Origin: a virus
DNA length: 64,000 nt
Strand: one strand, 5' to 3'
IMG/VR virus record: IMGVR_UViG_3300029634_000047
Coordinates: 1-64,000 of that record
Numbering within the stretch: the first letter of the stretch is position 1; each line of letters starts with the position of its first letter. The position numbers were made by a program, and so were the translations under genes. The notes beneath the pieces were generated by a model. It did not search any database, had not been told where the DNA came from, and saw only the letters and a list, made by a program, of their open reading frames with translations. Shown here one piece after another: positions 1-64,000 of this stretch.

Positions 1-174
1 AAGGTGCTATTTAAAATTGAATAACCCAGATGATGCAGTGAATTATTATCTTTTTTATATATGACTTTATAGGTCTGATGTCCGATGGCGGGTAACAGAA
101 TGTTTAAGATATCCGTCAGTCTTAGTCGTAGACTGTAGCTGTTAGCGATCTTGGTTTCGTGTAATGCATAAAAA

Positions 175-207
175 AAGTCTTTAATTATCAATGTAATCAA
201 AGACTTT
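175..207. terminator. Hairpin aaagtcttt/aaagacttt flanked by A7 and T6; bidirectional terminator-like
   Basis: 9-bp perfect inverted repeat with A-run upstream and T-run downstream. Confidence 0.4.
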
Positions 208-450
208 TTTACTTTCTTAAGAAGCGGTGCGTACGGGAGATGAACCTTAAATCTATTCCTCACGTACTCAATATCTTAGCAAGCTCTTAATTCTTTCTCC
301 CACTAATAACCCCACGTTTGCAATTCTTTAGATTGCTTGGTGTTGCGGTGGTTGTTTGAGTTGGCGTAAAGATAGGTATATATAGAGAGTGATAAAAGAA
401 AAAAGCTATATTTAACATGAAAATGCAGAGAGTTTTCTTACTTTTGCAAT

Positions 451-1350
451 ATGTTATATTATAGAAGAAAAATATTATTAGCACTGATTGAAGCATTCGA
501 CGGTCATTTGACCGCCAAACAGCTTCAGAAATATTTGTTTCTTTTTACACGGAAGCAAGAAGAAAAAGCATTTGATTTTATTCCTTATTACTATGGTTGC
601 TTTTCATTTCAAGCAAATCAGGACATAATGACATTGGCTAAATTAGGCTACTTAAGTATTATAAAAAGTGAGAATGGTCGTAGAATACAAATTTGTCAAT
701 CTGGTAATTATTTAATGATGCTTGATATGTTTGAACAGCACGCTATAAGGGAAATAAAAGAAAAATTTGGTCGTTTATCTCAGAACGAATTAATCCGTTA
801 TACTTATATCAATTATCCTTATTACGCCACAAAAAGTACAATAGCAAGTAATTTGCTAAATGAGGAAGAATTAGCGGTAATAGATAAGCAAAAAAGAACC
901 TTTACAGAGCCTCAATTATTCACTATAGGATATGAAGGACGCTCTTTAGAAAAATATATTAATATTCTCCTTATCAATGATGTACATATTCTATGTGATG
1001 TCCGTAAAAATGCTTATAGTCAAAAATATGGATTTTCTAAAGGTCAATTAGAGAAAGCATGTACAGGAGTAGGTATAAAATATATCCATATACCGCAACT
1101 GGGAATAGAATCAGAACAAAGACAAGATTTAAAATCACAAAAAGATTATGAAATTCTTTTTGAGTCATATGAAAAATCTACCCTAAAAGAAAATTGGGAT
1201 TATCTTTTGTATGTCCGAGAATTGATTGATACAGAGAAACGTGTAGCTTTAACTTGTTTTGAAGAAAGTCACAAACAATGCCACAGAGGAAGAGTTGCGA
1301 AATATTTAATGCAACTTCCTGACATAACTTACACCCTTAAACATCTATAA
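451..1350 (+). CDS. DUF488-domain protein with N-terminal extension
   Basis: C-terminal half resembles DUF488 (TIGYEGRSLEKY...HRGRVA); Bacteroides promoter-like TTTG..TAnnTTTG upstream. Confidence 0.45.
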   Translation: MLYYRRKILLALIEAFDGHLTAKQLQKYLFLFTRKQEEKAFDFIPYYYGCFSFQANQDIMTLAKLGYLSIIKSENGRRIQICQSGNYLMMLDMFEQHAIREIKEKFGRLSQNELIRYTYINYPYYATKSTIASNLLNEEELAVIDKQKRTFTEPQLFTIGYEGRSLEKYINILLINDVHILCDVRKNAYSQKYGFSKGQLEKACTGVGIKYIHIPQLGIESEQRQDLKSQKDYEILFESYEKSTLKENWDYLLYVRELIDTEKRVALTCFEESHKQCHRGRVAKYLMQLPDITYTLKHL

Positions 1351-1353
1351 AAT

Positions 1354-2181
1354 ATGCCTACAACTCGAGTTCTAATTGCTGTAAAAACATATCCTACTCT
1401 ATCGGAAAAATACGATGAATTAGTTTGTACTGCTGGTTTCTTGGAAGATGGCACTTGGATAAGAATATACCCTATTCCTTTTCGTAAATTAAGTTATGAT
1501 AAGAGATATAGTAAATGGCAGTGGATAGAACTTGATTTAGTTAAAAACACAAGTGATTTTAGGAAAGAAAGTTTTCGTCCTGCAAATATAGATAATGAAA
1601 TAAAAATAGTAGGAGAAATTGGTACAAAAAATGGCTGGGCAAAAAGAAAGTCTATTGTTTTAAAACATGTCCGTTATAATATGGCTGAGCTTATTGAAGA
1701 AGCTAAAAATCCTCAAATAGGAACATCATTAGCCGTATTTAAACCTCAAAGAATTATTGATTTTGTTTGGGAAGAATCTTCAAGAGAATGGAATAAGCAG
1801 AAATTAGATGCTGTATATGCCAATCAAGCCCAACATAGTTTATTTGATGTAGAAGAAACTAAAAGAATATTCAAAGTAGCTAAAAAATTGCCTTATGAGT
1901 TCTCATATAAGTTTATATCAGAAGATGGTAAAGAACGAAAACTCATGATTGAAGATTGGGAATTAGGAATGCTTTATTGGAATTGCCTTGCTGGTGCTAA
2001 TGGAAACGAACAAGTTGCATGTGAAAAAGTAAAAGAGAAATATTTCACAGAATGGTGTAAAAAAGATTTATACTTCTTTTTAGGGACAACTAAGAAATTC
2101 CATAATGTAGGTACTAATCCTTTTATTATTATCGGAACTTTTTATCCACCCAAGGAGTTACAATTAAGGATTTCTTTTTGA
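1354..2181 (+). CDS. conserved hypothetical protein
   Basis: 275-aa ORF in same frame as upstream gene, separated by one stop; no recognisable motif. Confidence 0.35.
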   Translation: MPTTRVLIAVKTYPTLSEKYDELVCTAGFLEDGTWIRIYPIPFRKLSYDKRYSKWQWIELDLVKNTSDFRKESFRPANIDNEIKIVGEIGTKNGWAKRKSIVLKHVRYNMAELIEEAKNPQIGTSLAVFKPQRIIDFVWEESSREWNKQKLDAVYANQAQHSLFDVEETKRIFKVAKKLPYEFSYKFISEDGKERKLMIEDWELGMLYWNCLAGANGNEQVACEKVKEKYFTEWCKKDLYFFLGTTKKFHNVGTNPFIIIGTFYPPKELQLRISF

Positions 2182-2184
2182 AAT

Positions 2185-3102
2185 ATGTCCGAAAGCATTC
2201 CACAGTTCTATAAAAGAATCCAACGTTGTGACCCTCAACCGGGTACAACCTACTCTAAGGAGAAACCATATTTCAATGTTCTCTCCCGACAATGTAATTT
2301 TGGGACAGTACAATTCAGTTACAGAGATTTTTACAAAGTCACTTTGATTATTGGTGTGGGAAAACTATATTATGCAGATAAATGGATTTTAGTAAATCGT
2401 CCTGCAATGTTATTTTCTAATCCTTTAGTCCCTTATGCTTGGGAATCAATCAGTGAAGAACAGAAAGGAATGTTTTGTATATTTAATGAGCAATTTGTAC
2501 AGTCAGAAGAAAAAAATAGTTCTTTGGCTAATAGTCCATTGTTCAAAGTAACGGGAGATAAAGTTTTCTTCTTGGATGATACACAAATTACCAAAGTTTT
2601 GGATATATATACCAAAATTCAGGAAGAAAACCAGTCAGACTATGCAAACAAACATGATGTTTTACGTTGTTATCTTCATTTGTTGGTACATACAGCTTTA
2701 AAAATGCAGGAGTTAAATAAATATGAATCACATCCAAATGCTTCGCAACGTATTACCGAATTATTCATAGAATTATTGGATAGACAATTTCCTGTTGATT
2801 ATCCACATTCAGTATTAAGTTTGCGTACTCCTGCCGATTATGCAAACCGTTTGTCTGTACACGTTAATCATTTAAATAAAGTGGTAAAAGATACTACTGG
2901 AAAAACTACTTCTACAATGATTGCGGAAAGAATAATTAAAGAATGTACCCAGTATTTATTACATAGTAATCTTTCTATTTCAGAAATTGCTTATAGCTTG
3001 GGATTTGAAAACATAGCCTATTTCAGTAAATTCTATCGTAAGCATACAGGAAAAACGCCAAGCGAAATTAGAGAGCAACAATTATTTGATTTGTGCAAAT
3101 GA
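2185..3102 (+). CDS. AraC-family transcriptional regulator
   Basis: C-terminal AraC HTH signature (IAYSLGFENIAYFSKFYRKHTGKTPSEIR). Confidence 0.8.
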   Translation: MSESIPQFYKRIQRCDPQPGTTYSKEKPYFNVLSRQCNFGTVQFSYRDFYKVTLIIGVGKLYYADKWILVNRPAMLFSNPLVPYAWESISEEQKGMFCIFNEQFVQSEEKNSSLANSPLFKVTGDKVFFLDDTQITKVLDIYTKIQEENQSDYANKHDVLRCYLHLLVHTALKMQELNKYESHPNASQRITELFIELLDRQFPVDYPHSVLSLRTPADYANRLSVHVNHLNKVVKDTTGKTTSTMIAERIIKECTQYLLHSNLSISEIAYSLGFENIAYFSKFYRKHTGKTPSEIREQQLFDLCK

Positions 3103-3170
3103 TGCTTTGAATAGTGTTAATCAGCCATATTTGCATTACCTAATTTTGTACTGACTAAAAAATATAAATA

Positions 3171-4172
3171 ATGAAGTACAGAAAATTAGGCAAAACAGAA
3201 GTAAACCTATCCGCTATCGGATTGGGTTGTATGGGAATGAGTGCTGCTTATGGAGTAGCCGATGAAAAAGAAAGCATTAAGACATTGCATCGTGCTTTAG
3301 AACTTGGCATTAATTTTTGGGATACTGCGGATGTGTATGGAAATGGTGCTAATGAAGAATTACTATCCAAAGTATTAGCAGAAAAAAGAAATCAGATTTT
3401 CATTGCAACAAAATTTGGTTTTCGCTTACGCAATAGTCAAGGTAGCGTGTTCGCTGGTGGTGAAAGTTATGTGGATGCTTCTCCAAGATATGTAAAACAA
3501 GCTGTAGAGAACAGTCTGAAAAGATTAAATATCGAAACTATAGACTTGTATTATGCGCATCGGATTGACCCCACAATACCAATCGAAGAAACAGTTGAAG
3601 CTATGGCAGAGTTAGTTAAAGAGGGTAAAGTGCGCTATTTGGGACTAAGCGAATGTTCTCCCGAATCACTAAAAAGAGCTTGTGATGTTCATCCTATATC
3701 TGCGGTTGAGAGTGAATATTCTTTATTAACACATGATGTCGAAAAAGAGATTCTACCATTGACAAAAGAATTAGGTGTAACTTTAGTTCCATTTTCACCG
3801 TTAGGCAGAGGTTTAGTAACAAATACTATTAACGTAAATGCATTGGAAGAACATGATTTCCGCAAGCATTTGCCACGTTATAACGGTAAATATTGGGAAA
3901 ATAACCAAAAACTGACTATTGAAATTGCAGAAATAGCAGAAAGCAAAGGAATAACCCCAGCCCAACTTGCTTTAGCTTGGATATTGGCACAAAGTGAAAA
4001 TATAATTCCTATTCCGGGAACTAAACGGATTAAGTATTTAGAAGAAAATGCAAAAGCGGTAGATGTAAATCTATCAATGGAAGATGTCTCTAATATTCAA
4101 CTGCTTTTAAAAAAATATCCTAATATTGGTAACAGATATAATGAATATGATTTTCAGTTTGTAAATAAATAA
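3171..4172 (+). CDS. aldo/keto reductase
   Basis: AKR signatures ([41 protein letters not shown]). Confidence 0.85.
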
Positions 4173-4196
4173 CTTATTAAAAAAGCAAGTTCTACC

Positions 4197-4842
4197 ATGT
4201 TGGTAGGACTTCTTTCTATAATTCCCATAATGAATAATTTATTGGAACAGAGATTCTTCCGATTATTATCGGAATACTCACAGCGTAAAGTTTCTGCATC
4301 CGAATTTACAGAAGCTATTGAAGAACTGGCTACACATTTAGCTGATTTCAGTTTAAACGAACAGGATTATAGCGTTTTACTTCGTTATTTCTCCTTTGGT
4401 TTACATCGACTTAAATCGTATCGTGTGCGGTTTGAGCAAGAAAAAAATACCCTATTTGCATTTGATTGATGAAGCAATAGAACTAATCAAAACAGAAGTA
4501 CGCATAGTGAATTTGCGTATCAAATACCCCGAACAATTCCAGCAACACGCAAATAAGCTATTCTTTTCTCCTCTCCATTTAGCTGATAAAACAAGCCTTA
4601 TCAATATCATGGAAATTGTCAGCGGTCTATTTCTCTCCCAGCGTATAATATATCAGAATGGCAAACCCGTTCACTTGACGGATTTAGGCAAAACTTTTGA
4701 ATGGCTTTTCAATATCAAATTGGGTGATTATCACCAAAAGTACATGGATGTCATCAAGCGAAAGCCAGCCAAACTAACGGAGTTCCTTAATGAACTGGCA
4801 AACCTTATCCGCAAAGAACACGAAAATAAAGGGTATAGATAA
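4197..4842 (+). CDS. hypothetical protein, split into two overlapping ORFs (4197-4469, 4396-4842) at an A7 tract (4441-4447)
   Basis: Both frames open across the A7 run; removing one A fuses them (RFEQEK-KIPYLHLIDEAIEL). Confidence 0.3.
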
Positions 4843-4945
4843 TCAGGTGTTTAGCATCAATTTATACGGGGTAGCGTATGCTACCCTGTAACTTGTTTGC
4901 TTCACTTTTCTGAACTTTGCTTCATCAATCGATTGGTAATCATTA

Positions 4946-5293
4946 ATGTGTAACCTAAAAAATGAAGCAAATATGTATGTAGATAATTACGAGTTCAAAG
5001 ACTGGATGCAAAAATTACTTGAGAAACTTGAAGAAGTAGGTAAAGATGTAAAGAGTTTGCAGACCAACCCCCAAGTGATGCCGAATGACAAACTTTTGGA
5101 TAATCAGGATTTATGCCTGCTATTCAAAGTAAGTACACGGACATTGCAGAGATTGAGAAGCAAGAAACTACTGCCCTTTATGATGATTAGCGGAAAAGCC
5201 TATTACCGAGCTTCCGATGTGCGAGAGTTCATAAAGGAACGGTTTGATGTGGGTACGCTTCGAAAGTTCGAGAAAGAACACGGAAGCGAATAG
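4946..5293 (+). CDS. HTH_17/excisionase-family DNA-binding protein
   Basis: C-terminal motif LFKVSTRTLQRLRSKKLLPFMMISGKAYYRASDV typical of Bacteroides mobile-element HTH proteins. Confidence 0.55.
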   Translation: MCNLKNEANMYVDNYEFKDWMQKLLEKLEEVGKDVKSLQTNPQVMPNDKLLDNQDLCLLFKVSTRTLQRLRSKKLLPFMMISGKAYYRASDVREFIKERFDVGTLRKFEKEHGSE

Positions 5294-5307
5294 GTAAGAG
5301 TGAAATT

Positions 5308-5352
5308 CATCCCGAAGCTGTACACGTGGCAGTTTCGGGATGTTTTTCTTTT
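5308..5352 (+). terminator. long hairpin (catcccgaagctg...cagtttcgggatg) + T-run; copy 1 of a repeated terminator element
   Basis: 13-bp stem, loop with CACGTG, followed by tttttctttt; directly after stop of 4946-5293. Confidence 0.55.
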
Positions 5353-5415
5353 GGCAAGTTTTTGTTGTTCATCTGCCGATATGTACTTTCTATTTAAAAT
5401 ATTGGGATAAAGGTC

Positions 5416-5913
5416 TTATTGCTTTTGTTTATAATAATGAGCTTCAAGGTTATGTAATTGCTGTATAAATAGATTAGTCTGCTTACTGTTTTCTACCTTA
5501 TCATATAAACTAACTATTATATATTCTTGCAATAAATCTTTGTTTGTTATGCAGTGACTGAAATCATATACTTTTGTATTAGAATCTAACTTTGTTATAT
5601 CTTGAACATTAATGTGGTCGGGCATATATCCGTAAACATTGGTATAAGATGTGGTTTTACTCCATTTCCAAGTATAAGTACGAGATCCTCCAAAACTATC
5701 AGAAGTATATGTTTTAATAAAATATAGAATTCGTAGCTTTTTATATAAATATAATGCAAGAATGATAAATCCGATGACTAAAACTATTATCCACAATGAT
5801 ATTCTATAGTTTAGATATGAGGATGGGATACTAAATAGGATTTCCAAAATTCCTATTAAAGACAAGATTCCTCCGATAATCGGATTAGTAAAGAATAGTA
5901 TCAACTTTTTCAT
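5416..5913 (-). CDS. membrane protein, hypothetical
   Basis: Two N-terminal hydrophobic segments; no other motif. Confidence 0.35.
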   Translation of the reverse strand: MKKLILFFTNPIIGGILSLIGILEILFSIPSSYLNYRISLWIIVLVIGFIILALYLYKKLRILYFIKTYTSDSFGGSRTYTWKWSKTTSYTNVYGYMPDHINVQDITKLDSNTKVYDFSHCITNKDLLQEYIIVSLYDKVENSKQTNLFIQQLHNLEAHYYKQKQ

Positions 5914-6125
5914 ATGCTCAATTATGCGTTTTCACTTTTATATGAAACAAAAGTAGTCATTTCTCTATAATTATTTCATTTTCAAAGGAGAATAATTATC
6001 TTTGTTAAGATTATATGATAATATAAAAATGTGCTACCAGTGATCCTTTATGGAGAAAGATTATAATTTACTGAATACAACACCCGTTAGTCCTATATTA
6101 AAGCAAACAACTAACAGTAAAAATT

Positions 6126-6168
6126 CATCTCGAAGCTGTACACGTGGCAGTTTCGAGATGTTTTTTTT
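6126..6168 (+). terminator. copy 2 of the same hairpin with compensatory C>T / G>A changes (catctcgaa...ttcgagatg) + T8 G7
   Basis: Near-identical 45 bp to 5303-5350; both stem arms changed so pairing is preserved. Confidence 0.5.
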
Positions 6169-6186
6169 GGGGGGGCAAGCTTGTAC

Positions 6187-6636
6187 TTATTTCTCTGCCG
6201 ATATTATCCCCTCTTCCTTATAAGATGCTTCAAACTGTTTGGTAAGCGCAATAATCTGCTGGTTCGTCTTTACCAGTTCAACAGTGTATTGTTTCAGTTT
6301 GTAAAGTAGGGCAAGTGCTTTCTTTTCCGTAAAGTTGGAATGAAGTTCTTTCACCGTTTGGTTATAGAGTATGCCTATGCTCCTGAATTGTGAAAACAGT
6401 TGGGAGAGTTGGATGTAATAATCAACCTTGCTTTTATCAATCCTAAGTACCTTAAACGACTTCCCAAAGATGCAGTTCTTAATAAAATGTGCTTTTACCT
6501 TGTAACCTGACTGGTCGTAAAAGGCTAAGAACTTGGCGTTCTCCACATCGTCCAAATTAAGAGAATAGCGGTGTGTTCGTGGGTCAAGTTTAGGCTTGCA
6601 CCCGCCTTTGTTAAATGGCTTCTTTTTCTGTTCCAT
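6187..6636 (-). CDS. MobC-like plasmid mobilization relaxosome protein
   Basis: Size and sequence pattern of Bacteroides MobA/MobC-family small mobilization proteins. Confidence 0.45.
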   Translation of the reverse strand: MEQKKKPFNKGGCKPKLDPRTHRYSLNLDDVENAKFLAFYDQSGYKVKAHFIKNCIFGKSFKVLRIDKSKVDYYIQLSQLFSQFRSIGILYNQTVKELHSNFTEKKALALLYKLKQYTVELVKTNQQIIALTKQFEASYKEEGIISAEK

Positions 6637-7127
6637 AATGATAATTATTTACTGGTTATACGACTTCGGAGTAAAACTAACCACCTTTTAAGGTGGCAAG
6701 GTTTTGAGGCACAAAAAATGAAATGAGTGCCTCAAAACACAACTTGCTGTTATCATGTGATAACAAAAATCTTCCCTATGGTCAGATTGCAAAAGCAAGC
6801 GGCTTGGCTTTATCCTATGTCTGTTTATTGGTTACAAAATTACAGACAGCAATTTACCTTTGAAATATGCCCTATTACGCCAAATTGGGAGACAAACGGA
6901 CAAAGCAACCCCATTTTTAAAAGCATCTATTTTTACCCTTTTCTTTGCTGAAAATTGATTGAATGGCAACAATATATAAGACAGTCAAGCAAGGTTCAAA
7001 TATGGCTTTAAACCATATTTGAAAACCGTTTAGAAATATAGCAACACTGCTATAAAATTGGCTTGTTCCCTTTCAATCAATATCAGAAATCAATCAACCT
7101 ATTTATAAACTATTAGAATTTGAAAGC

Positions 7128-7427
7128 ATGGAAAAAGAAAAACAATCATTACAGGAAACTGGAAGTAAGGAACAGGAAAGCTATAAATCGGTGTTTCTTA
7201 AAAAGCGGTCGGTTTGCAATCGTCAAAGCGTGTACATAAGCGGAGAGATACAGAAACGTATTGTTCAGATTGTAGGCGTGATTACAAACAAGCAGGTAAG
7301 CATCGGAAATTTTATTGATAACGTACTGGAAGAACATTTAAGTGCGCACAATGATGTCCTTTCGGCTCTCTACCGGGAAGAAATGCAAAAAGGAATATTC
7401 AACCAGCCAAAAGAGAAAGACGTATGA
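7128..7427 (+). CDS. DUF3408-like protein (mobile-element associated)
   Basis: Resembles small DUF3408 proteins next to mob genes in Bacteroides elements. Confidence 0.35.
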   Translation: MEKEKQSLQETGSKEQESYKSVFLKKRSVCNRQSVYISGEIQKRIVQIVGVITNKQVSIGNFIDNVLEEHLSAHNDVLSALYREEMQKGIFNQPKEKDV

Positions 7428-7729
7428 ATATCGTAACTATTGAGGAACAGACCTTTAAACAGATATGCGGGCAGTTCTCCGGTTTCGTCAGTCAGGTGGA
7501 ACGGATTTGTAGAGAGAATACTCACCAGCCGGAGAAATGGTTGTCAGGTCGTGAAGTGTGCGCCCTGCTCGGTATCAGCATCCGAAGTTTGCAGAACTAC
7601 CGGGACAGTGGCAAACTGGGCTATTCCCAAATCGGTAACAAACTATACTATAAATCTGCCGACATAGAAAGATTGATTGCTGAATGTACGGAAAACAAGA
7701 AAACAAATCATATATCAAACAATAAATAA
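7424..7729 (+). CDS. HTH_17/excisionase-family DNA-binding protein
   Basis: LSGREVCALLGISIRSLQNYRDSGKLGYSQIGNKLYYKSADIERL. Confidence 0.55.
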   Translation: MNIVTIEEQTFKQICGQFSGFVSQVERICRENTHQPEKWLSGREVCALLGISIRSLQNYRDSGKLGYSQIGNKLYYKSADIERLIAECTENKKTNHISNNK

Positions 7730-7739
7730 AGATGGTCTT

Positions 7740-8042
7740 ATGGAAAAGAAAGAAGAAAATAATACAGAAATAAAGCAGTCATTCAACTTGTCTGCCATTG
7801 TCGGAATATGGGAAAGTCTAAATCTTCATCCTACGGTAATGATATACCAAAGTAAGAAAAAGTATCTGCTTTCGATGCTCCATGTATCGGATAACGGACA
7901 GGCGCAACCAGCCACTTATGAAATACAAAAGGAAGATAGCCGTTACTTTATCGTTTCAGTCTTTAAACAGCTTTATATCGGCTATGACAAGGTAAAAGAC
8001 AGCCTTTCCATTTCTTATTATGGCGAGTATTTGCGTAACTGA
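7740..8042 (+). CDS. hypothetical protein
   Basis: ORF from ATG at 7740 (track ORF 7677 uses TTG). Confidence 0.3.
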   Translation: MEKKEENNTEIKQSFNLSAIVGIWESLNLHPTVMIYQSKKKYLLSMLHVSDNGQAQPATYEIQKEDSRYFIVSVFKQLYIGYDKVKDSLSISYYGEYLRN

Positions 8043-8100
8043 CAGGTGATATATATCAATCATTCAAACCAATTATAAATCAATAAAACGATATAACAAT

Positions 8101-8394
8101 ATGGAACTGATAAACGGCAACAATGAGATAATTAAGGATTTCTTTCAGTCTATGGAAAGAATGTTAGAGGGTATCGGTAAACTGGCAAGGGAAAGCAGAC
8201 CGCATTTGAACGGTGAGAAGTTTCTAAGCAACCGGGAAGCATCCCAATATTTGAAAGTAAGCATCCGCACGCTGCAAGAATGGCGAGATACGGGTGTTAT
8301 CCCTTACATTCAGATAAAAGGCAAAATAATCTATCGTCAAAGCGACATAGAACGGCTTTTGCAGACCTACTATAATAAAGAACGGCAGGAATAA
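8101..8394 (+). CDS. HTH_17/excisionase-family DNA-binding protein
   Basis: FLSNREASQYLKVSIRTLQEWRDTGVIPYIQIKGKIIYRQSDIERLL. Confidence 0.55.
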   Translation: MELINGNNEIIKDFFQSMERMLEGIGKLARESRPHLNGEKFLSNREASQYLKVSIRTLQEWRDTGVIPYIQIKGKIIYRQSDIERLLQTYYNKERQE

Positions 8395-8685
8395 TCTGCT
8401 ACCCTTAAAAAACACATTTTTTTCCGAAACTGACTAAGAACATTAACTCTATCAGTGTAGTATTCCGTCGGTGCAAGCCTTTGGAAGAAAATACAACCCG
8501 GAGCGTAGCGCAGGTGTGGAGATTTTCTTTCAAACCCGTAGGGCTTGGGCTTGAACGGACGGAATACGGAGCTTACCTTTGTTAATGTTTTATTCAGCTT
8601 CGGAAAATTCCTCTTAAAAAGAAATCAAACAAAATCATATTGCACCCAATAAAATTCCGTATATTTGTTTTTAAATACTAAAATC

Positions 8686-10245
8686 ATGGAAAATAGAATA
8701 TTAGAATTTATTGGACATTATAATACTGCACCATTTTTATTTGTTGGTTCTGGATTTTCACGTAGATATTTAGGCTTAGAAGATTGGGAAGGATTGCTAA
8801 AACGGTTTGCTACATTAAATAATGTAGATTATCAATATTACTTTTCATCTTCCGGTGGTAAGCTACCTCGAATAGCATCTTTAATTGCGGAAGACTTACA
8901 TGAACGATGGTGGAAATTGCCTGAATATGAAAAAAGTAGAAATAGATATAAAGAATATAATACAAATAAATATTCTGCATTAAAAATAGAAATATCTCAT
9001 TATCTGAAAGGGAAAATGGATATCAAAATCCAAGATAAAATACTTTTAGAAGAATTAGATTTATGCAAAAAAATAGTCATAGACGGTATTATAACAACAA
9101 ACTACGACAACTTATTAGAAAAAATATTTAGTGATTTTAAAACATATATCGGTCAAGAAGAATTGTTCTTTTCATCTCCTCAAGGAGTTGGAGAAATATA
9201 TAAAATACATGGCTGTCAATCCAAACCTAACTCCTTAATATTAACCGATGAAGATTATATTTCTTTTGAAAAGAAAAATCCATATTTAGCAGCTAAGTTA
9301 CTTACGATATTTACAGAGCATCCAATCATTTTTATTGGTTATTCTTTAACCGATGAAAACATTCTCAAAATTTTAAACTCAATAGCACAATGTTTAACAA
9401 GTGACAACCTGCAAAAATTAAAAAATAGGCTTATTTTTATTCAATATAATGTATCTCAACAAGAGATAGAATATGCAACTCATACTATAGCACATGAAGA
9501 AATACGTATTCCTGTAAAAACTATCACAATGAGTGATTTTAGACCACTATTTCTTGCATTATCATCTATTAAGAGAAAATTTCCCGCAGGTTTACTTCGC
9601 TTATTAAAAGAACATATATATGAACTTGTTATGACAACAGACTCGTCATCTAAAGTTTATGTACAAAATATTGATTCAAAAGAAGACATCAAGAATTTAG
9701 ATGTTGTTTTGGGGATAGGTGCTATTAATAAAGTTGTAAAGGCTGGATATAGACGTTATGAACGGAAAGATTTGATTGAAGATATTCTTATAAAAGATAA
9801 ATCGTTGAATAATAATGATATTGTAAATGTTACTTTACCTGCTTTATTAAAGAGCACAAAATATCTGCCATTCTTTAAATATTTGGTCAATTCAAATTAC
9901 TATCAAGAGCAGAAACCCATAGACACTGTTGATGAAAGAATTATAAAACATCATTTATTGGCTATACAACATAAATTTTATGAGCCTACCGGAAAATATG
10001 ACATTAGGAAGAAAAAAGATGTTGCATCTTATCAAGAAACAATGATTGATTTTATCGACGAATTTGGGTTAGAATATATTAAATATATACCATATCTAAA
10101 AAAAGACAAAATCAACTCTGACGATTTATTTGAAGTCTTGAATAAGCATATTTCTGTTTTAGAAGGAAATAATGAAAATCTAAAAAGCGTTTTTTACAAA
10201 ATGATATGCTATTATGATTTTCTCAAATATCATTTAGGAAAATGA
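8686..10245 (+). CDS. SIR2-family (SIR2_2/DUF4020-type) protein with uncharacterised ~200-aa C-terminal domain; putative anti-phage NADase
   Basis: LFVGSGFSRRY, TTNYDNLLE, IYKIHG, IFIGYSLTDENI motifs of defence-type SIR2 domains; cargo position next to integrase. Confidence 0.65.
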   Translation: MENRILEFIGHYNTAPFLFVGSGFSRRYLGLEDWEGLLKRFATLNNVDYQYYFSSSGGKLPRIASLIAEDLHERWWKLPEYEKSRNRYKEYNTNKYSALKIEISHYLKGKMDIKIQDKILLEELDLCKKIVIDGIITTNYDNLLEKIFSDFKTYIGQEELFFSSPQGVGEIYKIHGCQSKPNSLILTDEDYISFEKKNPYLAAKLLTIFTEHPIIFIGYSLTDENILKILNSIAQCLTSDNLQKLKNRLIFIQYNVSQQEIEYATHTIAHEEIRIPVKTITMSDFRPLFLALSSIKRKFPAGLLRLLKEHIYELVMTTDSSSKVYVQNIDSKEDIKNLDVVLGIGAINKVVKAGYRRYERKDLIEDILIKDKSLNNNDIVNVTLPALLKSTKYLPFFKYLVNSNYYQEQKPIDTVDERIIKHHLLAIQHKFYEPTGKYDIRKKKDVASYQETMIDFIDEFGLEYIKYIPYLKKDKINSDDLFEVLNKHISVLEGNNENLKSVFYKMICYYDFLKYHLGK

Positions 10246-10303
10246 TTCAAGAAAAAATAGGCAATCAATAGCATGGCATATAGCTATTGATTGCCCTCAT
10301 TCT

Positions 10304-11533
10304 CTATTTTATAAGAAAATTTCTTTCCACATTTGCCATATCACGCATAATAGAGCTATCTAAAACTTTTGCATAATGCTGTGTCATTCGGATATTGGAA
10401 TGTCCCAAAATCTTAGACACATTTTCCATTGATACATCATTGGCAAGGAAAACAACTGTAGCCGCAGTATGTCTTGCAACATGCGTAGTTAGACGTTTAG
10501 TAATGCCGCATAAATCAGCGATTTCTTTTAAGTAGGCATTCATGCGCTGATTACTGATTACAGGCAAAAGTACACCTTTCTTTATGCACTCTGCATTATC
10601 TTCATATTTCCTCAATATCCTTTGAGGAATAGATAAAACAGGAATATTGCACATTTGATTAGTTTTCTGTCGTGCCTTGCGTATCCATAAAGCACCACTA
10701 TTGTCTTTTATCAGATGTTCACGGCTTAACTGCTGCACATCAACGAAAGCAAGCGCAGTAAAACAGCAAAAGACAAAAATGTCCCTTACCTGCTCCAGCC
10801 GTTTAATAGTAAATTCCTTGTTCATTAGAATATCCAGTTCCTCACGTGAAAGAAATTCCACATTTACTTCTTCCTGCTTGAAGTGGATGCCGTAAAATGG
10901 GTCTTTCTTTATCCAGTCGTTAGCCAAAGCAATACGGACAACCTTTTTCAAGTTCTTCAAATGTTTCAATGCAGAGTTGTTTTGGCAATGCTTATCCGTT
11001 TTCAGCCAAAAATCAAAATCACGGATAAACTGCCCATCCAGTTCTGCCAACATTATATCATCATGGTGGTAACAACTGCGGATATATTCTTTCAGGCGGT
11101 TTATGGAAGTATCAAACTTGGTAACGGTGCTTTCAGTATATTCTTTGCCAATCAGGGCACGACATTTTTCGTTATGCTCTGCATACATTTCCAGCAAACT
11201 GCGCTGTACCTTGTCCCGTCCGTAAAAACAATCCTTTATTATATCGGCTGTTATTGGCTTGTTATCTATCTCCAGTTCTCGGTGTATCTGCAATACTTTG
11301 GCACGAACCGTATTAATATAGTGGTTCAGTTCTGTGGCTACACGGTCTTTTCCTTTGGAACATTCCTTTTTCTGATTCCATAAATCTACAGGAATATTCC
11401 GTTTAATCATAACTTCGGCTACTCGCTTGTTTACGGTGATGCGCATACAAACAGGAGCTTCACCGTTTTTCAGAAGTTTTGATTTCTTAATGATGAACAA
11501 TACGCTTAATGTGTTTCTTTTCACTGCTCCCAT
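10304..11533 (-). CDS. int: tyrosine site-specific integrase (Bacteroides type, N-terminal arm-binding domain)
   Basis: C-terminal catalytic region HVARHTAATVVF...ILGHSNIRMTQHYAKV; N-terminal MRITVNKR arm-type domain. Confidence 0.85.
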   Translation of the reverse strand: MGAVKRNTLSVLFIIKKSKLLKNGEAPVCMRITVNKRVAEVMIKRNIPVDLWNQKKECSKGKDRVATELNHYINTVRAKVLQIHRELEIDNKPITADIIKDCFYGRDKVQRSLLEMYAEHNEKCRALIGKEYTESTVTKFDTSINRLKEYIRSCYHHDDIMLAELDGQFIRDFDFWLKTDKHCQNNSALKHLKNLKKVVRIALANDWIKKDPFYGIHFKQEEVNVEFLSREELDILMNKEFTIKRLEQVRDIFVFCCFTALAFVDVQQLSREHLIKDNSGALWIRKARQKTNQMCNIPVLSIPQRILRKYEDNAECIKKGVLLPVISNQRMNAYLKEIADLCGITKRLTTHVARHTAATVVFLANDVSMENVSKILGHSNIRMTQHYAKVLDSSIMRDMANVERNFLIK

Positions 11534-11864
11534 AATTCTTTGATTTTTAAGTGATACAAAATTAGTTTGTTACGCTCAAAAACCAGCTACGCAAAATACT
11601 GACAATCAAAGACAAATGCGTCAATTCGTGGGAGCAAAACCGGCTTTCAAAAAGTCCCATGAATAAGCCACGTAAGGACTGCCTAAAACCGCTATTTTTT
11701 GCCGAAGCGGAGAAAAAGAAAAAGCTCTGAAATCCTTGAATTTCAGAGCTTTGCTTTAATTTGCTATTTGCTTTCGCGGTGCGTACGGAACTAACACATT
11801 TTACTATCATACTGATAATCAGTAAAATACTTGTTAAAAATATATTAATGGTATCATATTTATA

Positions 11865-12203
11865 TCATCTCCGCTTATTTTCTTCTATAATTTTATGCAA
11901 AGCTTCTATTTGCATCATTGCACCCTCATAAGCCGCTTTATAATTGACATTCGCATCAATATCCGTCTCAATCATATTCCCTTTGCCAGTACAAAGCCAC
12001 TTCACATTCAATTCCGGAAACTTATCCACAATACGAGCTATTATATCAGTTCCAATAGCCCCCTTCCCGTTCCTTATGGAGTTATAGATGTATCTATTTG
12101 ACAATTCACAATAAGCCTCAAACGAGTTCTCACCTTTGACAACTCCCTTATCACGTGCATACCTTGCAAATTTTCGTAATCTGTCAATAGCCCTTTCTTC
12201 CAT
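11865..12203 (-). CDS. phage CI-like repressor HTH-domain protein
   Basis: N-terminal region resembles phage CI repressor HTH; adjacent to S24 repressor on same strand. Confidence 0.4.
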   Translation of the reverse strand: MEERAIDRLRKFARYARDKGVVKGENSFEAYCELSNRYIYNSIRNGKGAIGTDIIARIVDKFPELNVKWLCTGKGNMIETDIDANVNYKAAYEGAMMQIEALHKIIEENKRR

Positions 12204-12204
12204 A

Positions 12205-12975
12205 TCAAATAATCTTTTGACTTATTATGCGTAATGCTTGCCACATCCCCCTTATTTCTCTTCTCTCGACATCTAACTGGCCATGCTTGGGGTTATCAGC
12301 CTTTAAAGTCAGCACATTATCCAAGAAAAGACTGTTTTTCAATATCCGCTTGACTGAAAGCGTTTTCCCATACACAATACTCACAACTCCTGACGCGCTT
12401 TCCCACAAACCTTCTTCTATTTTGCGAGCAAGAATTTTAGCTCCGTCCGGTATAGTTGGCTCCATGCTGTCACCACGTACTTGAAAGACCATATAAGAAT
12501 CATCAAGCACTTCACCTTCTTCCGGCATGACACCATAAGAATCAATTTCATAAGCTGTGTTATATAAGCTTTCGACAAATGAAGCCGCAGCATCTATCGG
12601 AACATATTTTACTTTTACAAGAATATCTTGAAGATAAGGAGCTACTTTACTAATCGTAGAGTCTGATTGCATTCTCGCATTTTTCAGAGCATCCCTAATA
12701 TCCTTCTCCGAAGGTTCTATCTGTCCTGATGGAGTCTTTGCAAACAAACCTTCTCCAGTATATAGCCATGCTCTGCTCACATCATACTTCTCACAAAAAG
12801 CATCAATTGTTTTTTTACTTGGTAACTGAATCCCTTTTTTTATACTGGTAAGAGTTGATTCACTGGATATAATATTGTCTTTCTTCAATTTATACCCACT
12901 CAAACCACAATATGAAATTGCTTGCAAAAACCTTTTTGAGAGATCACTCAATTTTTTATCGTCAACTTCTTGCAT
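12205..12975 (-). CDS. LexA/CI-like repressor with S24 peptidase domain
   Basis: VRGDSMEPTIPDGAKIL S24 serine motif; N-terminal HTH region. Confidence 0.7.
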   Translation of the reverse strand: MQEVDDKKLSDLSKRFLQAISYCGLSGYKLKKDNIISSESTLTSIKKGIQLPSKKTIDAFCEKYDVSRAWLYTGEGLFAKTPSGQIEPSEKDIRDALKNARMQSDSTISKVAPYLQDILVKVKYVPIDAAASFVESLYNTAYEIDSYGVMPEEGEVLDDSYMVFQVRGDSMEPTIPDGAKILARKIEEGLWESASGVVSIVYGKTLSVKRILKNSLFLDNVLTLKADNPKHGQLDVERREIRGMWQALRIISQKII

Positions 12976-12994
12976 ACTTCGTAAATTAAGTAGT

Positions 12995-13104
12995 ATATTT
13001 GCATCCGTAATAGTAGCAGTATTACCACATAAATTGATTAAACATCCTATTTGGAGTTTATATATAGAAATCCGTAAATAGCTGCTACCTATTTGCGGAT
13101 TTTC
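12995..13104. promoter_or_regulatory. divergent control region: TAtaTTTG -7 element (12995-13002) and three copies of an AATCCG(T/C)AAATAG operator-like motif (13003-13013, 13069-13081, inverted 13091-13103)
   Basis: Repeated 11-13-bp motif in direct and inverted orientation immediately upstream of repressor start. Confidence 0.4.
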
Positions 13105-13330
13105 TTTTTCTCCACATTGTGTAATCGGCGGTAGGCCGCATAGCGGAGAGACAGAGGGTTACACTCTTACAACTCAATACTGCGAAGGGCGTGCGATATT
13201 GAGAGGCAAACGAAACCGGGATGCCTGCACAGCTACAAGTAAGCGAAAAATCCGGGAAGTCGGGTAACTTGTTAATGCCCGGCCAGCTAAGAACGGCGTA
13301 CTTATACGAACGAGACATTTCTTATGCTGC
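13105..13330. ncRNA. candidate structured RNA (GC-rich island with nested stems, e.g. ccggg...cccgg, gcgg..ccgc) of unknown family
   Basis: Clearly GC-richer than flanks, no credible ORF, several local inverted repeats; family not recognised. Confidence 0.25.
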
Positions 13331-13705
13331 ATATAGCAAAAACGGGAAACCGTCTAAGGGCTAACTATGCAGCAATCCAGCACCTTACCGAATGAGATCG
13401 TCTTTTACTTCTTCAATTATTACAATACTAATAGAACGACATTACTTTTTTTCAGAAAGCTTTCTTTTTACGCAAACCTCACTTGTATAACATTTTATAA
13501 ACCAACAATTTACATTAAAACATGTTTTATAACATACGAAATACTACAAATTTTAAGAAGTATTTTATTGTACTTCTGAAAATATGAAGTATATTTGCAA
13601 CGTCAAACAAACAAAGAGTGTAAGTTTGAACAACAAGAAAGCTGGCGACTTCAAAAGCCACTTACTACATATCTCATTGGCAAATGTAGTTGTTAGCTTT
13701 CTTTT

Positions 13706-13954
13706 ATGCAAATTTTTTGTGGAAAATTTAAGTATAAAATAGAAAATAATATGAAAGTAACAAAGAAAGATATTCTAAGCATTAAAGCTGGTTCTTCCAA
13801 AGTAATGCAGCTGGATTCTTACAAGGATTGCGTCAATGCAAGAAGCTACGCCTATCAATTAGCTTTTACTGATCCCCGTGAAGATGTTGAAAGATATTCA
13901 ATATCCATCGACAAAGATAAAAATCAGATAACCATCGAAGCGATAAAGAAATGA
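13706..13954 (+). CDS. hypothetical protein
   Basis: ORF with coupled downstream gene. Confidence 0.3.
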   Translation: MQIFCGKFKYKIENNMKVTKKDILSIKAGSSKVMQLDSYKDCVNARSYAYQLAFTDPREDVERYSISIDKDKNQITIEAIKK

Positions 13955-14202
13955 ACCGTTCAGATGCCAAAATGATTGCAGAAGAACTGCACAAGTTTAT
14001 TCGCAATGATGTGAGAAAGGCTGTAACTGAAATGGCGACTGCTGAAACCGAAGAGTATTTGAATGCCAAACAAGCTGCTGTATTTCTCGGATGGAAGTTG
14101 CAAACCTTATACAATCGAATACATGATATTCCTCACACCAAAAATGGCAAGAGTCTCATTTTTACCAAATCAGCTTTGAGAAAATTCATGGAAAGAAAAT
14201 AA
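13951..14202 (+). CDS. excisionase/AlpA-like HTH DNA-binding protein
   Basis: LNAKQAAVFLGWKLQTLYNRIHDIPHTK HTH; followed by hairpin terminator. Confidence 0.45.
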   Translation: MNRSDAKMIAEELHKFIRNDVRKAVTEMATAETEEYLNAKQAAVFLGWKLQTLYNRIHDIPHTKNGKSLIFTKSALRKFMERK

Positions 14203-14232
14203 TCCCGGACGGATTTGGCCGTCTTTCCGGGA
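14203..14232 (+). terminator. hairpin tcccgga...tccggga
   Basis: 7-bp perfect stem right after stop of 13951-14202. Confidence 0.4.
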
Positions 14233-14586
14233 ACTAACAAAACGTTCTTTGACATATTGTATAGTCTGAACAAATAAAGACTTAAAACAAGGTTTACTGC
14301 TTATCTAAAGGGCGAAATAGACCGACAAAGTAGCCAAAGCGGATTAGTGAAAAGAGTGTGAATACGGACTGCCAATAAGAAGATGCAGCACACGAATCAC
14401 TAAGTTATCAAAAACAACTTATATTATGACAAAGTAAACGTAGGGCGTTTATAAATACATTCTTAACTGAATAGATACTTTAAATGATATATATACCCGT
14501 GCTTCGCAAGAAGCGGTCACCGCTAAAAAGCTACGGCCAACAATCCATCGGAACGCGGACGGGAACACATTTTAAATGCTAAAAGT

Positions 14587-15288
14587 ATGAAAGGATTTAC
14601 AGAAATGACCGAGCAAGAGATTCTTGCGTTAACGGAGGAAGATGTACAGAAATTGATTAAACTCCGCATGATGGAGGAAGGTATCAAAATTATGGATAAG
14701 CCGGAGGTTCCCGAATTGTTTGAGATTGAACCTGCTGATTTGAAAGTGTTCACGATCCCATTCTTTGAAGGTTACGCTTTTACAGACATGGAAGAAGCGA
14801 ATGCGGTAGCAGAAGCATTACGTAATGCGAAAACCCTTCGCAAAGTTGAATACGATTGGAACAAACTCGGAAGCGACTACAAATATCTCGTCAAGAAAGA
14901 TAAATACAATTACTCTATCAAGCCAGACTTTGAGGTTAACTGTGGCTTTGTATATTCAAGTGAACTATACGAAAAGATTTCAAACTTTGCCGCACAGAAC
15001 AAGGTTATGAAAGAACAAGCAGCGAAAGACCAAAAAGAATATGACGAAAAGATGCAAGAAGCGTCCGGTATTATCTCGGAAATAAGCGGACGGGTTAAAG
15101 AGGTCAAAGTTAAGTATGAGCGATTGAATAGGCTTACTTACAAATTCGCTACTGACTATTATCCCCTTTCCGATCACAATGAGGATATGGCAATGAAATT
15201 TATGGCTAAAGCCTATTCTTTTACAGATAAAGAAAAAGAATACATATTACAGAATTACAAAGAATTACTATCTACAAGTGATGAATAA
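14587..15288 (+). CDS. acidic hypothetical protein
   Basis: 233-aa D/E-rich ORF in early region. Confidence 0.35.
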   Translation: MKGFTEMTEQEILALTEEDVQKLIKLRMMEEGIKIMDKPEVPELFEIEPADLKVFTIPFFEGYAFTDMEEANAVAEALRNAKTLRKVEYDWNKLGSDYKYLVKKDKYNYSIKPDFEVNCGFVYSSELYEKISNFAAQNKVMKEQAAKDQKEYDEKMQEASGIISEISGRVKEVKVKYERLNRLTYKFATDYYPLSDHNEDMAMKFMAKAYSFTDKEKEYILQNYKELLSTSDE

Positions 15289-15359
15289 GTTTTTTAGTTA
15301 GTTATTGGCTCCTTGCTTGCGAAAGTAGGGAGTTTTTTGTAAAACTCCAAATTCATTAT

Positions 15360-16328
15360 ATGAGTAATATAGAAGATACAATTTACAATCTGCCAAATGA
15401 AGAATACCACCGTGGAGAAAGATTCAAAGATTTCCTAAGTAGTACGCAGATTAAAGATTATATGGTGTCCCCAAAGTTTGCCCGATACAAGGCATTGCAC
15501 CCTGAAATGTTCGAGATCAGTATTGAAGCTTCTGAAAAAGGCTCGCTGTACCATGATGCAATGGAAAGTCTTGTTAATACTGGAACACTTGACAAATGGA
15601 GAAACAATCTTCTTGTATTTGAGCCACCTATAAATCCTAAAACTGGCTGTCCGTATGGACGAGACACCCAAAAATATCAGATTGCACTAATAGAGGCCAA
15701 AGAATCAAATCCCGGTAAAACATTGACAAGCACAACCGATATACAATTGGTTGAAACAATGGTTTATGAGCTTCTTAATAATTGCCGGGACACCTCCAAA
15801 CAGATTAGGCAGATATTAAAATGGGGAAAAGCCGAAGTTAGCCATTTCGTTGAATACGAAGGATGCAAGTTCAAATATCGCCCTGATGTGGAAACGGCCA
15901 AAAAAATTGTTGACTGGAAAACATTGGCGGTTGATGATCTTCATGAAGAAACAGTTAACCGGACTATCGCCAAATTTCATTACGGTATTTCGGCAGCCTT
16001 CTACCAGTTTTTTGAACATGAACGTACTGGAGTATGGAAGGAGTTCTACTGGGTTATGCAACAAAAGACAGCTCCCTATGACGCAGTATTTGTCAGTGCA
16101 GCTAACTGGGCTTTCCATTTGGAAGACGGAATTGTGAAAATGGGGGCAAGCGCATTGGCATTCAAGAAATTGTTAGACCAGCATGTTTACTGTACACAAA
16201 ACAATGATTTTGACGGTGCACAGATATTTATTCAGCCGGGATTCAAAGGACGAAGAATAATGATACCTGACACACCTGCATTTGAAAAGAACAAGATGTT
16301 TAACTTTTATAATAATCAAGAACAATGA
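15360..16328 (+). CDS. PD-(D/E)XK exonuclease (DUF3799/RecE-like)
   Basis: N-terminal NEEYHRGERFKDFLSSTQIKDYMVSPKFARYK pattern of DUF3799; immediately upstream of recT. Confidence 0.5.
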   Translation: MSNIEDTIYNLPNEEYHRGERFKDFLSSTQIKDYMVSPKFARYKALHPEMFEISIEASEKGSLYHDAMESLVNTGTLDKWRNNLLVFEPPINPKTGCPYGRDTQKYQIALIEAKESNPGKTLTSTTDIQLVETMVYELLNNCRDTSKQIRQILKWGKAEVSHFVEYEGCKFKYRPDVETAKKIVDWKTLAVDDLHEETVNRTIAKFHYGISAAFYQFFEHERTGVWKEFYWVMQQKTAPYDAVFVSAANWAFHLEDGIVKMGASALAFKKLLDQHVYCTQNNDFDGAQIFIQPGFKGRRIMIPDTPAFEKNKMFNFYNNQEQ

Positions 16329-17233
16329 GTAAAACAGAGAATCAATCCCCCCAACAAGGGAACTTGGGAATGGAACAACACAATGCTCCTTCACCAACAA
16401 AAACAGAACCGGTCTCCCCAACACCTTCCACACCACAACCGCCCGTTCCTTCTGCCCCACCAGCCTTTCCAGTACAACTGAAAGGATTGGAAAGCTGTTT
16501 TATCTCCCCTAAAAAGGCATTTATAGCAGCTGGTGGCACAGAACAGCAATTTGCCCGTGAAGTCAATTTCGCTATGCAGGCAATGTTGAATAATCCTTAT
16601 TTGATTGACTGTGCCCGGCAATATCCCGATCATCTTGTCGAAGCAATCAAAAACGTTTCTCTTACCGGTCTGACGCTCAATCCTGAACTAAGGTTGGGGT
16701 ATCTTGTACCGTACAAAGGCAAAGTGAAGTTCCAAGCTTCATACATGGGTAAAGTTGATATTTTGATCCGCACCGGTGTTGTAAAAGATATTTATTCTGA
16801 TTTGGTTTATGCTAATGACGAGTTCAGCATGACAAAAGGTACCGGTGGCACTATCATCCACAAACCCAATGTATTCGGAGAACGTGGTGATCTTCTTGGA
16901 GGCTACTATTTTGCAGTCTTGACTTCCGGTGTTGTAAAATTCGATGCAATGCCCAAAGCACGTATTGAAGAAATAAAAAGTCGTAGTGAGGCTGTCAAGA
17001 AAGGCAAGCAATCCCCGTGGGACACAGACTTTGAAGAAATGGCTCGAAAAACAATCGTGAACTGGGCTTTCAAATTCCTGCCCAAAACCGGCATTTCAGA
17101 TTCCATGATTAAAGTTCTTGAAACAGAGAGCCAGTTGGATGATGAAATGTTTGAAGACTGGAAAAAGGCACAAGGTCAGAAACCGGACGATTTTGAGGAA
17201 GACGATACTCCATACGCAGAAGAAGTCAAGTAA
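16325..17233 (+). CDS. recT: RecT-family ssDNA annealing protein
   Basis: RecT-like core (TLNPELRLGYLVPYKGKVKFQASYMG...); Pro-rich N-terminus. Confidence 0.7.
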   Translation: MSKTENQSPQQGNLGMEQHNAPSPTKTEPVSPTPSTPQPPVPSAPPAFPVQLKGLESCFISPKKAFIAAGGTEQQFAREVNFAMQAMLNNPYLIDCARQYPDHLVEAIKNVSLTGLTLNPELRLGYLVPYKGKVKFQASYMGKVDILIRTGVVKDIYSDLVYANDEFSMTKGTGGTIIHKPNVFGERGDLLGGYYFAVLTSGVVKFDAMPKARIEEIKSRSEAVKKGKQSPWDTDFEEMARKTIVNWAFKFLPKTGISDSMIKVLETESQLDDEMFEDWKKAQGQKPDDFEEDDTPYAEEVK

Positions 17234-17457
17234 TGGATTCATGTGAAAAAATTAGTAACAGTATCACAGCGGCTAAAGAACTGATCGAAAATGAAACACG
17301 TTCTTTGGCTGCTTTACATAAAGCAAAACAGCTTGAAAAAGAGCTTCATAAATCCGGCAAGTTGTTTCGTATTCCTACAATGAACGGAATTATAGAAACA
17401 ACCTGCCCGGAAAAATACATAGAATACAATAACCAGTTTAAAATCAAATTAAAATGA
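17233..17457 (+). CDS. hypothetical protein
   Basis: ATGA-coupled small ORF. Confidence 0.3.
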   Translation: MDSCEKISNSITAAKELIENETRSLAALHKAKQLEKELHKSGKLFRIPTMNGIIETTCPEKYIEYNNQFKIKLK

Positions 17458-18069
17458 GAACAGTAACAGTTGAAGTGCCCGAAGGACACATGGTAAAAAT
17501 CGTGAAAGAAGAAAGTATGCAATCTACCCAAAAAGTTATGGGGGGGGGGTAAATTTGAGTTTGAAGGTGAGACATTCATCCCCGGTGACGTAATTATCAA
17601 TCCAAATCGCGGAGGGGGCAGCATGATGATTCTCTCTGAAATTAGAGAAGAAAGGCCGCTTCCTTTTTTACCAGCAATAAAAGTACCTTTCGGCCTTGTC
17701 GCTTATGTTCCTTCCAACGATGAAGGTGACAGAGTTTTTGTAAAACTCACACCCGAAGCTGGTATCGGAGGCATGAAGGGATTCCGTAAAGCTACAGAAG
17801 AGGAAAAGGCAAAGATGCTTGCCGCCATGAAGGAAGAAAAACATTACTCCTTCAATTTTGAGAAGTTACAGCCTGAATATATCCCGACTGTCGGCGATGT
17901 TGTTATTGTATGGGATGATAACAACAAAGAAAATGCGGTAGTCGGTATTATGAATGAAGTGGATGAAACGAGCAACCCATACAAAATAAATGATGGCACT
18001 TGGTATAAGAACTGCGACAAGTTCGTTTCAGAAAAACAATATAAAAATTTGATTGATGGGAAAGAGTAA
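17454..18069 (+). CDS. hypothetical protein interrupted at a G10 tract (17540-17549)
   Basis: ATG 17454 frame reads ...QKVMGGG* through G10; downstream frame (track ORF 17623-18069) continues; deleting one G fuses. Confidence 0.4.
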
Positions 18070-18355
18070 ATCTAAATCGGGGGGGGCGAGAAATTACACT
18101 CCCCTTCTCACAGCTCGTCCCAAAGGAATGAGCTACCAAGAGTATCGTGAACGCAGAGCCTATCAGAACGCATGGTTGAAAGAGCGACTGAAAGGCTTTA
18201 TTTGTTATGTATCGTCTGAACTGGTTGTATATGACAAAATAACGGGATTACCCCGATTATTCAATCATCGTACAGATGATATACACAAAGCAAACATAAG
18301 GACTAACCCACAGCCATTTGTCGGTTCTGCCCGATATGGCTTAAAACCGTTATGA
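18053..18355 (+). CDS. hypothetical protein (contains in-frame G8 at 18079-18086)
   Basis: ORF; overlaps previous gene by 17 nt in the +1 frame. Confidence 0.3.
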   Translation: MMGKSKSKSGGARNYTPLLTARPKGMSYQEYRERRAYQNAWLKERLKGFICYVSSELVVYDKITGLPRLFNHRTDDIHKANIRTNPQPFVGSARYGLKPL

Positions 18356-18356
18356 T

Positions 18357-18785
18357 ATGGATAAAGAACTATTTAAAGACAAGAATCCATTGCTTCGCAG
18401 ACAAATGTTGGAAGACAATTGCGCAGCAGTTGAAAGAATCACCTATACCTCTCCTTTCAGTGAGGAAGAAATGGGTGAACGGAAAACGGAGTTGGCAAAT
18501 ATTGATCTTGATATGGCCGCACTGGAAGAAGAAAAGAAAGCTTTCATGCAGGCATACAAAGACAAGATGAAACCTAAAAAAGAGCGTAAAAAAACGTTGC
18601 TTACCGATATAAAGCGTGGTTATGAGGAAATTACGGATGAATGCTTTAAGTTCATGGAACGTAGCACCCGTACTACCGGATATTACAATGGTAATGGTGA
18701 CTTGGTTAAAGAACGTCCGATGGAAGCACAAGAGATGCAAAAAACTGTATTCGAGGACATTGAATCTACTGGTACGGAGGGATAA
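18357..18785 (+). CDS. hypothetical protein
   Basis: ORF. Confidence 0.3.
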   Translation: MDKELFKDKNPLLRRQMLEDNCAAVERITYTSPFSEEEMGERKTELANIDLDMAALEEEKKAFMQAYKDKMKPKKERKKTLLTDIKRGYEEITDECFKFMERSTRTTGYYNGNGDLVKERPMEAQEMQKTVFEDIESTGTEG

Positions 18786-18788
18786 GCC

Positions 18789-19067
18789 ATGAGAAAAGAA
18801 GAACTTATCAAGCAAGTAGCCGAATCAACCGGTATCGCTATTTGTGAAGTCCGAACTGTCATAGAGGCAGCACTAAAAGAGACCGTGAATGCAGTAGCTA
18901 ATGGAAAGACTCTTTATATCAGAGGTTTTGGCACACTGTCACCCAAACACTATAAACGAAAAGTAGCTCGTAACATACACAAAAACGAGACTATTGTCAT
19001 AGCGGAGCATTATACTCCACATTTCAAACCTGCCAAATCATTTAAAAATAAAACTAAAAATTTGTAG
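18789..19067 (+). CDS. HU/IHF-family DNA-binding protein
   Basis: ELIKQVAESTGI...ALKETVNAVANGKTLYIRGFGTL typical HU fold sequence. Confidence 0.8.
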   Translation: MRKEELIKQVAESTGIAICEVRTVIEAALKETVNAVANGKTLYIRGFGTLSPKHYKRKVARNIHKNETIVIAEHYTPHFKPAKSFKNKTKNL

Positions 19068-19073
19068 AACAGC

Positions 19074-19817
19074 ATGGAAAACGAAAAGATGCAAGTGAAC
19101 TTTGCTCCAGGTATGACCGAAGCAACACTTAGGGTTATTGAACTTCACGAAGAAAATGAGTTACCGGTACTGGAGCCTGATAAGGTAGAATTAGCCGGAA
19201 CAATTGGAAGTGTTCATGAATTTCTCTTGAAAAGAATCTCTGAAAAAGAACAGATCAATCAGAAACGTTGCTATATTCTTGTTGATCGGGAGAAAATGAC
19301 ACTTAAACTTGTCACCAATGAAACTGACAGTAGGAATAAAGCTACTGTAAGAGGTGAGTTGAAATACTATCCCAAGTTTCTTGAATTTGGTATTAACACA
19401 AGCAAGACATGGGAACCGGTGCAGCTTTCAAAGTTCTTCAAAATGAATCGTGCCTTCTTCAAGGATGCACAATACAACATGGAACTGGTAACAGTCTTGA
19501 AGAACTTCAAAGCCAGCATTGACTCAAAAGTGGAAAACTCCCGACAAGACAACGGTAGTCGCACTGACAATTACAGCCAAGTTGTCAACTCCAATCTTCC
19601 GGCCTCATTCAATCTTATTGTCCCGATTTTCAAAGGTCGCCCTGCAGAAGAGATTGAAGTGGAAATCATTGCAGATGTGGACGGGCGTAATATTCGATTG
19701 TCCCTTTGCTCCCCTGGTGCAGAAGTGATAGTGGAAGAGGAACGCAACAAGGCCATTGACGAGCAATTATTGTTGATCCGTAAATTGGCACCGGATATTG
19801 CCATTATCGAACAATAA
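19074..19817 (+). CDS. hypothetical protein
   Basis: ORF. Confidence 0.35.
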   Translation: MENEKMQVNFAPGMTEATLRVIELHEENELPVLEPDKVELAGTIGSVHEFLLKRISEKEQINQKRCYILVDREKMTLKLVTNETDSRNKATVRGELKYYPKFLEFGINTSKTWEPVQLSKFFKMNRAFFKDAQYNMELVTVLKNFKASIDSKVENSRQDNGSRTDNYSQVVNSNLPASFNLIVPIFKGRPAEEIEVEIIADVDGRNIRLSLCSPGAEVIVEEERNKAIDEQLLLIRKLAPDIAIIEQ

Positions 19818-19819
19818 CA

Positions 19820-19981
19820 ATGAAGACTGTAAAGAAATACTGGAAGCCGGTACTTGTCGTATCGGCTTTCTTCATTGGCAACCGCGTATTCAATCACATA
19901 AATGCGTGGTTGGGAATTTCAATAATTATGCTAACAGTAGCATTTATAGTTTATAATATCATTAAAAAAAGTAGAAAATGA
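19820..19981 (+). CDS. small membrane protein (53 aa, not in track)
   Basis: ATG at 19820, hydrophobic core, ATGA coupling to next gene. Confidence 0.3.
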   Translation: MKTVKKYWKPVLVVSAFFIGNRVFNHINAWLGISIIMLTVAFIVYNIIKKSRK

Positions 19982-20787
19982 AAAGAAAGATTGATTTTTT
20001 GATTGTGGCACTATTTGCCGTTGTTTTGTTTGCTTCATGCGAAAGAGTTGCTCCCAATTATGCCGGTGTCCTTATGGAGAACTACGGCAAACAAGGGAAA
20101 GAAGATTTTAAAATCGTTGCCGGTAAGGTATCTACATGGGAATTAGGCACAGAGCTTTTTCAAGTTCCGCTATTCGATCAGCGCGGAGAATTTTCTGATC
20201 CAGTCACACTAAAGGCAGCCGACAATACAGAGTTTACAGCCCGGCCAACTTACTCTTATAAAGTAATGAAAAACAGGGCTATTGATATTGTATTTGATAA
20301 CAAGCATATTGATAAGGCTGACACCCCATCGGGAAAAGATGGCTTTATGCAATCATTAGAAGATAATATTTTGGAGCCACGTATATATGATCTTATCAAA
20401 GAAGAAAGTCGCAAACATAAAACAGACAGTCTGATGGCTGACGGTGGTTCATTGGTATTTGAAAAGAGACTGGAACAGATCGTTGATAAAGAATTTGAGA
20501 AACGGGGATTGCAGTTGTTGACCTTCTCCGCACAATTGGAATTTTCAAGAGCTGTCCGCGATAAAATAGATAGCCGTAACGAGGTAAACACTAATATTTC
20601 GGTACTTGATCAGAAGATTGAAGAACAAAAGAAGCAAAACGAACTGGAGCAACTAAAAACAGAACAAGCTTTAATTGCGTCCCGTGGACTCACCCGTGAG
20701 ATTTTATATAAACAATTTATAGACAAGTGGGACGGGAAGACACCTCTATATGGCATTGCTCCTGAATTTTTAAAAATGACAAAATAA
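19978..20787 (+). CDS. SPFH/band-7 family lipoprotein
   Basis: Lipobox LFASC; SPFH-like core then coiled coil. Confidence 0.45.
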   Translation: MKRKIDFLIVALFAVVLFASCERVAPNYAGVLMENYGKQGKEDFKIVAGKVSTWELGTELFQVPLFDQRGEFSDPVTLKAADNTEFTARPTYSYKVMKNRAIDIVFDNKHIDKADTPSGKDGFMQSLEDNILEPRIYDLIKEESRKHKTDSLMADGGSLVFEKRLEQIVDKEFEKRGLQLLTFSAQLEFSRAVRDKIDSRNEVNTNISVLDQKIEEQKKQNELEQLKTEQALIASRGLTREILYKQFIDKWDGKTPLYGIAPEFLKMTK

Positions 20788-20788
20788 T

Positions 20789-20998
20789 ATGCTGACATTT
20801 CAACAAAGAAGAGATACGATATTGTCTCAATTTGCACAAGCAAAAGCCGATTTGGAAACACTTAATAGTGATATTGATGCAGAAATCGAAAAGAATAAAT
20901 CTGTTATTTCTACACTAACTTCTAAAAATACAGAATTGGCCTCTTTAAAAAGTAATAATGAAGGCTCAATCAAGACTTTTGCTAAATTCCTAAAATAA
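20789..20998 (+). CDS. coiled-coil hypothetical protein
   Basis: ORF. Confidence 0.3.
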   Translation: MLTFQQRRDTILSQFAQAKADLETLNSDIDAEIEKNKSVISTLTSKNTELASLKSNNEGSIKTFAKFLK

Positions 20999-21304
20999 TA
21001 ATTATCAACCCGATTAATAATCAGCTTCTCCCGGTGTGGCTTGACCGCCTATCCGGGAACTATCATGCCTCACCTTTTTTCTTCTCTTTGCAAGTCGAGC
21101 CGAGTACGCTGCATACGCTCCACGGCGGTAGATACTACAAAGAGTCTTTTTGTTCATATAAGAATGCCTCTATTGTGGAGGCAAACGAATAAGTGGCGGA
21201 ATTGGAAGACGCTTAGTTTCTGTGGTAAAAATGCACGAATAGCATCACGAGTCAGGTAATCATGCTATTAACACTTGACATACGTACAAACGGAAGCAGA
21301 AACG

Positions 21305-21350
21305 AAAATCCTGATTGCAACAGTTCCCGGTTCGAGTCCGGGCTTATTCT
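21305..21350 (+). other. tRNA-like 3' fragment (anticodon-like loop, T-arm cccgg-ttcgagt-ccggg, acceptor 3' strand)
   Basis: GGTTCGAGTCC T-arm motif; no full cloverleaf within a normal tRNA length. Confidence 0.3.
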
Positions 21351-21365
21351 CATAAATCAATCATT

Positions 21366-21539
21366 ATGAAAGTTGAAATTCCCGACTATTTCTTAAAATC
21401 CTTTATCCGACATTTTGAAAGGATAACCGAGAATTGTAAAGCATCACCTTCTGACATCAAGACCAGTGAAGCACTAAGGCTTGGAAAGAAAGATATAGTT
21501 AAGCTCAAAAGATTTGTAAACAAAAAGTATAATTTATGA
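21366..21539 (+). CDS. hypothetical protein
   Basis: ATG at 21366 within track ORF 21315-21539. Confidence 0.3.
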   Translation: MKVEIPDYFLKSFIRHFERITENCKASPSDIKTSEALRLGKKDIVKLKRFVNKKYNL

Positions 21540-21991
21540 AACGAAGGATCATAGGTATAGATGTTGGCAAAAACGGTGGAATTGTAGTGTACGACACCGA
21601 GAATAACAGATTATTGGAGTGTATCAAAATGCCACCAACTCCCAAAGACTTATTAGATTTTCTCTCTATATACAAAGAAAATAGCGTTTGTTATTTGGAA
21701 CGAGTGAATGGCATGACCGGACAAAGTGCTTCTGCCTCTTTTGTTTTTGGAGAAGGTTACGGACAGCTGACTATGGGATTGATAGCTTGTGGGATTCCGA
21801 CAGTAACAGTATCTCCACAAATTTGGCAAAAAGCTTTCGGATTACGGAATACAGACAAATTGAGTAAGACAGAATGGAAAAACACCTTAAAGAAGAAAGC
21901 TCAACAGCTGTTCCCGTATGCAAAAGTTACATTGGCAACTTCGGATGCCTTACTAATATGTGAATATGGTAGAATTAAAGAAAAGGAATAA
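21536..21991 (+). CDS. RuvC-like Holliday junction resolvase
   Basis: N-terminal IIGIDVGKNGGIVVYD motif of RuvC/YqgF-fold resolvases. Confidence 0.55.
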   Translation: MKRRIIGIDVGKNGGIVVYDTENNRLLECIKMPPTPKDLLDFLSIYKENSVCYLERVNGMTGQSASASFVFGEGYGQLTMGLIACGIPTVTVSPQIWQKAFGLRNTDKLSKTEWKNTLKKKAQQLFPYAKVTLATSDALLICEYGRIKEKE

Positions 21992-22264
21992 TGGAAAATT
22001 TTAAAAAATGCAGTAAATGTGGCCGGGAACTTCCGGCCAGCGAGTTTTGGAAAAATGCTTCAACCGAAGATGGATTGCAGACATATTGCAAAGAGTGCGG
22101 TAATGTTTATGCCAAAAACCGTAAGAAAACTCCGGGGGGGGGGATTGAAGAAAATATATTCCAATCCTGAATTGGCAAGATTTTCTCCACGGGAACTTAT
22201 CGCAGAATTGAAAGCGCGTGGATATACCGGAGAATTAAAATTTACCCAAACAATATCATTATAA
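21991..22264 (+). CDS. zinc-ribbon protein interrupted at a G10 tract (22134-22143)
   Basis: ATG 21991 frame: MENFKKCSKCGRELPASEF...CKECGNVYAKNRKKTPGGG then shifts; downstream frame (track 22019-22264) continues LKKIYSNPELARFSPRELIAELKARGY. Confidence 0.45.
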
Positions 22265-22803
22265 TGGAAAAGTTACGTCTATTGGTTACAACCAAATGTC
22301 CGAACAAATGTCCTATGTGTTGCAACAACTCATGGGATTTTTCAAAATTACCAGTTGTTGAGCATTTTAATTACAAAGAGATCATGATAACTGGTGGAGA
22401 GCCACTTTTGTTTCCTGAAAAACTGTCAAATTTGGCCGAAAGTATCAGAACCGTTCAGAAATTGGCCTATGGCAATAAAGGAAAATTATTTCTATATACG
22501 GCACTGGCTGATATGCTTCCCAATTATATCAGATATTTCGATGGAGTTGTTTACACTCCACATTCTGCTAATGATGTTCATAGTTTATTGAAGACCAATA
22601 ATTTTTTGTTGGACTACAAAGATGAACTTATGGAAAGTAAATCTCTTCGACTCAATCTTTTTCCTGATATTAAAAAGCATATTCCTGATAACACAAACCT
22701 TTCGTTATGGAAAGTAAAAGATATGCAATGGATCAAAGATTGCCCGGTTCCGGCGGCTGATGAAGAGTTCAAAAGAGTAGCTGAATTATGGGAGGTGGAA
22801 TGA
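22264..22803 (+). CDS. small radical SAM protein (activase/QueE-like)
   Basis: CPNKCPMC (CX3CX2C) cluster motif and ITGGEPLLF SAM-binding motif; 179 aa. Confidence 0.55.
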   Translation: MEKLRLLVTTKCPNKCPMCCNNSWDFSKLPVVEHFNYKEIMITGGEPLLFPEKLSNLAESIRTVQKLAYGNKGKLFLYTALADMLPNYIRYFDGVVYTPHSANDVHSLLKTNNFLLDYKDELMESKSLRLNLFPDIKKHIPDNTNLSLWKVKDMQWIKDCPVPAADEEFKRVAELWEVE

Positions 22804-23895
22804 TGAAAGATGTAATTACCCCCCCCCAAACATCTCTATCCGTATCGCTGGTTTTTAGAAGATACTGTTTTTACTAAAGATAAAGGAAAGGTCTTTTCTT
22901 GCTTTGCGTGTGGTGGTGGCTCTACAATGGGGTACAAGTTAGCCGGATTTGATGTAATTGGCTGCAATGAAATAGATCCCAAAATGATGAAATGCTACAT
23001 TGAAAACCATAATCCTCAATATACTTTCTTAGAAGATATTCGTGATTTAGTGAGAAGGAATAATCTTCCCGAAGAATTGTACAATTTAGATATATTGGAC
23101 GGATCACCACCTTGCAGTACATTTAGCATGTCGGGATTACGTGAAGATGCGTGGGGTAAAGAAAAGAAATTCAAGGAAGGTCAAAAGACACAAGTTTTAG
23201 ATACGCTCTTTTTTGATTTTATTGCACTTGCCAAACGCTTAAAACCTAAAGTTGTTATTGCTGAAAATGTGAAAGGACTTCTTTTAGGGAATGCGATTGA
23301 TTATGTCAGACGTATATACAAAGGCTTTGAGGAAGCTGGTTATTATTGTCAGCATTTTCTTCTTGATGCTTCTAAAATGGGAGTACCTCAAAAAAGAGAA
23401 CGTGTATTCTTTATATGTATCAGGCATGATTTGGGAGTCCATTTTCTAAAAGTTTCAGACCTCTTCAATGTTGAGCCACATATTTGTATGAAGTTTAATG
23501 AAATACCCATTTTGATGAAAGAAATAACAGACTTTAAGGGGAAAGAAATTAAAAATGGTACAAAAATTCGATATGTTTGGGAACATAGAGAAATTGCTGA
23601 TAAAGACATGTCTGATACATGTATGCGACTATACGGTAAAGAGTTATTCTTCTCAAAGAAATATATACTTGAAGATCGCATTTGCAATACGATAACTTCC
23701 AAGCATGATGATTTGGTACACTTTACACAACCTTTATATCTAAGTACATCTGAAATCTGTAAAGTATCTACTTTCCCCATCGACTATAACTTTTACAACC
23801 AATCCCCACATTATATCTGTGGAATGAGTGTACCACCCGTTATGATGGCACAAGTAGCCTCACGAGTATGGAAATATTGGTTATCTAAATTATAA
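22803..23895 (+). CDS. DNA (cytosine-5)-methyltransferase interrupted at a C9 tract (22819-22827)
   Basis: Motif I FSCFACGGGS (upstream of track ORF, other frame), motif IV PPCSTFSMSG, motif VI AENVKGLL; ATG 22803 overlaps upstream stop (TGATG); C8 would fuse. Confidence 0.8.
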
Positions 23896-23900
23896 ATCAA

Positions 23901-24870
23901 ATGAAATCAGAAGAATTAGCAGCCCAATGGTGTCGGGATCATCCTGATGCAACATTGGAACAAGCATTCATGGCCGGATTAAGCCATAAGATGAATATGA
24001 ATAAGGATTCTCTTTCTGAAAGGAAAGACAAATTCAGAAGTGAAGTTCTCATGTATAGAGGGAAATATCCTGATGATATGTTGAAGGACTTTTTCGAGTA
24101 TTGGACTGAATGCGGAGGACGGAAAATGCGCTTTGAGAAGGAACGTACATTTGAAGTTTCCAAACGTTTAGTCAGATGGTCTAATAATGATTTTAACAAG
24201 TATGGGAAACAACTTAATTCAAGTCAACAGCAATCTCCCGGCAACCGAAAAGAAAGCGTTGAAAGACTTGCTGACCTTGCAAGCGGAGTATTACAAGGGA
24301 TTGCACGTAAGTTCGATTAAAGAAGCTGTTCTCAATACTCCTAATCTACCACTCTCCGTTATAAAAAGAGAAATCACATTGGCTGGTGCAAGAGCTATAC
24401 TGGTAATTGCGATTAACGAGCTTGTGTCTTTTTTCAATGTTGGAAAAACGATGAATGATGTTCAAGTGGCACTTACCGCTGATCTAATAATAGACAGATT
24501 CTATTATCTCAAATTGGAGGAAATCAAATTGTGTTTCCGTAATGCTATGGCTTCCGGTAAGATTTACGATAGACTGGACGGTAATATCATTCTCGGCTGG
24601 TTAAATGAATACGATGCACAGCGTGATGAAATTGTTTCTTCTCTTTCAATTAATGAAACCCATGAACAAAATAATGACAACACTGGAATGTTCTATGGAG
24701 AATATATCAAACATCTAACTGAAAGATCGGAAAATGGAGATGAAGAGGCCAAAGAACTACTGGAATCCCATCAATCATTCATGCAAAGAATGAAATCAAA
24801 TGATAAAGAAGCCGCTTTCAAAAAATGGAAAGAAGAATATTATGGAAGAACTAAGAAACAAACTACTTGA
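23901..24870 (+). CDS. hypothetical protein(s): two ORFs (23901-24320, 24187-24870) overlapping by 134 nt in the +1 frame, possibly one gene
   Basis: Frame relation matches the single-base-insertion pattern seen elsewhere. Confidence 0.3.
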
Positions 24871-25552
24871 CTGGGCAAAACAATTTGAAACACCTGATTT
24901 TATAAAAGATGATCCTATATTTTTCCCACATAAGTACAGTGATAAAAAGGACATAGAAATCAGTGCCTTTCTTACTTCATGGATAGCTTTCGGGAATCGC
25001 AAACTGATAATGCAGCAAGCGGAAATTTTGGATAATCTAATGGGTAATTCTCCTTACGCCTTCATTATGAACAAAGTATGGGAACAATACAAAGAAAATA
25101 CAAATACCTTCTACCGTATGTTCACCTACCATGACTTTTTCTGCATTTGCCAGCGGTTGTACAACATATATCAGGAATGGGATGATTTGGAAGTCTTTTA
25201 TGAGGGTTACAATAATGTTATCCGTGAAATACAAACAGATTTTGGTGGCGTAAAAGGTATTCCAAAATTGGAGCGTGATTCTCCATGCAAGCGTATTTGT
25301 CTGTTTCTACGGTGGGTAGTACGAAAATCGCCGGTGGATTTAGGTATTTGGACTATTATTCATCCAACAGAATTATACATACCATTGGATGCGCATGTTG
25401 CAAAGATGGCACACCGGCTTGGGATAACAACACGCAAAACAGAAGACTGGAAAATGGTTCAACAAGTAACCAATTACATGAAAACAATTTTCCCGGATGA
25501 TCCGTGCCGGGGAGATTTTGCATTATTCGGATATAGTATTAACAATAAATAA
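24842..25552 (+). CDS. TIGR02757/DUF2400-like (HhH-GPD-related) protein
   Basis: Overall pattern resembles the conserved TIGR02757 family. Confidence 0.35.
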   Translation: MEELRNKLLDWAKQFETPDFIKDDPIFFPHKYSDKKDIEISAFLTSWIAFGNRKLIMQQAEILDNLMGNSPYAFIMNKVWEQYKENTNTFYRMFTYHDFFCICQRLYNIYQEWDDLEVFYEGYNNVIREIQTDFGGVKGIPKLERDSPCKRICLFLRWVVRKSPVDLGIWTIIHPTELYIPLDAHVAKMAHRLGITTRKTEDWKMVQQVTNYMKTIFPDDPCRGDFALFGYSINNK

Positions 25553-25560
25553 TTTACATT

Positions 25561-26145
25561 ATGTCAGAACTTAAAATCACACAAGAAAAGGTTACAGCCG
25601 CTTTTAGTGAAGCAAACGACTGTCCTAAAGCAATTAGTATTCTAACAGCTTTATTCGGAAAGCAAAAGCCGGATTATACAGATTATCACAATATCAAAAC
25701 CTACGAAGATGCTTGTGAAGCAATAGGTGTAAAACCTATTGTTCGCCTACTTGTTGAAGATGAAGACGGACACAAAGAAGAAGTGGCTGATATTGCACAC
25801 CTCGCCTACATCAAACTATGCACAATTGCCCGTGCATTGAACAACGATCCTGATTTTCCACGATTTACTAAAGATGAATACCGTTATACGCCGTGGTTTT
25901 ATCTTTATAATCAGAAAGAAATTGATGAAATGGACGAAGAGGATCGTAATCGGCTGGTTCTTTGGGGCGGTAGTGCGTATAACGGTGCGAGTTGCGGCCT
26001 CGCTTCTGCGAACTCGAGTATCGCTTGGTCGTGCTCGGCTGCGCATGTCGGCTCTCGCCTTGCTGTAAAATCAAGTGAAATCGCAATTTACTTTGGAGAA
26101 CAATTCAAAGAATTATGGAAAGACTTTCTGATTGGAAAAAAGTAA
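25561..26145 (+). CDS. DGR target protein 2 (small, VR2 near C-terminus)
   Basis: C-terminal LVLWGGSAYNGASCGLASANSSIAWSCSAAHVGSRLA encoded by VR2. Confidence 0.6.
   Translation: MSELKITQEKVTAAFSEANDCPKAISILTALFGKQKPDYTDYHNIKTYEDACEAIGVKPIVRLLVEDEDGHKEEVADIAHLAYIKLCTIARALNNDPDFPRFTKDEYRYTPWFYLYNQKEIDEMDEEDRNRLVLWGGSAYNGASCGLASANSSIAWSCSAAHVGSRLAVKSSEIAIYFGEQFKELWKDFLIGKK
25953..26059 (+). repeat. DGR variable repeat VR2
   Basis: About 107 bp homologous to TR; all 17 mismatches lie at TR adenines. Confidence 0.8.
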
Positions 26146-26379
26146 TCACACTGGGGAGGCCGCATTAAAGCGGCCTTTTCCATACCTTTTAAATCTATGA
26201 CTCCAAAAGAATTTTTCGACAAAGTGGTAGAAATGCGCCGTTGCCAAAAAGAATATTTTAAAAATAAGAGACAGATAGATTTACGAATAAGTAAACAAAT
26301 TGAGCGTGAAGTAGATGAAGAAATTGAACGTGTTCAAAAAATCCTTCATGACAAACAGAATCCGCAACTCTTTTAGACT

Positions 26380-27006
26380 ATGGTTAATATGAAAATCCTT
26401 GACCTGCCATTAAAAGCAAAATGGTATGAAATGATCGAATCCGGAAATAAGAAAGAAGAATACAGAGAGATCAAGAAATACTGGATCGGAAGATTAGCAA
26501 AATGTGGAGGTCACAATTCCTATGAAAAGACTGGTTTCTACTGTAAGAAAGCTATTTGTTTTTCTTGTATTACACGTGGAAACGGCTTTCATCCCAAAGA
26601 ATACACTCATGTTCGCTTCCGTTTTGGCTACACCCAACGGACAATGCTTTTTGAACTTGAATCTATAACCATCGGAGTTGGTAACACCAATTGGGGAGCA
26701 CCGGACAACGAATGTGTATTTATACTTAAACTGGGAAAATGTATTAAAAAAATGAAAGTAAGGACTCAACAGAATTTCAACCGAAAAACTAATGAAACAG
26801 TATTCGGTATCAGCATCATGCCTGACGGTGGCAAAAGATATTGCAAATATCCAATAGGCCACCAAGAATACAAAGACTATACCCAAGCACACCAAGCTAT
26901 GAAAGATGTACAAAAGATATTGGATAATGGAGGCCGATTAGTGTATTCTCCCAAAGGTAGTGCCGGGATTAATAAAAATGAATATGTAAAAATTGAAATG
27001 ACATAA
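26380..27006 (+). CDS. ASCH-domain protein
   Basis: N-terminal LKAKWYEMIESGNKKEEYRE...HVRFRFGY resembles ASCH fold. Confidence 0.4.
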   Translation: MVNMKILDLPLKAKWYEMIESGNKKEEYREIKKYWIGRLAKCGGHNSYEKTGFYCKKAICFSCITRGNGFHPKEYTHVRFRFGYTQRTMLFELESITIGVGNTNWGAPDNECVFILKLGKCIKKMKVRTQQNFNRKTNETVFGISIMPDGGKRYCKYPIGHQEYKDYTQAHQAMKDVQKILDNGGRLVYSPKGSAGINKNEYVKIEMT

Positions 27007-27008
27007 AA

Positions 27009-27863
27009 ATGAAAATATTAGTAAGTTTTTCAGGTGGTAAGGATTCACAAGCATGTTTGATCCAAGCCTTCAAACAATATGGGGGGGGGGGGAATTTAAC
27101 CGCTGTGTTTTGTGACACCGGTTGGGAACACCCTGACACATATAAACATGTGAATGATGTTTGTCTGCAAATGGGAGTAAAACTTATAACTCTCAAATCA
27201 AAATACGATTTTGTGTCTTTAGCAGCTCATAAGAAAAGATTTCCTTCCACGAATGCACGGTTTTGTACCAGTGAACTAAAAATGAAGCCAATGATTGATT
27301 ATGTACTTTCTTTGAAAGAAAGCTGCATTATCATACAAGGTATCAGAGCCGGAGAAAGTACAGCACGTGCGGCAATGGAAGAGGAATGTATGTACTTTAA
27401 ATCGTATTTTCAACCTAATAAAAAAGGAAGAACTGAAAATTACCGAAGTAAAGATGTCAAAGAATGGTGTTCCCAATATGACGCCTCTGTTCTAAGGCCA
27501 ATCTTTAAATGGAGTGCGCAGCAAGTTATAGATTGCATACTGGATGCAGGGCAGGAACCGAATCCATTGTATTATCGCGGATTCTCACGTGTTGGATGTT
27601 TCCCATGTATTATGTGTCGGCACAAAGAAATTGAACTTATAGCCAAAAATGATCCTGAAATGTGTCAACGTCTGATTCAAGCAGAGAAAAGCGTAGGACA
27701 TTCCTTCTTCCCTCCATCATACATACCTCAAAGATTTTGTAAGAACAAACAATATCCTTATGTAGAGGAAGTTTTGGAATATGTTAAAGAACATACCCCT
27801 GATATGTTCGAGCCAGAAGGTGGATATGCCTGCATGAGTCTGTTCCATGGGTTATGCGAATAA
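27009..27863 (+). CDS. PAPS-reductase-family/PP-loop ATP pyrophosphatase (DndC/phage PAPS reductase-like); contains in-frame G12 (27081-27092)
   Basis: SFSGGKDS PP-loop, C-terminal CxxC cysteines. Confidence 0.65.
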   Translation: MKILVSFSGGKDSQACLIQAFKQYGGGGNLTAVFCDTGWEHPDTYKHVNDVCLQMGVKLITLKSKYDFVSLAAHKKRFPSTNARFCTSELKMKPMIDYVLSLKESCIIIQGIRAGESTARAAMEEECMYFKSYFQPNKKGRTENYRSKDVKEWCSQYDASVLRPIFKWSAQQVIDCILDAGQEPNPLYYRGFSRVGCFPCIMCRHKEIELIAKNDPEMCQRLIQAEKSVGHSFFPPSYIPQRFCKNKQYPYVEEVLEYVKEHTPDMFEPEGGYACMSLFHGLCE

Positions 27864-27875
27864 ATAAAAATATTA

Positions 27876-28019
27876 TGAAGAAAATACTGCTTATCTGTAC
27901 ACTCCTTGCTTTGCTAACTGGATGTACTGCACCGAAAGTTTATAAAAAGAATCGCTTTACAAAACAGTTTCAAGAAGCAGATTCAATGTTTAATGAAAAA
28001 TATGGATTAAATGAGTAAA
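27876..28019 (+). CDS. small lipoprotein (47 aa, not in track)
   Basis: MKKILLICTLLALLTGC signal peptide with lipobox. Confidence 0.35.
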
Positions 28020-28352
28020 GATAATATAGCTCAACAATACAATAATATGGTTGCAAGTATTGAAGATGCTAAAATTTATGATGGCCGGGGAGAATATAAC
28101 CTATATGAATGTAATAAATGCAATAATTATAAGGTAACTCTATACAAAGACAAAGGTGTAACTCCCTTCATCATGAGATGTAAATGCGGAGGGGATATGA
28201 TGCACACGAAATCTTCAAAACAAGCTCCACCGTCATACGTGAAAGTTCATAATTGGGTACGCCCCAGTTTGAAGCAAACAATGTCATTGAGTGAAGGTAT
28301 GCGTAATCATATTCTAAATGGAGGATTAATATTAGAGGATGAATTAAAGTGA
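28011..28352 (+). CDS. Cys-rich hypothetical protein
   Basis: CNKCNN...CKCGG motifs. Confidence 0.3.
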   Translation: MSKDNIAQQYNNMVASIEDAKIYDGRGEYNLYECNKCNNYKVTLYKDKGVTPFIMRCKCGGDMMHTKSSKQAPPSYVKVHNWVRPSLKQTMSLSEGMRNHILNGGLILEDELK

Positions 28353-28361
28353 TCTGATAAA

Positions 28362-28709
28362 ATGAAAGAAATAACTATTGGCGACAAATCTTTAATGCAA
28401 ATATCAAAAGAGGATATTTTACAATTAGCCGTGATGCAAGGTTGTTGTGCTCATTTAGATTTTTGGAATTATCCCACTTTACTGGAATATGACAATACCA
28501 TGTTTTCTGATACAGTCGTTATATCGTATAAATCTACAAGAAAAGAGGATGGAATTGAAAGTATTCCGTTGGTTTTCTTCTTTTGTGTTAGCGACTTATC
28601 TTATCATTATCATAGAGAAAACGTAACAGAAAAATGGTATGGAGAACGTTTAAAAATAAAAGCTATAAAGTTCCTCATAGAAAAAGGATATGATGTGCCA
28701 ATTTATTAA
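28362..28709 (+). CDS. hypothetical protein
   Basis: ORF. Confidence 0.3.
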   Translation: MKEITIGDKSLMQISKEDILQLAVMQGCCAHLDFWNYPTLLEYDNTMFSDTVVISYKSTRKEDGIESIPLVFFFCVSDLSYHYHRENVTEKWYGERLKIKAIKFLIEKGYDVPIY

Positions 28710-28729
28710 TAGTACAGAAAGGAGCCAAT

Positions 28730-29399
28730 ATGCCAATAAGTGAAGTTTATAATATGGATTGCATGGAATATATGAAAAATATTCCTGATAAGTTCTTTGA
28801 TTTAGCGATAGTCGATCCCCAGTATGGCATAGACATAATGCATAAAGGTGGGATGCCGAAGCATTTAGGCTTTAAACAATATAAAAGAAAAGATTGGGAT
28901 AAGTCCCCCCCCCGGAAAGAAATATTTTGAGGAACTATTCAGGGTATCGAAGAATCAAATAATTTTTGGTGGTAACTACTTTACTACCTATCTTCCTCCC
29001 AAAATGGGGTGGATTGTTTGGGATAAAGGACAACATGGATTAACTATGTCTGATGGTGAATTGGCATGGAGTAGTTTTGACAAGGCTCTTCGGATCATAA
29101 CTCTAAACCGGTGTACAATTGGAGAACGAGGTGGAAATATCCATCGTTGTCAGAAGCCAGTGAAATTATATGCTGAAATATTAAGAAAAAACGCCAAAGA
29201 GGGAGACAAAATTTTTGATAGTCATTTAGGTTCAGGAAGCAGCAGAATAGCTGCTTATGGACTTGGATTCGATTTCTATGCAACCGAAATAGATGAAGAA
29301 TACTTTGAAGCACAAGAAGAACGTTTTCACCGGGAATGTTTTGGGGAGATAAAAACAGAGAGAGGAACATTGGTTCAAACTAATTTATTTGATAAATAG
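28730..29399 (+). CDS. DNA N6-adenine methyltransferase interrupted at a C9 tract (28905-28913)
   Basis: N-part DLAIVDPQYG (motif IV-like); middle KNQIIFGGNYF and C-part HRCQKPVKLY...DSHLGSGSS in the other frame; C8 would fuse. Confidence 0.7.
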
Positions 29400-29401
29400 A
29401 T

Positions 29402-29749
29402 ATGAAGCAGACATTAGAAGAAGCCGTAAATGAAATTGGAGGTGTACATCCTGACTGGGATAAAATAACTTGTTTTAGAATAGGATTTAAAGAAGGAGCC
29501 AGATGGCAAACAAAACAACCTCCGTGGGTATCAGTGAAAGAACGGTTGCCGAATGAAAATGAAGACATTATCATTCTATGTAAACATGGTGCGATTTTTA
29601 ACGGTACATATAGCAACAATGTATGGTTCTGCATGGATGGTTATATCCATGATATGTACAAAGGTAATCCGATTTACTCTTCAATGAGCAGCATACCTTC
29701 ATCATGGGAACCGATAGCATGGATGCCAAGACCTAAATTTGAAGAATAA
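29402..29749 (+). CDS. hypothetical protein
   Basis: ORF. Confidence 0.3.
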   Translation: MKQTLEEAVNEIGGVHPDWDKITCFRIGFKEGARWQTKQPPWVSVKERLPNENEDIIILCKHGAIFNGTYSNNVWFCMDGYIHDMYKGNPIYSSMSSIPSSWEPIAWMPRPKFEE

Positions 29750-30667
29750 TGAATATCGGAATTTTAGCCGTTGACAGCAATTTCCCCAATTTAGCACTTA
29801 TGAAAATCAGTGCTTACCATAAAGCAAGAGGCGATCAAGTGGAATGGTATAATCCCCTATGTGAATACGACAAAGTATATACAGCTAAAGTATTCACTTT
29901 CACACCTGACTATAACTATTATATCAATGCCAACCAAATAGAAAAAGGTGGTACCGGATATGATATTGAAAAAGTTCTTCCAGTTGAGGTTGATCGTCTT
30001 CAACCTGATTATTCTATCTACAATATTGACTCCAATTTGTCCTATGGGTTTCTGACACGTGGTTGTCCCAATCGGTGTAAGTGGTGTGTTGTTCCTAAAA
30101 AAGAAGGGAAAAATCTCACCTTATATGGATATTGAGGAAATAACAGCTGGACGGAAGAAAGCTATCCTTATGGATAATAATATACTGGCCTCAAACTATG
30201 GCTTGCAGCAAATAGAAAAAATCATCAAACTGGGTGTCAAAGTGGATTTTAATCAAGGACTGGATGCCCGCTTAATCACGGATGAAATTGCCCGACTACT
30301 TGCAAAAGTAAAATGGATTAAACGTATTCGCTTTGGATGCGATACGCCGGGACAAATTGCAGAAGTTGAACGTGCTTCCGCTTTGATAGACAAGTATGGA
30401 TATAAAGGGGAATATTTCTTGTATTGCATCCTTATGGACTTTAAAGAATCGTTTGCGCGTGTCAACTACTGGAAATCTAAAAGCCGCCGTTTTCTCCCAC
30501 ACTGTCAACCCTTTCGTGATCTGAACAATCCACACCAAATTATTCCACAGTGGCAGAAAGACATGGCACATTGGGCTGATAGGAAGGAAATATACATGAG
30601 TTGCGACTTCAAAGACTTTTCACCAAGAAAAGGATTTTTATGCAAGGAATACTTTAAAATATTGTGA
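29749..30667 (+). CDS. radical SAM protein with B12-binding-like N-terminal domain, split near 30095-30110 (A5/A6 runs)
   Basis: GCPNRCKWC (CX3CX2C); track ORFs 29749-30135 and 30059-30667 overlap in the +1 frame. Confidence 0.4.
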
Positions 30668-30668
30668 G

Positions 30669-30905
30669 ATGAAATTAAACAAAAAGACAGAGCGACTTAT
30701 TAAACGTAAAGCCGCTGAACTTAAAAAATTATACGAAACTCCTAATCCCGAAGTAGATAAAATTATTTCTGAATTGAGAGCAGAAGCAACGAAACGTCCA
30801 CAGAACATGAGTAAGGAAGAAGAGATTGCTTATATTCTGAAAAAGGCTGATGAAAATTGCGATCATATAGAAATTCGTAAAATCCTAAATGAAAGTAATA
30901 CATGA
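30669..30905 (+). CDS. hypothetical protein
   Basis: ORF. Confidence 0.3.
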   Translation: MKLNKKTERLIKRKAAELKKLYETPNPEVDKIISELRAEATKRPQNMSKEEEIAYILKKADENCDHIEIRKILNESNT

Positions 30906-31393
30906 ATACATCTTTTGAACGATCTGCAAACGCTTCCGATGAATGGTACACACCACGAGAAATCATTGAAGCATTAGGCGAATTTGACCTTGATCCATGT
31001 GCTCCCATGCACCCTCTTTGGCCTACTGCAAAAATCATGTACAACAAGCAGGACAATGGTCTTATACAAAATTGGGGGGGGCGAATTTGGCTTAACCCTC
31101 CGTACTCCAAACCGCTTATATGGCAGTTTGTAGAAAAATTGGCAGAACACGGCAACGGTATAGCACTACTTTTTAACCGGTGTGACAGCAATAAGTTTCA
31201 AGACATCATCTTCACGAAAGCAACCGGTATGATGTTTTTGAGGAATCGAATAAAATTCTTCCGTCCCGATGGAACACGTGGGGACAGCCCCGGTTGTGGA
31301 AGTGTTCTTATTGCATTTGGCCGGGAAAATGCCGAAATTTTAAGGAATTGCTCTTTACAAGGCAAATATGTTGAACTTAACAATGATAAATGA
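30902..31393 (+). CDS. phage Dam-type DNA N6-adenine methyltransferase
   Basis: SDEWYTPREIIEALGEFDLDPCA and WLNPPYS (NPPY) motifs; in-frame G8 at 31074-31081. Confidence 0.7.
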   Translation: MNTSFERSANASDEWYTPREIIEALGEFDLDPCAPMHPLWPTAKIMYNKQDNGLIQNWGGRIWLNPPYSKPLIWQFVEKLAEHGNGIALLFNRCDSNKFQDIIFTKATGMMFLRNRIKFFRPDGTRGDSPGCGSVLIAFGRENAEILRNCSLQGKYVELNNDK

Positions 31394-31668
31394 TGAAAAT
31401 CTTATATTTACTCATGCTCATTGCCGGTCTTTTATGGATCGGTGATTTCTCCATCACCTTAAAGCCCTTTTCTGTATCTTTACCATGCTGGTATAAAACC
31501 GTTGGCATACTTCTATTTTGGCTGTCAATGACTATATATGTTTTAGGCGAGCATACTAAAGGCTATAAGGAAGGATTTGATACTGGAGTTAAAAAGTGCA
31601 TTGAGATACTTGATAGAAATTGCCACTCTAAAGAAATAAATAATGATGAAACGGTACAGAATCAATAA
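31390..31668 (+). CDS. small membrane protein
   Basis: Two hydrophobic helices. Confidence 0.3.
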   Translation: MMKILYLLMLIAGLLWIGDFSITLKPFSVSLPCWYKTVGILLFWLSMTIYVLGEHTKGYKEGFDTGVKKCIEILDRNCHSKEINNDETVQNQ

Positions 31669-31852
31669 GACTACTACATTCGTAGAAGATAATCACAGCG
31701 GAAATAAAGAGAAATACCTCATTCCTGATTACAAAGTGCAAGTCAAATTTGCGTGGATTTGGATAACAGTTAAGTCCTTCCATGATGAAGATGAAGAATA
31801 CGCAAAAAATTGTGCGAATGAACTTCTTGAAAAACTTAACGAAAAGATTTGA
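31643..31852 (+). CDS. hypothetical protein
   Basis: ORF. Confidence 0.25.
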   Translation: MMKRYRINKTTTFVEDNHSGNKEKYLIPDYKVQVKFAWIWITVKSFHDEDEEYAKNCANELLEKLNEKI

Positions 31853-33120
31853 TTATGATTGAATTACAAGGAAAATTCGGCAAAGATTGTAAAATATTTG
31901 CCAATACAATAGAAAATGAAGCTATCGGAACGATACAAAACATTTTGAATAATCCGGTTACGACTGGTGTTCCAGTTCGTGTTATGCCTGATACCCATCA
32001 AGGAGTAGATATAGTGATTGGATTCACTATGCCGGTTACAGATCGTGTCAATCCCAATCATATCGGAGTGGATATTGGTTGTGGAATGTTATGTGTAGAA
32101 ATTGAAAACGCAATAACAAAAGATTCTTTTCCGGACATTAATCATGCAATCCGTTCCACCATACCTATGGGATTTGAGATTAACCAACAATCCTTATCCC
32201 AACAAGAAAGGGAGAATTTGTTTACCTTCTTATCTATCAGAATGGAACAGTTCTGCTCTAAATTCCAACTGGCAAAACCGGTTATTAGTGAGGAATATGT
32301 ATCACAACTTTGTAAGAAGGTGGGAATAAATGAAACTACATTCTACAACTCTTTAGGTACATTGGGAGGTGGGAATCACTTTATAGAACTGGGGCGTGCT
32401 GAGTCAACCAATAATATATTTCTTACAATACATACCGGATCGCGGAACTTTGGTGTGAAGGTTTGCAAATACCATGCCGAAATAGCCAAATTTGACAAAA
32501 AAGCTTTTTCTAATGAAATTCAACGCTTGAAATCCACTGTTGAACCACAATCCATGCAAGCTGAAATACAACGTTTGAAGGAAAAATTTGCCGGGTATTC
32601 CGGGTATCTCACAAATGAAGCAATGCTTCACTATTTATGTGACATGGTGATTGCACAAGGATATGCCGCTTTCAACCGCAAGTTGATTATACAACGTATA
32701 ATCAAAGCTTTGGGCTGGAACACTGCAATATCCGTTGAGACAGTCCATAACTATATCAGCTTTGATGATATGATAATCCGTAAAGGGGCTATTGCTGCAT
32801 ACGCCAATGATTATGTTGTGATTCCTATGAATATGGCAGACGGTATTCTTCTTTGTCGTGGTAAGGGAAACAAAGATTGGAATTATTCTGCACCACACGG
32901 TGCCGGACGCTTATATTCCCGTTCCGAAGCTAAAGAAAGATTATCAATGGATGTATTCAAAGCCCAAATGAGCAATGTGTATTCTACTTCCGTATGTGAA
33001 GGGACATTGGATGAAAGTCCTATGGCATACAAAAATGTTCAGGAGATAAAAGAACTTATAGAACCTACGGTAGAAATTGTTGATACAATTGTGCCCCTAA
33101 TCAATATCAAAGCTGTATGA
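31849..33120 (+). CDS. rtcB: RtcB-family RNA ligase
   Basis: VMPDTHQG, GGGNHFIELG, HTGSRNFG, HNYISFDD, SAPHGAGR motifs. Confidence 0.8.
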   Translation: MIMIELQGKFGKDCKIFANTIENEAIGTIQNILNNPVTTGVPVRVMPDTHQGVDIVIGFTMPVTDRVNPNHIGVDIGCGMLCVEIENAITKDSFPDINHAIRSTIPMGFEINQQSLSQQERENLFTFLSIRMEQFCSKFQLAKPVISEEYVSQLCKKVGINETTFYNSLGTLGGGNHFIELGRAESTNNIFLTIHTGSRNFGVKVCKYHAEIAKFDKKAFSNEIQRLKSTVEPQSMQAEIQRLKEKFAGYSGYLTNEAMLHYLCDMVIAQGYAAFNRKLIIQRIIKALGWNTAISVETVHNYISFDDMIIRKGAIAAYANDYVVIPMNMADGILLCRGKGNKDWNYSAPHGAGRLYSRSEAKERLSMDVFKAQMSNVYSTSVCEGTLDESPMAYKNVQEIKELIEPTVEIVDTIVPLINIKAV

Positions 33121-33524
33121 TAGAAAAGACAGACTTCCCTTATACTCTTGGCGGCTATGTCGAACAGCAAAATTATAAAGGTTTCGACATAGCCGTTTCC
33201 ATTCGCAGATACAAAGGAATATCAGCTTATGTCATTTCCTCGGAGAAAAGGCTGATCCGTGAAGAATCTGCCACCTTTGCCGACAAAGAAGACATGTTCC
33301 GTTGGGGACGAGAAGCGGTTGACCGGTATTTGGAACAGCAAGAACGTAGAAAAGAAGAGAATGCAGTCAAACGGGCAGACTATTATAAGAAGAAAGCTCG
33401 TGTGGCAGCATTGAAAGCCTTTAATGCCGCTATGTATTTCTCTGATATAAAGGACGGACTTTATGATAAGGCAAAAGGATTTTTTGAATATGAACTGGAT
33501 AAGGAACATGCAAAGATCAGATGA
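33117..33524 (+). CDS. hypothetical protein
   Basis: ORF. Confidence 0.3.
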   Translation: MIEKTDFPYTLGGYVEQQNYKGFDIAVSIRRYKGISAYVISSEKRLIREESATFADKEDMFRWGREAVDRYLEQQERRKEENAVKRADYYKKKARVAALKAFNAAMYFSDIKDGLYDKAKGFFEYELDKEHAKIR

Positions 33525-34036
33525 AAACACTTGATATTATACAAGGCTTTTGCGATCATGTTTTTCGTGATAAAAAAGGAAACCGCATCTTTCCCAATAT
33601 TTTTGTCGGGAAATGGGAAGCTGACTTATTGGAAGTTACCCGGTCACGCCTGACTTATGAATATGAAGTAAAAGTAAGCAGATGTGATTTCCATAAAGAC
33701 AAAAAGAAAAGTGATAAATATGGCAAGAACAAGTTTGATGTTGTCACTTCCGGCCAACGTACCAATTATTTTTATTATATAGTACCGAAAGGTTTGATAA
33801 AGCCCGATGAAGTCCCTGATTTCTCCGGGCTTATTTATGCTTATGAAGGATCAGTGCAATGTTATTCTCTTGAAAAGGGAAGATATGCAGTAAAGAGAAT
33901 TTTCTTTGAAGTAGCCAAACCTGCCCAAAAAGTTTCTGACATAAAAGCGGATGATAACTTCATTCGTAAACTCGACTTATCCATGTACTATCGCTATCAC
34001 CAAATGAGAAGAGACAATTACAAAAACAAGGAATAA
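33521..34036 (+). CDS. hypothetical protein
   Basis: ORF. Confidence 0.3.
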   Translation: MKTLDIIQGFCDHVFRDKKGNRIFPNIFVGKWEADLLEVTRSRLTYEYEVKVSRCDFHKDKKKSDKYGKNKFDVVTSGQRTNYFYYIVPKGLIKPDEVPDFSGLIYAYEGSVQCYSLEKGRYAVKRIFFEVAKPAQKVSDIKADDNFIRKLDLSMYYRYHQMRRDNYKNKE

Positions 34037-34037
34037 T

Positions 34038-34439
34038 ATGGAATTAAGATTAGACCCTGAAATACCGGTCACACGGGTTGTCAACGGACATAATGTTTTC
34101 AATAAAGGCTACCACCATGGATTACGAGGAAAAACCTATGAAGAATACTATGGCAAAGAGAGAGCTGTTGAAATAAGAAAAAGACACAGCGAGGCTTTGA
34201 AAGGACATAGATATTGGTCTAATGGAAAAGCCCATGCTTTTGCGTGTATTGCAATCACTCCCGAAGGCAAATGGTGTAGATTCGATTCAATAACCCAAGC
34301 TGCCCAAAAGTTAAATCTGAATTATGCCACAGTTCGCCGGTATATAAAACGAAAAATCAAGCCCCAAAATGGCTGGCAATGGTTTTTGGAGAAAGATAAT
34401 AACTGGATAAAACATATTGATGATGGAAAAGCTGAATGA
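34038..34439 (+). CDS. hypothetical protein with NUMOD-like DNA-binding tail (ITQAAQKLNLNYATVRRYIK)
   Basis: Weak motif only. Confidence 0.25.
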   Translation: MELRLDPEIPVTRVVNGHNVFNKGYHHGLRGKTYEEYYGKERAVEIRKRHSEALKGHRYWSNGKAHAFACIAITPEGKWCRFDSITQAAQKLNLNYATVRRYIKRKIKPQNGWQWFLEKDNNWIKHIDDGKAE

Positions 34440-34716
34440 AATCGCACAAAAAGCTTATGAATGTGCTGTAAGACGTGGAAAGATTGATCCCGACAATGAT
34501 AGCAACAACAATCTTCACCGCGATCTGCTTGAAGAAGTTGCCGAAGTCTTTGAATGTACAGGTGAGAAATCTCCACATATTAAAGAGTATTTAGATGTAG
34601 AAGAAGAACTGGCAGATGTAATCATTGTTGCCCTAAGCACATTACACCATTTCAAATGTGACATTGATTCACTCATTGAAGCCAAAATGAATTATAATAA
34701 AAATAGAATGGATTGA
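34420..34716 (+). CDS. MazG-like nucleotide pyrophosphohydrolase
   Basis: EEVAEVFE...EEELADVIIVALSTL MazG-type motifs. Confidence 0.5.
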   Translation: MMEKLNEIAQKAYECAVRRGKIDPDNDSNNNLHRDLLEEVAEVFECTGEKSPHIKEYLDVEEELADVIIVALSTLHHFKCDIDSLIEAKMNYNKNRMD

Positions 34717-34806
34717 TATGGGAACCGGACAATTAATAAAATTGATTGTTGAGGCGTTTGTGCTTATCTTTGCACTACCATGTGTCTATAAAGATTTCAT
34801 GAACTT

Positions 34807-35346
34807 ATGGAAAGAAAAATAAGTGATATAAAAGACAAAAAGTTGAAAGCTGAAAATATCACATTGGCAGCAATATATAACATATTGTTCACCAATGATA
34901 TAGTTTGCTCCTTAATTGTAGAAATGTTAAGTGCATTACGCAAATCAGGGCTTTGTCGTTTCCGCGTAAAGCAGCAAGGAAATAAACTGGAACAGTTGAT
35001 GCTTCAATATGAAAAGAAAATCAATAAAATAGCCGGAAACCGGGCTTTTTTCATGGCTGATGCCAACCAATATGTTGCAGATGAAATACAACCTGATTTG
35101 CTTAAAATGGAATACTCCATTAAAATGGAGTTTGATAAATGCCGAATTGAGAACAGTGCCTTACTTGCCAAAGTAGAACTTACAAGATGTATGGCAGAGC
35201 TTGCTTGCCTATCCCTTGACAAACGGATAGAAGAAGTCCGTCCATATAATAAAGAAGTAACCGGAATAACATATCTCCGGCTCACTGACGCATTTAAAGT
35301 ACTGGATGAACTTTCTGATATTTTATATAAGGGGGGGGTACTGTGA
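34807..35346 (+). CDS. hypothetical protein ending right after a G8 tract (35331-35338)
   Basis: Removing one G would extend the ORF ~45 codons. Confidence 0.3.
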   Translation: MERKISDIKDKKLKAENITLAAIYNILFTNDIVCSLIVEMLSALRKSGLCRFRVKQQGNKLEQLMLQYEKKINKIAGNRAFFMADANQYVADEIQPDLLKMEYSIKMEFDKCRIENSALLAKVELTRCMAELACLSLDKRIEEVRPYNKEVTGITYLRLTDAFKVLDELSDILYKGGVL

Positions 35347-35658
35347 CCTCAATCAAAGCGATAATTGCAAAAGGGGTATGGCTATCATACAACGAAAACT
35401 TACTGATTGTGATATTATCAGCCGCGCAATTAATGAGTCAGACAAGTTAAATCCTGCTGATAAAGACGGATAAAAATGGCAAAATATCGTATAGGAATAT
35501 CCGAAAGTTTATTGGGAGATTCTCGCTATTAATGTCAGATCAAAAGGTTTGGCATTTGGTGAAATGATGAAAGTTTCGGTACCAAAGAACGAATTTTAGA
35601 TTATGCTTGTAAACTTAAAAAAACGGACATATAGTGTTTAACTATTTATAAACTGATT

Positions 35659-36060
35659 ATGAAATTAGAAGGAAGAATCATCGTGGCACAACCGATACAA
35701 TCGGGTGTATCAAAGAATGGCAATAACTGGCAGAGACAAGACTTTGTTTTGGAAATTCCCGGCCAATACCCTAAGAAAGTTGCCTTTTCAGTAATGAATA
35801 GCAATATTCAGAATTTTGGATTAGCAGTCGGGCAAGACGTTGATATTGAAATAGATATTAATGCGAATGAATGGCAAGGAAAATGGTTTAACTCCATTAC
35901 TTGCTGGAAAGCAACACTCCGTAATCCAGGACAGCCTACCGCAGCGCAACAGCCCCAAACTTATTATCAGGGGGCATCATCCACCGCGGCACCCGTACAA
36001 ACTGCCATACCTCAACCGCCAGTGGATTTTGGGGAACAAAAAGACGATTTGCCTTTCTAA
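35659..36060 (+). CDS. DUF3127-domain protein
   Basis: Pattern typical of Bacteroidetes DUF3127 proteins, Q/P-rich tail. Confidence 0.4.
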   Translation: MKLEGRIIVAQPIQSGVSKNGNNWQRQDFVLEIPGQYPKKVAFSVMNSNIQNFGLAVGQDVDIEIDINANEWQGKWFNSITCWKATLRNPGQPTAAQQPQTYYQGASSTAAPVQTAIPQPPVDFGEQKDDLPF

Positions 36061-36070
36061 AGAAAAAGGA

Positions 36071-36094
36071 GAAGGGAGCATTTCGGCTCCCTTC
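36071..36094. terminator. bidirectional hairpin gaagggagc-atttcg-gctcccttc between convergent early and late arms
   Basis: 9-bp perfect stem exactly between 36060 (+ stop) and 36102 (- stop). Confidence 0.55.
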
Positions 36095-36101
36095 TTATTA
36101 A

Positions 36102-36665
36102 TTAATGTTCCACCTTTACAATTTCATTATAAACGATTTTGCTTCGTGGGTTATGATTGACTATCGTTTGTTTATACCCCTTTGTCCCCCATCTCCACCA
36201 TAGGAACCTGTGTTTATATATCCGGCTTATCGCACTTGAAAGACTGTCTCTCACTTCATAAGTAAATGTGCTGTCAGGAATATTTGCATAAAAATCCACC
36301 CATTTATCTGAATAATTGAAACAGCTGTCTTTCAGAACAAATACAATACTGTCTTTAGTGACAACTTTTGTGGTTGTGATATATTCGACTTCTTTTGGAC
36401 GCAGATTCAATTCTTTTATTAGTTTTGCATCCGCACTCCGCAGCTCTTTCAATTCTTCTATGTTAAGCCGTAAAACATGGTTTTCAACCACATTTAGACT
36501 ATCCCTAATCTTATATTCTTCAAGCCCAGTACAGAGACTTTTCATATTATCTGAAAGTCGGGCACTTTCCTTCTTCTCTTCCTGCCACAACCGGTACATC
36601 AAAAAGGTTGCCGCAAGGAGTAACACAAAGATTACTCCTATACCTATCTTCAATCTCATAATCAA
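36102..36665 (-). CDS. membrane-anchored coiled-coil protein (spanin-like)
   Basis: N-terminal TM, position next to endolysin/holin. Confidence 0.3.
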   Translation of the reverse strand: MIMRLKIGIGVIFVLLLAATFLMYRLWQEEKKESARLSDNMKSLCTGLEEYKIRDSLNVVENHVLRLNIEELKELRSADAKLIKELNLRPKEVEYITTTKVVTKDSIVFVLKDSCFNYSDKWVDFYANIPDSTFTYEVRDSLSSAISRIYKHRFLWWRWGTKGYKQTIVNHNPRSKIVYNEIVKVEH

Positions 36666-37369
36666 TCTGTATATACATTTTTACCAACTTCCGCAATAAC
36701 TACCCATGCACCATTACAGAAACCATATATCTTACCGTCATTCTCCGGCATTTCAGGTATTGTATTAAGTTTTGTTTCATTGGCAGTGGCTTTGCTAAGA
36801 GCTGTTTGAGCTGTACTTTTTGCAGCATCAGCCGTTGTTTGTGCGGTCACGGCCTTTCCATCAGTAACAGCCAACATTCCAGTCAGAGTTTTTTCATTGG
36901 TTACTCCTGCAAGGAAGGTTTCAATTTCATTGAAGGTGTCAATGGCCGTAGTCGCATCAACAGTACCAACCAATTCATCCAAAGCGGTCTTCACCGCATT
37001 TATGGACTGTTCCAGTTGGGACTCTGCCAGTTGAGCACGTCCGCTTTCGGCTAAAATATCCGATTTGCTCGCACTGCTGCTACCATCAGAACTTTCCAAA
37101 AATGAAGATGAAATAGGAAGTTCATTACATCCTACCATAACATATTGTCCGGCTATCAACCCGTCGACATTCATATCACAGAACTCTCCAACCCCAAGTG
37201 CTGTTTTGTAAGGTACATAATCCTTTCCATTAGAACTTTTGTACACAACAACTCTGTTGTTTGCTGCATCTCCAAAATTGATGCTAATAGCAAATTTCCC
37301 AGTAGATAACTGTATAGGTTGGCTTTCGTACCAATCCTCTTCTTTAAGAGTAAAATTCAAGTTTGCCAT
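36662..37369 (-). CDS. hypothetical structural protein
   Basis: ORF. Confidence 0.3.
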   Translation of the reverse strand: MANLNFTLKEEDWYESQPIQLSTGKFAISINFGDAANNRVVVYKSSNGKDYVPYKTALGVGEFCDMNVDGLIAGQYVMVGCNELPISSSFLESSDGSSSASKSDILAESGRAQLAESQLEQSINAVKTALDELVGTVDATTAIDTFNEIETFLAGVTNEKTLTGMLAVTDGKAVTAQTTADAAKSTAQTALSKATANETKLNTIPEMPENDGKIYGFCNGAWVVIAEVGKNVYTD

Positions 37370-37397
37370 ATCTTCTATGTGTTTATATGTTTGTTTC

Positions 37398-37844
37398 CTA
37401 TATCAACTCCCAACCTTTCCTTACCTCATCCATGTTTGCAGGAACACCATTCTCAACATAACTCATTGCAGCCACCACCGCAATAAGTTGTTCCCGGTTG
37501 TTTCTGTTCAGAATTGTATGACGAGATATGCCTGAACGCTTTTCGACTGTGGCAATATACACTTCAGTATTGTTCTCACATGGCGGTGCCCATCGCATAA
37601 TAACATCTTCAAGTTCATTGGCCGTGCCGTCTTTGTCAGTATCATACTTATTAAGAATATAAGTTTGAAGAGTTTTAAAAGCAGCACGATAACCGTATGC
37701 CATAGTTTTAAACTGAAAGAAACTTTTATCTGTCTGTGTTGCAGACAACCCCTGCCATTTCGTATTATTTCTCCGTATATTTAACGGATTATTATTCCGT
37801 AGTCCCCGTGTCATTTTTATCCTCCTTTTCTTTTTGTGTTTCAA
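37398..37844 (-). CDS. putative endolysin/cell-wall hydrolase
   Basis: NNNPLNIR...GYRA motif region; adjacent to and overlapping the holin-like gene. Confidence 0.35.
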   Translation of the reverse strand: MKHKKKRRIKMTRGLRNNNPLNIRRNNTKWQGLSATQTDKSFFQFKTMAYGYRAAFKTLQTYILNKYDTDKDGTANELEDVIMRWAPPCENNTEVYIATVEKRSGISRHTILNRNNREQLIAVVAAMSYVENGVPANMDEVRKGWELI

Positions 37845-38259
37845 ATAATATTTGTGCGGCCAGTCGTGCTATATCATCCTTATTTTCAATGATTATACTC
37901 ATAGTCTTTTCCGCTTTCCGAAGCTCGGCCTTTTCCCATGATTTCTCACGTACTGATTTAAACTCGCAGAAGACACAATAAGCAGCCCATAACATAGCAA
38001 ATACCGGAAATGGAATGATAATACAACAAATAAGATCAATCATAACCAGTGTAAGAAACGGATTAAAATACTTCTTTGCTTTTGTCGCTGTCATTTTATA
38101 CTTTTTCGAGGTACGAAGTTCTCCGCGCTGCTTTGCCTTCTGAATCCCCGAAATAAAATCTATCCCCATTGCAATGATGATAGCTGTCATACTCACTGCT
38201 ATCAAAACCAAATGTAAAAACAAATGGTCGTGAATGAATGCTTCGATAATGTCGTTCAT
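37792..38259 (-). CDS. holin-like membrane protein
   Basis: Three hydrophobic helices, charged C-terminus. Confidence 0.4.
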   Translation of the reverse strand: MNDIIEAFIHDHLFLHLVLIAVSMTAIIIAMGIDFISGIQKAKQRGELRTSKKYKMTATKAKKYFNPFLTLVMIDLICCIIIPFPVFAMLWAAYCVFCEFKSVREKSWEKAELRKAEKTMSIIIENKDDIARLAAQILFETQKEKEDKNDTGTTE

Positions 38260-38286
38260 ATTCTTTTCGTGTTTGCGTTTATTATA

Positions 38287-38562
38287 TTATCCCAATAGCA
38301 ATTTGTTGATAGCATCAATAAAGGCCGGGGAACACAAACTTGCATATTCCCGAATCATATTACACTCTTCATCGCTATACTCAATCTCTCCATTGGAGTT
38401 GAATATTTTAAATGCGAGTGCATGAGCCTCTATTCCTCTACCAAGTTGATAAATGATATTTGCAAAATCCTTTTTGTAGTTCTCAACGGAGCATCTTGTC
38501 TTATCAATATCAACAAAAACCTCAATTCTTTCAAAATTTATCCTTTTCATAATCACCTCCAA
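38287..38562 (-). CDS. hypothetical protein
   Basis: ORF. Confidence 0.3.
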   Translation of the reverse strand: MEVIMKRINFERIEVFVDIDKTRCSVENYKKDFANIIYQLGRGIEAHALAFKIFNSNGEIEYSDEECNMIREYASLCSPAFIDAINKLLLG

Positions 38563-39728
38563 TCATTGTCGTTTGAAGCACCAAACATCAGACCTCTTCC
38601 CAACCAGTCAGAGTTCGGTGACGGATACATAAAATCTGCCAATTGCATACAATGGTGCATAGAACCGCCATTCAACGTTTGCTTTGTTCCATTCGCATAT
38701 ACCTGAACATTATTATAATTGTCATTTGCATTAACCAAGAATATCCTTTGGGTAACGGCAAGACTCAAAAGATAACGGTAGGTCGCGCTTGACGTTATTC
38801 TGAATATGACCGTATCGACTGGAAAGCCCGATGTCTCGCCGTTATAATCGTATCTTGGCGAATAGCAAGGAACTATATAATAAGTTTCATTATTTGAAGA
38901 AGTCCCGGAAGTCAAAGGAATATAAGTACCGGCTTTATCAGCCCCTTTTGTGTACACATAGGCATAGGAGCCATAAACTACCATAATGCTTCTTTCTCTT
39001 GCGCCAAACACACCTCTACACCATAAGTCAGAAGTGTAGAAGCGTAATGATCGGCTGTCTTTAGTTCCTTGATGATACATATCACCATCAAACCACATCC
39101 TTCCATCACTTCCAAAACTGATTCCCCCAACCGCATTACCAGCATCATTTACGCAATTCAGTCTTGTAAAAGAGCCTGACACACCTTTCAATGTACCTTC
39201 AAAAGTGCTGTCACCTGAAATGACCGCACCAGTAGCATAAAGTTTCCCTGCTATACTTACTTTATATGGTGCATCAGTCGGTGTTGTAGCTCCAATCCAT
39301 AGCGGATAGTCGCCACCAACAAGCCCTGCCGCAACCGTTGTGTTGTCAGATTTCATAATCAAAAGCTGATTACCCTGCATGAACCGTAGAATAGCATTTT
39401 GAGCCATGATAAGCGGAGTGTACACTGGCACCAAAGAATTAAACTTCTGCCAATAAGTTGTATTTGTCACCGGAATGGAATCACTGGACGTATGAGTTTT
39501 CAGACATTTATACGCGTTAAACGTATTGGCACCGGTAGTCACAATAGCAATATCCAAGTACCGGGTACCGGAAGTCAAAGCCTCGTCATTGCGATACTCT
39601 ATGCCTTTAGCCCATTCGGATTGCCGGAGAATACAGCCCTGCAGCCCGTTTTTCCCCGGTTCCCCATTAGTACCGTCAATTCCATTTTGGGCCTTTCTTC
39701 GTATTAATATATGCCCTTGTGCCTCCAT
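38553..39728 (-). CDS. tail fiber protein with collagen-like Gly-X-Y repeats
   Basis: NGIDGTNGEPGKNGLQG at N-terminus. Confidence 0.5.
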   Translation of the reverse strand: MEAQGHILIRRKAQNGIDGTNGEPGKNGLQGCILRQSEWAKGIEYRNDEALTSGTRYLDIAIVTTGANTFNAYKCLKTHTSSDSIPVTNTTYWQKFNSLVPVYTPLIMAQNAILRFMQGNQLLIMKSDNTTVAAGLVGGDYPLWIGATTPTDAPYKVSIAGKLYATGAVISGDSTFEGTLKGVSGSFTRLNCVNDAGNAVGGISFGSDGRMWFDGDMYHQGTKDSRSLRFYTSDLWCRGVFGARERSIMVVYGSYAYVYTKGADKAGTYIPLTSGTSSNNETYYIVPCYSPRYDYNGETSGFPVDTVIFRITSSATYRYLLSLAVTQRIFLVNANDNYNNVQVYANGTKQTLNGGSMHHCMQLADFMYPSPNSDWLGRGLMFGASNDNDWR

Positions 39729-39734
39729 ACCGGA

Positions 39735-40130
39735 TTACTTCAATTTTGCTAATACTTCTTTTGCGATCTCCTTAGCCTTGATACGATAACTCTGATAATC
39801 AGTGTATTCTTTCAGATATTCGGCACGCTTACCTTCGTCAAGTTCCGAAGCCATATCACGTGCCATTTCCAAGTTGGCGAAAATGGCATCACGTTTGTTT
39901 GCATCATAACGTTCCATGATAATGGCGCTTACAATGCTGTCATAATCATGTTCTCCTTCAACATCCACATTTTCACAGACATACTGGTCTTCAACAACCA
40001 TATCTTCCGAACCGGCCTTTTGAATGACTTCTTTTCTTTCAAAGTCAAAATAAATGCGTAGCAACGCACCTTCAACTACAAATTCAATACCAGTCGGCAG
40101 TTCTCCTACAAGAGTTCCATAACTTTTCAT
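39735..40130 (-). CDS. acidic hypothetical protein
   Basis: ORF. Confidence 0.3.
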   Translation of the reverse strand: MKSYGTLVGELPTGIEFVVEGALLRIYFDFERKEVIQKAGSEDMVVEDQYVCENVDVEGEHDYDSIVSAIIMERYDANKRDAIFANLEMARDMASELDEGKRAEYLKEYTDYQSYRIKAKEIAKEVLAKLK

Positions 40131-40151
40131 AAATTACCTCCATTTTTATAA

Positions 40152-41695
40152 TTATTCTTCAAAATAATAAGCACTCTTCCCGTCACCTAACGAACGCCGC
40201 TTGACAATCACATTTTCCACTGGAAAAATCTTCTGACCGTTATTCTCCGCTTCGCGAGCCTGGTCCAACACATCTTTCAGATTGTAACAGTTCGTTATGA
40301 ATTTGCTACGTTGTCCGTTCTGTTCAAAAAGAACACAATATCTACCTTCACCTTGCTTTGTCTTCACATTCGTTTCAAAGTCCACCACTGTTATAGGGAC
40401 ATTGAGAATATCCATCAATCTTGTCTCTTTTACATCGAAGAACTTCTTTCCGTCCTTTGTTCTACCACTCTGTTTGATACCTTTATCTGCAAAACTCATA
40501 TCATTATTTGTTATTGTTCTCCATAAATTCTTACAATCTCCCCACTTACACCAGCCCCAGTATGAAGCTCGTATCTCGCGGTTACGTTTCCGGCTTTTTA
40601 TTCGTTTCACCTTTCGGGCAAAGTTCTTTTTCATATTTTTACGCATCCGAACATTATCTTTCGTGAAGCAATAGCCCAAAAAGTTAATCCTTCTTCCTCT
40701 TACTACGTTTTCGCTTTCTATGCTTTTTGTTCCCATTTTTTGTTTCTGTTCCTATCGGAGCAATACAACTGTTTGCTTTAACTACCAACCCAACTTTTGC
40801 ACTTTCCCGTTCATACGCACGAATAAGAAACAACGCTTCGGCCTTAGAACGAGCCAGCATAACATTATCATCGCAATATCTATGCAGGCATTTGACACGA
40901 TATTTCTCCTTCATTGTATGATCTATCCGGCTTGCCGCAAAATTCCCGATAGGTTGGCTTGTAAATGCTCCAATCGGAACACCTCTTCTTCCGTTCAACT
41001 TCATTCTCCAATACGTCAACTAACTCTGTTCCGCTGTCATACGATAAAACAGCTATCTCGATCAATTTAATAAATCGTTCATCTTTGAATTTCCTTCTCA
41101 ATGCAGCAACAATAAGCTCATGAAGAATACTTTGATAGAACTTTTTGAAATCAGTCTTTACGAACCATTTGTATTCCGGGTACCGGTGAAGAAAACGTTT
41201 CATTCTCCTTACTCCAAAATGTAATCCCTTTCCCTTGATACACGCACTTGTATCATAAATCAAATTTCTATAAACATCTTCTTCAATCACCCTCATAATT
41301 GCATGGTGCAATATACGCCACGGGAAATATTTCTGTTTGACAATATCTCGAACCTTTCCTGCATCACTTTTTACTCTCATTACGCTATAATCCGGTGCCG
41401 GAAAATCCAATGTCAGGATCATCAACTGCAAAGCTCGGAGGTCTTCTTCCGGGTGTAGATTATGCCGCCTGATAAAGCGGTTTTTCTTAACCTTCCCATC
41501 TTGTGCTTCTTTGTCCGCTTCACGTAAATTATTTATCTCTGCTATACGTTCAAGAATATACCCGGCTCTTTTAGATTTCTTTCCACCGTTTGCTTCTATC
41601 CGTTTATTGTCAGCCTCTATCCTTTCCGCTATAATTCTATCAATTTCATTATGCGATAGACTCTTCCAATCAATATCACTTCTTCCAATATTCAC
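40152..41695 (-). CDS. DGR reverse transcriptase, read through three ORFs (40880-41695, 40684-41019, 40152-40736)
   Basis: SACIKGKGLHFG, WFVKTDFKKFYQSI (motif A), GVPIGAFTSQPIGNF (motif B), RYCDDNVML (YxDD), INFLGYCF; each junction repaired by deleting one base. Confidence 0.75.
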
Positions 41696-41980
41696 TGCTG
41701 CTTTGTTTTAAAATTTACACCATACTTCCAATTTTGTCTTGTTCAGACTATTTTAATTATTCCGATAACTGCAAGCTGTTTTTACTTGCTTGAATAATTC
41801 GCCCGGAGCTTTCGAGAACCAACCTACTAACACCGCTTGTTGCCTTTCGCAAATTGGGCAACCTTTCCGCATTCTTGATTTTCTGACATCGTAACCAATT
41901 GATTACTACGTTGCAACGATATAAATCCTGCAAGGTCATGGCTCGGAGAACTCGCAGATTACTCTACGATAAATAAGTAT

Positions 41981-42089
41981 GGCGAGAGCCGATATTCGCA
42001 TTCGAGTTCGACCAATCGTTATTCGAGTTCGCATAAGCGAGGCCGCAATTCGCACCGTTATTCGCATTACCGCCCCAAAGAACCAGCTC
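41981..42089 (-). repeat. DGR template repeat (TR); startless cassette encoding ...LVLWGGNANNGANCGLAYANSNNDWSNSNANIGSR
   Basis: AAY-codon rich, no start codon, bounded by stop upstream; mismatches to both VRs only at its adenines. Confidence 0.85.
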
Positions 42090-42211
42090 TTGTTCCCCTC
42101 TGCCAACCGTCCACGCCTTTCGGCTTTCGTCCCGTTATCCGTTGCCGTAAAACGAGAAGGTGGACGGGTTTTAATTAATTGAAATTCAAAGAACTAATAT
42201 TTCAAAATCTA

Positions 42212-43531
42212 TTATGCAGCCATCAAAGATGCACCGCTAACAAATGTTAAATTCCCAAAATACGCAAGGCGAGAGCCGAAAGACGCATGCGAGGACGACC
42301 AAGCGTAACCCGAGTACGCACAAGCGAGGCCGCAATACGCACCGTCATTCGCAGAACCGCCCCAAAGAACCAGCTGCCCAGTAGTGTTTGCCCATGAATA
42401 ATCAGCCCAATAAGAAGTGCTGTTTCCACCAATCTTTTTCGGGAAAATATCAAAATGCTCCCCAAGAATTATTTCCTGCACTTGACCGGAAGCTGTCTGA
42501 CGGGTAGCTTGTCTGTATTCACCATTTGGATGCGCAGCTAATTCAGCAGTAGTCGGTAAACGGTTTCCTTTGTAAATGAAAATTTCCGTTCCACTTTGAG
42601 CACTATTGTTGGAACTACCGCAAAATACTCCTTGCAGAAATTCCCACTGCCACCCATAAGGATCTTCTATACCCATCATGTTCACCCGTGAACAATCCAC
42701 TCCAGTATTACTTCCATTCACCACAGAAATAGCTATTTTGCCCCAATTGTCACCGAGACTCTTTGTTGCGCCAGTTTGCAATGCTGCCGCAGCAGCCCAC
42801 AAGTCTTTACTGGAGCTACCACCCACACCATAACCAAGTTTGGCTTGAATATTGGTATCTCCGTACTGGGACAGCCCCAACATCATAATAAGCTTTCTCT
42901 GATCGTAATCGGTCAGTCCCCATTCCTTACCGTTCACTTGTGCAGCATTCCAAAATGCGTTGATTGTCTTGCTGCCTGCCGGTGCAACTCCTGAACGTGA
43001 AACAAGTGCGCTACCTGACATGGAGCCTTTGTATGCACCGATACAGTTATACATTCCACCATTTGCCCCACCAATAAACTCACCGCCAATAGGTAGCATC
43101 GAGAGCCATAAGACTGGTACACCACTTACACTGTCAGTCTGTACACGATAATACAAACGTGGCCCTATCCACATCACATGCCCTTTGGTTTCATCCACCG
43201 CAGTACCATCAGCAAACACCGCACTATTGGTAGGGGACATTTTAGCAGCCCTTCCATCATTCGTTACGAGATAACGGCCACAATACAACTTGTATTCTGT
43301 CCATGCGGCTGTATTACCTATCACACCATAGTTCGTGCTACTTTGGGTTGATTGTTTGATTGGAATCCCCCAAGCCACCTGCCTCAACATTTGTTCGTCA
43401 CCATTATTAATAGCATTCATGAAGTTTTCCACGGTAATGCGTCTGACACTACCACCAACTTCCACCAATACTGTATTGGAACGCAGAATGGAGGTCACCA
43501 ATGTTTCATTTCCTAATCCTTTAGTTGCCAT
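42212..43531 (-). CDS. DGR target protein 1 (tail-fiber/receptor-binding-like, VR1 at C-terminus)
   Basis: C-terminal LVLWGGSANDGAYCGLACAYSGYAWSSSHASFGSRLA encoded by VR1; located in tail module. Confidence 0.7.
   Translation of the reverse strand: MATKGLGNETLVTSILRSNTVLVEVGGSVRRITVENFMNAINNGDEQMLRQVAWGIPIKQSTQSSTNYGVIGNTAAWTEYKLYCGRYLVTNDGRAAKMSPTNSAVFADGTAVDETKGHVMWIGPRLYYRVQTDSVSGVPVLWLSMLPIGGEFIGGANGGMYNCIGAYKGSMSGSALVSRSGVAPAGSKTINAFWNAAQVNGKEWGLTDYDQRKLIMMLGLSQYGDTNIQAKLGYGVGGSSSKDLWAAAAALQTGATKSLGDNWGKIAISVVNGSNTGVDCSRVNMMGIEDPYGWQWEFLQGVFCGSSNNSAQSGTEIFIYKGNRLPTTAELAAHPNGEYRQATRQTASGQVQEIILGEHFDIFPKKIGGNSTSYWADYSWANTTGQLVLWGGSANDGAYCGLACAYSGYAWSSSHASFGSRLAYFGNLTFVSGASLMAA
42268..42376 (-). 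repeat. DGR variable repeat VR1
   Basis: 19 mismatches to TR, all at TR adenines. Confidence 0.85.
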
Positions 43532-43551
43532 AATATTATTTTGTTTTTATG

Positions 43552-44574
43552 TTAATTAAAATGACATTCTGCCAAAACATCAACATCATATTGAGTCCCG
43601 TTTCTGTCAGTTTCCGTTGTTGTTACAGATATAGAATTTGTTGTAGAATGTTTCAAACTCTTCCAGTTTTCCTTATCCATCACATCCATAGTCCACGATG
43701 CGGAAGTAGGAGTATAAGTTGACCCCGTAGTCATATTTACAATCTTGGCACTTACTGTAACGGGTTGTCCGGTATCAACCTCTTTGTTGGAAGAAGTTAT
43801 ATAACATACAATTTGAAATTCATCTGCCGTATCAATGATACGTACCCCGGCACGTGCTATCGGTTGTGAAGCACTTGAAGACTGATAAACTTCTGCTATG
43901 AATAACTGGGTACCGTCCACATCACCACGGGTAACAGTTACACTTTTCTGTCCGTTCTTATCAGTCCAAGCCGCCGTGTCCTTATACCATTTTATATAGT
44001 AATCGGTAATGGCATTGGCACCGGCATACAGCTTGGTAGTCAGAGTACAACTTGTTACTTTGCTTGTTAACTGTTCGGTACTTGCAAGAATAGCAAGATA
44101 GTAAGAGCTGGCTCCCATATTCTGAATGGCAATAGGCAGTTCCCCGGTCAAATTATACTCAACACCTGCCGTAGAAGCGACACATGAATAAGTCAATGTA
44201 TCTCCTGCAATATTCGTTTTGCTTGCCAAGTTTCCGACAATTTTAATGGCACCGGTACTGGTATTCAAAGAGAATTTGCCCGTACTGTCTTTTTTCCAAC
44301 CTCCACTTTCCGCACCGTTAAAATTTAAAGCCACTCCATTGTAAGCCCAACTATGACCAGACAAACTGACCGCCAACCCACGTGCCGAAGTTACTTTGGG
44401 TGTCCGTACCGGCTGATTCGCAGCTATACTCCAATCAGGAGAGACAGCCCCACTTTCTTCATCTACGGCCTGAAACAATGGAATGCCATTATTTTCAAAA
44501 GTCAGCATCAGGCTGTCATTGGAACGAAGACGTTTAATCGTGATGCTATTTTGGGCACTATAATTTTCTGCCAT
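43552..44574 (-). CDS. tail protein, hypothetical
   Basis: ORF in tail module. Confidence 0.35.
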   Translation of the reverse strand: MAENYSAQNSITIKRLRSNDSLMLTFENNGIPLFQAVDEESGAVSPDWSIAANQPVRTPKVTSARGLAVSLSGHSWAYNGVALNFNGAESGGWKKDSTGKFSLNTSTGAIKIVGNLASKTNIAGDTLTYSCVASTAGVEYNLTGELPIAIQNMGASSYYLAILASTEQLTSKVTSCTLTTKLYAGANAITDYYIKWYKDTAAWTDKNGQKSVTVTRGDVDGTQLFIAEVYQSSSASQPIARAGVRIIDTADEFQIVCYITSSNKEVDTGQPVTVSAKIVNMTTGSTYTPTSASWTMDVMDKENWKSLKHSTTNSISVTTTETDRNGTQYDVDVLAECHFN

Positions 44575-44791
44575 ATTCCCAACCTCCTTCTGATATAATT
44601 TGATTCATGCTTGTATTAGTATAAACGATACCGTCCAACAACAGTATTCTATCTTCCAGTTCTCCATCAAGAGAAGGCAGGCACATTACCTCCTTTTCAT
44701 TCAAGATGATGGATTCTCCCTTTACCAAGTGCCCCAACAACAGAACCCCGGCATCCAAAGCCTTTTCCTTATTTGCTACAACATACCTCAT
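44558..44791 (-). CDS. hypothetical protein
   Basis: ORF. Confidence 0.25.
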   Translation of the reverse strand: MRYVVANKEKALDAGVLLLGHLVKGESIILNEKEVMCLPSLDGELEDRILLLDGIVYTNTSMNQIISEGGWEYGRKL

Positions 44792-44792
44792 A

Positions 44793-45998
44793 TCAATTAT
44801 TTATATATATGTTCCCGTTACTGTCCGTATATTCATTTGTCCCATCAGTCAATACAGAGAAAGCCTTTTTTTGCTCGGCCTTAATGTACACGTCCAACCA
44901 ATCGTCAAGATAAGTTTCACCAATACCGGTTCCATCCAACATTATCACAGTTTTTTCCCCCTCCTGCCATTGTACCCCGGTCTTATTTGCACTGTCCGTA
45001 AACCATACCATGCGGATAATCGGTGCCGGTATCGACACAATTTCTCCATTCCACTGTACCATAGCTATATTCCTATGCAGGATTTCATCAGGATTGATGG
45101 AAGCCTGACTTGCCGGTATGCACGTAAATTTTGGATAAACACGATTGACGGAGAATTGCTGTCTTGCAACCTCCTTTCCACCAACCTTCACCAACAGCAA
45201 GTAATCCCCCTTCTCGACCAAACGCAAGTCCATTATCAGGCTGGTTAAGGACAAAGCCACTATTTCATGGTTTGCGGTAGTCAGCATTGTTTGACTTGAT
45301 ATGCTGTTCACCTGATAAAGTTCAATTGTATATCCGGTAGTTATTTTATTCACTCCCTTTGTTACCATAAGTGGAATGGTGCGCTCGTATGAATTTTCAT
45401 CCAAAGCTGCATTCCTATTGGCCGTAGATGCGGAAATCAAATTGTTGGCTACCTTGTAATCATACAACAAAAGCTTGTCAAGAAATGGATTGTACTGGAT
45501 TATCTGACTATCCCCAATAGACAAACCGTAGGTATCTTCACTCTTATCTACCGTTGTCAACATGATAGAGTCAGTCTTAACGGGAATATTCACCCCAAGC
45601 CGGGTATCAGCTATCAGACCTTCAAAATACAACTCAAAACTTTCACCCGGAGCCACATTTCTGCTTATGGTAATGGCACCGCGTGTATCTCCAACCGTAT
45701 CTATACTGTACTTCCCATTCCATGAACTGATTGCAGAAATATTCTCTCCATTAGCAAACCAGTTCATTTCTGCCAACAAAGAATTAACATAAGGCATATC
45801 CCAGCTACCGTCAGCGGCATTCGCTATGACTTCCGGTAAAATCACCAGTGGAGTAACCCCACGGTCAGGATCATATTCATTTGCCACCGGATTATAGACC
45901 TGATTGGCCGGACTGTTCGGTGTCATTATCTTCAAGCTTACTGCAATCGTAAGCGGTTGAAACTCTTTTCTGATTCTTTTCTTTTCACTCTCTATCAT
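44793..45998 (-). CDS. tail/baseplate protein, hypothetical
   Basis: ORF in tail module. Confidence 0.35.
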   Translation of the reverse strand: MIESEKKRIRKEFQPLTIAVSLKIMTPNSPANQVYNPVANEYDPDRGVTPLVILPEVIANAADGSWDMPYVNSLLAEMNWFANGENISAISSWNGKYSIDTVGDTRGAITISRNVAPGESFELYFEGLIADTRLGVNIPVKTDSIMLTTVDKSEDTYGLSIGDSQIIQYNPFLDKLLLYDYKVANNLISASTANRNAALDENSYERTIPLMVTKGVNKITTGYTIELYQVNSISSQTMLTTANHEIVALSLTSLIMDLRLVEKGDYLLLVKVGGKEVARQQFSVNRVYPKFTCIPASQASINPDEILHRNIAMVQWNGEIVSIPAPIIRMVWFTDSANKTGVQWQEGEKTVIMLDGTGIGETYLDDWLDVYIKAEQKKAFSVLTDGTNEYTDSNGNIYINN

Positions 45999-48892
45999 AT
46001 CGTCACAATTGCTTCTACTGATGCAGTATCATTTGTTGCCGTTATGGTAAACAAGGTACTTACCACTGTTACTGAATTATTTCCTAAATCACTAATTTCC
46101 TTTGTGTTATGTATCGTTATTGAACCGTTGAAATCCTTATGCTTGATATTCCAAGCTTCATCATCGGCGGTATCTCCACTATCCCTTCGGATAGCCCATT
46201 GTCTAACTGTGTCTGTAATATCCTCCCAACCTTTAAAGACCTTGCAAGTAATTTCCATTGATTCACCATAAGCAAGAAAATTGTCACCTTGCGTATCAAT
46301 CTCAATGCGTACCGGTGCATCTATCTGTAACTGTTCGATTGTGCCGGTCATATAAATGTTATTCAGATAAGCAGAATAACCGGTCATATCCAACCCGAAG
46401 ATGTTGAGATTGCTCAAATCCCCATCCTGCATTGCAACCATACTCTTTGTAAACTCCCAGTCATTTACCCCTACCAAGAAACGGCGGTATGTCCTCGTCT
46501 CATAAGCGGAAGTCTGGCGTTCCTTGTTTGTAAAGTTGCCATAAGCGACAAAATGCAAAGCCTCACACGGATGGAAAGAATATTGCCAACGATCAGAAAC
46601 ACCACGAAGCACATAGCGAAACCTTTTGTTTGTTCCGGCATCCAATATTTCTGTAATACGAAAATAGATTGTACAGAAACCGGCAAACATACGGTTGCCA
46701 CGGCTATCATCTATATCAGATACCGCATTATTCCCCGGCGTTTCATAGTCATGGAAATACCCCATGCAAATATCATCCACAGCCACAGCACCTATTTCAC
46801 CGTCTTGTAATTTCAAACTTATTGTCCCGGAACGTAGCAAGTTACCATCAGCATCATAATCAGGCTCAACACTCTCTATAATTCCAGCACCGGGAGAACG
46901 CCATTTGTCACCAAGCACAATTTCAGCACGGTTAAAACGCAATTCCGGCACCTCTAAAAACCTGCGTAACGTGAGGCTTTCCATATACCCACGTCCCATG
47001 CTGTCTATTTTCGCCCCAAAGCCGGTCAAACCCTCTGCAAAACCGCTTGCACCAAAAATAGCACCGGCTAAGAAGCTGATAAGCCCAGCTGCCGTATCAT
47101 TATGGGTACGTGAAAGAAAAAGCTGATTACCCAGTGAACGGATGATAGACTGTATCTGTTGGGTATTCAAGCCACCGGTTCCCTGCCCACCACCTGCAAT
47201 AGAATCTATCTGATTTTGGATTTTTTCAAGCGATCCAACAGCTTTTTCCTCCCGAAGTGTCATAGTGTACTTCGGTATCATATCTTCTCCCTCTTTAATA
47301 ATAAGGGTATCAATAATGATGCTACCTTCAATACCAAGATCACTATCAGTGAATAGCATTAAGTCCCCTTCTTTCAAAGTATCATGTATGCTTGCTTCCC
47401 CCCTTGCAACAGCTTCATCATGTTGGCGTGCCATGAATATATCATCCACCTTCGGCTCATACGAATAGCGCACATAGTCATTCTTTTCAAGGTATTTTTT
47501 CGCGGTAACAAGTAACCGTTGTGAAGCTGCCTGAATATAAACGTCCGGCATATCAATATAAAGCAGGACAAACTTGTCACCGGACTTTATATTGTAATCC
47601 TTGTATGGGAAATATAATTTCAGACTTTCATCATATACACGGTTACAAGTCAGCACATATTTATTGCCCTTCTTCTCACATTTGGTTATTTCAAAATCCC
47701 GGCCACCACACATGCCGTTTTTCATGCTAATAGTGGCTGTTTCAGAAGTCAGGTAATCGTTTATATTGAAACCAACATCTTTTAGAGTTATTGTAAAAGG
47801 TGGAACATCTTCACCTTCTTTCAGGTTATCCATTGTACCATCATCCGTCAGTTGTTCTGCATCAGCCACCTCGTCAAGACTACCATTATCCCCGGCATCC
47901 AACGATACATAAATACCAGCATCTTTCAACTGTTCGGCGGTCATACCTTCCATTGAAGGACATATTTCCTCCAAATCACCGGTACCGTCAAAATAAACAC
48001 TTCCTTCCCGAATGCCAAGTGCAGCAATATTCTTGCTGTCAATATATGGATCAAGTGTTGTCTTAGGAAAATCAGGTAACATCAGATTTTCCACGGCCAT
48101 GTTATTCGGCAAATAATTGGTAAGGGAACTATTTGAGAGCTTATTATAATACCGGTTAGGCATATTTCTTGTACTACCGTATGCACGCAACCGGGTAATA
48201 ATCTGTTGATCCGCATCGGCTGTACGTTGAATTTCGTACAGACCATTTCCACGCCCATACTTGAAAATATTGCCCACAGCAATACCGGCAGTACCGATTG
48301 TTATTGTCCGTCCACGAATAACGAAGTTCGCACCAAATTTTGAATTAAACAATTCCAACGCACCCCATACCTTTATATTGTTCACATCAATGTTTACGTT
48401 GGTAGTGCTCACATATTCAGGGTGTACAACAACCGTCCATTTTTGTGCTCCAATATATATACGGTCAAGATTTACTTGAACACGGTCTGCCAAATCTTGT
48501 ATAGACGAAGCGAAAAAACTGAACTTTGGCAAAGAAGTGAAGTGTATCTGATTATCACTTTTCACATAATCAAGAAAATCACATCGCGTCAATTCATCTC
48601 CCGGCCAGTTGAACTTTACGTTATCATAGACAAACGCTTCTCCCGAAGTTTTTCTTGCCGCCTTTTTTAATGCCGTAGGATCATAGTTTATCTCAAACTT
48701 CTCGCCACGGTACATAACATAGTCACCTATCTCAAAAGGAATGGGCACGGCACTTTTCAGAGTGCTTGTCACAAAACATGCACCCATCCATGTACCATTA
48801 TACTCCAAACTTTTCAGCGTACAACGTACCGTATTGCCAGTTTTATCATAAACTTTCCATGCCATACAGCTATACTTTTTCAACCAATGCAA
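45995..48892 (-). CDS. large tail/host-specificity protein (965 aa)
   Basis: Size and position between tail genes. Confidence 0.45.
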   Translation of the reverse strand: MHWLKKYSCMAWKVYDKTGNTVRCTLKSLEYNGTWMGACFVTSTLKSAVPIPFEIGDYVMYRGEKFEINYDPTALKKAARKTSGEAFVYDNVKFNWPGDELTRCDFLDYVKSDNQIHFTSLPKFSFFASSIQDLADRVQVNLDRIYIGAQKWTVVVHPEYVSTTNVNIDVNNIKVWGALELFNSKFGANFVIRGRTITIGTAGIAVGNIFKYGRGNGLYEIQRTADADQQIITRLRAYGSTRNMPNRYYNKLSNSSLTNYLPNNMAVENLMLPDFPKTTLDPYIDSKNIAALGIREGSVYFDGTGDLEEICPSMEGMTAEQLKDAGIYVSLDAGDNGSLDEVADAEQLTDDGTMDNLKEGEDVPPFTITLKDVGFNINDYLTSETATISMKNGMCGGRDFEITKCEKKGNKYVLTCNRVYDESLKLYFPYKDYNIKSGDKFVLLYIDMPDVYIQAASQRLLVTAKKYLEKNDYVRYSYEPKVDDIFMARQHDEAVARGEASIHDTLKEGDLMLFTDSDLGIEGSIIIDTLIIKEGEDMIPKYTMTLREEKAVGSLEKIQNQIDSIAGGGQGTGGLNTQQIQSIIRSLGNQLFLSRTHNDTAAGLISFLAGAIFGASGFAEGLTGFGAKIDSMGRGYMESLTLRRFLEVPELRFNRAEIVLGDKWRSPGAGIIESVEPDYDADGNLLRSGTISLKLQDGEIGAVAVDDICMGYFHDYETPGNNAVSDIDDSRGNRMFAGFCTIYFRITEILDAGTNKRFRYVLRGVSDRWQYSFHPCEALHFVAYGNFTNKERQTSAYETRTYRRFLVGVNDWEFTKSMVAMQDGDLSNLNIFGLDMTGYSAYLNNIYMTGTIEQLQIDAPVRIEIDTQGDNFLAYGESMEITCKVFKGWEDITDTVRQWAIRRDSGDTADDEAWNIKHKDFNGSITIHNTKEISDLGNNSVTVVSTLFTITATNDTASVEAIVTI

Positions 48893-49388
48893 CTATCTTT
48901 GTCGGTTCTGCAACACTATACGAGGGGATTATTTGAGTTCGAGGATCAGTCACTCTGAACTTTATCGGGAAGGTCAAGACTTCATCCATATTGGACTTGT
49001 TAAATTCAAAATCTCCAACCTCCAGCAAGTAAAGTCCTTGCCGCCCGATACCTGTGTGCGAGTTATATATTTTCAAGGTGGCACCGTCACCATTCTCCCC
49101 CGTTAGATAGTTTTGAAAGGCCATGATTTTATCGTATGCAGTACCTAAATCCCCTTTATAGCACATTTCGGCCTCCAAGTCGTATGCTTTTAATGGTAGC
49201 TTATCGGGTATGTAAGTATCTTCACCGTCTTCTTCCGGCCAATCCCGTTTTGGTAAGTCTTTCGTTTCCCCACCCGGTTTGAACGGAAATTCAGTGCACA
49301 CAATCCCAAAATGCGCCAAGCTGTCTTTGACCGGAGCATTCTCGGTAGTTTTCTGTATCAAAATAGAATACGGTTCGTTCATATACAC
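48870..49388 (-). CDS. tail-associated hypothetical protein
   Basis: ORF. Confidence 0.3.
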   Translation of the reverse strand: MYMNEPYSILIQKTTENAPVKDSLAHFGIVCTEFPFKPGGETKDLPKRDWPEEDGEDTYIPDKLPLKAYDLEAEMCYKGDLGTAYDKIMAFQNYLTGENGDGATLKIYNSHTGIGRQGLYLLEVGDFEFNKSNMDEVLTFPIKFRVTDPRTQIIPSYSVAEPTKIVALVEKV

Positions 49389-49650
49389 ATATAAAAAAAG
49401 AGCTTGCCGCAGAGATATTTAGTCTCCACAACAAGCTCTATGGCCTTATACTTTAATCTTATTTCAACGCAAATATAATTGTATTTTCTATATTATCATA
49501 GAAAATAATATTATAAAATCATTTTTTAATAGAATACAATAGCCAAACAAATGCAAATCACCATTTATATGTTTAAAAACATAAAAAATATCATTAATCA
49601 ATATACTTATTATTAATACTTTTGCCTATAATTATAAAAGAGGTTATTAT

Positions 49651-49857
49651 ATGTTAGGAGTTTTACTTTGGTTGGTAATAATCCTACTGATTTGTTTCAG
49701 TGTAACTGGGTGGCATTGGGCTATTATTGGAGTAATATTACTACCCTTATTTGCGTTGTTCCTAATTATATACGTTGACTTTCCTGAAAACCGTTTTGAT
49801 ACCAAAAGACTTAAGAGTGATATAAAATATTTATTAAACAAATTATGCAAGAAATGA
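49651..49857 (+). CDS. small membrane protein
   Basis: Hydrophobic 68-aa ORF preceded by AT-rich promoter-like region (TTTG...TAnnTATA). Confidence 0.3.
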   Translation: MLGVLLWLVIILLICFSVTGWHWAIIGVILLPLFALFLIIYVDFPENRFDTKRLKSDIKYLLNKLCKK

Positions 49858-51350
49858 AAAAAGTCCTACTTACATTTATATGCGTAGTGATATTCGCTGC
49901 ATGTTCGTCAGAAGATGAAGAGAAATATACAACAATTGATGAAAACAGCCTTGAATTTGATAGTAATGGTGGCAGTCAAACAATTTCAATATCCTCAAAT
50001 ACGAATTGGTATATTGATGATAATCCATTTGAATGGATAACTGTATCATCTCCAAAGAACAAAGAAGGTAGTGGGAACGCACAAGTGACAATTTCTGTTA
50101 CAACCAATCCTGATTATGATGAAAGAACTGGATTTATATTAATAACATCTGACGCCGTTCTTGAACCGATACAAATAAATATATCACAATCCCAAAAGGA
50201 TGCTATTTTAGTTCCTGAACAAAACTCAACTTTTGGTTGGGAAGGTGGTAGCAAAGAATTTACCTACAAATCCAATGTTGATATGGAAATTGTTATTCCT
50301 GAAACAATGAATTGGGTTCATGCTACAAAAACAAGAGCTTTATCCAATGGAAAGATAACGATCACAGTGGATGAAAACTCTTCCTCACAACGGCAAGGCA
50401 CAATCACTTTGAAAGGAGATAATATATCAAAAGATTTCACTATTACGCAAGAAGGTTTCATTCCAGTGCAATCAGTTTCATTCCAAGAAGGAACAAACCT
50501 ATTTTTTGATAGAAATGCCAATCTTGCATTACACCCCGTATTTGTACCTGCAAATTGTTCAGATCAGACTTTGGAATGGACTTCATCAGACAGTGATATT
50601 ATTGAAGTAGATCAGAATGGCGTACTCACTATTAAAACTAACGGTACAAGTATGATTTCAGCATATAACAATAGAGCAGATAAAATCGCAATAGCCTATA
50701 TTACTGCCAAAATAAAAGCAGAAAGTATTCAGTTATACAATGTATGGGGAGGAAGCTTATCAGTTTCTTGTTTTGAGGGGAACTGGGGGTATTCATTCAT
50801 CCCACAAGTTGTAGTAGAACCTGCAAATGCTTATATAGAAGATTTAATGCTCACATCTGAAAATGAGAACTTGGTTTCCATTGCTGGTAGTGCAGTTATA
50901 TGTAATAGCCAAGGCTGGACTGGGCAAACTCGGATTACAGCCAACCTTCCTTATAGCGGAATATCTTCTTCATTCGATATAAATGTACAATGTTGTTATT
51001 TAAAGGCAGGCTTAGGAACAATTGTACAGAATGAAAATGAATTTCTTATCAATTTTGCCGGGCAAATATATTCCAATAACAGTAATGACAAGTTTAAGAT
51101 TGAAGGAATTAGCATCACAGATGAAAACAATCGACTGATAGCTACTGCTAATAGTTTTGATTCCAATAATACTGATAGAGTGCGTTGGCGATCAAATCAA
51201 ATAAATTTAAGAGATTACGGAATATACGTCATAGACAATACCTTTTATGAAACACTTTCTAAATGGAATGCAATAGTTACATACAGATATAATGATTCAG
51301 AAAATATAATATCCGAAAGTGTCAAAATTGACACAACAACAAATTATTAA
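49845..51350 (+). CDS. BACON-domain + Big_2 lipoprotein (moron)
   Basis: Lipobox FAACS; two BACON-like repeats (GGSQTISISSNTNWY..., GGSKEFTYKSNVDME...); Ig-like Big_2 segment. Confidence 0.6.
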   Translation: MQEMKKVLLTFICVVIFAACSSEDEEKYTTIDENSLEFDSNGGSQTISISSNTNWYIDDNPFEWITVSSPKNKEGSGNAQVTISVTTNPDYDERTGFILITSDAVLEPIQINISQSQKDAILVPEQNSTFGWEGGSKEFTYKSNVDMEIVIPETMNWVHATKTRALSNGKITITVDENSSSQRQGTITLKGDNISKDFTITQEGFIPVQSVSFQEGTNLFFDRNANLALHPVFVPANCSDQTLEWTSSDSDIIEVDQNGVLTIKTNGTSMISAYNNRADKIAIAYITAKIKAESIQLYNVWGGSLSVSCFEGNWGYSFIPQVVVEPANAYIEDLMLTSENENLVSIAGSAVICNSQGWTGQTRITANLPYSGISSSFDINVQCCYLKAGLGTIVQNENEFLINFAGQIYSNNSNDKFKIEGISITDENNRLIATANSFDSNNTDRVRWRSNQINLRDYGIYVIDNTFYETLSKWNAIVTYRYNDSENIISESVKIDTTTNY

Positions 51351-51653
51351 TCCAATTGGGCTGGCTTCCATTCAAAGTCAGCCCAATTTATTTGTTATGT
51401 ATTGAAAAGAATTGCAAATTACCTCTTGATTGTATAAGAACGGAATTACGTTCTTTTAGCTTTTCCTCTGTAATTAAGGTTTTCACGAATTGTTTAGTAA
51501 AATCGTTTTCTGTATAGCGCACCATCTGTTTCCGCTGCCCACTATGTTCATTCCATTAACTTTACCGAAAAATGACGATTTAAAATTTGCTTATTGCAGT
51601 ATATTGTCAAAAACTCGATTTTTCTAAATTTTCAGAGAAATAAATAGTGAACA

Positions 51654-52484
51654 CTATGCTACTGGTATTAATTCACCTTTAATCAGCTTTATGGCTTTCT
51701 TTACGTCCCAACCGCTTTCGCATAATGCGATGATAAAACGTACACCTTTCGTAGTCCATACAGTATAAACATTTGTCCCTATCGAGCCATCCGAACGTGT
51801 GTACGTCTGTGTACGTGTAGAGTGTATTCCCCAAGTAGAATAAGGAGTATGCAATAACCATTGTCCGCTTTGTCGGTAGATGACTCCGATTTCTTTCAGC
51901 TTCTTATGCAGCTTTTCGGCATCCATTCCTATCTGCTTGGCGACTTGTGTGCTCGTCTGGGTGTTTACACTCTGCAAGTGGTTATCGTAATAGCTGACCT
52001 TCGGAGAGGCTTGAAGCAACTGTTCTTCTTGCAATGCGTTCTGTTGTTCAAGACGTTGCTTCTCTTCTCGCTCGTTCTTTAATTGTGTTGCAAGACTGAT
52101 AACAAGGTCGGGATTATTTATCATTTGCTCCAAAGTTGGCTGCATGGCGGTCATGCCATATTGAAGTAACTCTTTGATACGGTCATTACACCAAATAGCA
52201 AAAGCAGGACTTAACCAGCGAGCAAATTCCATTGCTACATCTCCGTGCATCCAAGTGCCTTGCTCACCATTTCCACCTTGTTTTATTTCTACCAAATCCG
52301 TTAGGGGAATTGTCCTAACGGCTGATAATGTGGATAAAAACTCTTTGGTTGATTTGTTGGATAGCCAATCTTTGGCAAGTTTACCGAACGGTTTTGCCAT
52401 TTCTGTGGCATTAATCATAACACTATCGCCTTTCTGAAAGGTAATAGGACTTCCATTATATTGAAAAATTTGATTTGTTTTCAT
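51654..52484 (-). CDS. KilA-N domain antirepressor-like protein
   Basis: N-terminal KilA-N pattern (QIFQYNGSPITF...MINATEMAKPFGK). Confidence 0.5.
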   Translation of the reverse strand: MKTNQIFQYNGSPITFQKGDSVMINATEMAKPFGKLAKDWLSNKSTKEFLSTLSAVRTIPLTDLVEIKQGGNGEQGTWMHGDVAMEFARWLSPAFAIWCNDRIKELLQYGMTAMQPTLEQMINNPDLVISLATQLKNEREEKQRLEQQNALQEEQLLQASPKVSYYDNHLQSVNTQTSTQVAKQIGMDAEKLHKKLKEIGVIYRQSGQWLLHTPYSTWGIHSTRTQTYTRSDGSIGTNVYTVWTTKGVRFIIALCESGWDVKKAIKLIKGELIPVA

Positions 52485-52493
52485 ATTATAAAT

Positions 52494-52865
52494 TTACATT
52501 TTACTTAACAAAAATTTCTTCCTTTTACGGGAAAGTTCACGCTTGTTTTCTTCAAGTTCTTCCCAACGATTAATAATTTTGGCTCGTAAATTTGCATCAT
52601 AACCACTTGCGAGAAGAAGGCAATCCTTTTTGGTGAGAATGTAACAAGACACTTCTTTGCTTCCACCGTTTGGCATAGGTTGAGGTCTTGATGATAATTC
52701 AAAACTGAATTGTCGTCTATCTTCCAGTTGTTCAAGGATATTGCGAATATCTCGTATTACATTTGAATGAGTTTTGCCCGTAATTTCTGCAATCTGCAAG
52801 GAGGTCATTGTTCTTTTTTTACCTTTTCCCTCATCAATAGGTATTAACTGATTAAAATTTTCCAT
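52494..52865 (-). CDS. Rha-family phage regulatory protein
   Basis: TMTSLQIAEITGKTHSNVIRDIRNIL. Confidence 0.55.
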   Translation of the reverse strand: MENFNQLIPIDEGKGKKRTMTSLQIAEITGKTHSNVIRDIRNILEQLEDRRQFSFELSSRPQPMPNGGSKEVSCYILTKKDCLLLASGYDANLRAKIINRWEELEENKRELSRKRKKFLLSKM

Positions 52866-52948
52866 ATCTTTGCACTATAAAGTTAATGTTTTCCCCATCA
52901 GCGGCTCGGACATCTCCGCTTTTGGGGAATTATTTTGTCCGATCTTGT

Positions 52949-52994
52949 AGTAGGCAGGGAATCGAACCCCAATACGCCATTACTCGTACCTACT
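52949..52994 (-). other. tRNA-like minihelix (7-bp acceptor-like stem + GGGGTTCGATTCCC T-arm) lacking D and anticodon arms
   Basis: agtagg...cctact stem enclosing T-arm motif on minus strand; too short for a tRNA. Confidence 0.3.
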
Positions 52995-53404
52995 GAACCC
53001 TCCTTAGTATAATAGTCACGCTTGACATAATAGTAAAGAGAAAGGGCAAATCCCAATGAAGCCTAATGTGGTTGTCTGCCTCAAAGAGAATGCCCTATAA
53101 TATTTTACTCCAGTTCATGACAACCACGTAATGAACCTAACAGCATTGTTTCCGGCGCAAATATAAAGACGATATTTTCGCCATACAACAACCTAAAAAT
53201 CAAGAAAATAAATTCGGTAAACATCAGTAACAAACGGTAAGAATCGGTAAATAAAAACAGTTACATTTACTCTAAAATTTAGACACAATATAAATAATGC
53301 GCGTATCTACCGTATTGTGACGAGATGTTGGTTGTCATTTATGATACCGTTCCAATAATTTAGAAATATAAAAGGCTGTAAATAAAGATATTGCAGAACA
53401 TGTG

Positions 53405-53917
53405 TTAGTCCACATTCATTTTATATCTTACCATGACATTGCCATCGGCTTCAACTTTACAGTTTTTGCCATGAACATATACATAAACTTTAGCCATATC
53501 GCTTTGCCTTACATGTAGTATAGCCCGATCATATACACTCACAAAAACTTTGGCACAATCCTCCACTTCAAGAGTCAATTCACTATCATGCCGCAAATGG
53601 AGAGTAGCGGCTGCAAATTTGCTGAAAGAAAATTTGCCTGAACATTTACCGTTCAGCACATATACACCGTTGTCACCTCCGGTCACTGGTTCATCAACAA
53701 AAATATGGTTTTGATGGAGCAGACTCCGGTCAAAATTACCTTTTATATATTCCACTGTCGGATAATCGTGCTCAATACAAAAATCAATGCCTCGTATATA
53801 CATTTCAATTAGTTCTTGCTGGCTTTTATTGTTTTGCCAGTCACCTTGCCATTGTGTGCAGAGGCCATACGATACGGCATGACCTCTCAATTCACTATTC
53901 AATCTGTTCATAATCAT
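53405..53917 (-). CDS. hypothetical protein
   Basis: ORF downstream of tape measure. Confidence 0.3.
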   Translation of the reverse strand: MIMNRLNSELRGHAVSYGLCTQWQGDWQNNKSQQELIEMYIRGIDFCIEHDYPTVEYIKGNFDRSLLHQNHIFVDEPVTGGDNGVYVLNGKCSGKFSFSKFAAATLHLRHDSELTLEVEDCAKVFVSVYDRAILHVRQSDMAKVYVYVHGKNCKVEADGNVMVRYKMNVD

Positions 53918-56900
53918 ACATTAAACTTGTTTACACCGTTTATATTCCTATGCAGTATATCTCTGATCTCTTCCACAAATTCCACATTCTTTGCTGTATT
54001 TATCTGTATCATTGTCAGTTGTCGCAATTGTGCTTGTGCTATTACATTATAGGCCGGGAACAATTCTTCAACCAATCTGCGTACATACTCCCGTTTGACA
54101 CTCACGTCAGCCCGGATTGCATTTATATAAGAAGCCAAAAGGTTAGCGGTATTTTCAGTAACATTCTGTATGCCTTTAGATAACCCACTTCCATTTTCTT
54201 CTTCCCCTTCTTTCATGCTGATACCATATTTCTTTTCCATATAGTTGTTCAGCTTGTCAAGCATGGAATAGTAATCATCGGTTTTCTCACTCACTCCCAT
54301 TAGATAGTCCGCAATACTTTCCAACTCCCTTTCGTCAAGGGAGAAATCCTTGCCGAAATAACCACTCATTCCATCCTCACCGAAAAGCATCTTCTGAAGC
54401 TGTTGCATGGCCGGTTCCAAAATACTTATTTTGAGAATGGAGTTCATGACATCACCCATAATGTCGGCAACCTTATTTTTGAAAGCTTCGGCACCATCCT
54501 CGCCTTTCTGCCATGCCTCATACAAGGCATCTCCCAACTGCGAAGCCCAGTCTTTCAAATTAATGCCATAGAGAGATTCAGCCGTTTCCTCGGCAAAATC
54601 CTTTATTTGCTGTTTCATCTCCGCAATCTGATTCTCATAATCAGCTACCTTGCTATCATCCGTCTTCTTTTTATCAATTTCAGCTTGCCGTTGTTTCTCC
54701 AACTCTGAAAGTTGTTCTTGCATCAAGGCACGTTGATATCCGTATGCACCACCTTCATCGTATGCCGAAACACGTTTTTGAAGTTTTTCCGCTTCCTGCT
54801 TATATTTCTGCAAAGACATCAAATCGAAGATGTTGATCTTTCCCTTATTGCGTATTGCCTCAATCTGATTATTTAATTGATTCAACCGGGTACGGTCATT
54901 TTCTGCATCTACAAGTTTTAGTTCCGTGCCACTGCCCAAGAAACGTTCAAGAATACCGTCAATTTGTTCGTATATATATTGCAACTGTTGAGCACGAAGT
55001 TTACTCTTTTCAATAGCCTTATCGAGTTTCTTATCATGCGCTTGTGCTATCTTCCCAATCCAGTTTACAGCTTCACCGGCAGCGGCAGCAATACCACCAA
55101 CTATTCCACCTTTGGCAAATCCCTGCCCGATATTGCTTATAGAAGACATGGCATCCTGCACATTGCCCATCGTGTCGGCCATGCCCTCATTGCCCAAAGC
55201 ATCGAACATGGAGGACATTTGCCCTGCAAAATTGCCGACAAGATCAGCGCTTTCAGCGGCACTTTCTCCCAACCGTCCGATTTTCTTTTCCAGTTTGTCG
55301 CTGTCTTTTTCAGAAGTAAAAAGTTCTTTTACATTCTTCGCTAAGGTTTTGAATGGATTTACAGCCAATTGTGCATCTTGCAACTGGGGGATAGCTTTTA
55401 TCAATTTATCCAACAAAGAATAAGCCCCCTTAACATTTTCAATACTACCATCATCTTTCGTGAAAAAAGAAGTAAATCCATTAGGCTTTCCATCGCTATC
55501 ATAGGAAACCTTTGCATTATTCTTGATTTCCCTTGCGATACGTTCAGCCTCTTTCAAATCAGAGAATGAACGTTGCTCTTTATCTCCAAATATTTTCTCC
55601 CATTCAGGTAACAATTGTAATAAGGTCGATTTTAATTCAATCAGCTTCTTATTATATTCATCAAGATAAGCCTTCTGAACATTGTTTAGACCTGACGTAT
55701 CACCAACCAACTCCCCATTTTTTCCGACACTTAATCCAGTCTTTGATGCGTACTGTTCACTTAATATTCGTATCTTTTCTATCGTTGATCTTGCATTGGC
55801 AATAACCTTTGTATCATCAAGTGCAATACTTACCTTATCTTTCTCAAATGCCTCTTTAGCATCCTTCCACACCTTAAAAAATTGCTTATATAATGGGCTG
55901 TCTTTACCTCCTAATATACTTTCTGCTTCATCGTCACTCAAAGTGAATGGAAGATCAACACCCTTTTCTTTGAGTTTCTTTTGTACTGTATCTATTAAAT
56001 ATTGCGCTTCATTCTCATAATCAGTCAAAAAACCAAAAGCATAAGTTGAAGCATCCTTCTTACTTGCACCGGCATTGATAAGCTGCTTGTATATATCCCA
56101 TTTCTTTGAAACATCAGATACGTACCTTTCAAGTTCTTTTGTAGCCTTATCCGAAGCTTCTTTCATAGCATTGGCATCAATATCTAAAAGAACTTTCCGT
56201 ATAGAAACTTTCAATTCCCTACGCTCTTTGGTCTTATCGTCAAGCTGGTTAAGAATCTTATTCAATTCATCCCGATAATTGGAAATATCCACTGGTTCCT
56301 TACCTTTGAATAAGGAGTCAAAAATACCTGATCCTTTAACCTTATTGGCAGCTTCTCCCTTTCCAACAATGTCAGTCCACTTCTTATATTCAGAATATGC
56401 CTCCTTTAGTAAGTTTACCCGTTCTTTCAATTTTTCGGCGAAGGCATCCTTTTTGCTCTTATCCTTACTTGAATCAGTGAGAGAAAAACCGATTCCTTTG
56501 GCTCCTTTCTCGCCGGCTTGCATTATGTCGAAAGCCTTTTTATAATCTGATACAATTTGCTTCTGCCAATCAGGAATCTTTGATAAGTCAATGGTTCCAA
56601 TATCTGATAAATCTATTCCGGCCTTAATCAATATCGGCTTCAATTGATTTGTTGTCTCTTTCGCTTCCTTGTACGCTTTTTGTATTCCTTCAATGATTTT
56701 CTCTGAATCTGTGGAAACCTTTATTTGGGCTTCAAATTGCCCATCTGTAGCTTCATTGAACTTTTTCTGCAAATCAGAAAAACTTTGACTGGTTTCTGTA
56801 TATTCAGCATTAATTTTGATATTGAACTCTTCTTCAAGAGTCTTCTCGTTAAAGAAGTCTCGCATATATTTCGGCATCTTCTCGAACGTATCAAAGAAAG

Positions 56901-59391
56901 AACTTATATCCAAACCGATAGCTATTTTCTGCGCATCACTCAAATTGTCCAAATCCCAGCCGGCAGCTTCCAGTCTCGACTTGTACCCAGATAGGAAGTC
57001 CTTCATATCCGGCAATACATCTTCCATATAAATACGCTTAGAATTTTTCCACGCTTTCCGCAATTGAAAAATATCATCCCTATATCCTCCCGTGAAGGGT
57101 AACTCATTATTCAAACTGGCTAATGCCTTGGGATATTCTTTGATTATATCCAACTGCTCTTTCAATGATTTGCCCGAAGCGACCTTAGCAAAATCATCAT
57201 ACTTGGCTATAACTTTCTGCATGGCAGTATAATACTCTATATAGCTACCAGCCATACGGTCTATAATCTTGTCTATCTGCTTCTCTGCCTTGATGTAGTC
57301 TTCAATATTTTCACTAAAGCTTTCATCAAAATAACCATCAGTAGCATCATTCGCATATTCAGATGTACCTCTTATGGCATTCAACAATCTATAAGCCTCT
57401 TTTGTATCATTCAAAGCATCCCGAAGCAATATATATTGTTCTGCAAGACTTTTAACTGTGTTTCCTTCATCATCAGTCTTAAACGTTTCATTAAAAGTAT
57501 CTGCCCAAACCGGAGAATAATCCTTTAATGCTGTTTTCATTTTTTCAATGGAAGAAATCAGTGAGGCATCATTCGCCTTAAAAGGATCAACATCAGCAAA
57601 TTTTTGAGCTTCTTTCGTTAAATTCTTGAAACCGTCTTGTGCTCTCGTTGTCAACTCGGAAATACGCTCGTTCATTTCGTCAGCCTTTTGCCCGGACTTA
57701 TACCATAATTCAGCGATGGCAGTAAGCCCAGTGAACAAAAGCATGTATGGATTAAAAAGCAAACCTTTTAATGCAACTCCTACTTGTTTTATACCATAAC
57801 CCAATGAGATCATGGCTACACGCCATTTACTTGTTGAAAGTGCAGCTGACATTTCAGCACGAGATATACCAAGTACCTGCACAATATGGCCGGCTTGTCC
57901 TGATTTCAATTTTCCAAGTGCCATTAACCGCAAGGCATACTCCTTAGTTAAAGCTCCACTACTTGCCAACGCTTTCCAATCTGCGGTTGTCATAGTATTA
58001 CTTGAAGCTATAAGTCCTTTTTCCGCATTTGTAAGTGTACGATAACTGGATGCGACAACAAGATTGGCTGCTGCCTTTTGCTTGGCAGCAAGCGTACTTT
58101 TTATAAGAGCTGCACTTTCATTCCCAATCAAGCGGTTTGCACCAAATGTCGCTACCTTATATACTCCAAAGGCTCCAATGGCAGCTTCGATAGCCGGTAC
58201 AACTTCTTTCCAATTTTGTGCAATGGTGGTAAGGCTTTCAGCAGTCCATTTCAATGTACTACCCATTGACTCCGCAATATCACCAAGCATAATGTCAATC
58301 GCATCAGCCAAGTTCTTCCATTTGGATTTGACTGATTCAGAAAGAACTTCTTGCATGTTATTAAACATGCCGCCATCATCCGTAAGTTCCCAAAGAACAT
58401 CTTTTACGTCCTCAAACGTAACCTTCTTTTTCGAGATCATATCAAGCACTTCACCGGCACTGACAATACGGCCTTCCAACTTACTGAATCGTTCAGCCAG
58501 TTTATCCACCATAGGAATGTTCGCTTCCGTTAATTGTCTTAATTCCGTACCCTTCAAAAATTTAGCAGCCTTTATCTGACCGTAAGCCAATATGATACGC
58601 CCCATATCAACACCTACACCGGCTGATATATCAGCCAGCCTTTTCATGGTATCATACAATTCATTGTATGGTATAGAATATGCGGAAAGTTGCTTGGCAT
58701 ACTGATTCAAATCCATAATCCCGAATGGAGAAGCAACAGCCAGTTTCTTAATTTGATTGAATATGGTTGTAGCTTTGCCTTCATCTTGCAGAATAGAGGC
58801 CATTGCAATTTTCTGATTTTCCAACTCACCACCAATATCAACCACTGCACGCAAAAAGTTCTGTGCTGCATAAATGGAGTATAGCCCCAAAAATTCATTT
58901 CTTAATTGTCCGACAATACTCAATTGACTGTTCATTGCTCCATTCATATTGAGAGTGGCTGTCATGTGCCGTCTTGCTGCATTGGCTGATCTCTCACGGG
59001 CATTAGCCAAATCCAGTTCCGCTTTGGCGGCACGGGCGGCTCTTTGTCGCGCAAGCTCACGTGCGGCTGCGGCAGAAGCTTCCGCTTTGGTTTGAATGGC
59101 TGCGGCTTTGGCGGCGCGTAAATCACTTGCTGTAAAGTTTGTATTCAACCCGGCGGCTTGCAAGGCGGCACGAACAGCTTGTGTGGTACTGGCCTTATCC
59201 ACTACCACATTGATCTTAAACTTCTCACTTTGAAGCAAAGTCTTCATATCACCAACCAACTTCTTCTTGTCAAAACCCACATCAAGTTTTGCCTGCAAGT
59301 CTTTGGTGATTTCCGCTTTCAATTTTTTACGTTGTTCCGCTGTCTTATCACGGAACAGTATATCAAAATATAAATTACCGAGATCAGCCAT
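53914..59391 (-). CDS. tail tape measure protein (1825 aa)
   Basis: Very long Ala/Lys/Glu-rich coiled coil with TP901-type core. Confidence 0.7.
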   Translation of the reverse strand: MADLGNLYFDILFRDKTAEQRKKLKAEITKDLQAKLDVGFDKKKLVGDMKTLLQSEKFKINVVVDKASTTQAVRAALQAAGLNTNFTASDLRAAKAAAIQTKAEASAAAARELARQRAARAAKAELDLANARERSANAARRHMTATLNMNGAMNSQLSIVGQLRNEFLGLYSIYAAQNFLRAVVDIGGELENQKIAMASILQDEGKATTIFNQIKKLAVASPFGIMDLNQYAKQLSAYSIPYNELYDTMKRLADISAGVGVDMGRIILAYGQIKAAKFLKGTELRQLTEANIPMVDKLAERFSKLEGRIVSAGEVLDMISKKKVTFEDVKDVLWELTDDGGMFNNMQEVLSESVKSKWKNLADAIDIMLGDIAESMGSTLKWTAESLTTIAQNWKEVVPAIEAAIGAFGVYKVATFGANRLIGNESAALIKSTLAAKQKAAANLVVASSYRTLTNAEKGLIASSNTMTTADWKALASSGALTKEYALRLMALGKLKSGQAGHIVQVLGISRAEMSAALSTSKWRVAMISLGYGIKQVGVALKGLLFNPYMLLFTGLTAIAELWYKSGQKADEMNERISELTTRAQDGFKNLTKEAQKFADVDPFKANDASLISSIEKMKTALKDYSPVWADTFNETFKTDDEGNTVKSLAEQYILLRDALNDTKEAYRLLNAIRGTSEYANDATDGYFDESFSENIEDYIKAEKQIDKIIDRMAGSYIEYYTAMQKVIAKYDDFAKVASGKSLKEQLDIIKEYPKALASLNNELPFTGGYRDDIFQLRKAWKNSKRIYMEDVLPDMKDFLSGYKSRLEAAGWDLDNLSDAQKIAIGLDISSFFDTFEKMPKYMRDFFNEKTLEEEFNIKINAEYTETSQSFSDLQKKFNEATDGQFEAQIKVSTDSEKIIEGIQKAYKEAKETTNQLKPILIKAGIDLSDIGTIDLSKIPDWQKQIVSDYKKAFDIMQAGEKGAKGIGFSLTDSSKDKSKKDAFAEKLKERVNLLKEAYSEYKKWTDIVGKGEAANKVKGSGIFDSLFKGKEPVDISNYRDELNKILNQLDDKTKERRELKVSIRKVLLDIDANAMKEASDKATKELERYVSDVSKKWDIYKQLINAGASKKDASTYAFGFLTDYENEAQYLIDTVQKKLKEKGVDLPFTLSDDEAESILGGKDSPLYKQFFKVWKDAKEAFEKDKVSIALDDTKVIANARSTIEKIRILSEQYASKTGLSVGKNGELVGDTSGLNNVQKAYLDEYNKKLIELKSTLLQLLPEWEKIFGDKEQRSFSDLKEAERIAREIKNNAKVSYDSDGKPNGFTSFFTKDDGSIENVKGAYSLLDKLIKAIPQLQDAQLAVNPFKTLAKNVKELFTSEKDSDKLEKKIGRLGESAAESADLVGNFAGQMSSMFDALGNEGMADTMGNVQDAMSSISNIGQGFAKGGIVGGIAAAAGEAVNWIGKIAQAHDKKLDKAIEKSKLRAQQLQYIYEQIDGILERFLGSGTELKLVDAENDRTRLNQLNNQIEAIRNKGKINIFDLMSLQKYKQEAEKLQKRVSAYDEGGAYGYQRALMQEQLSELEKQRQAEIDKKKTDDSKVADYENQIAEMKQQIKDFAEETAESLYGINLKDWASQLGDALYEAWQKGEDGAEAFKNKVADIMGDVMNSILKISILEPAMQQLQKMLFGEDGMSGYFGKDFSLDERELESIADYLMGVSEKTDDYYSMLDKLNNYMEKKYGISMKEGEEENGSGLSKGIQNVTENTANLLASYINAIRADVSVKREYVRRLVEELFPAYNVIAQAQLRQLTMIQINTAKNVEFVEEIRDILHRNINGVNKFNV

Positions 59392-59408
59392 ATATTATTG
59401 TGTTTGTG

Positions 59409-60151
59409 CTACTTATAATCATTGATGTTAATTACCGTTTCTCCATCACCGTATTTGTCTTTCCAGCGTTTAGCGGCATCCTCTATTTCGCTTACGGAAG
59501 GGGATTTGAAGTTCTTTGTATCGTGTTCCTTTTCCTTACTGTCCTTGTCATAATCTGTAACCACAATAGACACATCCATTGCCAACAGTTCTATTTGGGC
59601 ATTTGTAAGAACCCAATAAATACCAAACAAAGGCTTACTTATTGGAATCCCCAATAGTCTCAAAGGCTCTGTCAACCACGGATAGGATTTGCCTATTTCC
59701 CACGTTTGTCCGTAGCTGGTTCGTGAAGGATATGCTCTGCTTCCTCTTTTGTCATTGTCATCATCGTGTCCTTCATCGCGGTCAGATATATGGTAGCTGT
59801 CAAGTAATCTTCCACTGGAATTTTTTTTTTGCCGACAGCTATAACCTTCATCAGTTCATGATCTCCATATTGTTTGATATAAAAGAACCAACGCCACAAA
59901 AAAGGATAGAAGAACTTAATCTTCCAATACCCATTCAAAATGATAGCGGCTGCACATTGACAACTGATCTTATCATCATTTCCTGATTTCTGCATGGTAC
60001 TGGTGAATTTGCGTATAGTCCCTCTTTTCAGCCACGAAATGCCATATTTCTTTCCCCGAACTTCCACATAATCCACACTGTCTTCCATCACATCATTCAA
60101 TAATTTTTCATCCTCCGGCTTAGGAAGTGTTATATTATTTTCTTTTGTCAT
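59409..60151 (-). CDS. tail assembly chaperone pair (G-like 59693-60151; T-like frame open 59409-59855) with -1 slippery A10
   Basis: Two ORFs upstream of TMP; -1 frame open across coding-strand A10 (59821-59830). Confidence 0.45.
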
Positions 60152-60252
60152 ACTTTATTGTGTTTTATACGAAAAAAGGTGGTGGCCGGTATCAAGTAGC
60201 TCACCACCTTTTCGCTGATATGAATTTTGCAAAGTGTTGTATTCTAAGCTTT

Positions 60253-60816
60253 TTATTCAGATGCTTTTTTACGTAAAATGTAGATAGAGGCACCTTTATC
60301 ATCATTCAACGGAGAAACAGATATGTTAAAGTATCCCGGTTTGTCCTGCTCGCTGACAAGGTTACTGTAACCCTCGATATTCGGTAAGAACAAGGCTGTT
60401 TGACGGTCTTCACTACGCATGAAAAGTCCTCCGGTTACTTTCTTAGGTTCAATATTGTAACCTTCGCCTTCATAAGTTTCACCATCAATCGTAGCAGTCA
60501 TAGTCACTGTTTCTGTTTTCTTGTTCATTAACAAGTCATTGATCTTTCCTGCCACGGAAGGCACTTGAAACTGAATATCAGAATCTCCGGCATTAGCAAC
60601 AGAAGTCCAAGTGGCACCGGTTGTCAATTTTATCTTAGAAACGTCGGCAGCTCCAGTATCAAATGTTACTCCATCGGAGAGTACCGGCAGCTCCATGTCA
60701 AAAGCTGTCAAATTTGCAAGGTCACTATTGGCTGCGGCCACATAATAAACCTCCTTCATTTGGTTAAAGAGCGTCTTTAACGCTTCCAGTTTGGTGGTAA
60801 TAGAAATTTCTGCCAT
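60253..60816 (-). CDS. major tail protein (putative)
   Basis: Position upstream of chaperones, 187 aa. Confidence 0.4.
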   Translation of the reverse strand: MAEISITTKLEALKTLFNQMKEVYYVAAANSDLANLTAFDMELPVLSDGVTFDTGAADVSKIKLTTGATWTSVANAGDSDIQFQVPSVAGKINDLLMNKKTETVTMTATIDGETYEGEGYNIEPKKVTGGLFMRSEDRQTALFLPNIEGYSNLVSEQDKPGYFNISVSPLNDDKGASIYILRKKASE

Positions 60817-60838
60817 AATCGTATTTTTTTAATTTGTG

Positions 60839-61231
60839 TCATTTGTTTATTATTAGCTTCGCTTGTATTATCAAGGAGTGAAAACCGAGTCCGTCATTTC
60901 CTCCGGGAAGTAATCGTGGACTTACAGCTGAAAACAATTCCGTCACTATTGGAAATTTTGAAACCACTTCCATTTGCATTTCATCTAAACGGACTGTATT
61001 CTCAATACCATTTGAGCGATCATGCGCAAAAACGTTAATCTGACAGTAAGTGTCTTGGTAGGTACTTCCTTTATCTTGGATAGTTTGTGGCAGTCGGATA
61101 ACAACAAAGTCCTTCATTGCCTTTTGTTCAGCAGCCGGACGATCCGTTATAAAAACTTTTTCACCAATGCCGGTTACTGCATCAGCGATTTGTTTTAATA
61201 TATCCATACGTCTATAAACTATCCGTCCCAT
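60839..61231 (-). CDS. tail completion/head-tail joining protein (putative)
   Basis: Position. Confidence 0.3.
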   Translation of the reverse strand: MGRIVYRRMDILKQIADAVTGIGEKVFITDRPAAEQKAMKDFVVIRLPQTIQDKGSTYQDTYCQINVFAHDRSNGIENTVRLDEMQMEVVSKFPIVTELFSAVSPRLLPGGNDGLGFHSLIIQAKLIINK

Positions 61232-61761
61232 TATCTCATTGGTTTAAAGTTCTTGAACAATGTGTTTTGTGCCCTTTGAAATGTTCCGGTCAGAACATCT
61301 GCATTCAGCACATTCTCCAAATAGGTTGAATATTCAGTACCCGTACACATTACTATCTCAAACCCTTTACGTGATTCTGACTTATATTTTTTCAAGAAAT
61401 CAAAGGAGAATGCTTCACCATACCCCTTATCAGTTTCCACCGTTCCGGTAAAACGTCTGCTCTGATTATCATAACTGACACCTACAAATGTTTCACCTTT
61501 AGTCAGCTTCACTCTCACCGGCTGTTTCATTGAATCACCACTACAAACGAAATAGGAAAATCTACCGTCCATGAATAATCCGCACGCATAACTGGTTATT
61601 GTATTACCCGTAAGATTCTGAAAGCCGGACTTATTATCAAGTGCATCTTGGATAAGGTCTTCACAACATTTAATCAAGACATCAAAGATATATCCTGAAA
61701 CAAGTTCCTTTGCTTTTTTCATTCCTTCGTCAAACAATATGTCATTACTCCGGTTATCCAT
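61231..61761 (-). CDS. head-tail joining protein (putative)
   Basis: Position. Confidence 0.3.
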   Translation of the reverse strand: MDNRSNDILFDEGMKKAKELVSGYIFDVLIKCCEDLIQDALDNKSGFQNLTGNTITSYACGLFMDGRFSYFVCSGDSMKQPVRVKLTKGETFVGVSYDNQSRRFTGTVETDKGYGEAFSFDFLKKYKSESRKGFEIVMCTGTEYSTYLENVLNADVLTGTFQRAQNTLFKNFKPMR

Positions 61762-61764
61762 AGG

Positions 61765-62094
61765 TTAATTCTTTGCAAGATTGAAATACACAGTTGTTCC
61801 CAAATTTCCAGCATAGCTATCAGTAACCATACATTGAGTGAAAGTGCCTTGTCTGTCCGTAACATCTATCAAATCACCGGCCAATATTCCTTCAACAATT
61901 CCGGGAAGGCTCAACAGATAATCGCTTTTTATCACATTATTAGTTTTGAATGTTCTCAAATTTGTACTACCTTCCTTTCGGCATATACCTTCATATAAGA
62001 TCATTTTCTTACCATCACTGAAAGAATCCTCACCTATAATTCGGTAAACAGTACATTTGTGCGGATGCCGTGGATTGTTCACTTTCATACTCAA
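61765..62094 (-). CDS. head-tail adaptor (putative)
   Basis: Position. Confidence 0.3.
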   Translation of the reverse strand: MSMKVNNPRHPHKCTVYRIIGEDSFSDGKKMILYEGICRKEGSTNLRTFKTNNVIKSDYLLSLPGIVEGILAGDLIDVTDRQGTFTQCMVTDSYAGNLGTTVYFNLAKN

Positions 62095-62465
62095 AAATTG
62101 ACAATTCTGATTTTACTACCCTTTACAACTTCTTCATCCCATTTTTCATACAGTTCTTTCGCCATTTCACGTAGTTGTCGCTTGTCGTATGCACTGGTCT
62201 GCCAACCCCCTTCCTTATGTTTCCATCCCCCGTCACTGTCTTCGGTATCATTCTTACTGCTTGGAGTGCTTGCACACCACATGTAAATATCGGCAGTGGC
62301 AAGATCAAGCTGTCTTTCAGTCAGTTCACTTACCATTGTTCCAAAAGCGATTTTCCGCTTGACAAGAACCCTTTTGAGGGCGTTATCCGCTATTTCATAA
62401 GCGGTTGCGCCACTCAAAAAGTCCTCAATGGTCATATCTTCCGTATGAAAAAGTTCCTCACTCAT
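62091..62465 (-). CDS. head-tail connector (putative)
   Basis: Position. Confidence 0.3.
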   Translation of the reverse strand: MSEELFHTEDMTIEDFLSGATAYEIADNALKRVLVKRKIAFGTMVSELTERQLDLATADIYMWCASTPSSKNDTEDSDGGWKHKEGGWQTSAYDKRQLREMAKELYEKWDEEVVKGSKIRIVNF

Positions 62466-62484
62466 TCTTGCATGAAGTTAAGAC

Positions 62485-63678
62485 TTACACGGTCACAGTA
62501 GAGATAAACATATACTGCGGCATTCTCGGTACACACATTTGGGCGGCTTCACTTTCAATATAGATTGAATGAGTTTCAGGATTGGCTCTCTGTGTCAGTT
62601 TCAAACGTCCACCGTCATAAGAGGCGACCTTGTTTGCCTCATAACCCAAAGTCAAAGGCTCCACACCTTGAATTGTACCAATCTGACCTACCGGTATAAA
62701 GGCAATATTGGTAGCCTTGAAGTTCTCCACTTGTTCAGTGATAAGATCAGGCTGTCCGTCCGCATCCTTACCGGGTTTATCAACAAAAGCATAGCTGTCA
62801 CGTGGTACGATTTCATCTACCTTAACCAGTTTCTTGAAAATGGCTTTCAGGCGGTCTTCATCTTCATTCTGTGCATTGGCAATAACCGTACTATCATCCG
62901 TTACAGTCGGATAGAGGGAATGACCGATACGTTTAAGAACTGCGGTATGAGTCATTAAATCATCCCACAAGTCCTGCGCCAGCTCCATCCTGATCTTGCC
63001 TAAATAATGATATTTACGGCGAATCTCTTTCACTCTGTTCTTTATATCCATAATCGGATCAGAGGCAGAGCCTTGATTTGCCGGAATATGTTCATCCTTA
63101 GTCCACCAACGGCTTGTACCGGTCAATACTTGATAATGGTTTTCAGGGATATTAAAATCAATAGTGATACCTTTCAAGCCACGTGGGTTGTTATCAGTAT
63201 CAATAGTGAACTTACCCGTGGAAACAATTCTCATTCGCTGGTGAGTAAGCGCATTGTAATACGATCCGATAAGACCGTCAGCACTTTCATCAAGCAAGCC
63301 CAAGAATACATTCTGCATCTCTTCCGTCAATGCGGACATGCCTACCCGTTGCAACAGTTGTAATTGTTGTCTTACAGTCACACGGTTCAAACGATAGAAC
63401 TTCTTTTGAGTCGGGATGTTACCCGTCCGTCCTTCGAGTTCTCCCAATGCAGCTTCATAGCCCGGACTTTCCGGATCAACGTAAGCTGGCAGCGTTTTCA
63501 CGCCGAGGCTCGTAATAAGCTGGGAGAAAGTATAATCCAACTTGGTTGCTTCAAATTCAAAACCATCAATTTGGAGAAGGTCATACTTCTCCTTGTAACG
63601 GTCAATAAATTCTTGCCAAGTGTCCCCACCAAGCCCATATTCGATAACCTTGTACAAATCAATAGGAAGTGTATTCAT
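62485..63678 (-). CDS. major capsid protein (putative)
   Basis: 397 aa, position at head of structural block. Confidence 0.45.
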   Translation of the reverse strand: MNTLPIDLYKVIEYGLGGDTWQEFIDRYKEKYDLLQIDGFEFEATKLDYTFSQLITSLGVKTLPAYVDPESPGYEAALGELEGRTGNIPTQKKFYRLNRVTVRQQLQLLQRVGMSALTEEMQNVFLGLLDESADGLIGSYYNALTHQRMRIVSTGKFTIDTDNNPRGLKGITIDFNIPENHYQVLTGTSRWWTKDEHIPANQGSASDPIMDIKNRVKEIRRKYHYLGKIRMELAQDLWDDLMTHTAVLKRIGHSLYPTVTDDSTVIANAQNEDEDRLKAIFKKLVKVDEIVPRDSYAFVDKPGKDADGQPDLITEQVENFKATNIAFIPVGQIGTIQGVEPLTLGYEANKVASYDGGRLKLTQRANPETHSIYIESEAAQMCVPRMPQYMFISTVTV

Positions 63679-63715
63679 ACAATTGTCGTGTTTTAAATGT
63701 TATTCTCAAATTCTT

Positions 63716-64000
63716 CTACTGCACCCATACAATTTGAGGAAGTGTAGTAATCTTTTGCAGGATAGCAACCACTTCTTCGTCAAACATGTACTGATAAATC
63801 TCTCCGGCATAGACTACTGTCCCACTGGCCTTCGTGTTTTCACTGGCTACAAGAACATCTTCTTGCAAATAGCCATTAATACCAAGAGTGGTAATATCTG
63901 ATTCAGCCGCCTTGATCTGTGCGTCCGTATAAGCGGTGAATGTCTTACCTGAAAGATCAAACTTCACAGCTGTACCGGCAGGAATTTTGCCAACCGCAGC
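63716..64000 (-). CDS. head protein, partial (runs off window)
   Basis: Open frame to window end. Confidence 0.3.
   Translation of the reverse strand, partial: AAVGKIPAGTAVKFDLSGKTFTAYTDAQIKAAESDITTLGINGYLQEDVLVASENTKASGTVVYAGEIYQYMFDEEVVAILQKITTLPQIVWVQ

Follow-up and report, generated by a model that had tools for sequence, protein, structure and literature searches.

Seven long G/C homopolymers in a LoVEphage-type Bacteroides prophage are probably phage contingency loci, at which changes in tract length would reversibly switch the reading frames of early genes. The window analyzed here, a stretch of 64,000 nucleotides, comprises this prophage, which is ~96% identical to MW660583, and adjoining host or mobile-element DNA. 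Positions 11771-63998 are collinear with MW660583 (19822-70642) in six blocks of 92.5-97.3% identity, and this collinear identity over most of its length makes the phage a member of the LoVEphage lineage. With a 22.5-kb query, six phage records reach a coverage of 80% or more (89-96%), their identities being 95.5-96.8%. LoVEphage-type phages rank among the most common temperate phages in human gut viromes. The family has a broad host range, with lysogens across numerous species of Bacteroides and Phocaeicola (PMC12629997, PMC12694917). Contingency loci of this kind are already known from the polyG tracts of Campylobacter phages and from T2 agt; we found none described in the literature for LoVEphage.

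A sequence-only reading had listed nine G/C runs of at least 7 nt and called them over-represented. All nine coordinates and lengths proved exact, and the whole 64 kb holds no further runs of this size. As that reading held, eight lie within prophage coding sequence, and the description of several as Gly or Pro codon runs is borne out; the ninth, a G7, lies outside the phage. The runs and the genes that carry them are as follows.

Positions 6169-6175: G7, beyond the phage boundary, near a MobC-like gene.
Gene A, 17454..18069, plus strand: 204-aa protein of unknown function, confined to the LoVEphage family; G10 at 17540-17549.
Gene B, 18056..18355, plus strand: 99-aa protein of unknown function; G8 at 18079-18086.
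Gene C, 21991..22264, plus strand: 90-aa zinc-ribbon protein; G10 at 22134-22143.
Gene D, 22788..23895, plus strand: C5 cytosine DNA methyltransferase (PF00145, residues 34-359 of 368); C9 at 22819-22827.
Gene E, 27009..27863, plus strand: PAPS-reductase-family PP-loop enzyme (PF01507); G12 at 27081-27092.
Gene F, 28730..29399, plus strand: N6/N4 DNA methyltransferase (PF01555, phrog_67, phrog_23224); C9 at 28905-28913.
Gene G, 30902..31393, plus strand: Dam-family N6-adenine DNA methyltransferase (PF05869, phrog_111); G8 at 31074-31081.
Gene H, 34807..35473, plus strand: 221-aa protein of unknown function; G8 at 35331-35338.

The over-representation held when tested against shuffled sequence. 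Eight G/C runs of at least 8 nt were observed versus 0.40 expected (maximum of 3 in 300 dinucleotide-preserving shuffles), and five of at least 9 nt versus 0.09 in dinucleotide-preserving shuffles of the window. Run lengths in the window are distributed bimodally, with 17 runs of 5 nt, two of 6, and one of 7, then three of 8, two of 9, two of 10, and one of 12. Seven runs of at least 8 nt fall within 14.5 kb (17.0-31.5 kb), where 0.11 would be expected, and occupy the 5′ halves of the seven early genes A to G; the late, minus-strand 28-kb region of the window contains no G/C run of at least 8 nt. In the first 45 related loci, these seven sites and site H account for 173 of the 174 G/C runs of at least 8 nt. 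A hairpin and a T8 terminator precede the G7 at 6169, which lies next to the MobC-like gene in the host or mobile-element flank; this run is extra-phage and unrelated to the conserved tract set.

The codons that make up the tracts are otherwise disfavored. GGG accounts for 15% of Gly codons and CCC for 14% of Pro codons, and outside the tracts none of 56 Gly-Gly and none of 13 Pro-Pro dipeptides is encoded by GGGGGG or CCCCCC. Homologues can also do without the runs. Six relatives carry AAACCACCT in gene F, with no run and a near-identical peptide (KKPPG versus KSPPG), and all six are ON (that is, in frame). The gene G homologues of BKO1-TP3, BT50, B40-8, and BV741P4 read W-I/E/V-G-R without a run, BKO1-TP3 having no G/C run of at least 7 nt in 33 kb, and PAPS-reductase homologues of other Bacteroides phages and of bacteria have no run at the gene E position. 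Because rare GGG and CCC codons are never paired elsewhere and run-less homologues exist, the tracts are best regarded as a DNA-level feature that the proteins do not require.

Approximately 120 relatives were compared (20-89 per site), with tract lengths taken from consensus assemblies. Far from being absent in close relatives, seven of the nine tracts are conserved in position in 20-89 relatives each, at lengths of 6-12 nt, and these lengths vary on identical flanks: 40 of 48 haplotypes with identical 2 × 250-bp flanks show more than one tract length. Relatives L041 and L098 have 3 mismatches in 12.7 kb, yet four of their five tracts differ; L010 and L035 have 18 mismatches in 20.6 kb, yet three of seven differ; and three to four of five tracts differ in genome pairs separated by 3-5 mismatches over 13-14 kb. 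These comparisons point to a rate of tract length change far above that of background mutation. The tracts nevertheless persist in L030 and L043, whose tract-bearing genes and flanks are 13-24% diverged.

It is scarcely credible that this variation is homopolymer sequencing or assembly error around invariant tracts. Short-read metagenome contigs, which are prone to errors in long G runs, make up many of the relatives, some at 1-3x coverage; contigs also break at tracts slightly more often than expected (10 of 100 versus 4.1, p = 0.008), an excess that is a weak hint of length heterogeneity within clonal populations and that low poly-G coverage could explain as well. However, the tracts are found whatever the technology or source (genomes of isolates and of induced phages, viromes, and MAGs), records from cultured phages and isolates disagree among themselves at most sites, and differences of 2-4 bases are common, while 33 control runs of 5-7 nt (A/T runs of 6-7, G/C runs of 5-6) are invariant or nearly so, with the exception of one poly-A. 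L047 and L048, independent but identical records, have the same length at each of the seven tracts, which argues that tract lengths are not random assembly noise.

In an in silico length series, changes in tract length switched each gene between an intact and a disrupted frame. Each tract falls in the 5′, domain-coding part of its gene, within or next to the matched Pfam or PHROG domain and its essential motifs. In the curated set, 107 of 108 OFF alleles regain a full-length ORF by a 1-2 nt tract change alone. In the expanded set, which includes low-coverage metagenome contigs, 240 of 277 do so, and the other 37 carry further defects, for many of which the low-coverage contigs may be responsible. 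Genes B (G8 and G11) and E (G9 and G12) each have ON alleles of two lengths that differ by three bases, and dN/dS of the tract genes is 0.06-0.31 at a pS of 0.15-0.21, indicative of purifying selection. From the repairable OFF alleles, the dN/dS values, and the ON alleles at n and n+3, switching looks reversible. Consistently with SSR contingency loci, runs of hypermutable length (8-12 nt) lie within seven ORFs, with one young run in addition. The predicted state of the window is B, E, and G ON; A, C, D, and F OFF; and H truncated.

Gene A, which has no Pfam, PHROG, or NCBIfam family match, carries its run at codons 29-32 and is in frame at G9; the G10 of the window turns it OFF, leaving a stub of 32 aa, although translation might restart at 17623, and relatives (38 ON, 23 OFF) have 6-11 nt. 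The gene B run (codons 8-11) is in frame at G8 or G11 and hence ON in the window at G8. Its relatives are 37 ON and 27 OFF, with lengths of 7-12 nt, and in the divergent L030 and L043, which are ON, the run is an interrupted GGGAAGGGGG. PHROG matches of gene C are to the endonuclease VII N-terminus, HNH, and Lar-like restriction-alleviation families; its run spans codons 48-51, the window allele would be in frame at G9 and is OFF at G10, and relatives are 29 ON and 54 OFF (7-12 nt). In gene F the catalytic DPQY motif precedes the run (codons 59-61) and the SAM-binding motif follows it. The frame is open at C8, the C9 of the window is OFF, and relatives are 18 ON and 17 OFF. The gene G run, codons 58-60 (W-G-G-R), stands directly ahead of the NPPY motif and is in frame at G8, the ON length found in the window. 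Relatives are 20 ON and 36 OFF at 6-10 nt, and the annotations of MW660583, PV4-TP1, BI-TP1, and OY731433 split the gene into two CDS.

Genes D and E are annotated without key motifs. The gene D run occupies codons 11-13; the window allele is in frame at C8 and OFF at C9, and relatives are 26 ON and 63 OFF (6-12 nt). Since motif I (FACGGGS) lies between the C run and the next ATG, at 22927, the 322-aa ORF of the gene callers lacks it. Gene E, whose nearest PADLOC models are SspD, BrxP, and DndC, has its run at codons 25-28, downstream of the PP-loop SFSGGKDS; it is in frame at G9 or G12, ON in the window at G12, and 15 ON and 57 OFF among relatives (6-12 nt). Because each of the other two frames has an ATG ahead of the run, 260- and 268-aa annotations of gene E lack the PP-loop, as in the protein cluster P0090 with its 2287 members.

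Homopolymers are classical slippery sequences, and the tracts could be recoding sites at which RNA-polymerase slippage or ribosomal frameshifting restores the frame, tuning dosage or giving two products. We consider this improbable. D and E are out of frame in most sampled genomes with their downstream ORFs intact, and all three frames of E and G offer an ATG ahead of the run, as recoding might predict. A fixed site, however, needs a fixed length, and the lengths span all three frames on identical haplotypes; the same device would be required in each of seven unrelated genes; and in the alternative frames the N-termini of E have no PP-loop and are not conserved protein. Given such lengths and N-termini, a programmed frameshift or transcriptional slippage site was rejected as a classification. 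Low-level leakiness would be compatible with contingency loci.

The proposal in the sequence-only reading of a contingency-locus repertoire within a phage is thus supported for the seven conserved tracts, but not for the extra-phage G7 or for the G8 at 35331, which is a young run, restricted to a sub-lineage and already length-variable. This G8 begins at codon 175 of gene H, where one surplus G cuts the protein to 179 aa. Removing one G extends ORF 34807 from 179 to 221 codons, a gain of 42 where ~45 had been foreseen. The site reads AGGGAGGG in 36 relatives and GGGGAGGG in 7. Segment length is frame-preserving in those 43 and in one divergent allele without any run, full-length 221-aa ORFs being confirmed in 21 curated relatives only. 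An uninterrupted run is present in five relatives as well as the window (lengths G8, G8, G9, G9, and G11). At this site a new tract arises via loss of the interrupting A and slips straight away.

Among the seven conserved sites, no pairwise association between ON/OFF states was found, and 42 genomes display 36 combinations. All three DNA methyltransferase genes of the window and the PP-loop enzyme bear tracts; we estimate the chance of hitting that gene set with seven random tracts among ~45-48 early genes at ~2 × 10^-4. An unlikely alternative that still deserves some weight is that the tracts are tolerated mutational hotspots without an adaptive role, their ON/OFF pattern reflecting drift: slippage would expand runs where frameshifts are cheap, in accessory early genes, and runs would be purged from essential late genes. 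The late structural genes are indeed without tracts, integrated and phage-size contigs show no difference, the new tract at H slipped as soon as it arose, and free drift would likewise give the observed ON fractions, which are about 1/3 at C, D, F, and G and lower at E (0.21). On the other hand, dN/dS values this low at a pS of ~0.2 indicate that full-length proteins are selected, 107 of 108 OFF alleles have no second lesion, and the tracts have been kept in lineages as diverged as L030 and L043. The codons of the tracts are rare and elsewhere never paired. The tracts are, moreover, concentrated in one functional class, and the same genes of sister phages lack them.

For the contingency loci, we infer slipped-strand mispairing as the mechanism, which would add or remove one or more bases while the prophage or lytic genome replicates; each gain or loss would bring the gene into frame or take it out, and every site would switch reversibly and independently of the others. 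DNA-modification-type enzymes (C5, N6/N4, and Dam-like MTases and an SspD/DndC/BrxP-like PP-loop enzyme) are the predicted products of four of the seven genes, and the product of a fifth, gene C, resembles restriction-alleviation or endonuclease proteins. A single lysogen lineage would then give rise to phage genomes of many modification states, up to 2^7 = 128 frame combinations, and the progeny probably differ in their DNA-modification patterns. Methylation would shield the DNA from classical restriction-modification and expose it to modification-dependent (Type IV) nucleases, and the benefit of mutability would probably lie in bet-hedging by a phage that lysogenizes many Bacteroides and Phocaeicola species.

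It is tempting to go further and suggest, tentatively, that the most prevalent temperate gut Bacteroidota phage carries a seven-switch SSR “epigenetic wardrobe” in which MTases and a phosphorothioation-like PP-loop enzyme flip independently, each burst being pre-adapted to varied restriction landscapes. If true, the wardrobe could help explain the unusually broad host range, lysogens could show phasevarion-like methylome heterogeneity, and SSR-based phase variation would be at work in a genus believed to depend on invertases. If the switches are stochastic, gut host range and restriction escape would depend on tract state beyond gene content, lysogen methylomes may vary clonally, and phages for engineering or therapy would need tract-locked alleles. 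Genome annotations would be systematically wrong, with methyltransferases recorded as two fragments or without motif I and “PAPS reductase/cysH auxiliary metabolic genes” without the PP-loop, one out-of-frame cluster alone having 2287 members. Temperate Bacteroidota phages would join Campylobacter phages and T-even coliphages as carriers of contingency loci.

The same phage also has a diversity-generating retroelement (RT 40880-41695, TR 41971-42088, VR 42258-42375). The retroelement is a second targeted hypervariation device in one genome; it varies a tail-fibre protein by adenine-directed mutagenic retrohoming and involves no frameshift switching.

Like LoVEphage, Campylobacter Fletchervirus has polyG tracts of variable length inside phage genes; these reportedly lie in receptor-binding or structural genes of lytic phages, and the host is said to be polyG phase-variable itself. 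LoVEphage tracts, in contrast, are in early DNA-modification genes. The Fletchervirus tracts are described as hypermutable, giving mixed-phenotype phage populations (Sorensen et al. 2021, Cell Rep 35:109214, as cited in PMC12823448). The poly-A SSR of T2 agt and T4 rIIA likewise place a homopolymer in a phage gene, with reversible ±1 frameshifts and modification ON or OFF; switching of agt, a DNA-modification gene, provides escape from TgvAB versus McrBC and so trades sensitivity between restriction systems, with bet-hedging among progeny (Gomez, Barrick & Waters, bioRxiv 10.1101/2025.10.21.683753), an effect that we infer for LoVEphage. The T-even tracts are A runs of 6-9 nt in virulent phages, one or two per gene among >100 weak SSRs, and are backed by reversion assays and read counts, whereas those of the temperate LoVEphage, established by sequence comparison, are seven long G/C runs (8-12 nt) with hardly any other G/C runs, and all MTases are affected. 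The host genus is known for invertase-based phase variation (PMC10333322) rather than for an SSR-based form. In bacterial phasevarions, SSRs make Type III or Type I mod genes phase-variable (Seib et al. 2020, as cited in PMC10333322). As in LoVEphage, the SSR lies in the 5′ part of the coding sequence of a DNA methyltransferase, and it turns methylation ON or OFF, which we predict here for LoVEphage too. A phasevarion was considered as a classification for the LoVEphage genes and not adopted. Phasevarion MTases are chromosomal R-M components that alter host gene expression, whereas those of LoVEphage are orphan enzymes of a lytic-cycle operon, for which an effect on the lysogen methylome is possible.

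The nine G/C runs of at least 7 nt listed in the sequence-only reading are all present with the positions and lengths claimed for them, and the 64-kb window contains no further run of this size. At a G+C content of 38%, eight runs of at least 8 nt were observed where 0.40 are expected (maximum of 3 in 300 dinucleotide-preserving shuffles), and five of at least 9 nt where a first-order Markov model predicts 0.09. The run lengths are bimodally distributed, with 17 runs of length 5, 2 of 6 and 1 of 7 at the short end and 3 of 8, 2 of 9, 2 of 10 and 1 of 12 at the long end. Seven of the runs are found within 17.0-31.5 kb. No long run occurs in the 28 kb of minus-strand late genes. Placement of eight runs in prophage coding sequence was also correct: all eight phage tracts lie within ORFs of the plus-strand early region and are spanned by domain matches, which led us to reject them as promoter spacers or intergenic elements. 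The C9 at 22819 is intergenic in appearance only, as gene callers start the methyltransferase at the ATG at 22927 and thereby delete motif I.

From 11771 to 63998 the window aligns collinearly with Bacteroides phage LoVEphage (MW660583), with 92.5-97.3% identity, and this segment is about equally similar to two cultured temperate phages, PV4-TP1 and BI-TP1, and to another three LoVEphage records. The first 10.3 kb match no phage record and are thus host or mobile-element DNA; together with an integrase gene at 10304-11533, this flank identifies the window as an integrated prophage including its left junction. The flank has a G+C content of only 32-34% and encodes a DUF488 protein, AraC-family regulators, an aldo/keto reductase, an HTH_17 excisionase-like protein, MobC_2 and DUF3408, a gene content that looks like the remnant of a mobilisable element. 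The ninth run, G7 at 6169, directly follows a terminator hairpin and T8 in this non-phage DNA, adjoins the MobC_2, DUF3408 and AraC genes, has no counterpart in relatives, and was rejected as a member of the set. By megablast, neither the integrase gene nor window positions 1-11770 resemble the integrase module of MW660583, suggesting that the integration module has been exchanged. Immediately adjoining the integrase, in the prophage or the neighbouring element, a plus-strand gene (8665-10245) encodes a SIR2-like protein of 526 aa that matches PDC-S25, a candidate defence family in PADLOC, at E = 1e-168 and resembles ThsA and Dsr2 more weakly. An ARAGORN search of the window detected no tRNA. 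MW660583 is annotated with a two-piece "tRNA-His/Undet" at 29237-29439 and, outside the part aligned to the window (19822-70642), an 8-tRNA block at 17-858.

Genes carrying the phage tracts, with their state in the window and in relatives (ON, tract length keeps the gene in frame; OFF, frameshifted by tract length)
17454-18069, plus strand: gene A, G10 at codons 29-32; 204 aa, no family match; OFF; relatives 38 ON, 23 OFF
18056-18355, plus strand: gene B, G8 at codons 8-11; 99 aa, no family match; ON; relatives 37 ON, 27 OFF
21991-22264, plus strand: gene C, G10 at codons 48-51; zinc-ribbon, endonuclease VII / HNH / Lar-like; OFF; relatives 29 ON, 54 OFF
22788-23895, plus strand: gene D, C9 at codons 11-13; C5 cytosine methyltransferase, PF00145; OFF; relatives 26 ON, 63 OFF
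27009-27863, plus strand: gene E, G12 at codons 25-28; PAPS-reductase PP-loop enzyme; ON; relatives 15 ON, 57 OFF
28730-29399, plus strand: gene F, C9 at codons 59-61; N6/N4 methyltransferase; OFF; relatives 18 ON, 17 OFF
30902-31393, plus strand: gene G, G8 at codons 58-60; Dam-family methyltransferase; ON; relatives 20 ON, 36 OFF
34807-35473, plus strand: gene H, G8 from codon 175; 221 aa, no family match; truncated

Motif I of D (FACGGGS) falls between the tract and the gene-caller ATG, the PP-loop of E (SFSGGKDS) is upstream of its tract, the tract of F separates a 5' catalytic DPQY motif from a 3' SAM motif, and the NPPY motif of G comes just after the tract. The best PADLOC matches of E are SspD, BrxP and DndC. 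A, B and H had no match to families in Pfam, PHROG, NCBIfam or PADLOC, and homologues of A are confined to the LoVEphage-type phage family.

Tract presence and length were compared among relatives, as the sequence-only reading had proposed, across ~15.5-36 kb of the window in 32 IMG/VR, 9 GTDB genome, 6 phage-record and 80 metagenome loci. Tracts A to G proved conserved in position, each in 20-89 relatives, and variable in length (6-12 nt). Two divergent loci (L030 and L043), with 76-87% nucleotide identity over the tract-bearing genes and flanks, retain tracts A, C, E and G, and 173 of the 174 G/C runs of at least 8 nt in the first 45 loci map to sites A to G or H. Control runs, comprising all 33 A/T runs of 6-7 nt and G/C runs of 5-6 nt in the same region, vary hardly or not at all from relative to relative, with the exception of one poly-A at 19964. 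This poly-A (19964-19970; A6 in 16 relatives, A7 in 1, A8 in 8, A9 in 1) sits in the 3' end of an ORF for a small membrane protein (19820-19981), 8 nt 5' of the ATG of a band-7/HflC-like lipoprotein gene (19978-20787); length changes here alter no more than the C-terminal residues of the small protein and the gap ahead of the lipoprotein start codon. In the relative L045 (OY731433), barrnap called a "5S rRNA" on the minus strand at 15951-16056, between the PAPS-reductase and DUF551 genes, a feature that the window lacks or in which it went undetected.

Tract lengths change rapidly. More than one length occurs in 40 of 48 groups sharing identical 250-bp flanks on both sides, and C7, C8, C9 and C10 are all present at D among 12 identical haplotypes. 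Loci L041 and L098 differ at 4 of 5 tracts with 3 mismatches in 12.7 kb, and L010 and L035 at 3 of 7 tracts with 18 mismatches in 20.6 kb; in such near-identical genome pairs, change per tract is roughly a thousandfold more frequent than substitution per site. The idea that sequencing artefacts are the main cause of this variation is hardly credible and was rejected. Two independent records identical over 24.5 kb (L047 and L048) share the length of every one of the seven tracts, so random assembly noise does not account for the lengths. Contig ends, a proxy for within-sample heterogeneity, are only modestly enriched at tracts. Recoding by transcriptional or translational slippage at the tracts, which may add leakiness, is a very improbable explanation of the pattern, as it cannot account for all three frames on identical haplotypes.

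Most out-of-frame alleles are otherwise intact. In the curated set, 107 of 108 become full-length ORFs by a tract change of 1-2 nt alone, as do 240 of 277 when low-coverage metagenome contigs are added, and in-frame alleles three bases apart occur at B (G8 and G11) and E (G9 and G12). The repaired genes have dN/dS values of 0.06-0.31 at synonymous divergences of 0.15-0.21; selection therefore maintains the full-length proteins, although out-of-frame alleles form the majority of those sampled at C, D, E and G. ON and OFF states are statistically independent between sites, with 36 distinct combinations in 42 genomes scored at at least 6 sites; no coupling between switches and no difference between lysogens and virions was detected.

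The tracts are features of the DNA rather than requirements of the proteins. Only 15% of the phage's Gly codons are GGG and 14% of its Pro codons CCC, and outside the tracts GGGGGG and CCCCCC encode none of 56 Gly-Gly and none of 13 Pro-Pro dipeptides. Dam genes of other Bacteroides phages (57-76% amino acid identity) encode W-I/E/V-G-R (e.g., TGG ATA GGC CGG) where LoVEphage Dam has W-G-G-R (TGG GGG GGG CGA), PAPS-reductase homologues elsewhere have Y-G-x-x at this site and are complete proteins, PP-loop included, and six relatives carry AAACCACCT in F, encoding nearly the same peptide (KKPPG for KSPPG) and in frame in all six. In BKO1-TP3, also a temperate phage of Bacteroides and equipped with the same enzymes, 33 kb contain not one G/C run of at least 7 nt. 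Because homologues elsewhere lack them, the tracts are derived and specific to the LoVEphage lineage. The main rival, a neutral account in which the tracts are tolerated hotspots in dispensable genes, is in our view unlikely. It draws on ON fractions near one third and the lack of tracts in essential late genes, and it is compatible with a comparison of the few four-fold sites inside tracts with ordinary four-fold sites, 38.5% of which are polymorphic; purifying selection, OFF alleles free of second lesions, rare-codon composition, functional clustering of the tract-bearing genes and tract-free sister phages fit it poorly.

An eighth tract appears younger. Site 35331 in H reads AGGGAGGG in 36 relatives and GGGGAGGG in 7, and segment length keeps the frame in these 43 and in one divergent allele without any run; the full-length ORF, checked directly in 21 curated relatives, is ~221 aa in all of them. 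The window, PV4-TP1 and four others form a small sub-lineage that has lost the interrupting A and in which the uninterrupted run already varies (G8, G8, G9, G9, G11). With one surplus G, the protein of the window stops at 179 aa instead of 221, and the predicted ORF extension upon removal of this G is real (42 codons). A hypermutable tract seems to be emerging here.

A practical consequence is mis-annotation, with genes deposited split or with a wrong N terminus: the Dam gene (G) is two CDS in four records, and the C5 methyltransferase (D) was deposited without motif I. In E and G, ATGs are present in all three frames upstream of the tract (27009-27092 and 30902-31081), so a long ORF results at every tract length and the frameshift always escapes gene callers. 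Protein cluster P0090 ("PAPS reductase," 268 aa, 2287 members) is out-of-frame E, with a spurious N terminus and without the PP-loop; "cysH/PAPS reductase" auxiliary-metabolic-gene calls from the LoVEphage family may often be such forms.

A complete diversity-generating retroelement is also present (40880-43531, minus strand), giving the phage two separate hypervariation devices.
40880-41695, minus strand: reverse transcriptase
41971-42088, minus strand: template repeat
42258-42375, minus strand: variable repeat
The repeats are 84% identical, with 18 of 19 mismatches at template adenines, and the variable repeat falls within the 3'-terminal part of the tail-collar fibre gene (42212-43531).

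On every computationally testable criterion, the anatomy and comparative pattern of the tracts agree with simple-sequence contingency loci: long homopolymers in 5' coding regions switch the frame upon length change, they change far above background, OFF genes are intact and selected, and sites switch independently. The contingency-locus repertoire suggested from sequence alone is thus supported by conserved positions, variable lengths and intact, selected genes. Since all three DNA methyltransferases of the prophage, the SspD/DndC/BrxP-like enzyme and probably a restriction-alleviation-like protein carry tracts, the function of the tracts is most likely stochastic variation of the phage DNA-modification state. 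Slippage would change tract lengths and toggle gene frames. Methylation would shield phage DNA from classical restriction-modification and sensitise it to modification-dependent nucleases, a trade-off that may suit a phage family whose prophages occur across numerous species of Bacteroides and Phocaeicola (PMC12629997, PMC12694917).

Homopolymers, frameshifts and phase variation go unmentioned in the three papers on LoVEphage, BI-TP1 and PV4-TP1, and our searches of the literature turned up no account of SSR switches in Bacteroides phages and nothing on PptA and PAPS reductase in connection with phage. The system stands out because its switches are numerous, are confined to long G/C runs although the genome is AT-rich, and are concentrated in genes for DNA modification, and because the phage is ecologically prominent. 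Phage contingency loci as such are known from the polyG tracts of Campylobacter phages (Sorensen 2021, as cited in PMC12823448) and from T-even phages, where the same trade-off logic has been demonstrated experimentally for T2 agt (Gomez et al. 2025, bioRxiv 10.1101/2025.10.21.683753).

Follow-up and report, generated by a model that had tools for sequence, protein, structure and literature searches.

The gene at 28730-29399 (plus strand) of the 64,000-nt stretch of viral DNA analysed here (the window) is, on sequence grounds, a single orphan, Type-II-like beta-class amino-methyltransferase gene, whose reading frame is broken by a run of exactly nine C's at 28905-28913 (plus strand). We propose, with a probability of about 0.7, that this poly-C tract is a slipped-strand contingency locus that turns modification of the phage DNA on and off. 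The gene is set in the plus-strand early, replication and modification module of a LoVEphage-type Bacteroides prophage occupying 11771-64000, assigned on its 95-99% identity to LoVEphage, BI-TP1 and PV4-TP1; bases 1-11770 of the window are host or other mobile-element DNA. The records compared were MW660583, OY731433, OY725593 and OY731444 for LoVEphage, plus Bacteroides phage BI-TP1 and Phocaeicola phage PV4-TP1. Few temperate phages of the human gut are as prevalent as LoVEphage, which has an unusually broad Bacteroides/Phocaeicola host range and occurs in some 8% of human gut viromes (PMC12629997).

As it stands in the window, the beta-class N6/N4 DNA methyltransferase gene is out of frame (OFF). 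In this C9 state an N-terminal ORF in frame 2 (28730-28930, plus strand) starts with the ATG at 28730 and encodes 66 aa, its translation ending in ...DKSPPRKEIF before a TGA stop; it includes catalytic motif IV, DPQY (28814-28825, plus strand; residues 29-32), which aligns with the DPPY of CcrM and M.MboIIA. The C-terminal two thirds of the enzyme lie in a frame-3 open stretch (28869-29399, plus strand; first ATG at 29004, stop at 29399) carrying KNQIIFGGNYF, HRCQKPV and FDSHLGSGSS, the last of which is the AdoMet-binding motif I (29214-29243, plus strand; residues 162-171) and is likewise aligned to CcrM and M.MboIIA. With eight or eleven C's the two stretches become a single ORF of 222 or 223 aa, reading ...DKSPPGKKYFEELF..., in which the C8 tract encodes Ser-Pro-Pro as codons 59-61. 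At C9 or C6 the product is 66 or 65 aa long, and at C7 or C10 it is 76 or 77 aa long. This is the arrangement of a contingency locus, namely, a homopolymer of at least ~7 nt within an ORF, with one length in three in frame. An earlier note on this DNA had placed the DPQY-containing N-terminus in frame 2, the C-terminal motifs in frame 3 and the frame switch in the C9 run, and had predicted that C8 would restore the protein; its coordinates and frames are all correct, the tract is indeed nine C's, and the restored 222-aa protein is colinear with intact orthologues. The two ORFs are also, as that note held, halves of one amino-methyltransferase, since both the Pfam match and the structure-sequence alignments span them. 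Minus-strand ORFs within 28730-29399 are unsupported, and the substitution pattern agrees with the plus-strand frames. The neighbours are a gene for a 115-aa hypothetical protein and a DUF551 gene, and a check of these neighbours found no adjoining restriction gene. We rejected the label 'phasevarion' for this methyltransferase, which is without Type III or Type I partners (res, hsdS/hsdR).

The C8-repaired protein scored 45.3 bits against Pfam PF01555 (N6_N4_Mtase; cut-off 26.7), and the C-terminal fragment by itself matched positions 154-219 of that profile. Further matches were to PHROG 23224/67, 'DNA methyltransferase' (E 1e-33), and to PADLOC MTase_II (E 5e-33), the best PADLOC models being those of Type II and orphan methyltransferases. 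Both halves of the repaired protein align to CcrM (6pbd) and M.MboIIA (1g60), with FDSHLGSGSS falling on DPFFGVGTT of the former and DCFMGSGTT of the latter; motif I is thus C-terminal to motif IV, the order that defines the beta class. Relative to the canonical (D/S/N)PP(Y/F/W), the second Pro of DPQY is replaced by Gln, and DPPY stands in its place in phage BF486P1 and in one tract-bearing allele. The beta-class family also includes N4-cytosine enzymes. The best solved-structure matches are the m6A enzymes CcrM, M.MboIIA and DpnA (E 8e-9 to 1e-5), and N4C enzymes among solved structures reach an E of only about 0.07 against the repaired protein. The description of the gene as an 'N6-adenine' methyltransferase thus stood as to the amino-methyltransferase family, and as to the target base N6-adenine is likely, the solved m6A relatives being suggestive only. 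If active with this variant motif, the enzyme would probably make N6-methyladenine.

Intact orthologues that lack the tract were found in BI-TP1 (gp90, XPO94747; 669 bp, 91% DNA identity) and in the unrelated outgroup phage BF486P1 (gp59, WAX06759; 79% DNA identity). Both resemble the gene of the window in gene position and encode colinear proteins; they differ from it in having no homopolymer at the tract site and in being constitutively in frame. The site reads AAACCACCT in BI-TP1 (AAG AAA CCA CCT GG; KKPP), a form also present in five LoVEphage-type IMG/VR contigs, and AAGCCACCC in BF486P1 (AAG AAG CCA CCC GA), while the tract alleles read TCCCCCCCC (AAG TCC CCC CCC GG). Since BI-TP1, the five contigs and BF486P1 all have one or the other tract-less form, the poly-C tract is derived. 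A tract allele differs from the BI-TP1 form by five substitutions in nine bases, all of them towards C, and no Pro codon is used less in the genes of the prophage than CCC. All tract alleles have a common local sequence; they look like descendants of one origin, spread by recombination. One contig (L025) was considered as an old divergent tract allele (dS 0.72) and rejected, being a recombinant whose 5' half is the common haplotype.

The prophage also encodes a diversity-generating retroelement, with its template repeat at 41971-42088, a variable repeat at 42258-42375 and a second, remote variable repeat at 25953-26064, inside an ORF (25561-26145) of the early region. Because four of the five tract-building substitutions are at adenines, we examined a link between this retroelement and the tract. 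Copies of the template repeat occur only at 42258-42375 and 25953-26064, and the retroelement was rejected as the origin of the tract; no copy lies in 28730-29399, which is not a retroelement target.

Tract length was surveyed by searching for exact matches to the two flanks, whatever spacer stood between them, lengths being taken from assembled sequences. The survey drew on 23 IMG/VR contigs, two genomes (B. oleiciplenus YIT 12058 and a Bacteroides MAG), 31 metagenome contigs, and the window and phage records, for 59 copies in all, among which duplicates between collections are possible; OY725593 and OY731444 are not independent and were both counted, giving at least one duplicate. The spacer was pure C in all 59 copies, never interrupted, and its length varied: C6 once, C7 in 11 copies, C8 in 22, C9 in 23 and C10 in two. 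The earlier note had proposed comparing homologues in related prophages, and in these the tract proved variable (C6-C10), with C8 and C9 about equally frequent. The 47 copies with complete flanks (661 nt) fell into 24 flank haplotypes, and each of the five haplotypes that were sampled more than once carries two or three tract lengths. As identical flank haplotypes differ in length, tract length changes much faster than point substitutions accumulate. The tracts are nevertheless not so unstable that every isolate differs, for OY725593 and OY731444 agree in every tract length and, across 28 kb, at every base. We rejected contigs from the same metagenome as a measure of within-sample heterogeneity; such contigs represent different strains (94-96% identity).

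Homopolymers are error-prone, and the window contains what may be a case in point, a single-base frameshift at a short run (~30108-30113) of its radical SAM gene that is found in no relative. C9 might similarly be an error of homopolymer sequencing or assembly in a gene whose true sequence is uniformly C8. Yet an independent phage record, based on Illumina data, also has C9, as do another 20 contigs, and C7, C8, C9 and C10 each recur across collections. A longer run, the T10 at 59821-59830, served as a control and kept that length in all 13 of 13 IMG/VR contigs (Fisher p = 7e-4, compared with the C tract), although this control run is itself under selection as a tail-chaperone shift site; from its constancy we conclude that IMG/VR assemblies do not mis-size homopolymers at random. 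An erroneous C9 over a uniform C8 is thus very unlikely, and artefact is an unlikely account of the phenomenon as a whole, though the single C9 call of the window may be in error.

The restored frame is under purifying selection. Read in the C8 frame, tract alleles compared with one another show a dN/dS of about 0.05, and their comparison with BI-TP1 and BF486P1 gives 0.08 and 0.03, respectively. Of the 47 copies that extend to a stop codon, 36 have an ORF of at least 221 aa once the tract is reset to C8; the other 11 have extra indels at short A/T/G runs or a deletion (several of them with very low coverage). The low dN/dS with the tract at C8 indicates a gene that is maintained and not decaying, even though the tract is out of frame in about 63% of copies. 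Strong purifying selection despite mostly out-of-frame copies is the signature expected of a contingency locus, not of a pseudogene. The in-frame fraction, 22 of 59, is not different from the one third expected under drift without selection, so we see no directional selection for the ON state.

That same fraction of about one third, being what random drift would give, is among the observations that suit a different history, in which a dispensable methyltransferase is drifting into a pseudogene and the tract is a mutational weak point with no adaptive role. The prophage of the window does show decay elsewhere, in the frameshifted radical SAM gene, which has no tract, and in a gene at 34807-35346 that is truncated at 35331, and it is OFF at three other tracts (17540, 22134 and 22819). 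The methyltransferase gene is moreover absent from three LoVEphage genomes (OY731433, MW660583 and PV4-TP1); it is also not essential, since the C9 phage OY725593 had been recovered by induction. A drifting pseudogene would not, however, be expected to keep a dN/dS of about 0.05 or to be intact in 36 of 47 copies once the tract is repaired. Nor does drift readily account for the building of the tract from AAACCACCT by five substitutions, all towards the rarest Pro codon, or for the recurrence of the same device in seven genes, with enrichment in DNA-modification genes. We regard decay as unlikely, and a contingency locus as the better reading of a gene that is so often out of frame.

If the C9 form were expressed in spite of its frame, through a +1 ribosomal shift on CCC-C or through RNA polymerase slippage, C9 would be a working or low-level ON state instead of OFF. 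The frame-2 and frame-3 open stretches overlap at 28869-28930, which includes the tract, so that a +1 shift there would yield the full protein, and no length is seen more often than C9 (23 of 59). Ribosomes readily make +1 shifts at CCC-N sites read by tRNA-Pro, and translational frameshifting also operates in some phase-variable genes with poly-C tracts, H. pylori futC among them. For slippage during transcription, the best documentation concerns A/T runs. A recoding site would nonetheless be expected to have a fixed length, as does the A10 tail-chaperone site (invariant in 13 of 13 contigs), whereas the C tract is anywhere from C6 to C10 long; C8, the length colinear with the tract-less orthologues, is just as frequent as C9; and the CGG that follows the tract is not a rare codon (12% of Arg codons). 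Since length varies, recoding is not a conserved design here, and we regard it as an unlikely reading of C9, though it may be a source of leaky expression. The A10 run just mentioned (minus strand, 59830-59821) lies in a 152-aa ORF just upstream of the tape-measure gene, and beyond it the -1 frame is open for about 140 codons; by these features it is a classic tail-assembly-chaperone frameshift site.

A contingency locus at 28905 would not stand alone in this prophage. A second C9 run (22819-22827, plus strand) interrupts a methyltransferase of a different class, a C5-cytosine DNA methyltransferase at 22788-23895 (plus strand; 368 aa when the tract is C8), which is OFF in the window. The tract covers codons 11-13, upstream of motif I (FACGGGS); C9 leads to a stop, and the C8 protein matches PF00145 with 157 bits over profile positions 2-321, so that here too C8 would restore the enzyme. 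The true start is at 22788, motif I lying between the tract and the ATG at 22927 chosen by the ORF finder, and a full-length CDS of 1107 bp is annotated in OY725593. This tract ranges from C7 to C11 in 40 copies and is in frame in 11 of them.

The earlier note had drawn attention to two interrupted methyltransferases; both are confirmed, and the set is wider, comprising seven conserved G/C tracts that vary among relatives (the 28905 tract and six others with conserved flanks). A third methyltransferase, the Dam-like N6-adenine enzyme (PF05869) at 30902-31393 (plus strand), is in frame (ON) in the window and has a poly-G tract, here G8, at 31074-31081 (plus strand), just upstream of its NPPY motif. 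The gene appears as two CDS in OY731433, MW660583 and PV4-TP1 and is truncated in BI-TP1. Among 58 copies this tract ranges from G6 to G10, and eight have an in-frame synonymous interruption, GGGGAGGG, which would fix the ON state, as selection for fixed ON would produce.

Also ON in the window is a PAPS-reductase-like PP-loop protein (27009-27863, plus strand; PF01507) of the SspD/BrxP/DndC-like kind (PADLOC SspD E 2e-22, BrxP 2e-16, DndC 5e-8). It has a tract of G12 at 27081-27092 (plus strand), downstream of its SGGKDS PP-loop motif, and this tract ranges from G8 to G12 in 42 copies. We considered whether this tract might be harmless through starts in all three frames and rejected the idea, SGGKDS being upstream of the tract; as the motif precedes the tract, the starts annotated there in relatives are gene-caller artefacts.

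The remaining three tracts, all poly-G and all on the plus strand, are in small early genes. The G10 at 17540-17549 splits a gene for a 204-aa hypothetical protein; BI-TP1 and OY725593 have G9 and an undivided ORF. The G8 at 18079-18086, near the 5' end of a gene for a 100-aa hypothetical protein (18053-18355), ranges from G7 to G11 among relatives. The G10 at 22134-22143 puts out of frame a small zinc-ribbon gene whose PHROG matches are to endonuclease VII, HNH and Lar-like restriction alleviation proteins. A G8 run at 35331 was not accepted into this set, since AGGGAGGG stands at its place in 22 of 24 relatives; it is a private mutation of the window.

Words of eight C's or eight G's occur 18 times in the window (in eight tracts), against 0.44 expected, and none of 100 dinucleotide-preserving shuffles reached 18. 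All eight C/G tracts lie within 17.5-35.4 kb, and no such tract was found in the structural module at 36-64 kb of the window. Methyltransferase genes hold three of the seven conserved tracts (p = 0.03), and DNA-modification genes four of the seven (p = 0.01). From contig to contig the ON and OFF states combine freely, with all three methyltransferases ON at one extreme and none of them ON at the other; in the window the C5 and beta-class enzymes are OFF and the Dam-like and SspD-like proteins ON.

In the mechanism that we propose, DNA polymerase would slip on the C run as the prophage or phage is replicated, so that one C is gained or lost, and a further slip within the same clone could reverse the change. 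A tract of C8 (or C11) would give the full enzyme of 222 aa (or 223 aa); at C9, C7, C10 or C6 translation would end after 65-77 residues, ahead of the target-recognition region and the AdoMet-binding motif, and no enzyme would be made. Seven such switches (in the three methyltransferase genes, the SspD/DndC-like gene and the three small early genes) could generate many modification states within one phage population. The presumed benefit is bet-hedging: methylation, should the enzyme act as predicted, would shield the phage from the restriction-modification systems of some hosts, while in other hosts it would expose the phage to methylation-dependent restriction or burden the lysogen.

More tentatively, and with somewhat less than even odds, the tracts together may form a dedicated 'phage phasome' that produces combinatorial modification and counter-defence states in each burst or lysogen population and so eases passage of restriction barriers. 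Its parts would be at least seven hypermutable G/C tracts, the three orphan methyltransferases, the SspD/DndC-like gene and the Lar/HNH-like gene. Such a system would be the first of the simple-repeat kind of phase variation in Bacteroidales biology, beside a diversity-generating retroelement with two targets. If the tracts switch as proposed, the phage varies its own epigenetic coat stochastically, which could help explain why diverse restriction systems do not keep one phage species from lysogenising several species of Bacteroides and Phocaeicola. Subclones of one lysogen may then differ in their methylomes. Tract genes are split by gene callers, so that phage methyltransferases are under-counted in annotations. 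LoVEphage-type phages can now be induced in culture, which makes the switch hypothesis directly testable.

In that part of the full-text literature that our search covered, the LoVEphage papers are silent on homopolymer tracts, frameshifts and phase variation, and we found no prior description of Bacteroides phage homopolymers or of phage-encoded phase-variable methyltransferases. Phase variation in Bacteroides is described in reviews as invertase-based, and the simple-repeat kind is not established in Bacteroidales, which weighs against reading the tract as a switch. Phase-variable methyltransferases are familiar from bacteria, as the Type III mod genes of Haemophilus, Neisseria and Helicobacter and the poly-G Type IIG cj0031 of Campylobacter (PMC4889913; PMC11868660). 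These share with the gene of the window a repeat inside the ORF, slippage, one length in three in frame and ON/OFF methylation, the last being for the phage gene the proposed outcome; they differ in being chromosomal and part of restriction-modification systems, in bacteria already known to switch genes by repeats, whereas the phage gene is an orphan, Type-II-like and carried by a temperate Bacteroidales phage.

Among phages, Campylobacter phages have hypermutable polyG tracts that were shown experimentally to be contingency loci (Sorensen et al. 2021, PMID 34107245, cited in PMC12823448). There, as in the LoVEphage-type prophage, several G/C tracts in phage genes vary, diversifying the population; the Campylobacter tracts are in receptor-binding and structural genes of virulent phages, whose host also uses polyG switching, whereas the LoVEphage-type tracts are all in the early region and mainly in DNA-modification genes. 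The closest functional analogue is agt, the alpha-glucosyltransferase gene of T2, an experimentally established contingency locus in which a homopolymer in a phage DNA-modification gene toggles modification, its two states trading off TgvAB against McrA/BC (bioRxiv 10.1101/2025.10.21.683753). The same 2025 preprint, on T2 and T4, reports for the A run of agt a reversion rate about 1000 times that of a point mutant. The two cases differ in that agt has A runs, in a virulent coliphage, with switching shown by experiment, and that the LoVEphage-type phage, a temperate phage of Bacteroides, has runs of 8-12 C's or G's, with three classes of methyltransferase and evidence that is comparative. The slippage mechanism itself is already known; its proposed use across several genes of so prevalent a gut phage adds interest.

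The prophage carries a two-target diversity-generating retroelement, with repeats at 41971-42088, 42258-42375 and, inverted, 25953-26064, and a reverse transcriptase ORF on the minus strand (40880-41695). The first of these repeats behaves like a template: read on the minus strand, its variable columns are adenines. Of the two variable repeats, one (42258-42375) lies at the 3' end of the gene at 42212-43531(-), and the second, remote one (25953-26064) lies at the 3' end of ORF 25561-26145(+), which places this second target in the early region, amid the homopolymer-tract genes.

Among those tract genes, the Dam-like methyltransferase has a G8 tract (31074-31081) that is replaced by GGGGAGGG in 8 of its 58 copies, a synonymous interruption that should stabilize the in-frame state. 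In the annotations of relatives (L005-L010), the tract genes appear either as two fragments or with the start placed at a downstream ATG; for example, the C5 methyltransferase is begun at the ATG equivalent to 22927, hence without motif I, and the PAPS-reductase gene at an ATG overlapping the tract. Because gene callers thus split these genes or start them downstream, the public LoVEphage annotations misdescribe them. Separately, positions 14450-14555 of L005, the LoVEphage genome OY731433, are annotated by barrnap as '5S ribosomal RNA'; this is probably a false call, and it lies within the variable segment that stands in for the region of the beta-class methyltransferase.

All relatives encode the radical SAM gene (29749-30667) as one uninterrupted CDS of 918 bp. 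In this window one extra nucleotide, in a short GGG/AAAAA run near 30108-30113, breaks it into two ORFs; the insertion is due either to an inactivating mutation private to this copy or to an error of assembly. The G8 at 35331-35338 is private to this window, with 22 of 24 relatives reading AGGGAGGG; the additional G shortens ORF 34807-35346, the same gene encoding 221 aa in the relatives.

The DNA that flanks the prophage (1-11770) encodes an aldo-keto reductase as well as an AraC-type regulator, and has a T8G7 run at 6161-6175. Since RteC, HTH_17 and MobC-like genes are also present in copies of this neighbourhood elsewhere, the flank appears to belong to a Bacteroidales mobilizable element. 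An integrase-sized ORF on the minus strand (10304-11533) lies immediately outside the LoVEphage match, which begins at 11771.

On the minus strand, ORF 60151..59693(-) lies upstream of the tape measure gene (59391..53914) and contains an A10 run (59821-59830) in the context GGC AAA AAA AAA ATT, its length being exactly 10 in all 13 IMG/VR contigs compared. Past the run, no stop interrupts the -1 frame for about 140 codons, up to a point shortly before the tape-measure start. This run is probably a programmed -1 ribosomal frameshift site for a tail-assembly chaperone pair of the G/GT type.

Follow-up and report, generated by a model that had tools for sequence, protein, structure and literature searches.

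The window, i.e., the whole stretch of 64,000 nucleotides analysed here, carries a gene for a tail-fiber-like protein, a repeat of the 3' end of that gene and, just downstream, a reverse transcriptase (RT) gene interrupted by two frame breaks. The original prediction read this arrangement as a diversity-generating retroelement (DGR), and the question raised by the locus is whether such an element can be active when its RT is spread over three reading frames. The evidence set out below indicates that an active DGR with a functional three-frame RT is very probably present, and all the DGR sequence hallmarks that could be tested were found.

Sequence comparison places the window as a prophage of a temperate Bacteroides/Phocaeicola phage of the LoVEphage/Quimbyvirus type. 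The region is 99.0–99.5% identical to the records of BI-TP1, PV4-TP1 and LoVEphage, and the Quimbyvirus and LoVEphage papers both align their phage to one and the same B. dorei prophage, CP011531.1 (PMC8008677; PMC8525569). As far as can be told from the sequences, the window and the published Quimbyvirus/LoVEphage belong to the same phage species.

Template and variable repeats

The elements of the repeat system are the following:
41981..42088, minus strand: template repeat (TR), non-coding, nearly invariant among relatives
42268..42375, minus strand: variable repeat VR1, 3' end of target gene 1, a 108-nt repeat of TR
42264..42279, minus strand: IMH-like 3' end of VR1, TCGGCTCTCGCC-TTGC
41977..41992, minus strand: IMH*-like 3' end of TR, TCGGCTCTCGCC-ATAC (AAAC in more distant clades)
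42212..43531, minus strand: DGR target gene 1, open reading frame of 439 aa with VR1 at its C-terminus
25953..26059, plus strand: second variable repeat VR2, all mismatches to TR at TR adenines, TTGC end
25561..26145, plus strand: DGR target gene 2, open reading frame of 194 aa among methyltransferase and other non-structural genes

A repeat search paired 41971–42088 with 42258–42375 at an offset of 287, and the ungapped comparison of the minus (coding) strand gave 16 mismatches over the 108-nt core of TR and VR1, all 16 of them from A in TR to T, C or G in VR1. The chance that 16 mismatched sites would all hit the 24 adenines among 108 sites is P = 1.4e-13. Extending the core by 4 nt at the 3' end adds an A>T (41980) and an A>G (41978), bringing the A-site mismatches to 18, and the first mismatch at another base is T>G at 41976. 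The prediction that a 108-bp segment repeats the 3' part of the tail-fiber-like gene was right to within one base in its coordinates, the 5' limit of 42089/42376 reaching one base too far into a G/C mismatch that marks the repeat boundary; of the 19 adenine-only mismatches that it counted, the restriction to adenines stands, while the number is 16 for the core or 18 with the extension. In the VR register, TR reads RDESRKAWTVGRGEQELVLWGGNANNGANCGLAYANSNNDWSNSNANIGSRHTYLS between stops, with 10 AAY codons, a stop upstream and no start codon, as had been anticipated. The A-templated variable positions of VR1 span 42355 to 42280, and 56 nt separate the end of the repeat from the stop codon of the 439-aa frame.

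The two repeats were also expected to end differently, and TR indeed closes with cgccATAc and VR1 with cgccTTGc. This difference is fixed among the relatives: 42 of 42 VR1 and all 30 VR2 (L094, a copy of TR, left out) end in GGCTCTCGCC-TTGC, and the adenines at TR positions 41980 and 41978 correspond to T and G in every VR1 and VR2 examined. One odd TR (L032) ends in TTGC.

VR2 lies 16 kb from the VR1 cassette on the opposite strand and ends 86 nt before the stop of its 194-aa frame. It occurred in 29 distinct versions among 31 extracted sequences, one of which (L094) was the TR copy, and it differed from TR at 56.6% of A sites vs. 0–1.3% of other bases. Upstream of target gene 2, the frame at 22927–23895 looks by inspection like a cytosine-5 methyltransferase.

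Diversification in related genomes

The prediction implied that variation in phage populations should be confined to A-encoded positions, and natural genomes bore this out. Across 45 related loci VR1 takes 42 distinct forms, varying at 23 adenine-templated positions, while TR is almost invariant. Mismatches between VR1 and TR in these loci affected 595 of 987 adenines (60.3%), vs. 2 of 1051 cytosines, 3 of 1369 guanines and 17 of 1129 thymines (0.2, 0.2, and 1.5%, respectively). The window and phage BI-TP1 differ at 17 sites over 3.5 kb, 16 of which fall inside VR1, and non-A changes of the TR in divergent clades are mirrored in their own, cognate VRs. Because the VRs differ between genomes that are otherwise ~99.5% identical, the diversification is recent, and this population variation argues that it is ongoing in natural populations. 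The target protein itself is represented by two clusters at 90% identity, with 8,819 and 42,382 member sequences.

Target proteins

In the relatives BI-TP1 and LoVEphage, target gene 1 is annotated as a tail collar fibre or tail protein. Its structure model (pLDDT 90.8), compared by Foldseek, has as its best PDB match the Thermus aquaticus protein TaqVP (5vf4; E 2.7e-9, probability 1.0, TM 0.44–0.51), followed by Mtd (1yu0-4), FGE and TvpA. From these best matches, the modelled protein appears to be a C-type-lectin-fold DGR variable protein, as TaqVP is, and VR1 would encode the C-terminal ligand-binding surface of a putative tail protein. The resemblance to TaqVP is one of fold, with a sequence identity of just 15%, and TaqVP is a bacterial rather than a phage tail protein. 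Searching the PDB by sequence with both target proteins returned nothing meaningful, and target 2 matched no Pfam family and no PDB sequence; its model, built from a single sequence, was unusable (pLDDT 35).

Reverse transcriptase

The RT and its two candidate frameshift sites are laid out as follows:
40985..41695, minus strand: RT segment A (frame 1), N-terminal extension and fingers with RT motifs 1–2; RVT_1
40687..40984, minus strand: RT segment B (frame 2), IGAFTSQ motif and catalytic YCDD
40152..40685, minus strand: RT segment C (frame 3), thumb (INFLGY...) and C-terminal extension
40979..40993, minus strand: frameshift site 1 (+1), CGG AAG AAG AGG TGT read on as ...GGT GTT CCG (G-V-P-I-G)
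40684..40701, minus strand: frameshift site 2 (+1), AAG AGG AAG AAG GAT TAA to GGA AGA AGG ATT AAC TTT TTG GGC (G-R-R-I-N-F-L-G-Y)

The frameshift-split RT foreseen just downstream of TR is seen as three open reading frames (40880–41695, 40684–41019, and 40152–40736), the first continuing out of frame beyond segment A to 40880; on the minus strand the frames of A, B and C have p mod 3 = 1, 0, and 2, respectively. Once joined, the segments contain PIGAFTSQ and YCDD, match RVT_1 (E 9e-12) and find their best solved relative in the BPP-1 enzyme bRT (8ub7), which aligns over residues 42–391, across both junctions (E 2.4e-13). The IGxxxSQ motif is typical of DGR RTs. For junction 2, comparison of the sequences favours …SK-GRRINFLGY over a join at the stop codon (…KKD-NFLGY), and the database matches are unaffected by which of the two is taken. 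The C-terminal extension of segment C, ~110 aa long, is conserved and is the same in the single-ORF relatives P0004 and P0007. Among the best 120 clusters of RT homologues, 55 stop at site 1 and 7 at site 2, and the 56 that are single ORFs carrying the C-terminal extension are more distant (31–53% identity).

The frame order f, f+1, f+2 was kept in all loci retaining the RT gene, down to about 58–70% amino acid identity, and the motif frames of a 46% relative (L097) fit the same order. L038/L039 have one extra RT shift, resulting from an 11-nt deletion. Relative to L029, dN/dS was 0.06 for segment A, 0.09 for B and 0.06 for C, with synonymous sites saturated between clades. Loss of a functional RT, part of one condition under which the original prediction would fall, is not what the locus displays, since the three-frame layout has been retained across lineages and purifying selection acts on every frame. 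Comparison of the sequences suggests that the RT gene is not broken and is read in three frames through two +1 recoding events, most likely ribosomal ones; that the enzyme is made specifically by ribosomal +1 frameshifting we regard as probable.

The frames could instead be joined in the nucleic acid, either by slipped-strand changes of the DNA (phase variation) or by transcriptional slippage, with a minority of templates in frame. Single-nucleotide indels do restore one junction in some variants, so that a change at the DNA level is possible: in P0005/L060 the sequence CGG AAA AGA GGT, one A shorter than in L033, puts segments A and B in frame, and nearby 1-nt indels restore the frame in P0002 and L059. 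Neither the window sites (AAGAAGAGG and AAGAGGAAGAAGG) nor those of L099/L097 (AATCAGAGG and AACAAGAGG), however, contain a homopolymer long enough for efficient slippage. Of the loci examined as DNA, the 44 with a complete RT gene are without exception in the shifted state at both sites. An in-frame site 1 was seen only in L060/L061 and L059, and site 2 is shifted throughout. Joining in the nucleic acid would need a simultaneous switch at both sites. We consider this explanation improbable, and ribosomal recoding remains the preferred reading.

The two frame breaks could also mark a relic, in which the RT is a pseudogene and the differences between TR and VRs are historical or due to another DGR RT acting in trans (e.g., from Hankyphage or a chromosomal DGR). 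Other DGRs are indeed common in Bacteroides (PMC12629997), and variants with a deleted RT or a deleted YCDD circulate in the population (P0001, P0003, L040, L038/L039). In a pseudogene, however, three frames would not stay open and in unchanged order over lineages with saturated synonymous sites, nor would the low dN/dS in each frame (0.06–0.09) be expected; the recent diversification of VRs between nearly identical genomes and the joint conservation of TR, spacer RNA and RT likewise speak against a relic, which is very unlikely. Equally hard to sustain is the proposal of a split RT put together from three independently translated products, even if an ATG (40736) opens frame C and the annotations made by gene callers show three distinct coding sequences. 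Frame B opens directly after a stop, with only a TTG start in the window and no conserved start in other clades, and the breaks fall inside the polymerase fold, at the boundary between fingers and IGxxxSQ and just before the FLGY motif. The similarity of frame C to single-ORF relatives moreover begins upstream of any conserved ATG, and both bRT and these relatives align continuously across the two junctions, which argues against a split enzyme. Finally, two paralogous lectin cassettes that had undergone ordinary duplication or gene conversion, with no retro-mutagenesis, could form a 108-nt direct repeat of 84–85% identity such as TR and VR1. This reading is rejected as having a negligible chance of being right: the mismatches lie exclusively at adenines of the copy that does not code (P about 1e-13), the pattern recurs in VR2 and in dozens of genomes, and a DGR-type RT adjoins the repeat.

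Candidate frameshift sites

If the ribosome changes frame twice on the RT message, the sites can be narrowed by comparison. At site 1 frame B opens merely 9–14 codons upstream, and in the clusters of first-ORF proteins (n = 55) homology ends at about residue 237, between residues 235 and 240 in 50 of them. At site 2, synonymous changes indicate that frame B is selected up to about position 40700, and the +1 frame agrees with the G-R-x-I-D-F-L-G-Y that single-ORF relatives encode. The motif NAG-AGG-N in the 0 frame is conserved at site 1 in 8 of 9 split lineages and occurs at both sites in most lineages, the exceptions being AGC (L035) at site 1, and GGG (L050) and TGG (L099) at site 2. In-frame NAG-AGG dicodons were absent from 35 other prophage genes vs. 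~3 expected, a rough estimate that gives a weak indication, and AGG is used at 3.7 per 1000 codons in this prophage.

Several other signals were considered. No slippery P-site codon or known +1 motif fits all the lineages compared, and P-site re-pairing would be poor in several of them (AAT, AAC, GAG or CAG before the skipped base). P-site slippage on a run of adenines (AAA-A) would account for L029, L033 and L050, whereas the window (AAG-A) and L099 and L097 (AAT-C, AAC-A) do not fit it. A stop-stimulated +1 shift at site 2 (GAT TAA C, similar to prfB or antizyme) was discarded as a general explanation, the stop being missing in L096, L098 and L099; it stands in the same column in five lineages, where it can be regarded as a by-product because ATT-GAY/AAY is encoded in the +1 frame. 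Reading TAG as a sense codon was likewise set aside, as frame changes would still be needed. A phage tRNA-Arg(CCU) or a quadruplet-decoding suppressor did not emerge from the eight LoVEphage tRNAs examined, whose anticodons are normal (Tyr, Ser, Glu, Gln, Trp, Asn, Phe, and Met), nor does the window contain tRNA genes; a ninth LoVEphage tRNA, outside these eight, has been reported (PMC8525569).

We tentatively propose that both junctions lie at AGG, within NAG-AGG-N, the +1 reading GGN supplying a conserved glycine. One recoding signal might then serve both junctions, so that the output of full-length RT would pass two successive throttles and depend on how well the host can decode AGG, a suggestion about which we are doubtful. 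It is conceivable, as part of the same throttle reading, that the split RT arose stepwise from single-ORF ancestors and extends through a wide clade of gut-phage DGRs; among the best 120 clusters of RT homologues, 62 are split at site 1 or site 2.

Programmed +1 frameshifts are known from CUU-AGG-C of yeast Ty1, tandem AGG-AGG in Escherichia coli and CUU-UGA-C of prfB. The candidate sites of the RT resemble hungry-codon shifts in combining a rare AGG with a common codon (GGN) in the +1 frame, and in being conserved and overlapping a functionally required residue. Unlike sites of the Ty1 or prfB type, these candidates, drawn from sequence alone, comprise two shifts in one gene and share no conserved slippery P-site codon.

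Non-coding elements and proposed mechanism

Two structured regions flank TR:
42105..42168, minus strand: stable stem 5' of TR (MFE -18.2 kcal/mol, z -2.49)
41696..41976, minus strand: structured spacer between TR and RT, conserved, non-coding, with invariant blocks

Only 2 of 200 shuffled sequences fold as well as the stem, whose 3' arm is conserved in divergent clades, and the stem is probably part of the DGR RNA. The spacer includes a long-range helix that pairs the TR 3' end (41975–41983) with about 41718–41726. In the comparison of eight sequences both sides had changed in 18 of 68 pairs, vs. 9.2 ± 2.1 in shuffled and 4–11 in slid controls, and the spacer is a candidate counterpart to the Sp RNA of BPP-1. 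An Rfam scan of the TR and spacer region identified no family, its sole match (E 0.58) being due to chance, and no hairpin or cruciform of the BPP-1 kind was found downstream of VR1 or VR2 (z +0.9 and +0.5, respectively). The canonical BPP-1 mechanism needs Avd, a four-helix bundle, and some DGR classes have none. Pfam gave no match for the ORFs neighbouring the cassette, and Avd/23S_rRNA_IVP was absent among the best 25 of 32 families obtained from the 50 small ORFs of the window, a search that a divergent Avd could escape; if the families rank by E-value, those beyond the 25 appear weaker than E 0.003.

By analogy with BPP-1, from which the RNA intermediate and the homing steps are borrowed, an RNA that runs from the 5' stem through TR and the structured spacer would be reverse-transcribed by the phage RT, which would misincorporate opposite template adenines. 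The cDNA would then replace VR1, the C-terminal C-type-lectin surface of the tail-associated protein, and likewise VR2, which lies far from the cassette and belongs to a small non-structural protein, the direction of transfer being set, we suggest, by the fixed 3' difference between GGCTCTCGCC-TTGC in the VRs and -ATAC in TR. The two +1 shifts, of presumed ribosomal nature and presumed exact position, would probably keep the amount of full-length RT low, perhaps to a regulatory purpose.

Liu and co-workers reportedly described in 2002 the DGR of Bordetella phage BPP-1, arranged as mtd-avd-TR-brt. The two elements are alike in the order VR, TR, RT, in adenine-specific mutagenesis, in a VR placed at the C-terminus of a tail-associated protein of C-type-lectin fold (Mtd being among the fold matches of target 1), in fixed IMH/IMH*-like 3' differences between VR and TR, and in a structured spacer between TR and RT. 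Unlike BPP-1, the window DGR has no detected Avd and no hairpin after the VR, possesses two targets, one of them remote and on the other strand, and encodes an RT that is extended at both termini, contains two frame breaks and has low identity to bRT (no better than E 2.4e-13).

Relation to published elements and significance

The interpretation as a DGR is correct, and the element has been known since 2021. Benler et al. (2021; Microbiome 9:78, "Quimbyvirus", PMC8008677) had reported the three-frame RT, proposed two programmed frameshifts for it and given both VRs with 22 variable adenines, where 23 were counted here; the Quimbyvirus/LoVEphage DGR (PMC8008677; Van Espen et al., 2021, mSystems, PMC8525569) shows, as described there, no essential difference from that of the window. 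Since the element was already published, the window adds one more prophage copy and not a discovery. New beyond that description are, as read from the sequence comparisons, the proposed direction, position and shared AGG motif of the RT shifts, and equally absent from it are the selection analysis, the single-ORF RT relatives, the fixed IMH-type difference and the spacer RNA structure (PMC8008677).

LoVEphage/Quimbyvirus is among the temperate human-gut phages detected most often, occurring in ~8% of 1,241 viromes and reaching up to 64% of the reads in one virome (PMC12629997). Cultured inducible lysogens exist (BI-TP1 and PV4-TP1), in which the making of the three-frame RT is directly testable. 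Were the double +1 shift a dosage throttle, it would represent the first translational control of DGR mutagenesis known in the literature searched and would be relevant to the engineering of DGR-based targeted evolution systems in Bacteroides. The DGR is a plausible contributor to the host range of these phages across Bacteroides and Phocaeicola species, and its mutagenesis, if throttled at AGG, would be rare and dependent on the physiological state.

Template and variable repeats

The repeats and target genes of the diversity-generating retroelement (DGR) are:

41981-42088, minus strand: template repeat (TR), the downstream copy of an ungapped 108-nt repeat (offset 287)
42268-42375, minus strand: first variable repeat (VR1), the upstream 108-nt copy, at the 3' end of the 439-aa ORF
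42212-43531, minus strand: target ORF 1 (439 aa), containing VR1
25953-26059, plus strand: second variable repeat (VR2), full repeat
25561-26145, plus strand: target ORF 2 (194 aa), containing VR2

In ungapped comparison TR and VR1 differ at 16 of 108 nt, and at all 16 the TR carries A and VR1 carries T, C or G, a distribution with a chance probability of 1.4e-13 given 24 adenines among the 108 positions. If the repeat is carried 4 nt further on the 3' side, A>T (41980) and A>G (41978) are included and the mismatches at TR adenines number 18; the first difference not at A is T>G at 41976. The original prediction that all mismatches fall on template adenines therefore holds, with its count of 19 corrected to 16 (18 with the extension), and its repeat coordinates stand apart from the outer base, as 42089/42376 is a G/C mismatch and hence the repeat boundary. 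Read in the target-gene register, the TR gives ELVLWGGNANNGANCGLAYANSNNDWSNSNANIGSRHTYLS*, with 10 AAY codons, no start codon and a stop upstream, in keeping with its earlier description as a startless, AAY-rich copy of the 3' end of the 439-aa gene.

Natural diversification was assessed in 58 related loci, 45 of which had both repeats and were used for the TR/VR1 comparison. VR1 occurred as 42 different sequences in the 45 loci, while the TR was nearly invariant. With each locus compared to its own TR, VR1 was mismatched at 595/987 A sites (60.3%) vs. 2/1051 C, 3/1369 G and 17/1129 T sites, which is the population-level variation at A-encoded positions that had been anticipated, and the variable templated sites comprised 23 of the 23 adenines within 42068-41993. 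The window and Bacteroides phage BI-TP1 show 17 differences over 3,501 nt, 16 of them inside VR1. The TRs of divergent clades carry non-A substitutions (e.g., at 42081/42080, 42048 and 42041) that recur in the cognate VR, the pattern that copying of TR information into the VR would produce. T sites had a higher mismatch rate (1.5%) than C or G sites (0.2%), with T>G the main change; VR1 of three loci (L001, L026, L053) has T>G at the equivalent of 42069, directly 5' of the first AA pair. One locus, L051 (IMG/VR 3300045988_096618), combines the target gene of the 79% clade with a TR and RT identical to the window's type; the contig appears recombinant or chimeric, and several of the counted non-A mismatches stem from it. 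The target-protein clusters P0121 and P0122 (90% identity) hold 8,819 and 42,382 distinct member sequences, numbers that convey how diverse VRs are in public data.

A search with the adenine-masked TR as the pattern revealed a third repeat copy at 25953-26016, part of VR2, which lies on the other strand at a distance of 16 kb. Every difference between VR2 and TR is at a TR adenine, and VR2 has the TTGC end of VR1. Among 31 sequences from related loci and the window (including L094, a TR copy rather than a VR2), 29 distinct versions were found, with mismatches at 56.6% of A vs. 0-1.3% of other bases. The VR2 gene adjoins an ORF whose sequence, on inspection, reads like a cytosine-5 methyltransferase.

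For the 439-aa target, the Pfam lectin-domain match was below threshold and no match by sequence was found in the PDB. Its AlphaFold model, built from 42 homologues (pLDDT 90.8, pTM 0.89), had as best structural match in the PDB the Thermus aquaticus DGR variable protein TaqVP (E 2.7e-9, probability 1.0), followed by matches that were all weak (E > 0.01): Bordetella phage Mtd variants, formylglycine-generating enzymes, PvdO and Treponema TvpA. On this model, the matches point to the C-type-lectin fold, a family to which DGR targets typically belong. The single-sequence model of the 194-aa VR2 protein (pLDDT 35) was too low for use.

Fixed 3' ends and a candidate spacer RNA

The equivalents of 41980/41978 are non-variable, being T and G in every VR1 and A and A in all TRs but one, so that the TR and VR ends differ as originally described; in distant clades the TR ends in AAAC in place of ATAC. 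This fixed difference behaves like an IMH/IMH* pair, the fixed 3' ends of VR and TR that set the direction of DGR homing. The TR of L032 (IMG/VR 3300008063_000299, locus ~3541-3660) ends in CGCCTTGC, the VR type, and not in CGCCATAC, and could be either a mis-assembly across repeats or a TR with an acquired VR end.

A stable 5' stem (z -2.49) lies within the 120 nt separating the target gene from the TR, and the 280-nt spacer between TR and RT contains invariant blocks. The spacer consensus fold, from 8 sequences only, has both-sided changes in 18 of 68 pairs vs. 9.2 ± 2.1 in shuffled and 4-11 in slid controls. The TR 3' end GCCATACTT (41975-41983) is complementary to AAGTATGGT (~41718-41726), just upstream of the RT start on the minus strand (alignment A2, columns 8-16 and 315-325), and clades with the TR end AAAC have a compensating GTTT in the partner strand. 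This pairing may be a long-range helix within the DGR RNA and, by likeness to the spacer RNA of Bordetella phage BPP-1, may position the priming site. No hairpin was found 3' of VR1 or VR2.

A reverse transcriptase in three frames

The RT lies just downstream of the TR and is split by frameshifts, as predicted:

40880-41695, minus strand: ORF A, RT motifs 1-2
40684-41019, minus strand: ORF B, PIGAFTSQ and YCDD
40152-40736, minus strand: ORF C, INFLGY and about 110 further residues

A +1 shift is required at both the A/B and B/C junctions. The conceptually joined protein (513 aa) matches RVT_1 (E 9e-12), and its closest solved relative is the BPP-1 DGR RT (8ub7, E 2.4e-13), over residues 42-391, which span both junctions. 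The frame order is kept in every related locus retaining the RT gene, including those at ~70% (L032-L039, L044, L057, L058), 62-70% (L050) and 58% (L062) amino acid identity, with one additional shift in L038/L039 from an 11-nt deletion; L097, a 46% relative, has motif frames compatible with the A-B-C order. Compared with L029, dN/dS is 0.06 (A), 0.09 (B) and 0.06 (C), synonymous sites being saturated against other clades. All three segments evolve under purifying selection, each in its own frame, and decay or sequencing error is ruled out by these values and the conserved frame order; lack of a functional RT, which had been named as evidence against a DGR, is thus not what the locus presents. 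In the best 120 homologous clusters, homology stops at about query residue 237, i.e., the A/B junction, in 55 (50 of these at 235-240; identity 44-99%), 7 have A and B joined and end at the B/C junction, and 56 further clusters are full-length single ORFs with the C-terminal extension (identity 31-53%). Frame-order conservation, selection and single-ORF relatives together show that the split is derived, conserved and selected.

RT-less natural variants also occur (P0001, P0003, L040, and L038 and L039, IMG/VR 3300045988_095628 and _125032). The 11-nt deletion removes YCDD in L038/L039, and other disabled RTs have large internal deletions that join the C-terminal extension onto the N-terminal part; in P0001 the breakpoint is at or near the A/B junction.

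The C-terminal ~110 aa of segment C (40152-40480, minus strand) are conserved (…KDGKKFFDV…ITVVDFE…GEGRYCVLFE…SLGDGKSAYYFEE), have no Pfam match and recur in single-ORF relatives with identities as low as 31%. No Avd homologue was found, among the matches listed, in the ORFs near the cassette or 50 small window ORFs, and the extension might substitute for it.

The frameshift sites

The two junctions, site 1 (A/B, 40979-40993) and site 2 (B/C, 40684-40701), share a motif:

40987-40981, minus strand: AAG AGG T, site 1
40701-40695, minus strand: AAG AGG A, site 2

At site 1, stops in L029 and L050 leave frame B open just 9-14 codons ahead of G-V-P-I-G, and the conserved 0-frame peptide E-N-E-x-x-R-(K/N) extends as far as CGN-AAN. 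Synonymous changes at site 2 (Arg codons CGT/AGA/CGA, Ser codons AGT/AGC) show frame B in use up to about 40700, beyond which the +1 frame aligns with G-R-x-I-D-F-L-G-Y of single-ORF relatives. Most lineages have 0-frame NAG-AGG-N at both sites, the +1 reading GGN being a conserved glycine; the exceptions to AGG are AGC (L035, site 1), and GGG (L050) and TGG (L099) at site 2. The prophage uses the Arg codon AGG rarely (3.7 per 1000). In-frame NAG-AGG dicodons are absent from the 35 other prophage genes (11,349 codons), which is weak evidence since only ~3 would be roughly expected. From these sequence patterns, the best candidate would be a +1 shift of the hungry-codon type at AGG. A stop-stimulated shift at site 2 was rejected as the stop is missing in three lineages, slippage on an A-run because the run is not conserved, and a phage suppressor tRNA because none of 8 examined tRNAs qualifies. 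In rare variants (P0005, P0002, L059) a single junction is restored by a 1-nt indel.

Phage identity and relation to published work

Bacteroides phage BI-TP1, Phocaeicola phage PV4-TP1 and several LoVEphage records match 40100-43600 at 99.0-99.5% identity, and their annotated gene order is that of the window: a tail protein, then three small ORFs, the first annotated as reverse transcriptase. Homology to LoVEphage-type phages starts at 11771; the non-LoVEphage stretch 1-11770 encodes DUF488, an AraC-type regulator, an aldo-keto reductase, an RteC-like protein, HTH_17 proteins and:

8665-10245: SIR2-like protein
10304-11533: tyrosine integrase, unlike the integrases in LoVEphage records

The non-phage genes and the onset of homology indicate a prophage in or beside other chromosomal or mobile DNA, and the window spans the prophage end or a neighbouring mobile or defence island.

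The DGR finding is correct but already known. Quimbyvirus, a highly prevalent Bacteroides phage, has a three-frame RT for which two programmed frameshifts were proposed; of its two VRs, each within a C-type-lectin protein, one follows the tail-fibre genes and the other is distal, on the opposite strand, among methyltransferases, and 22 adenine sites are substituted across near-identical genomes (Benler et al., 2021; PMC8008677). VR2 is among the features already reported for Quimbyvirus. Quimbyvirus and LoVEphage are each reported as ~95% identical to the B. dorei CP011531.1 prophage (PMC8008677; PMC8525569), which suggests that both belong to one species. Of the element, the LoVEphage paper mentions only an RT downstream of the tail collar fibre gene (PMC8525569). 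In a 2025 study, phages of the LoVEphage species were induced from cultured hosts, and DGRscan was applied to the induced phages (PMC12629997). No paper taking the frameshift question further was found in the literature searched. The present analysis adds the +1/+1 direction, narrow candidate windows for the shifts and the shared AGG motif. It also adds the selection analysis, the extent of the split clade along with its single-ORF relatives, the IMH-type difference fixed between TR and VR, and a predicted structure of the spacer RNA. These additions are not a new kind of system but refinements, which render a mechanistic question testable.
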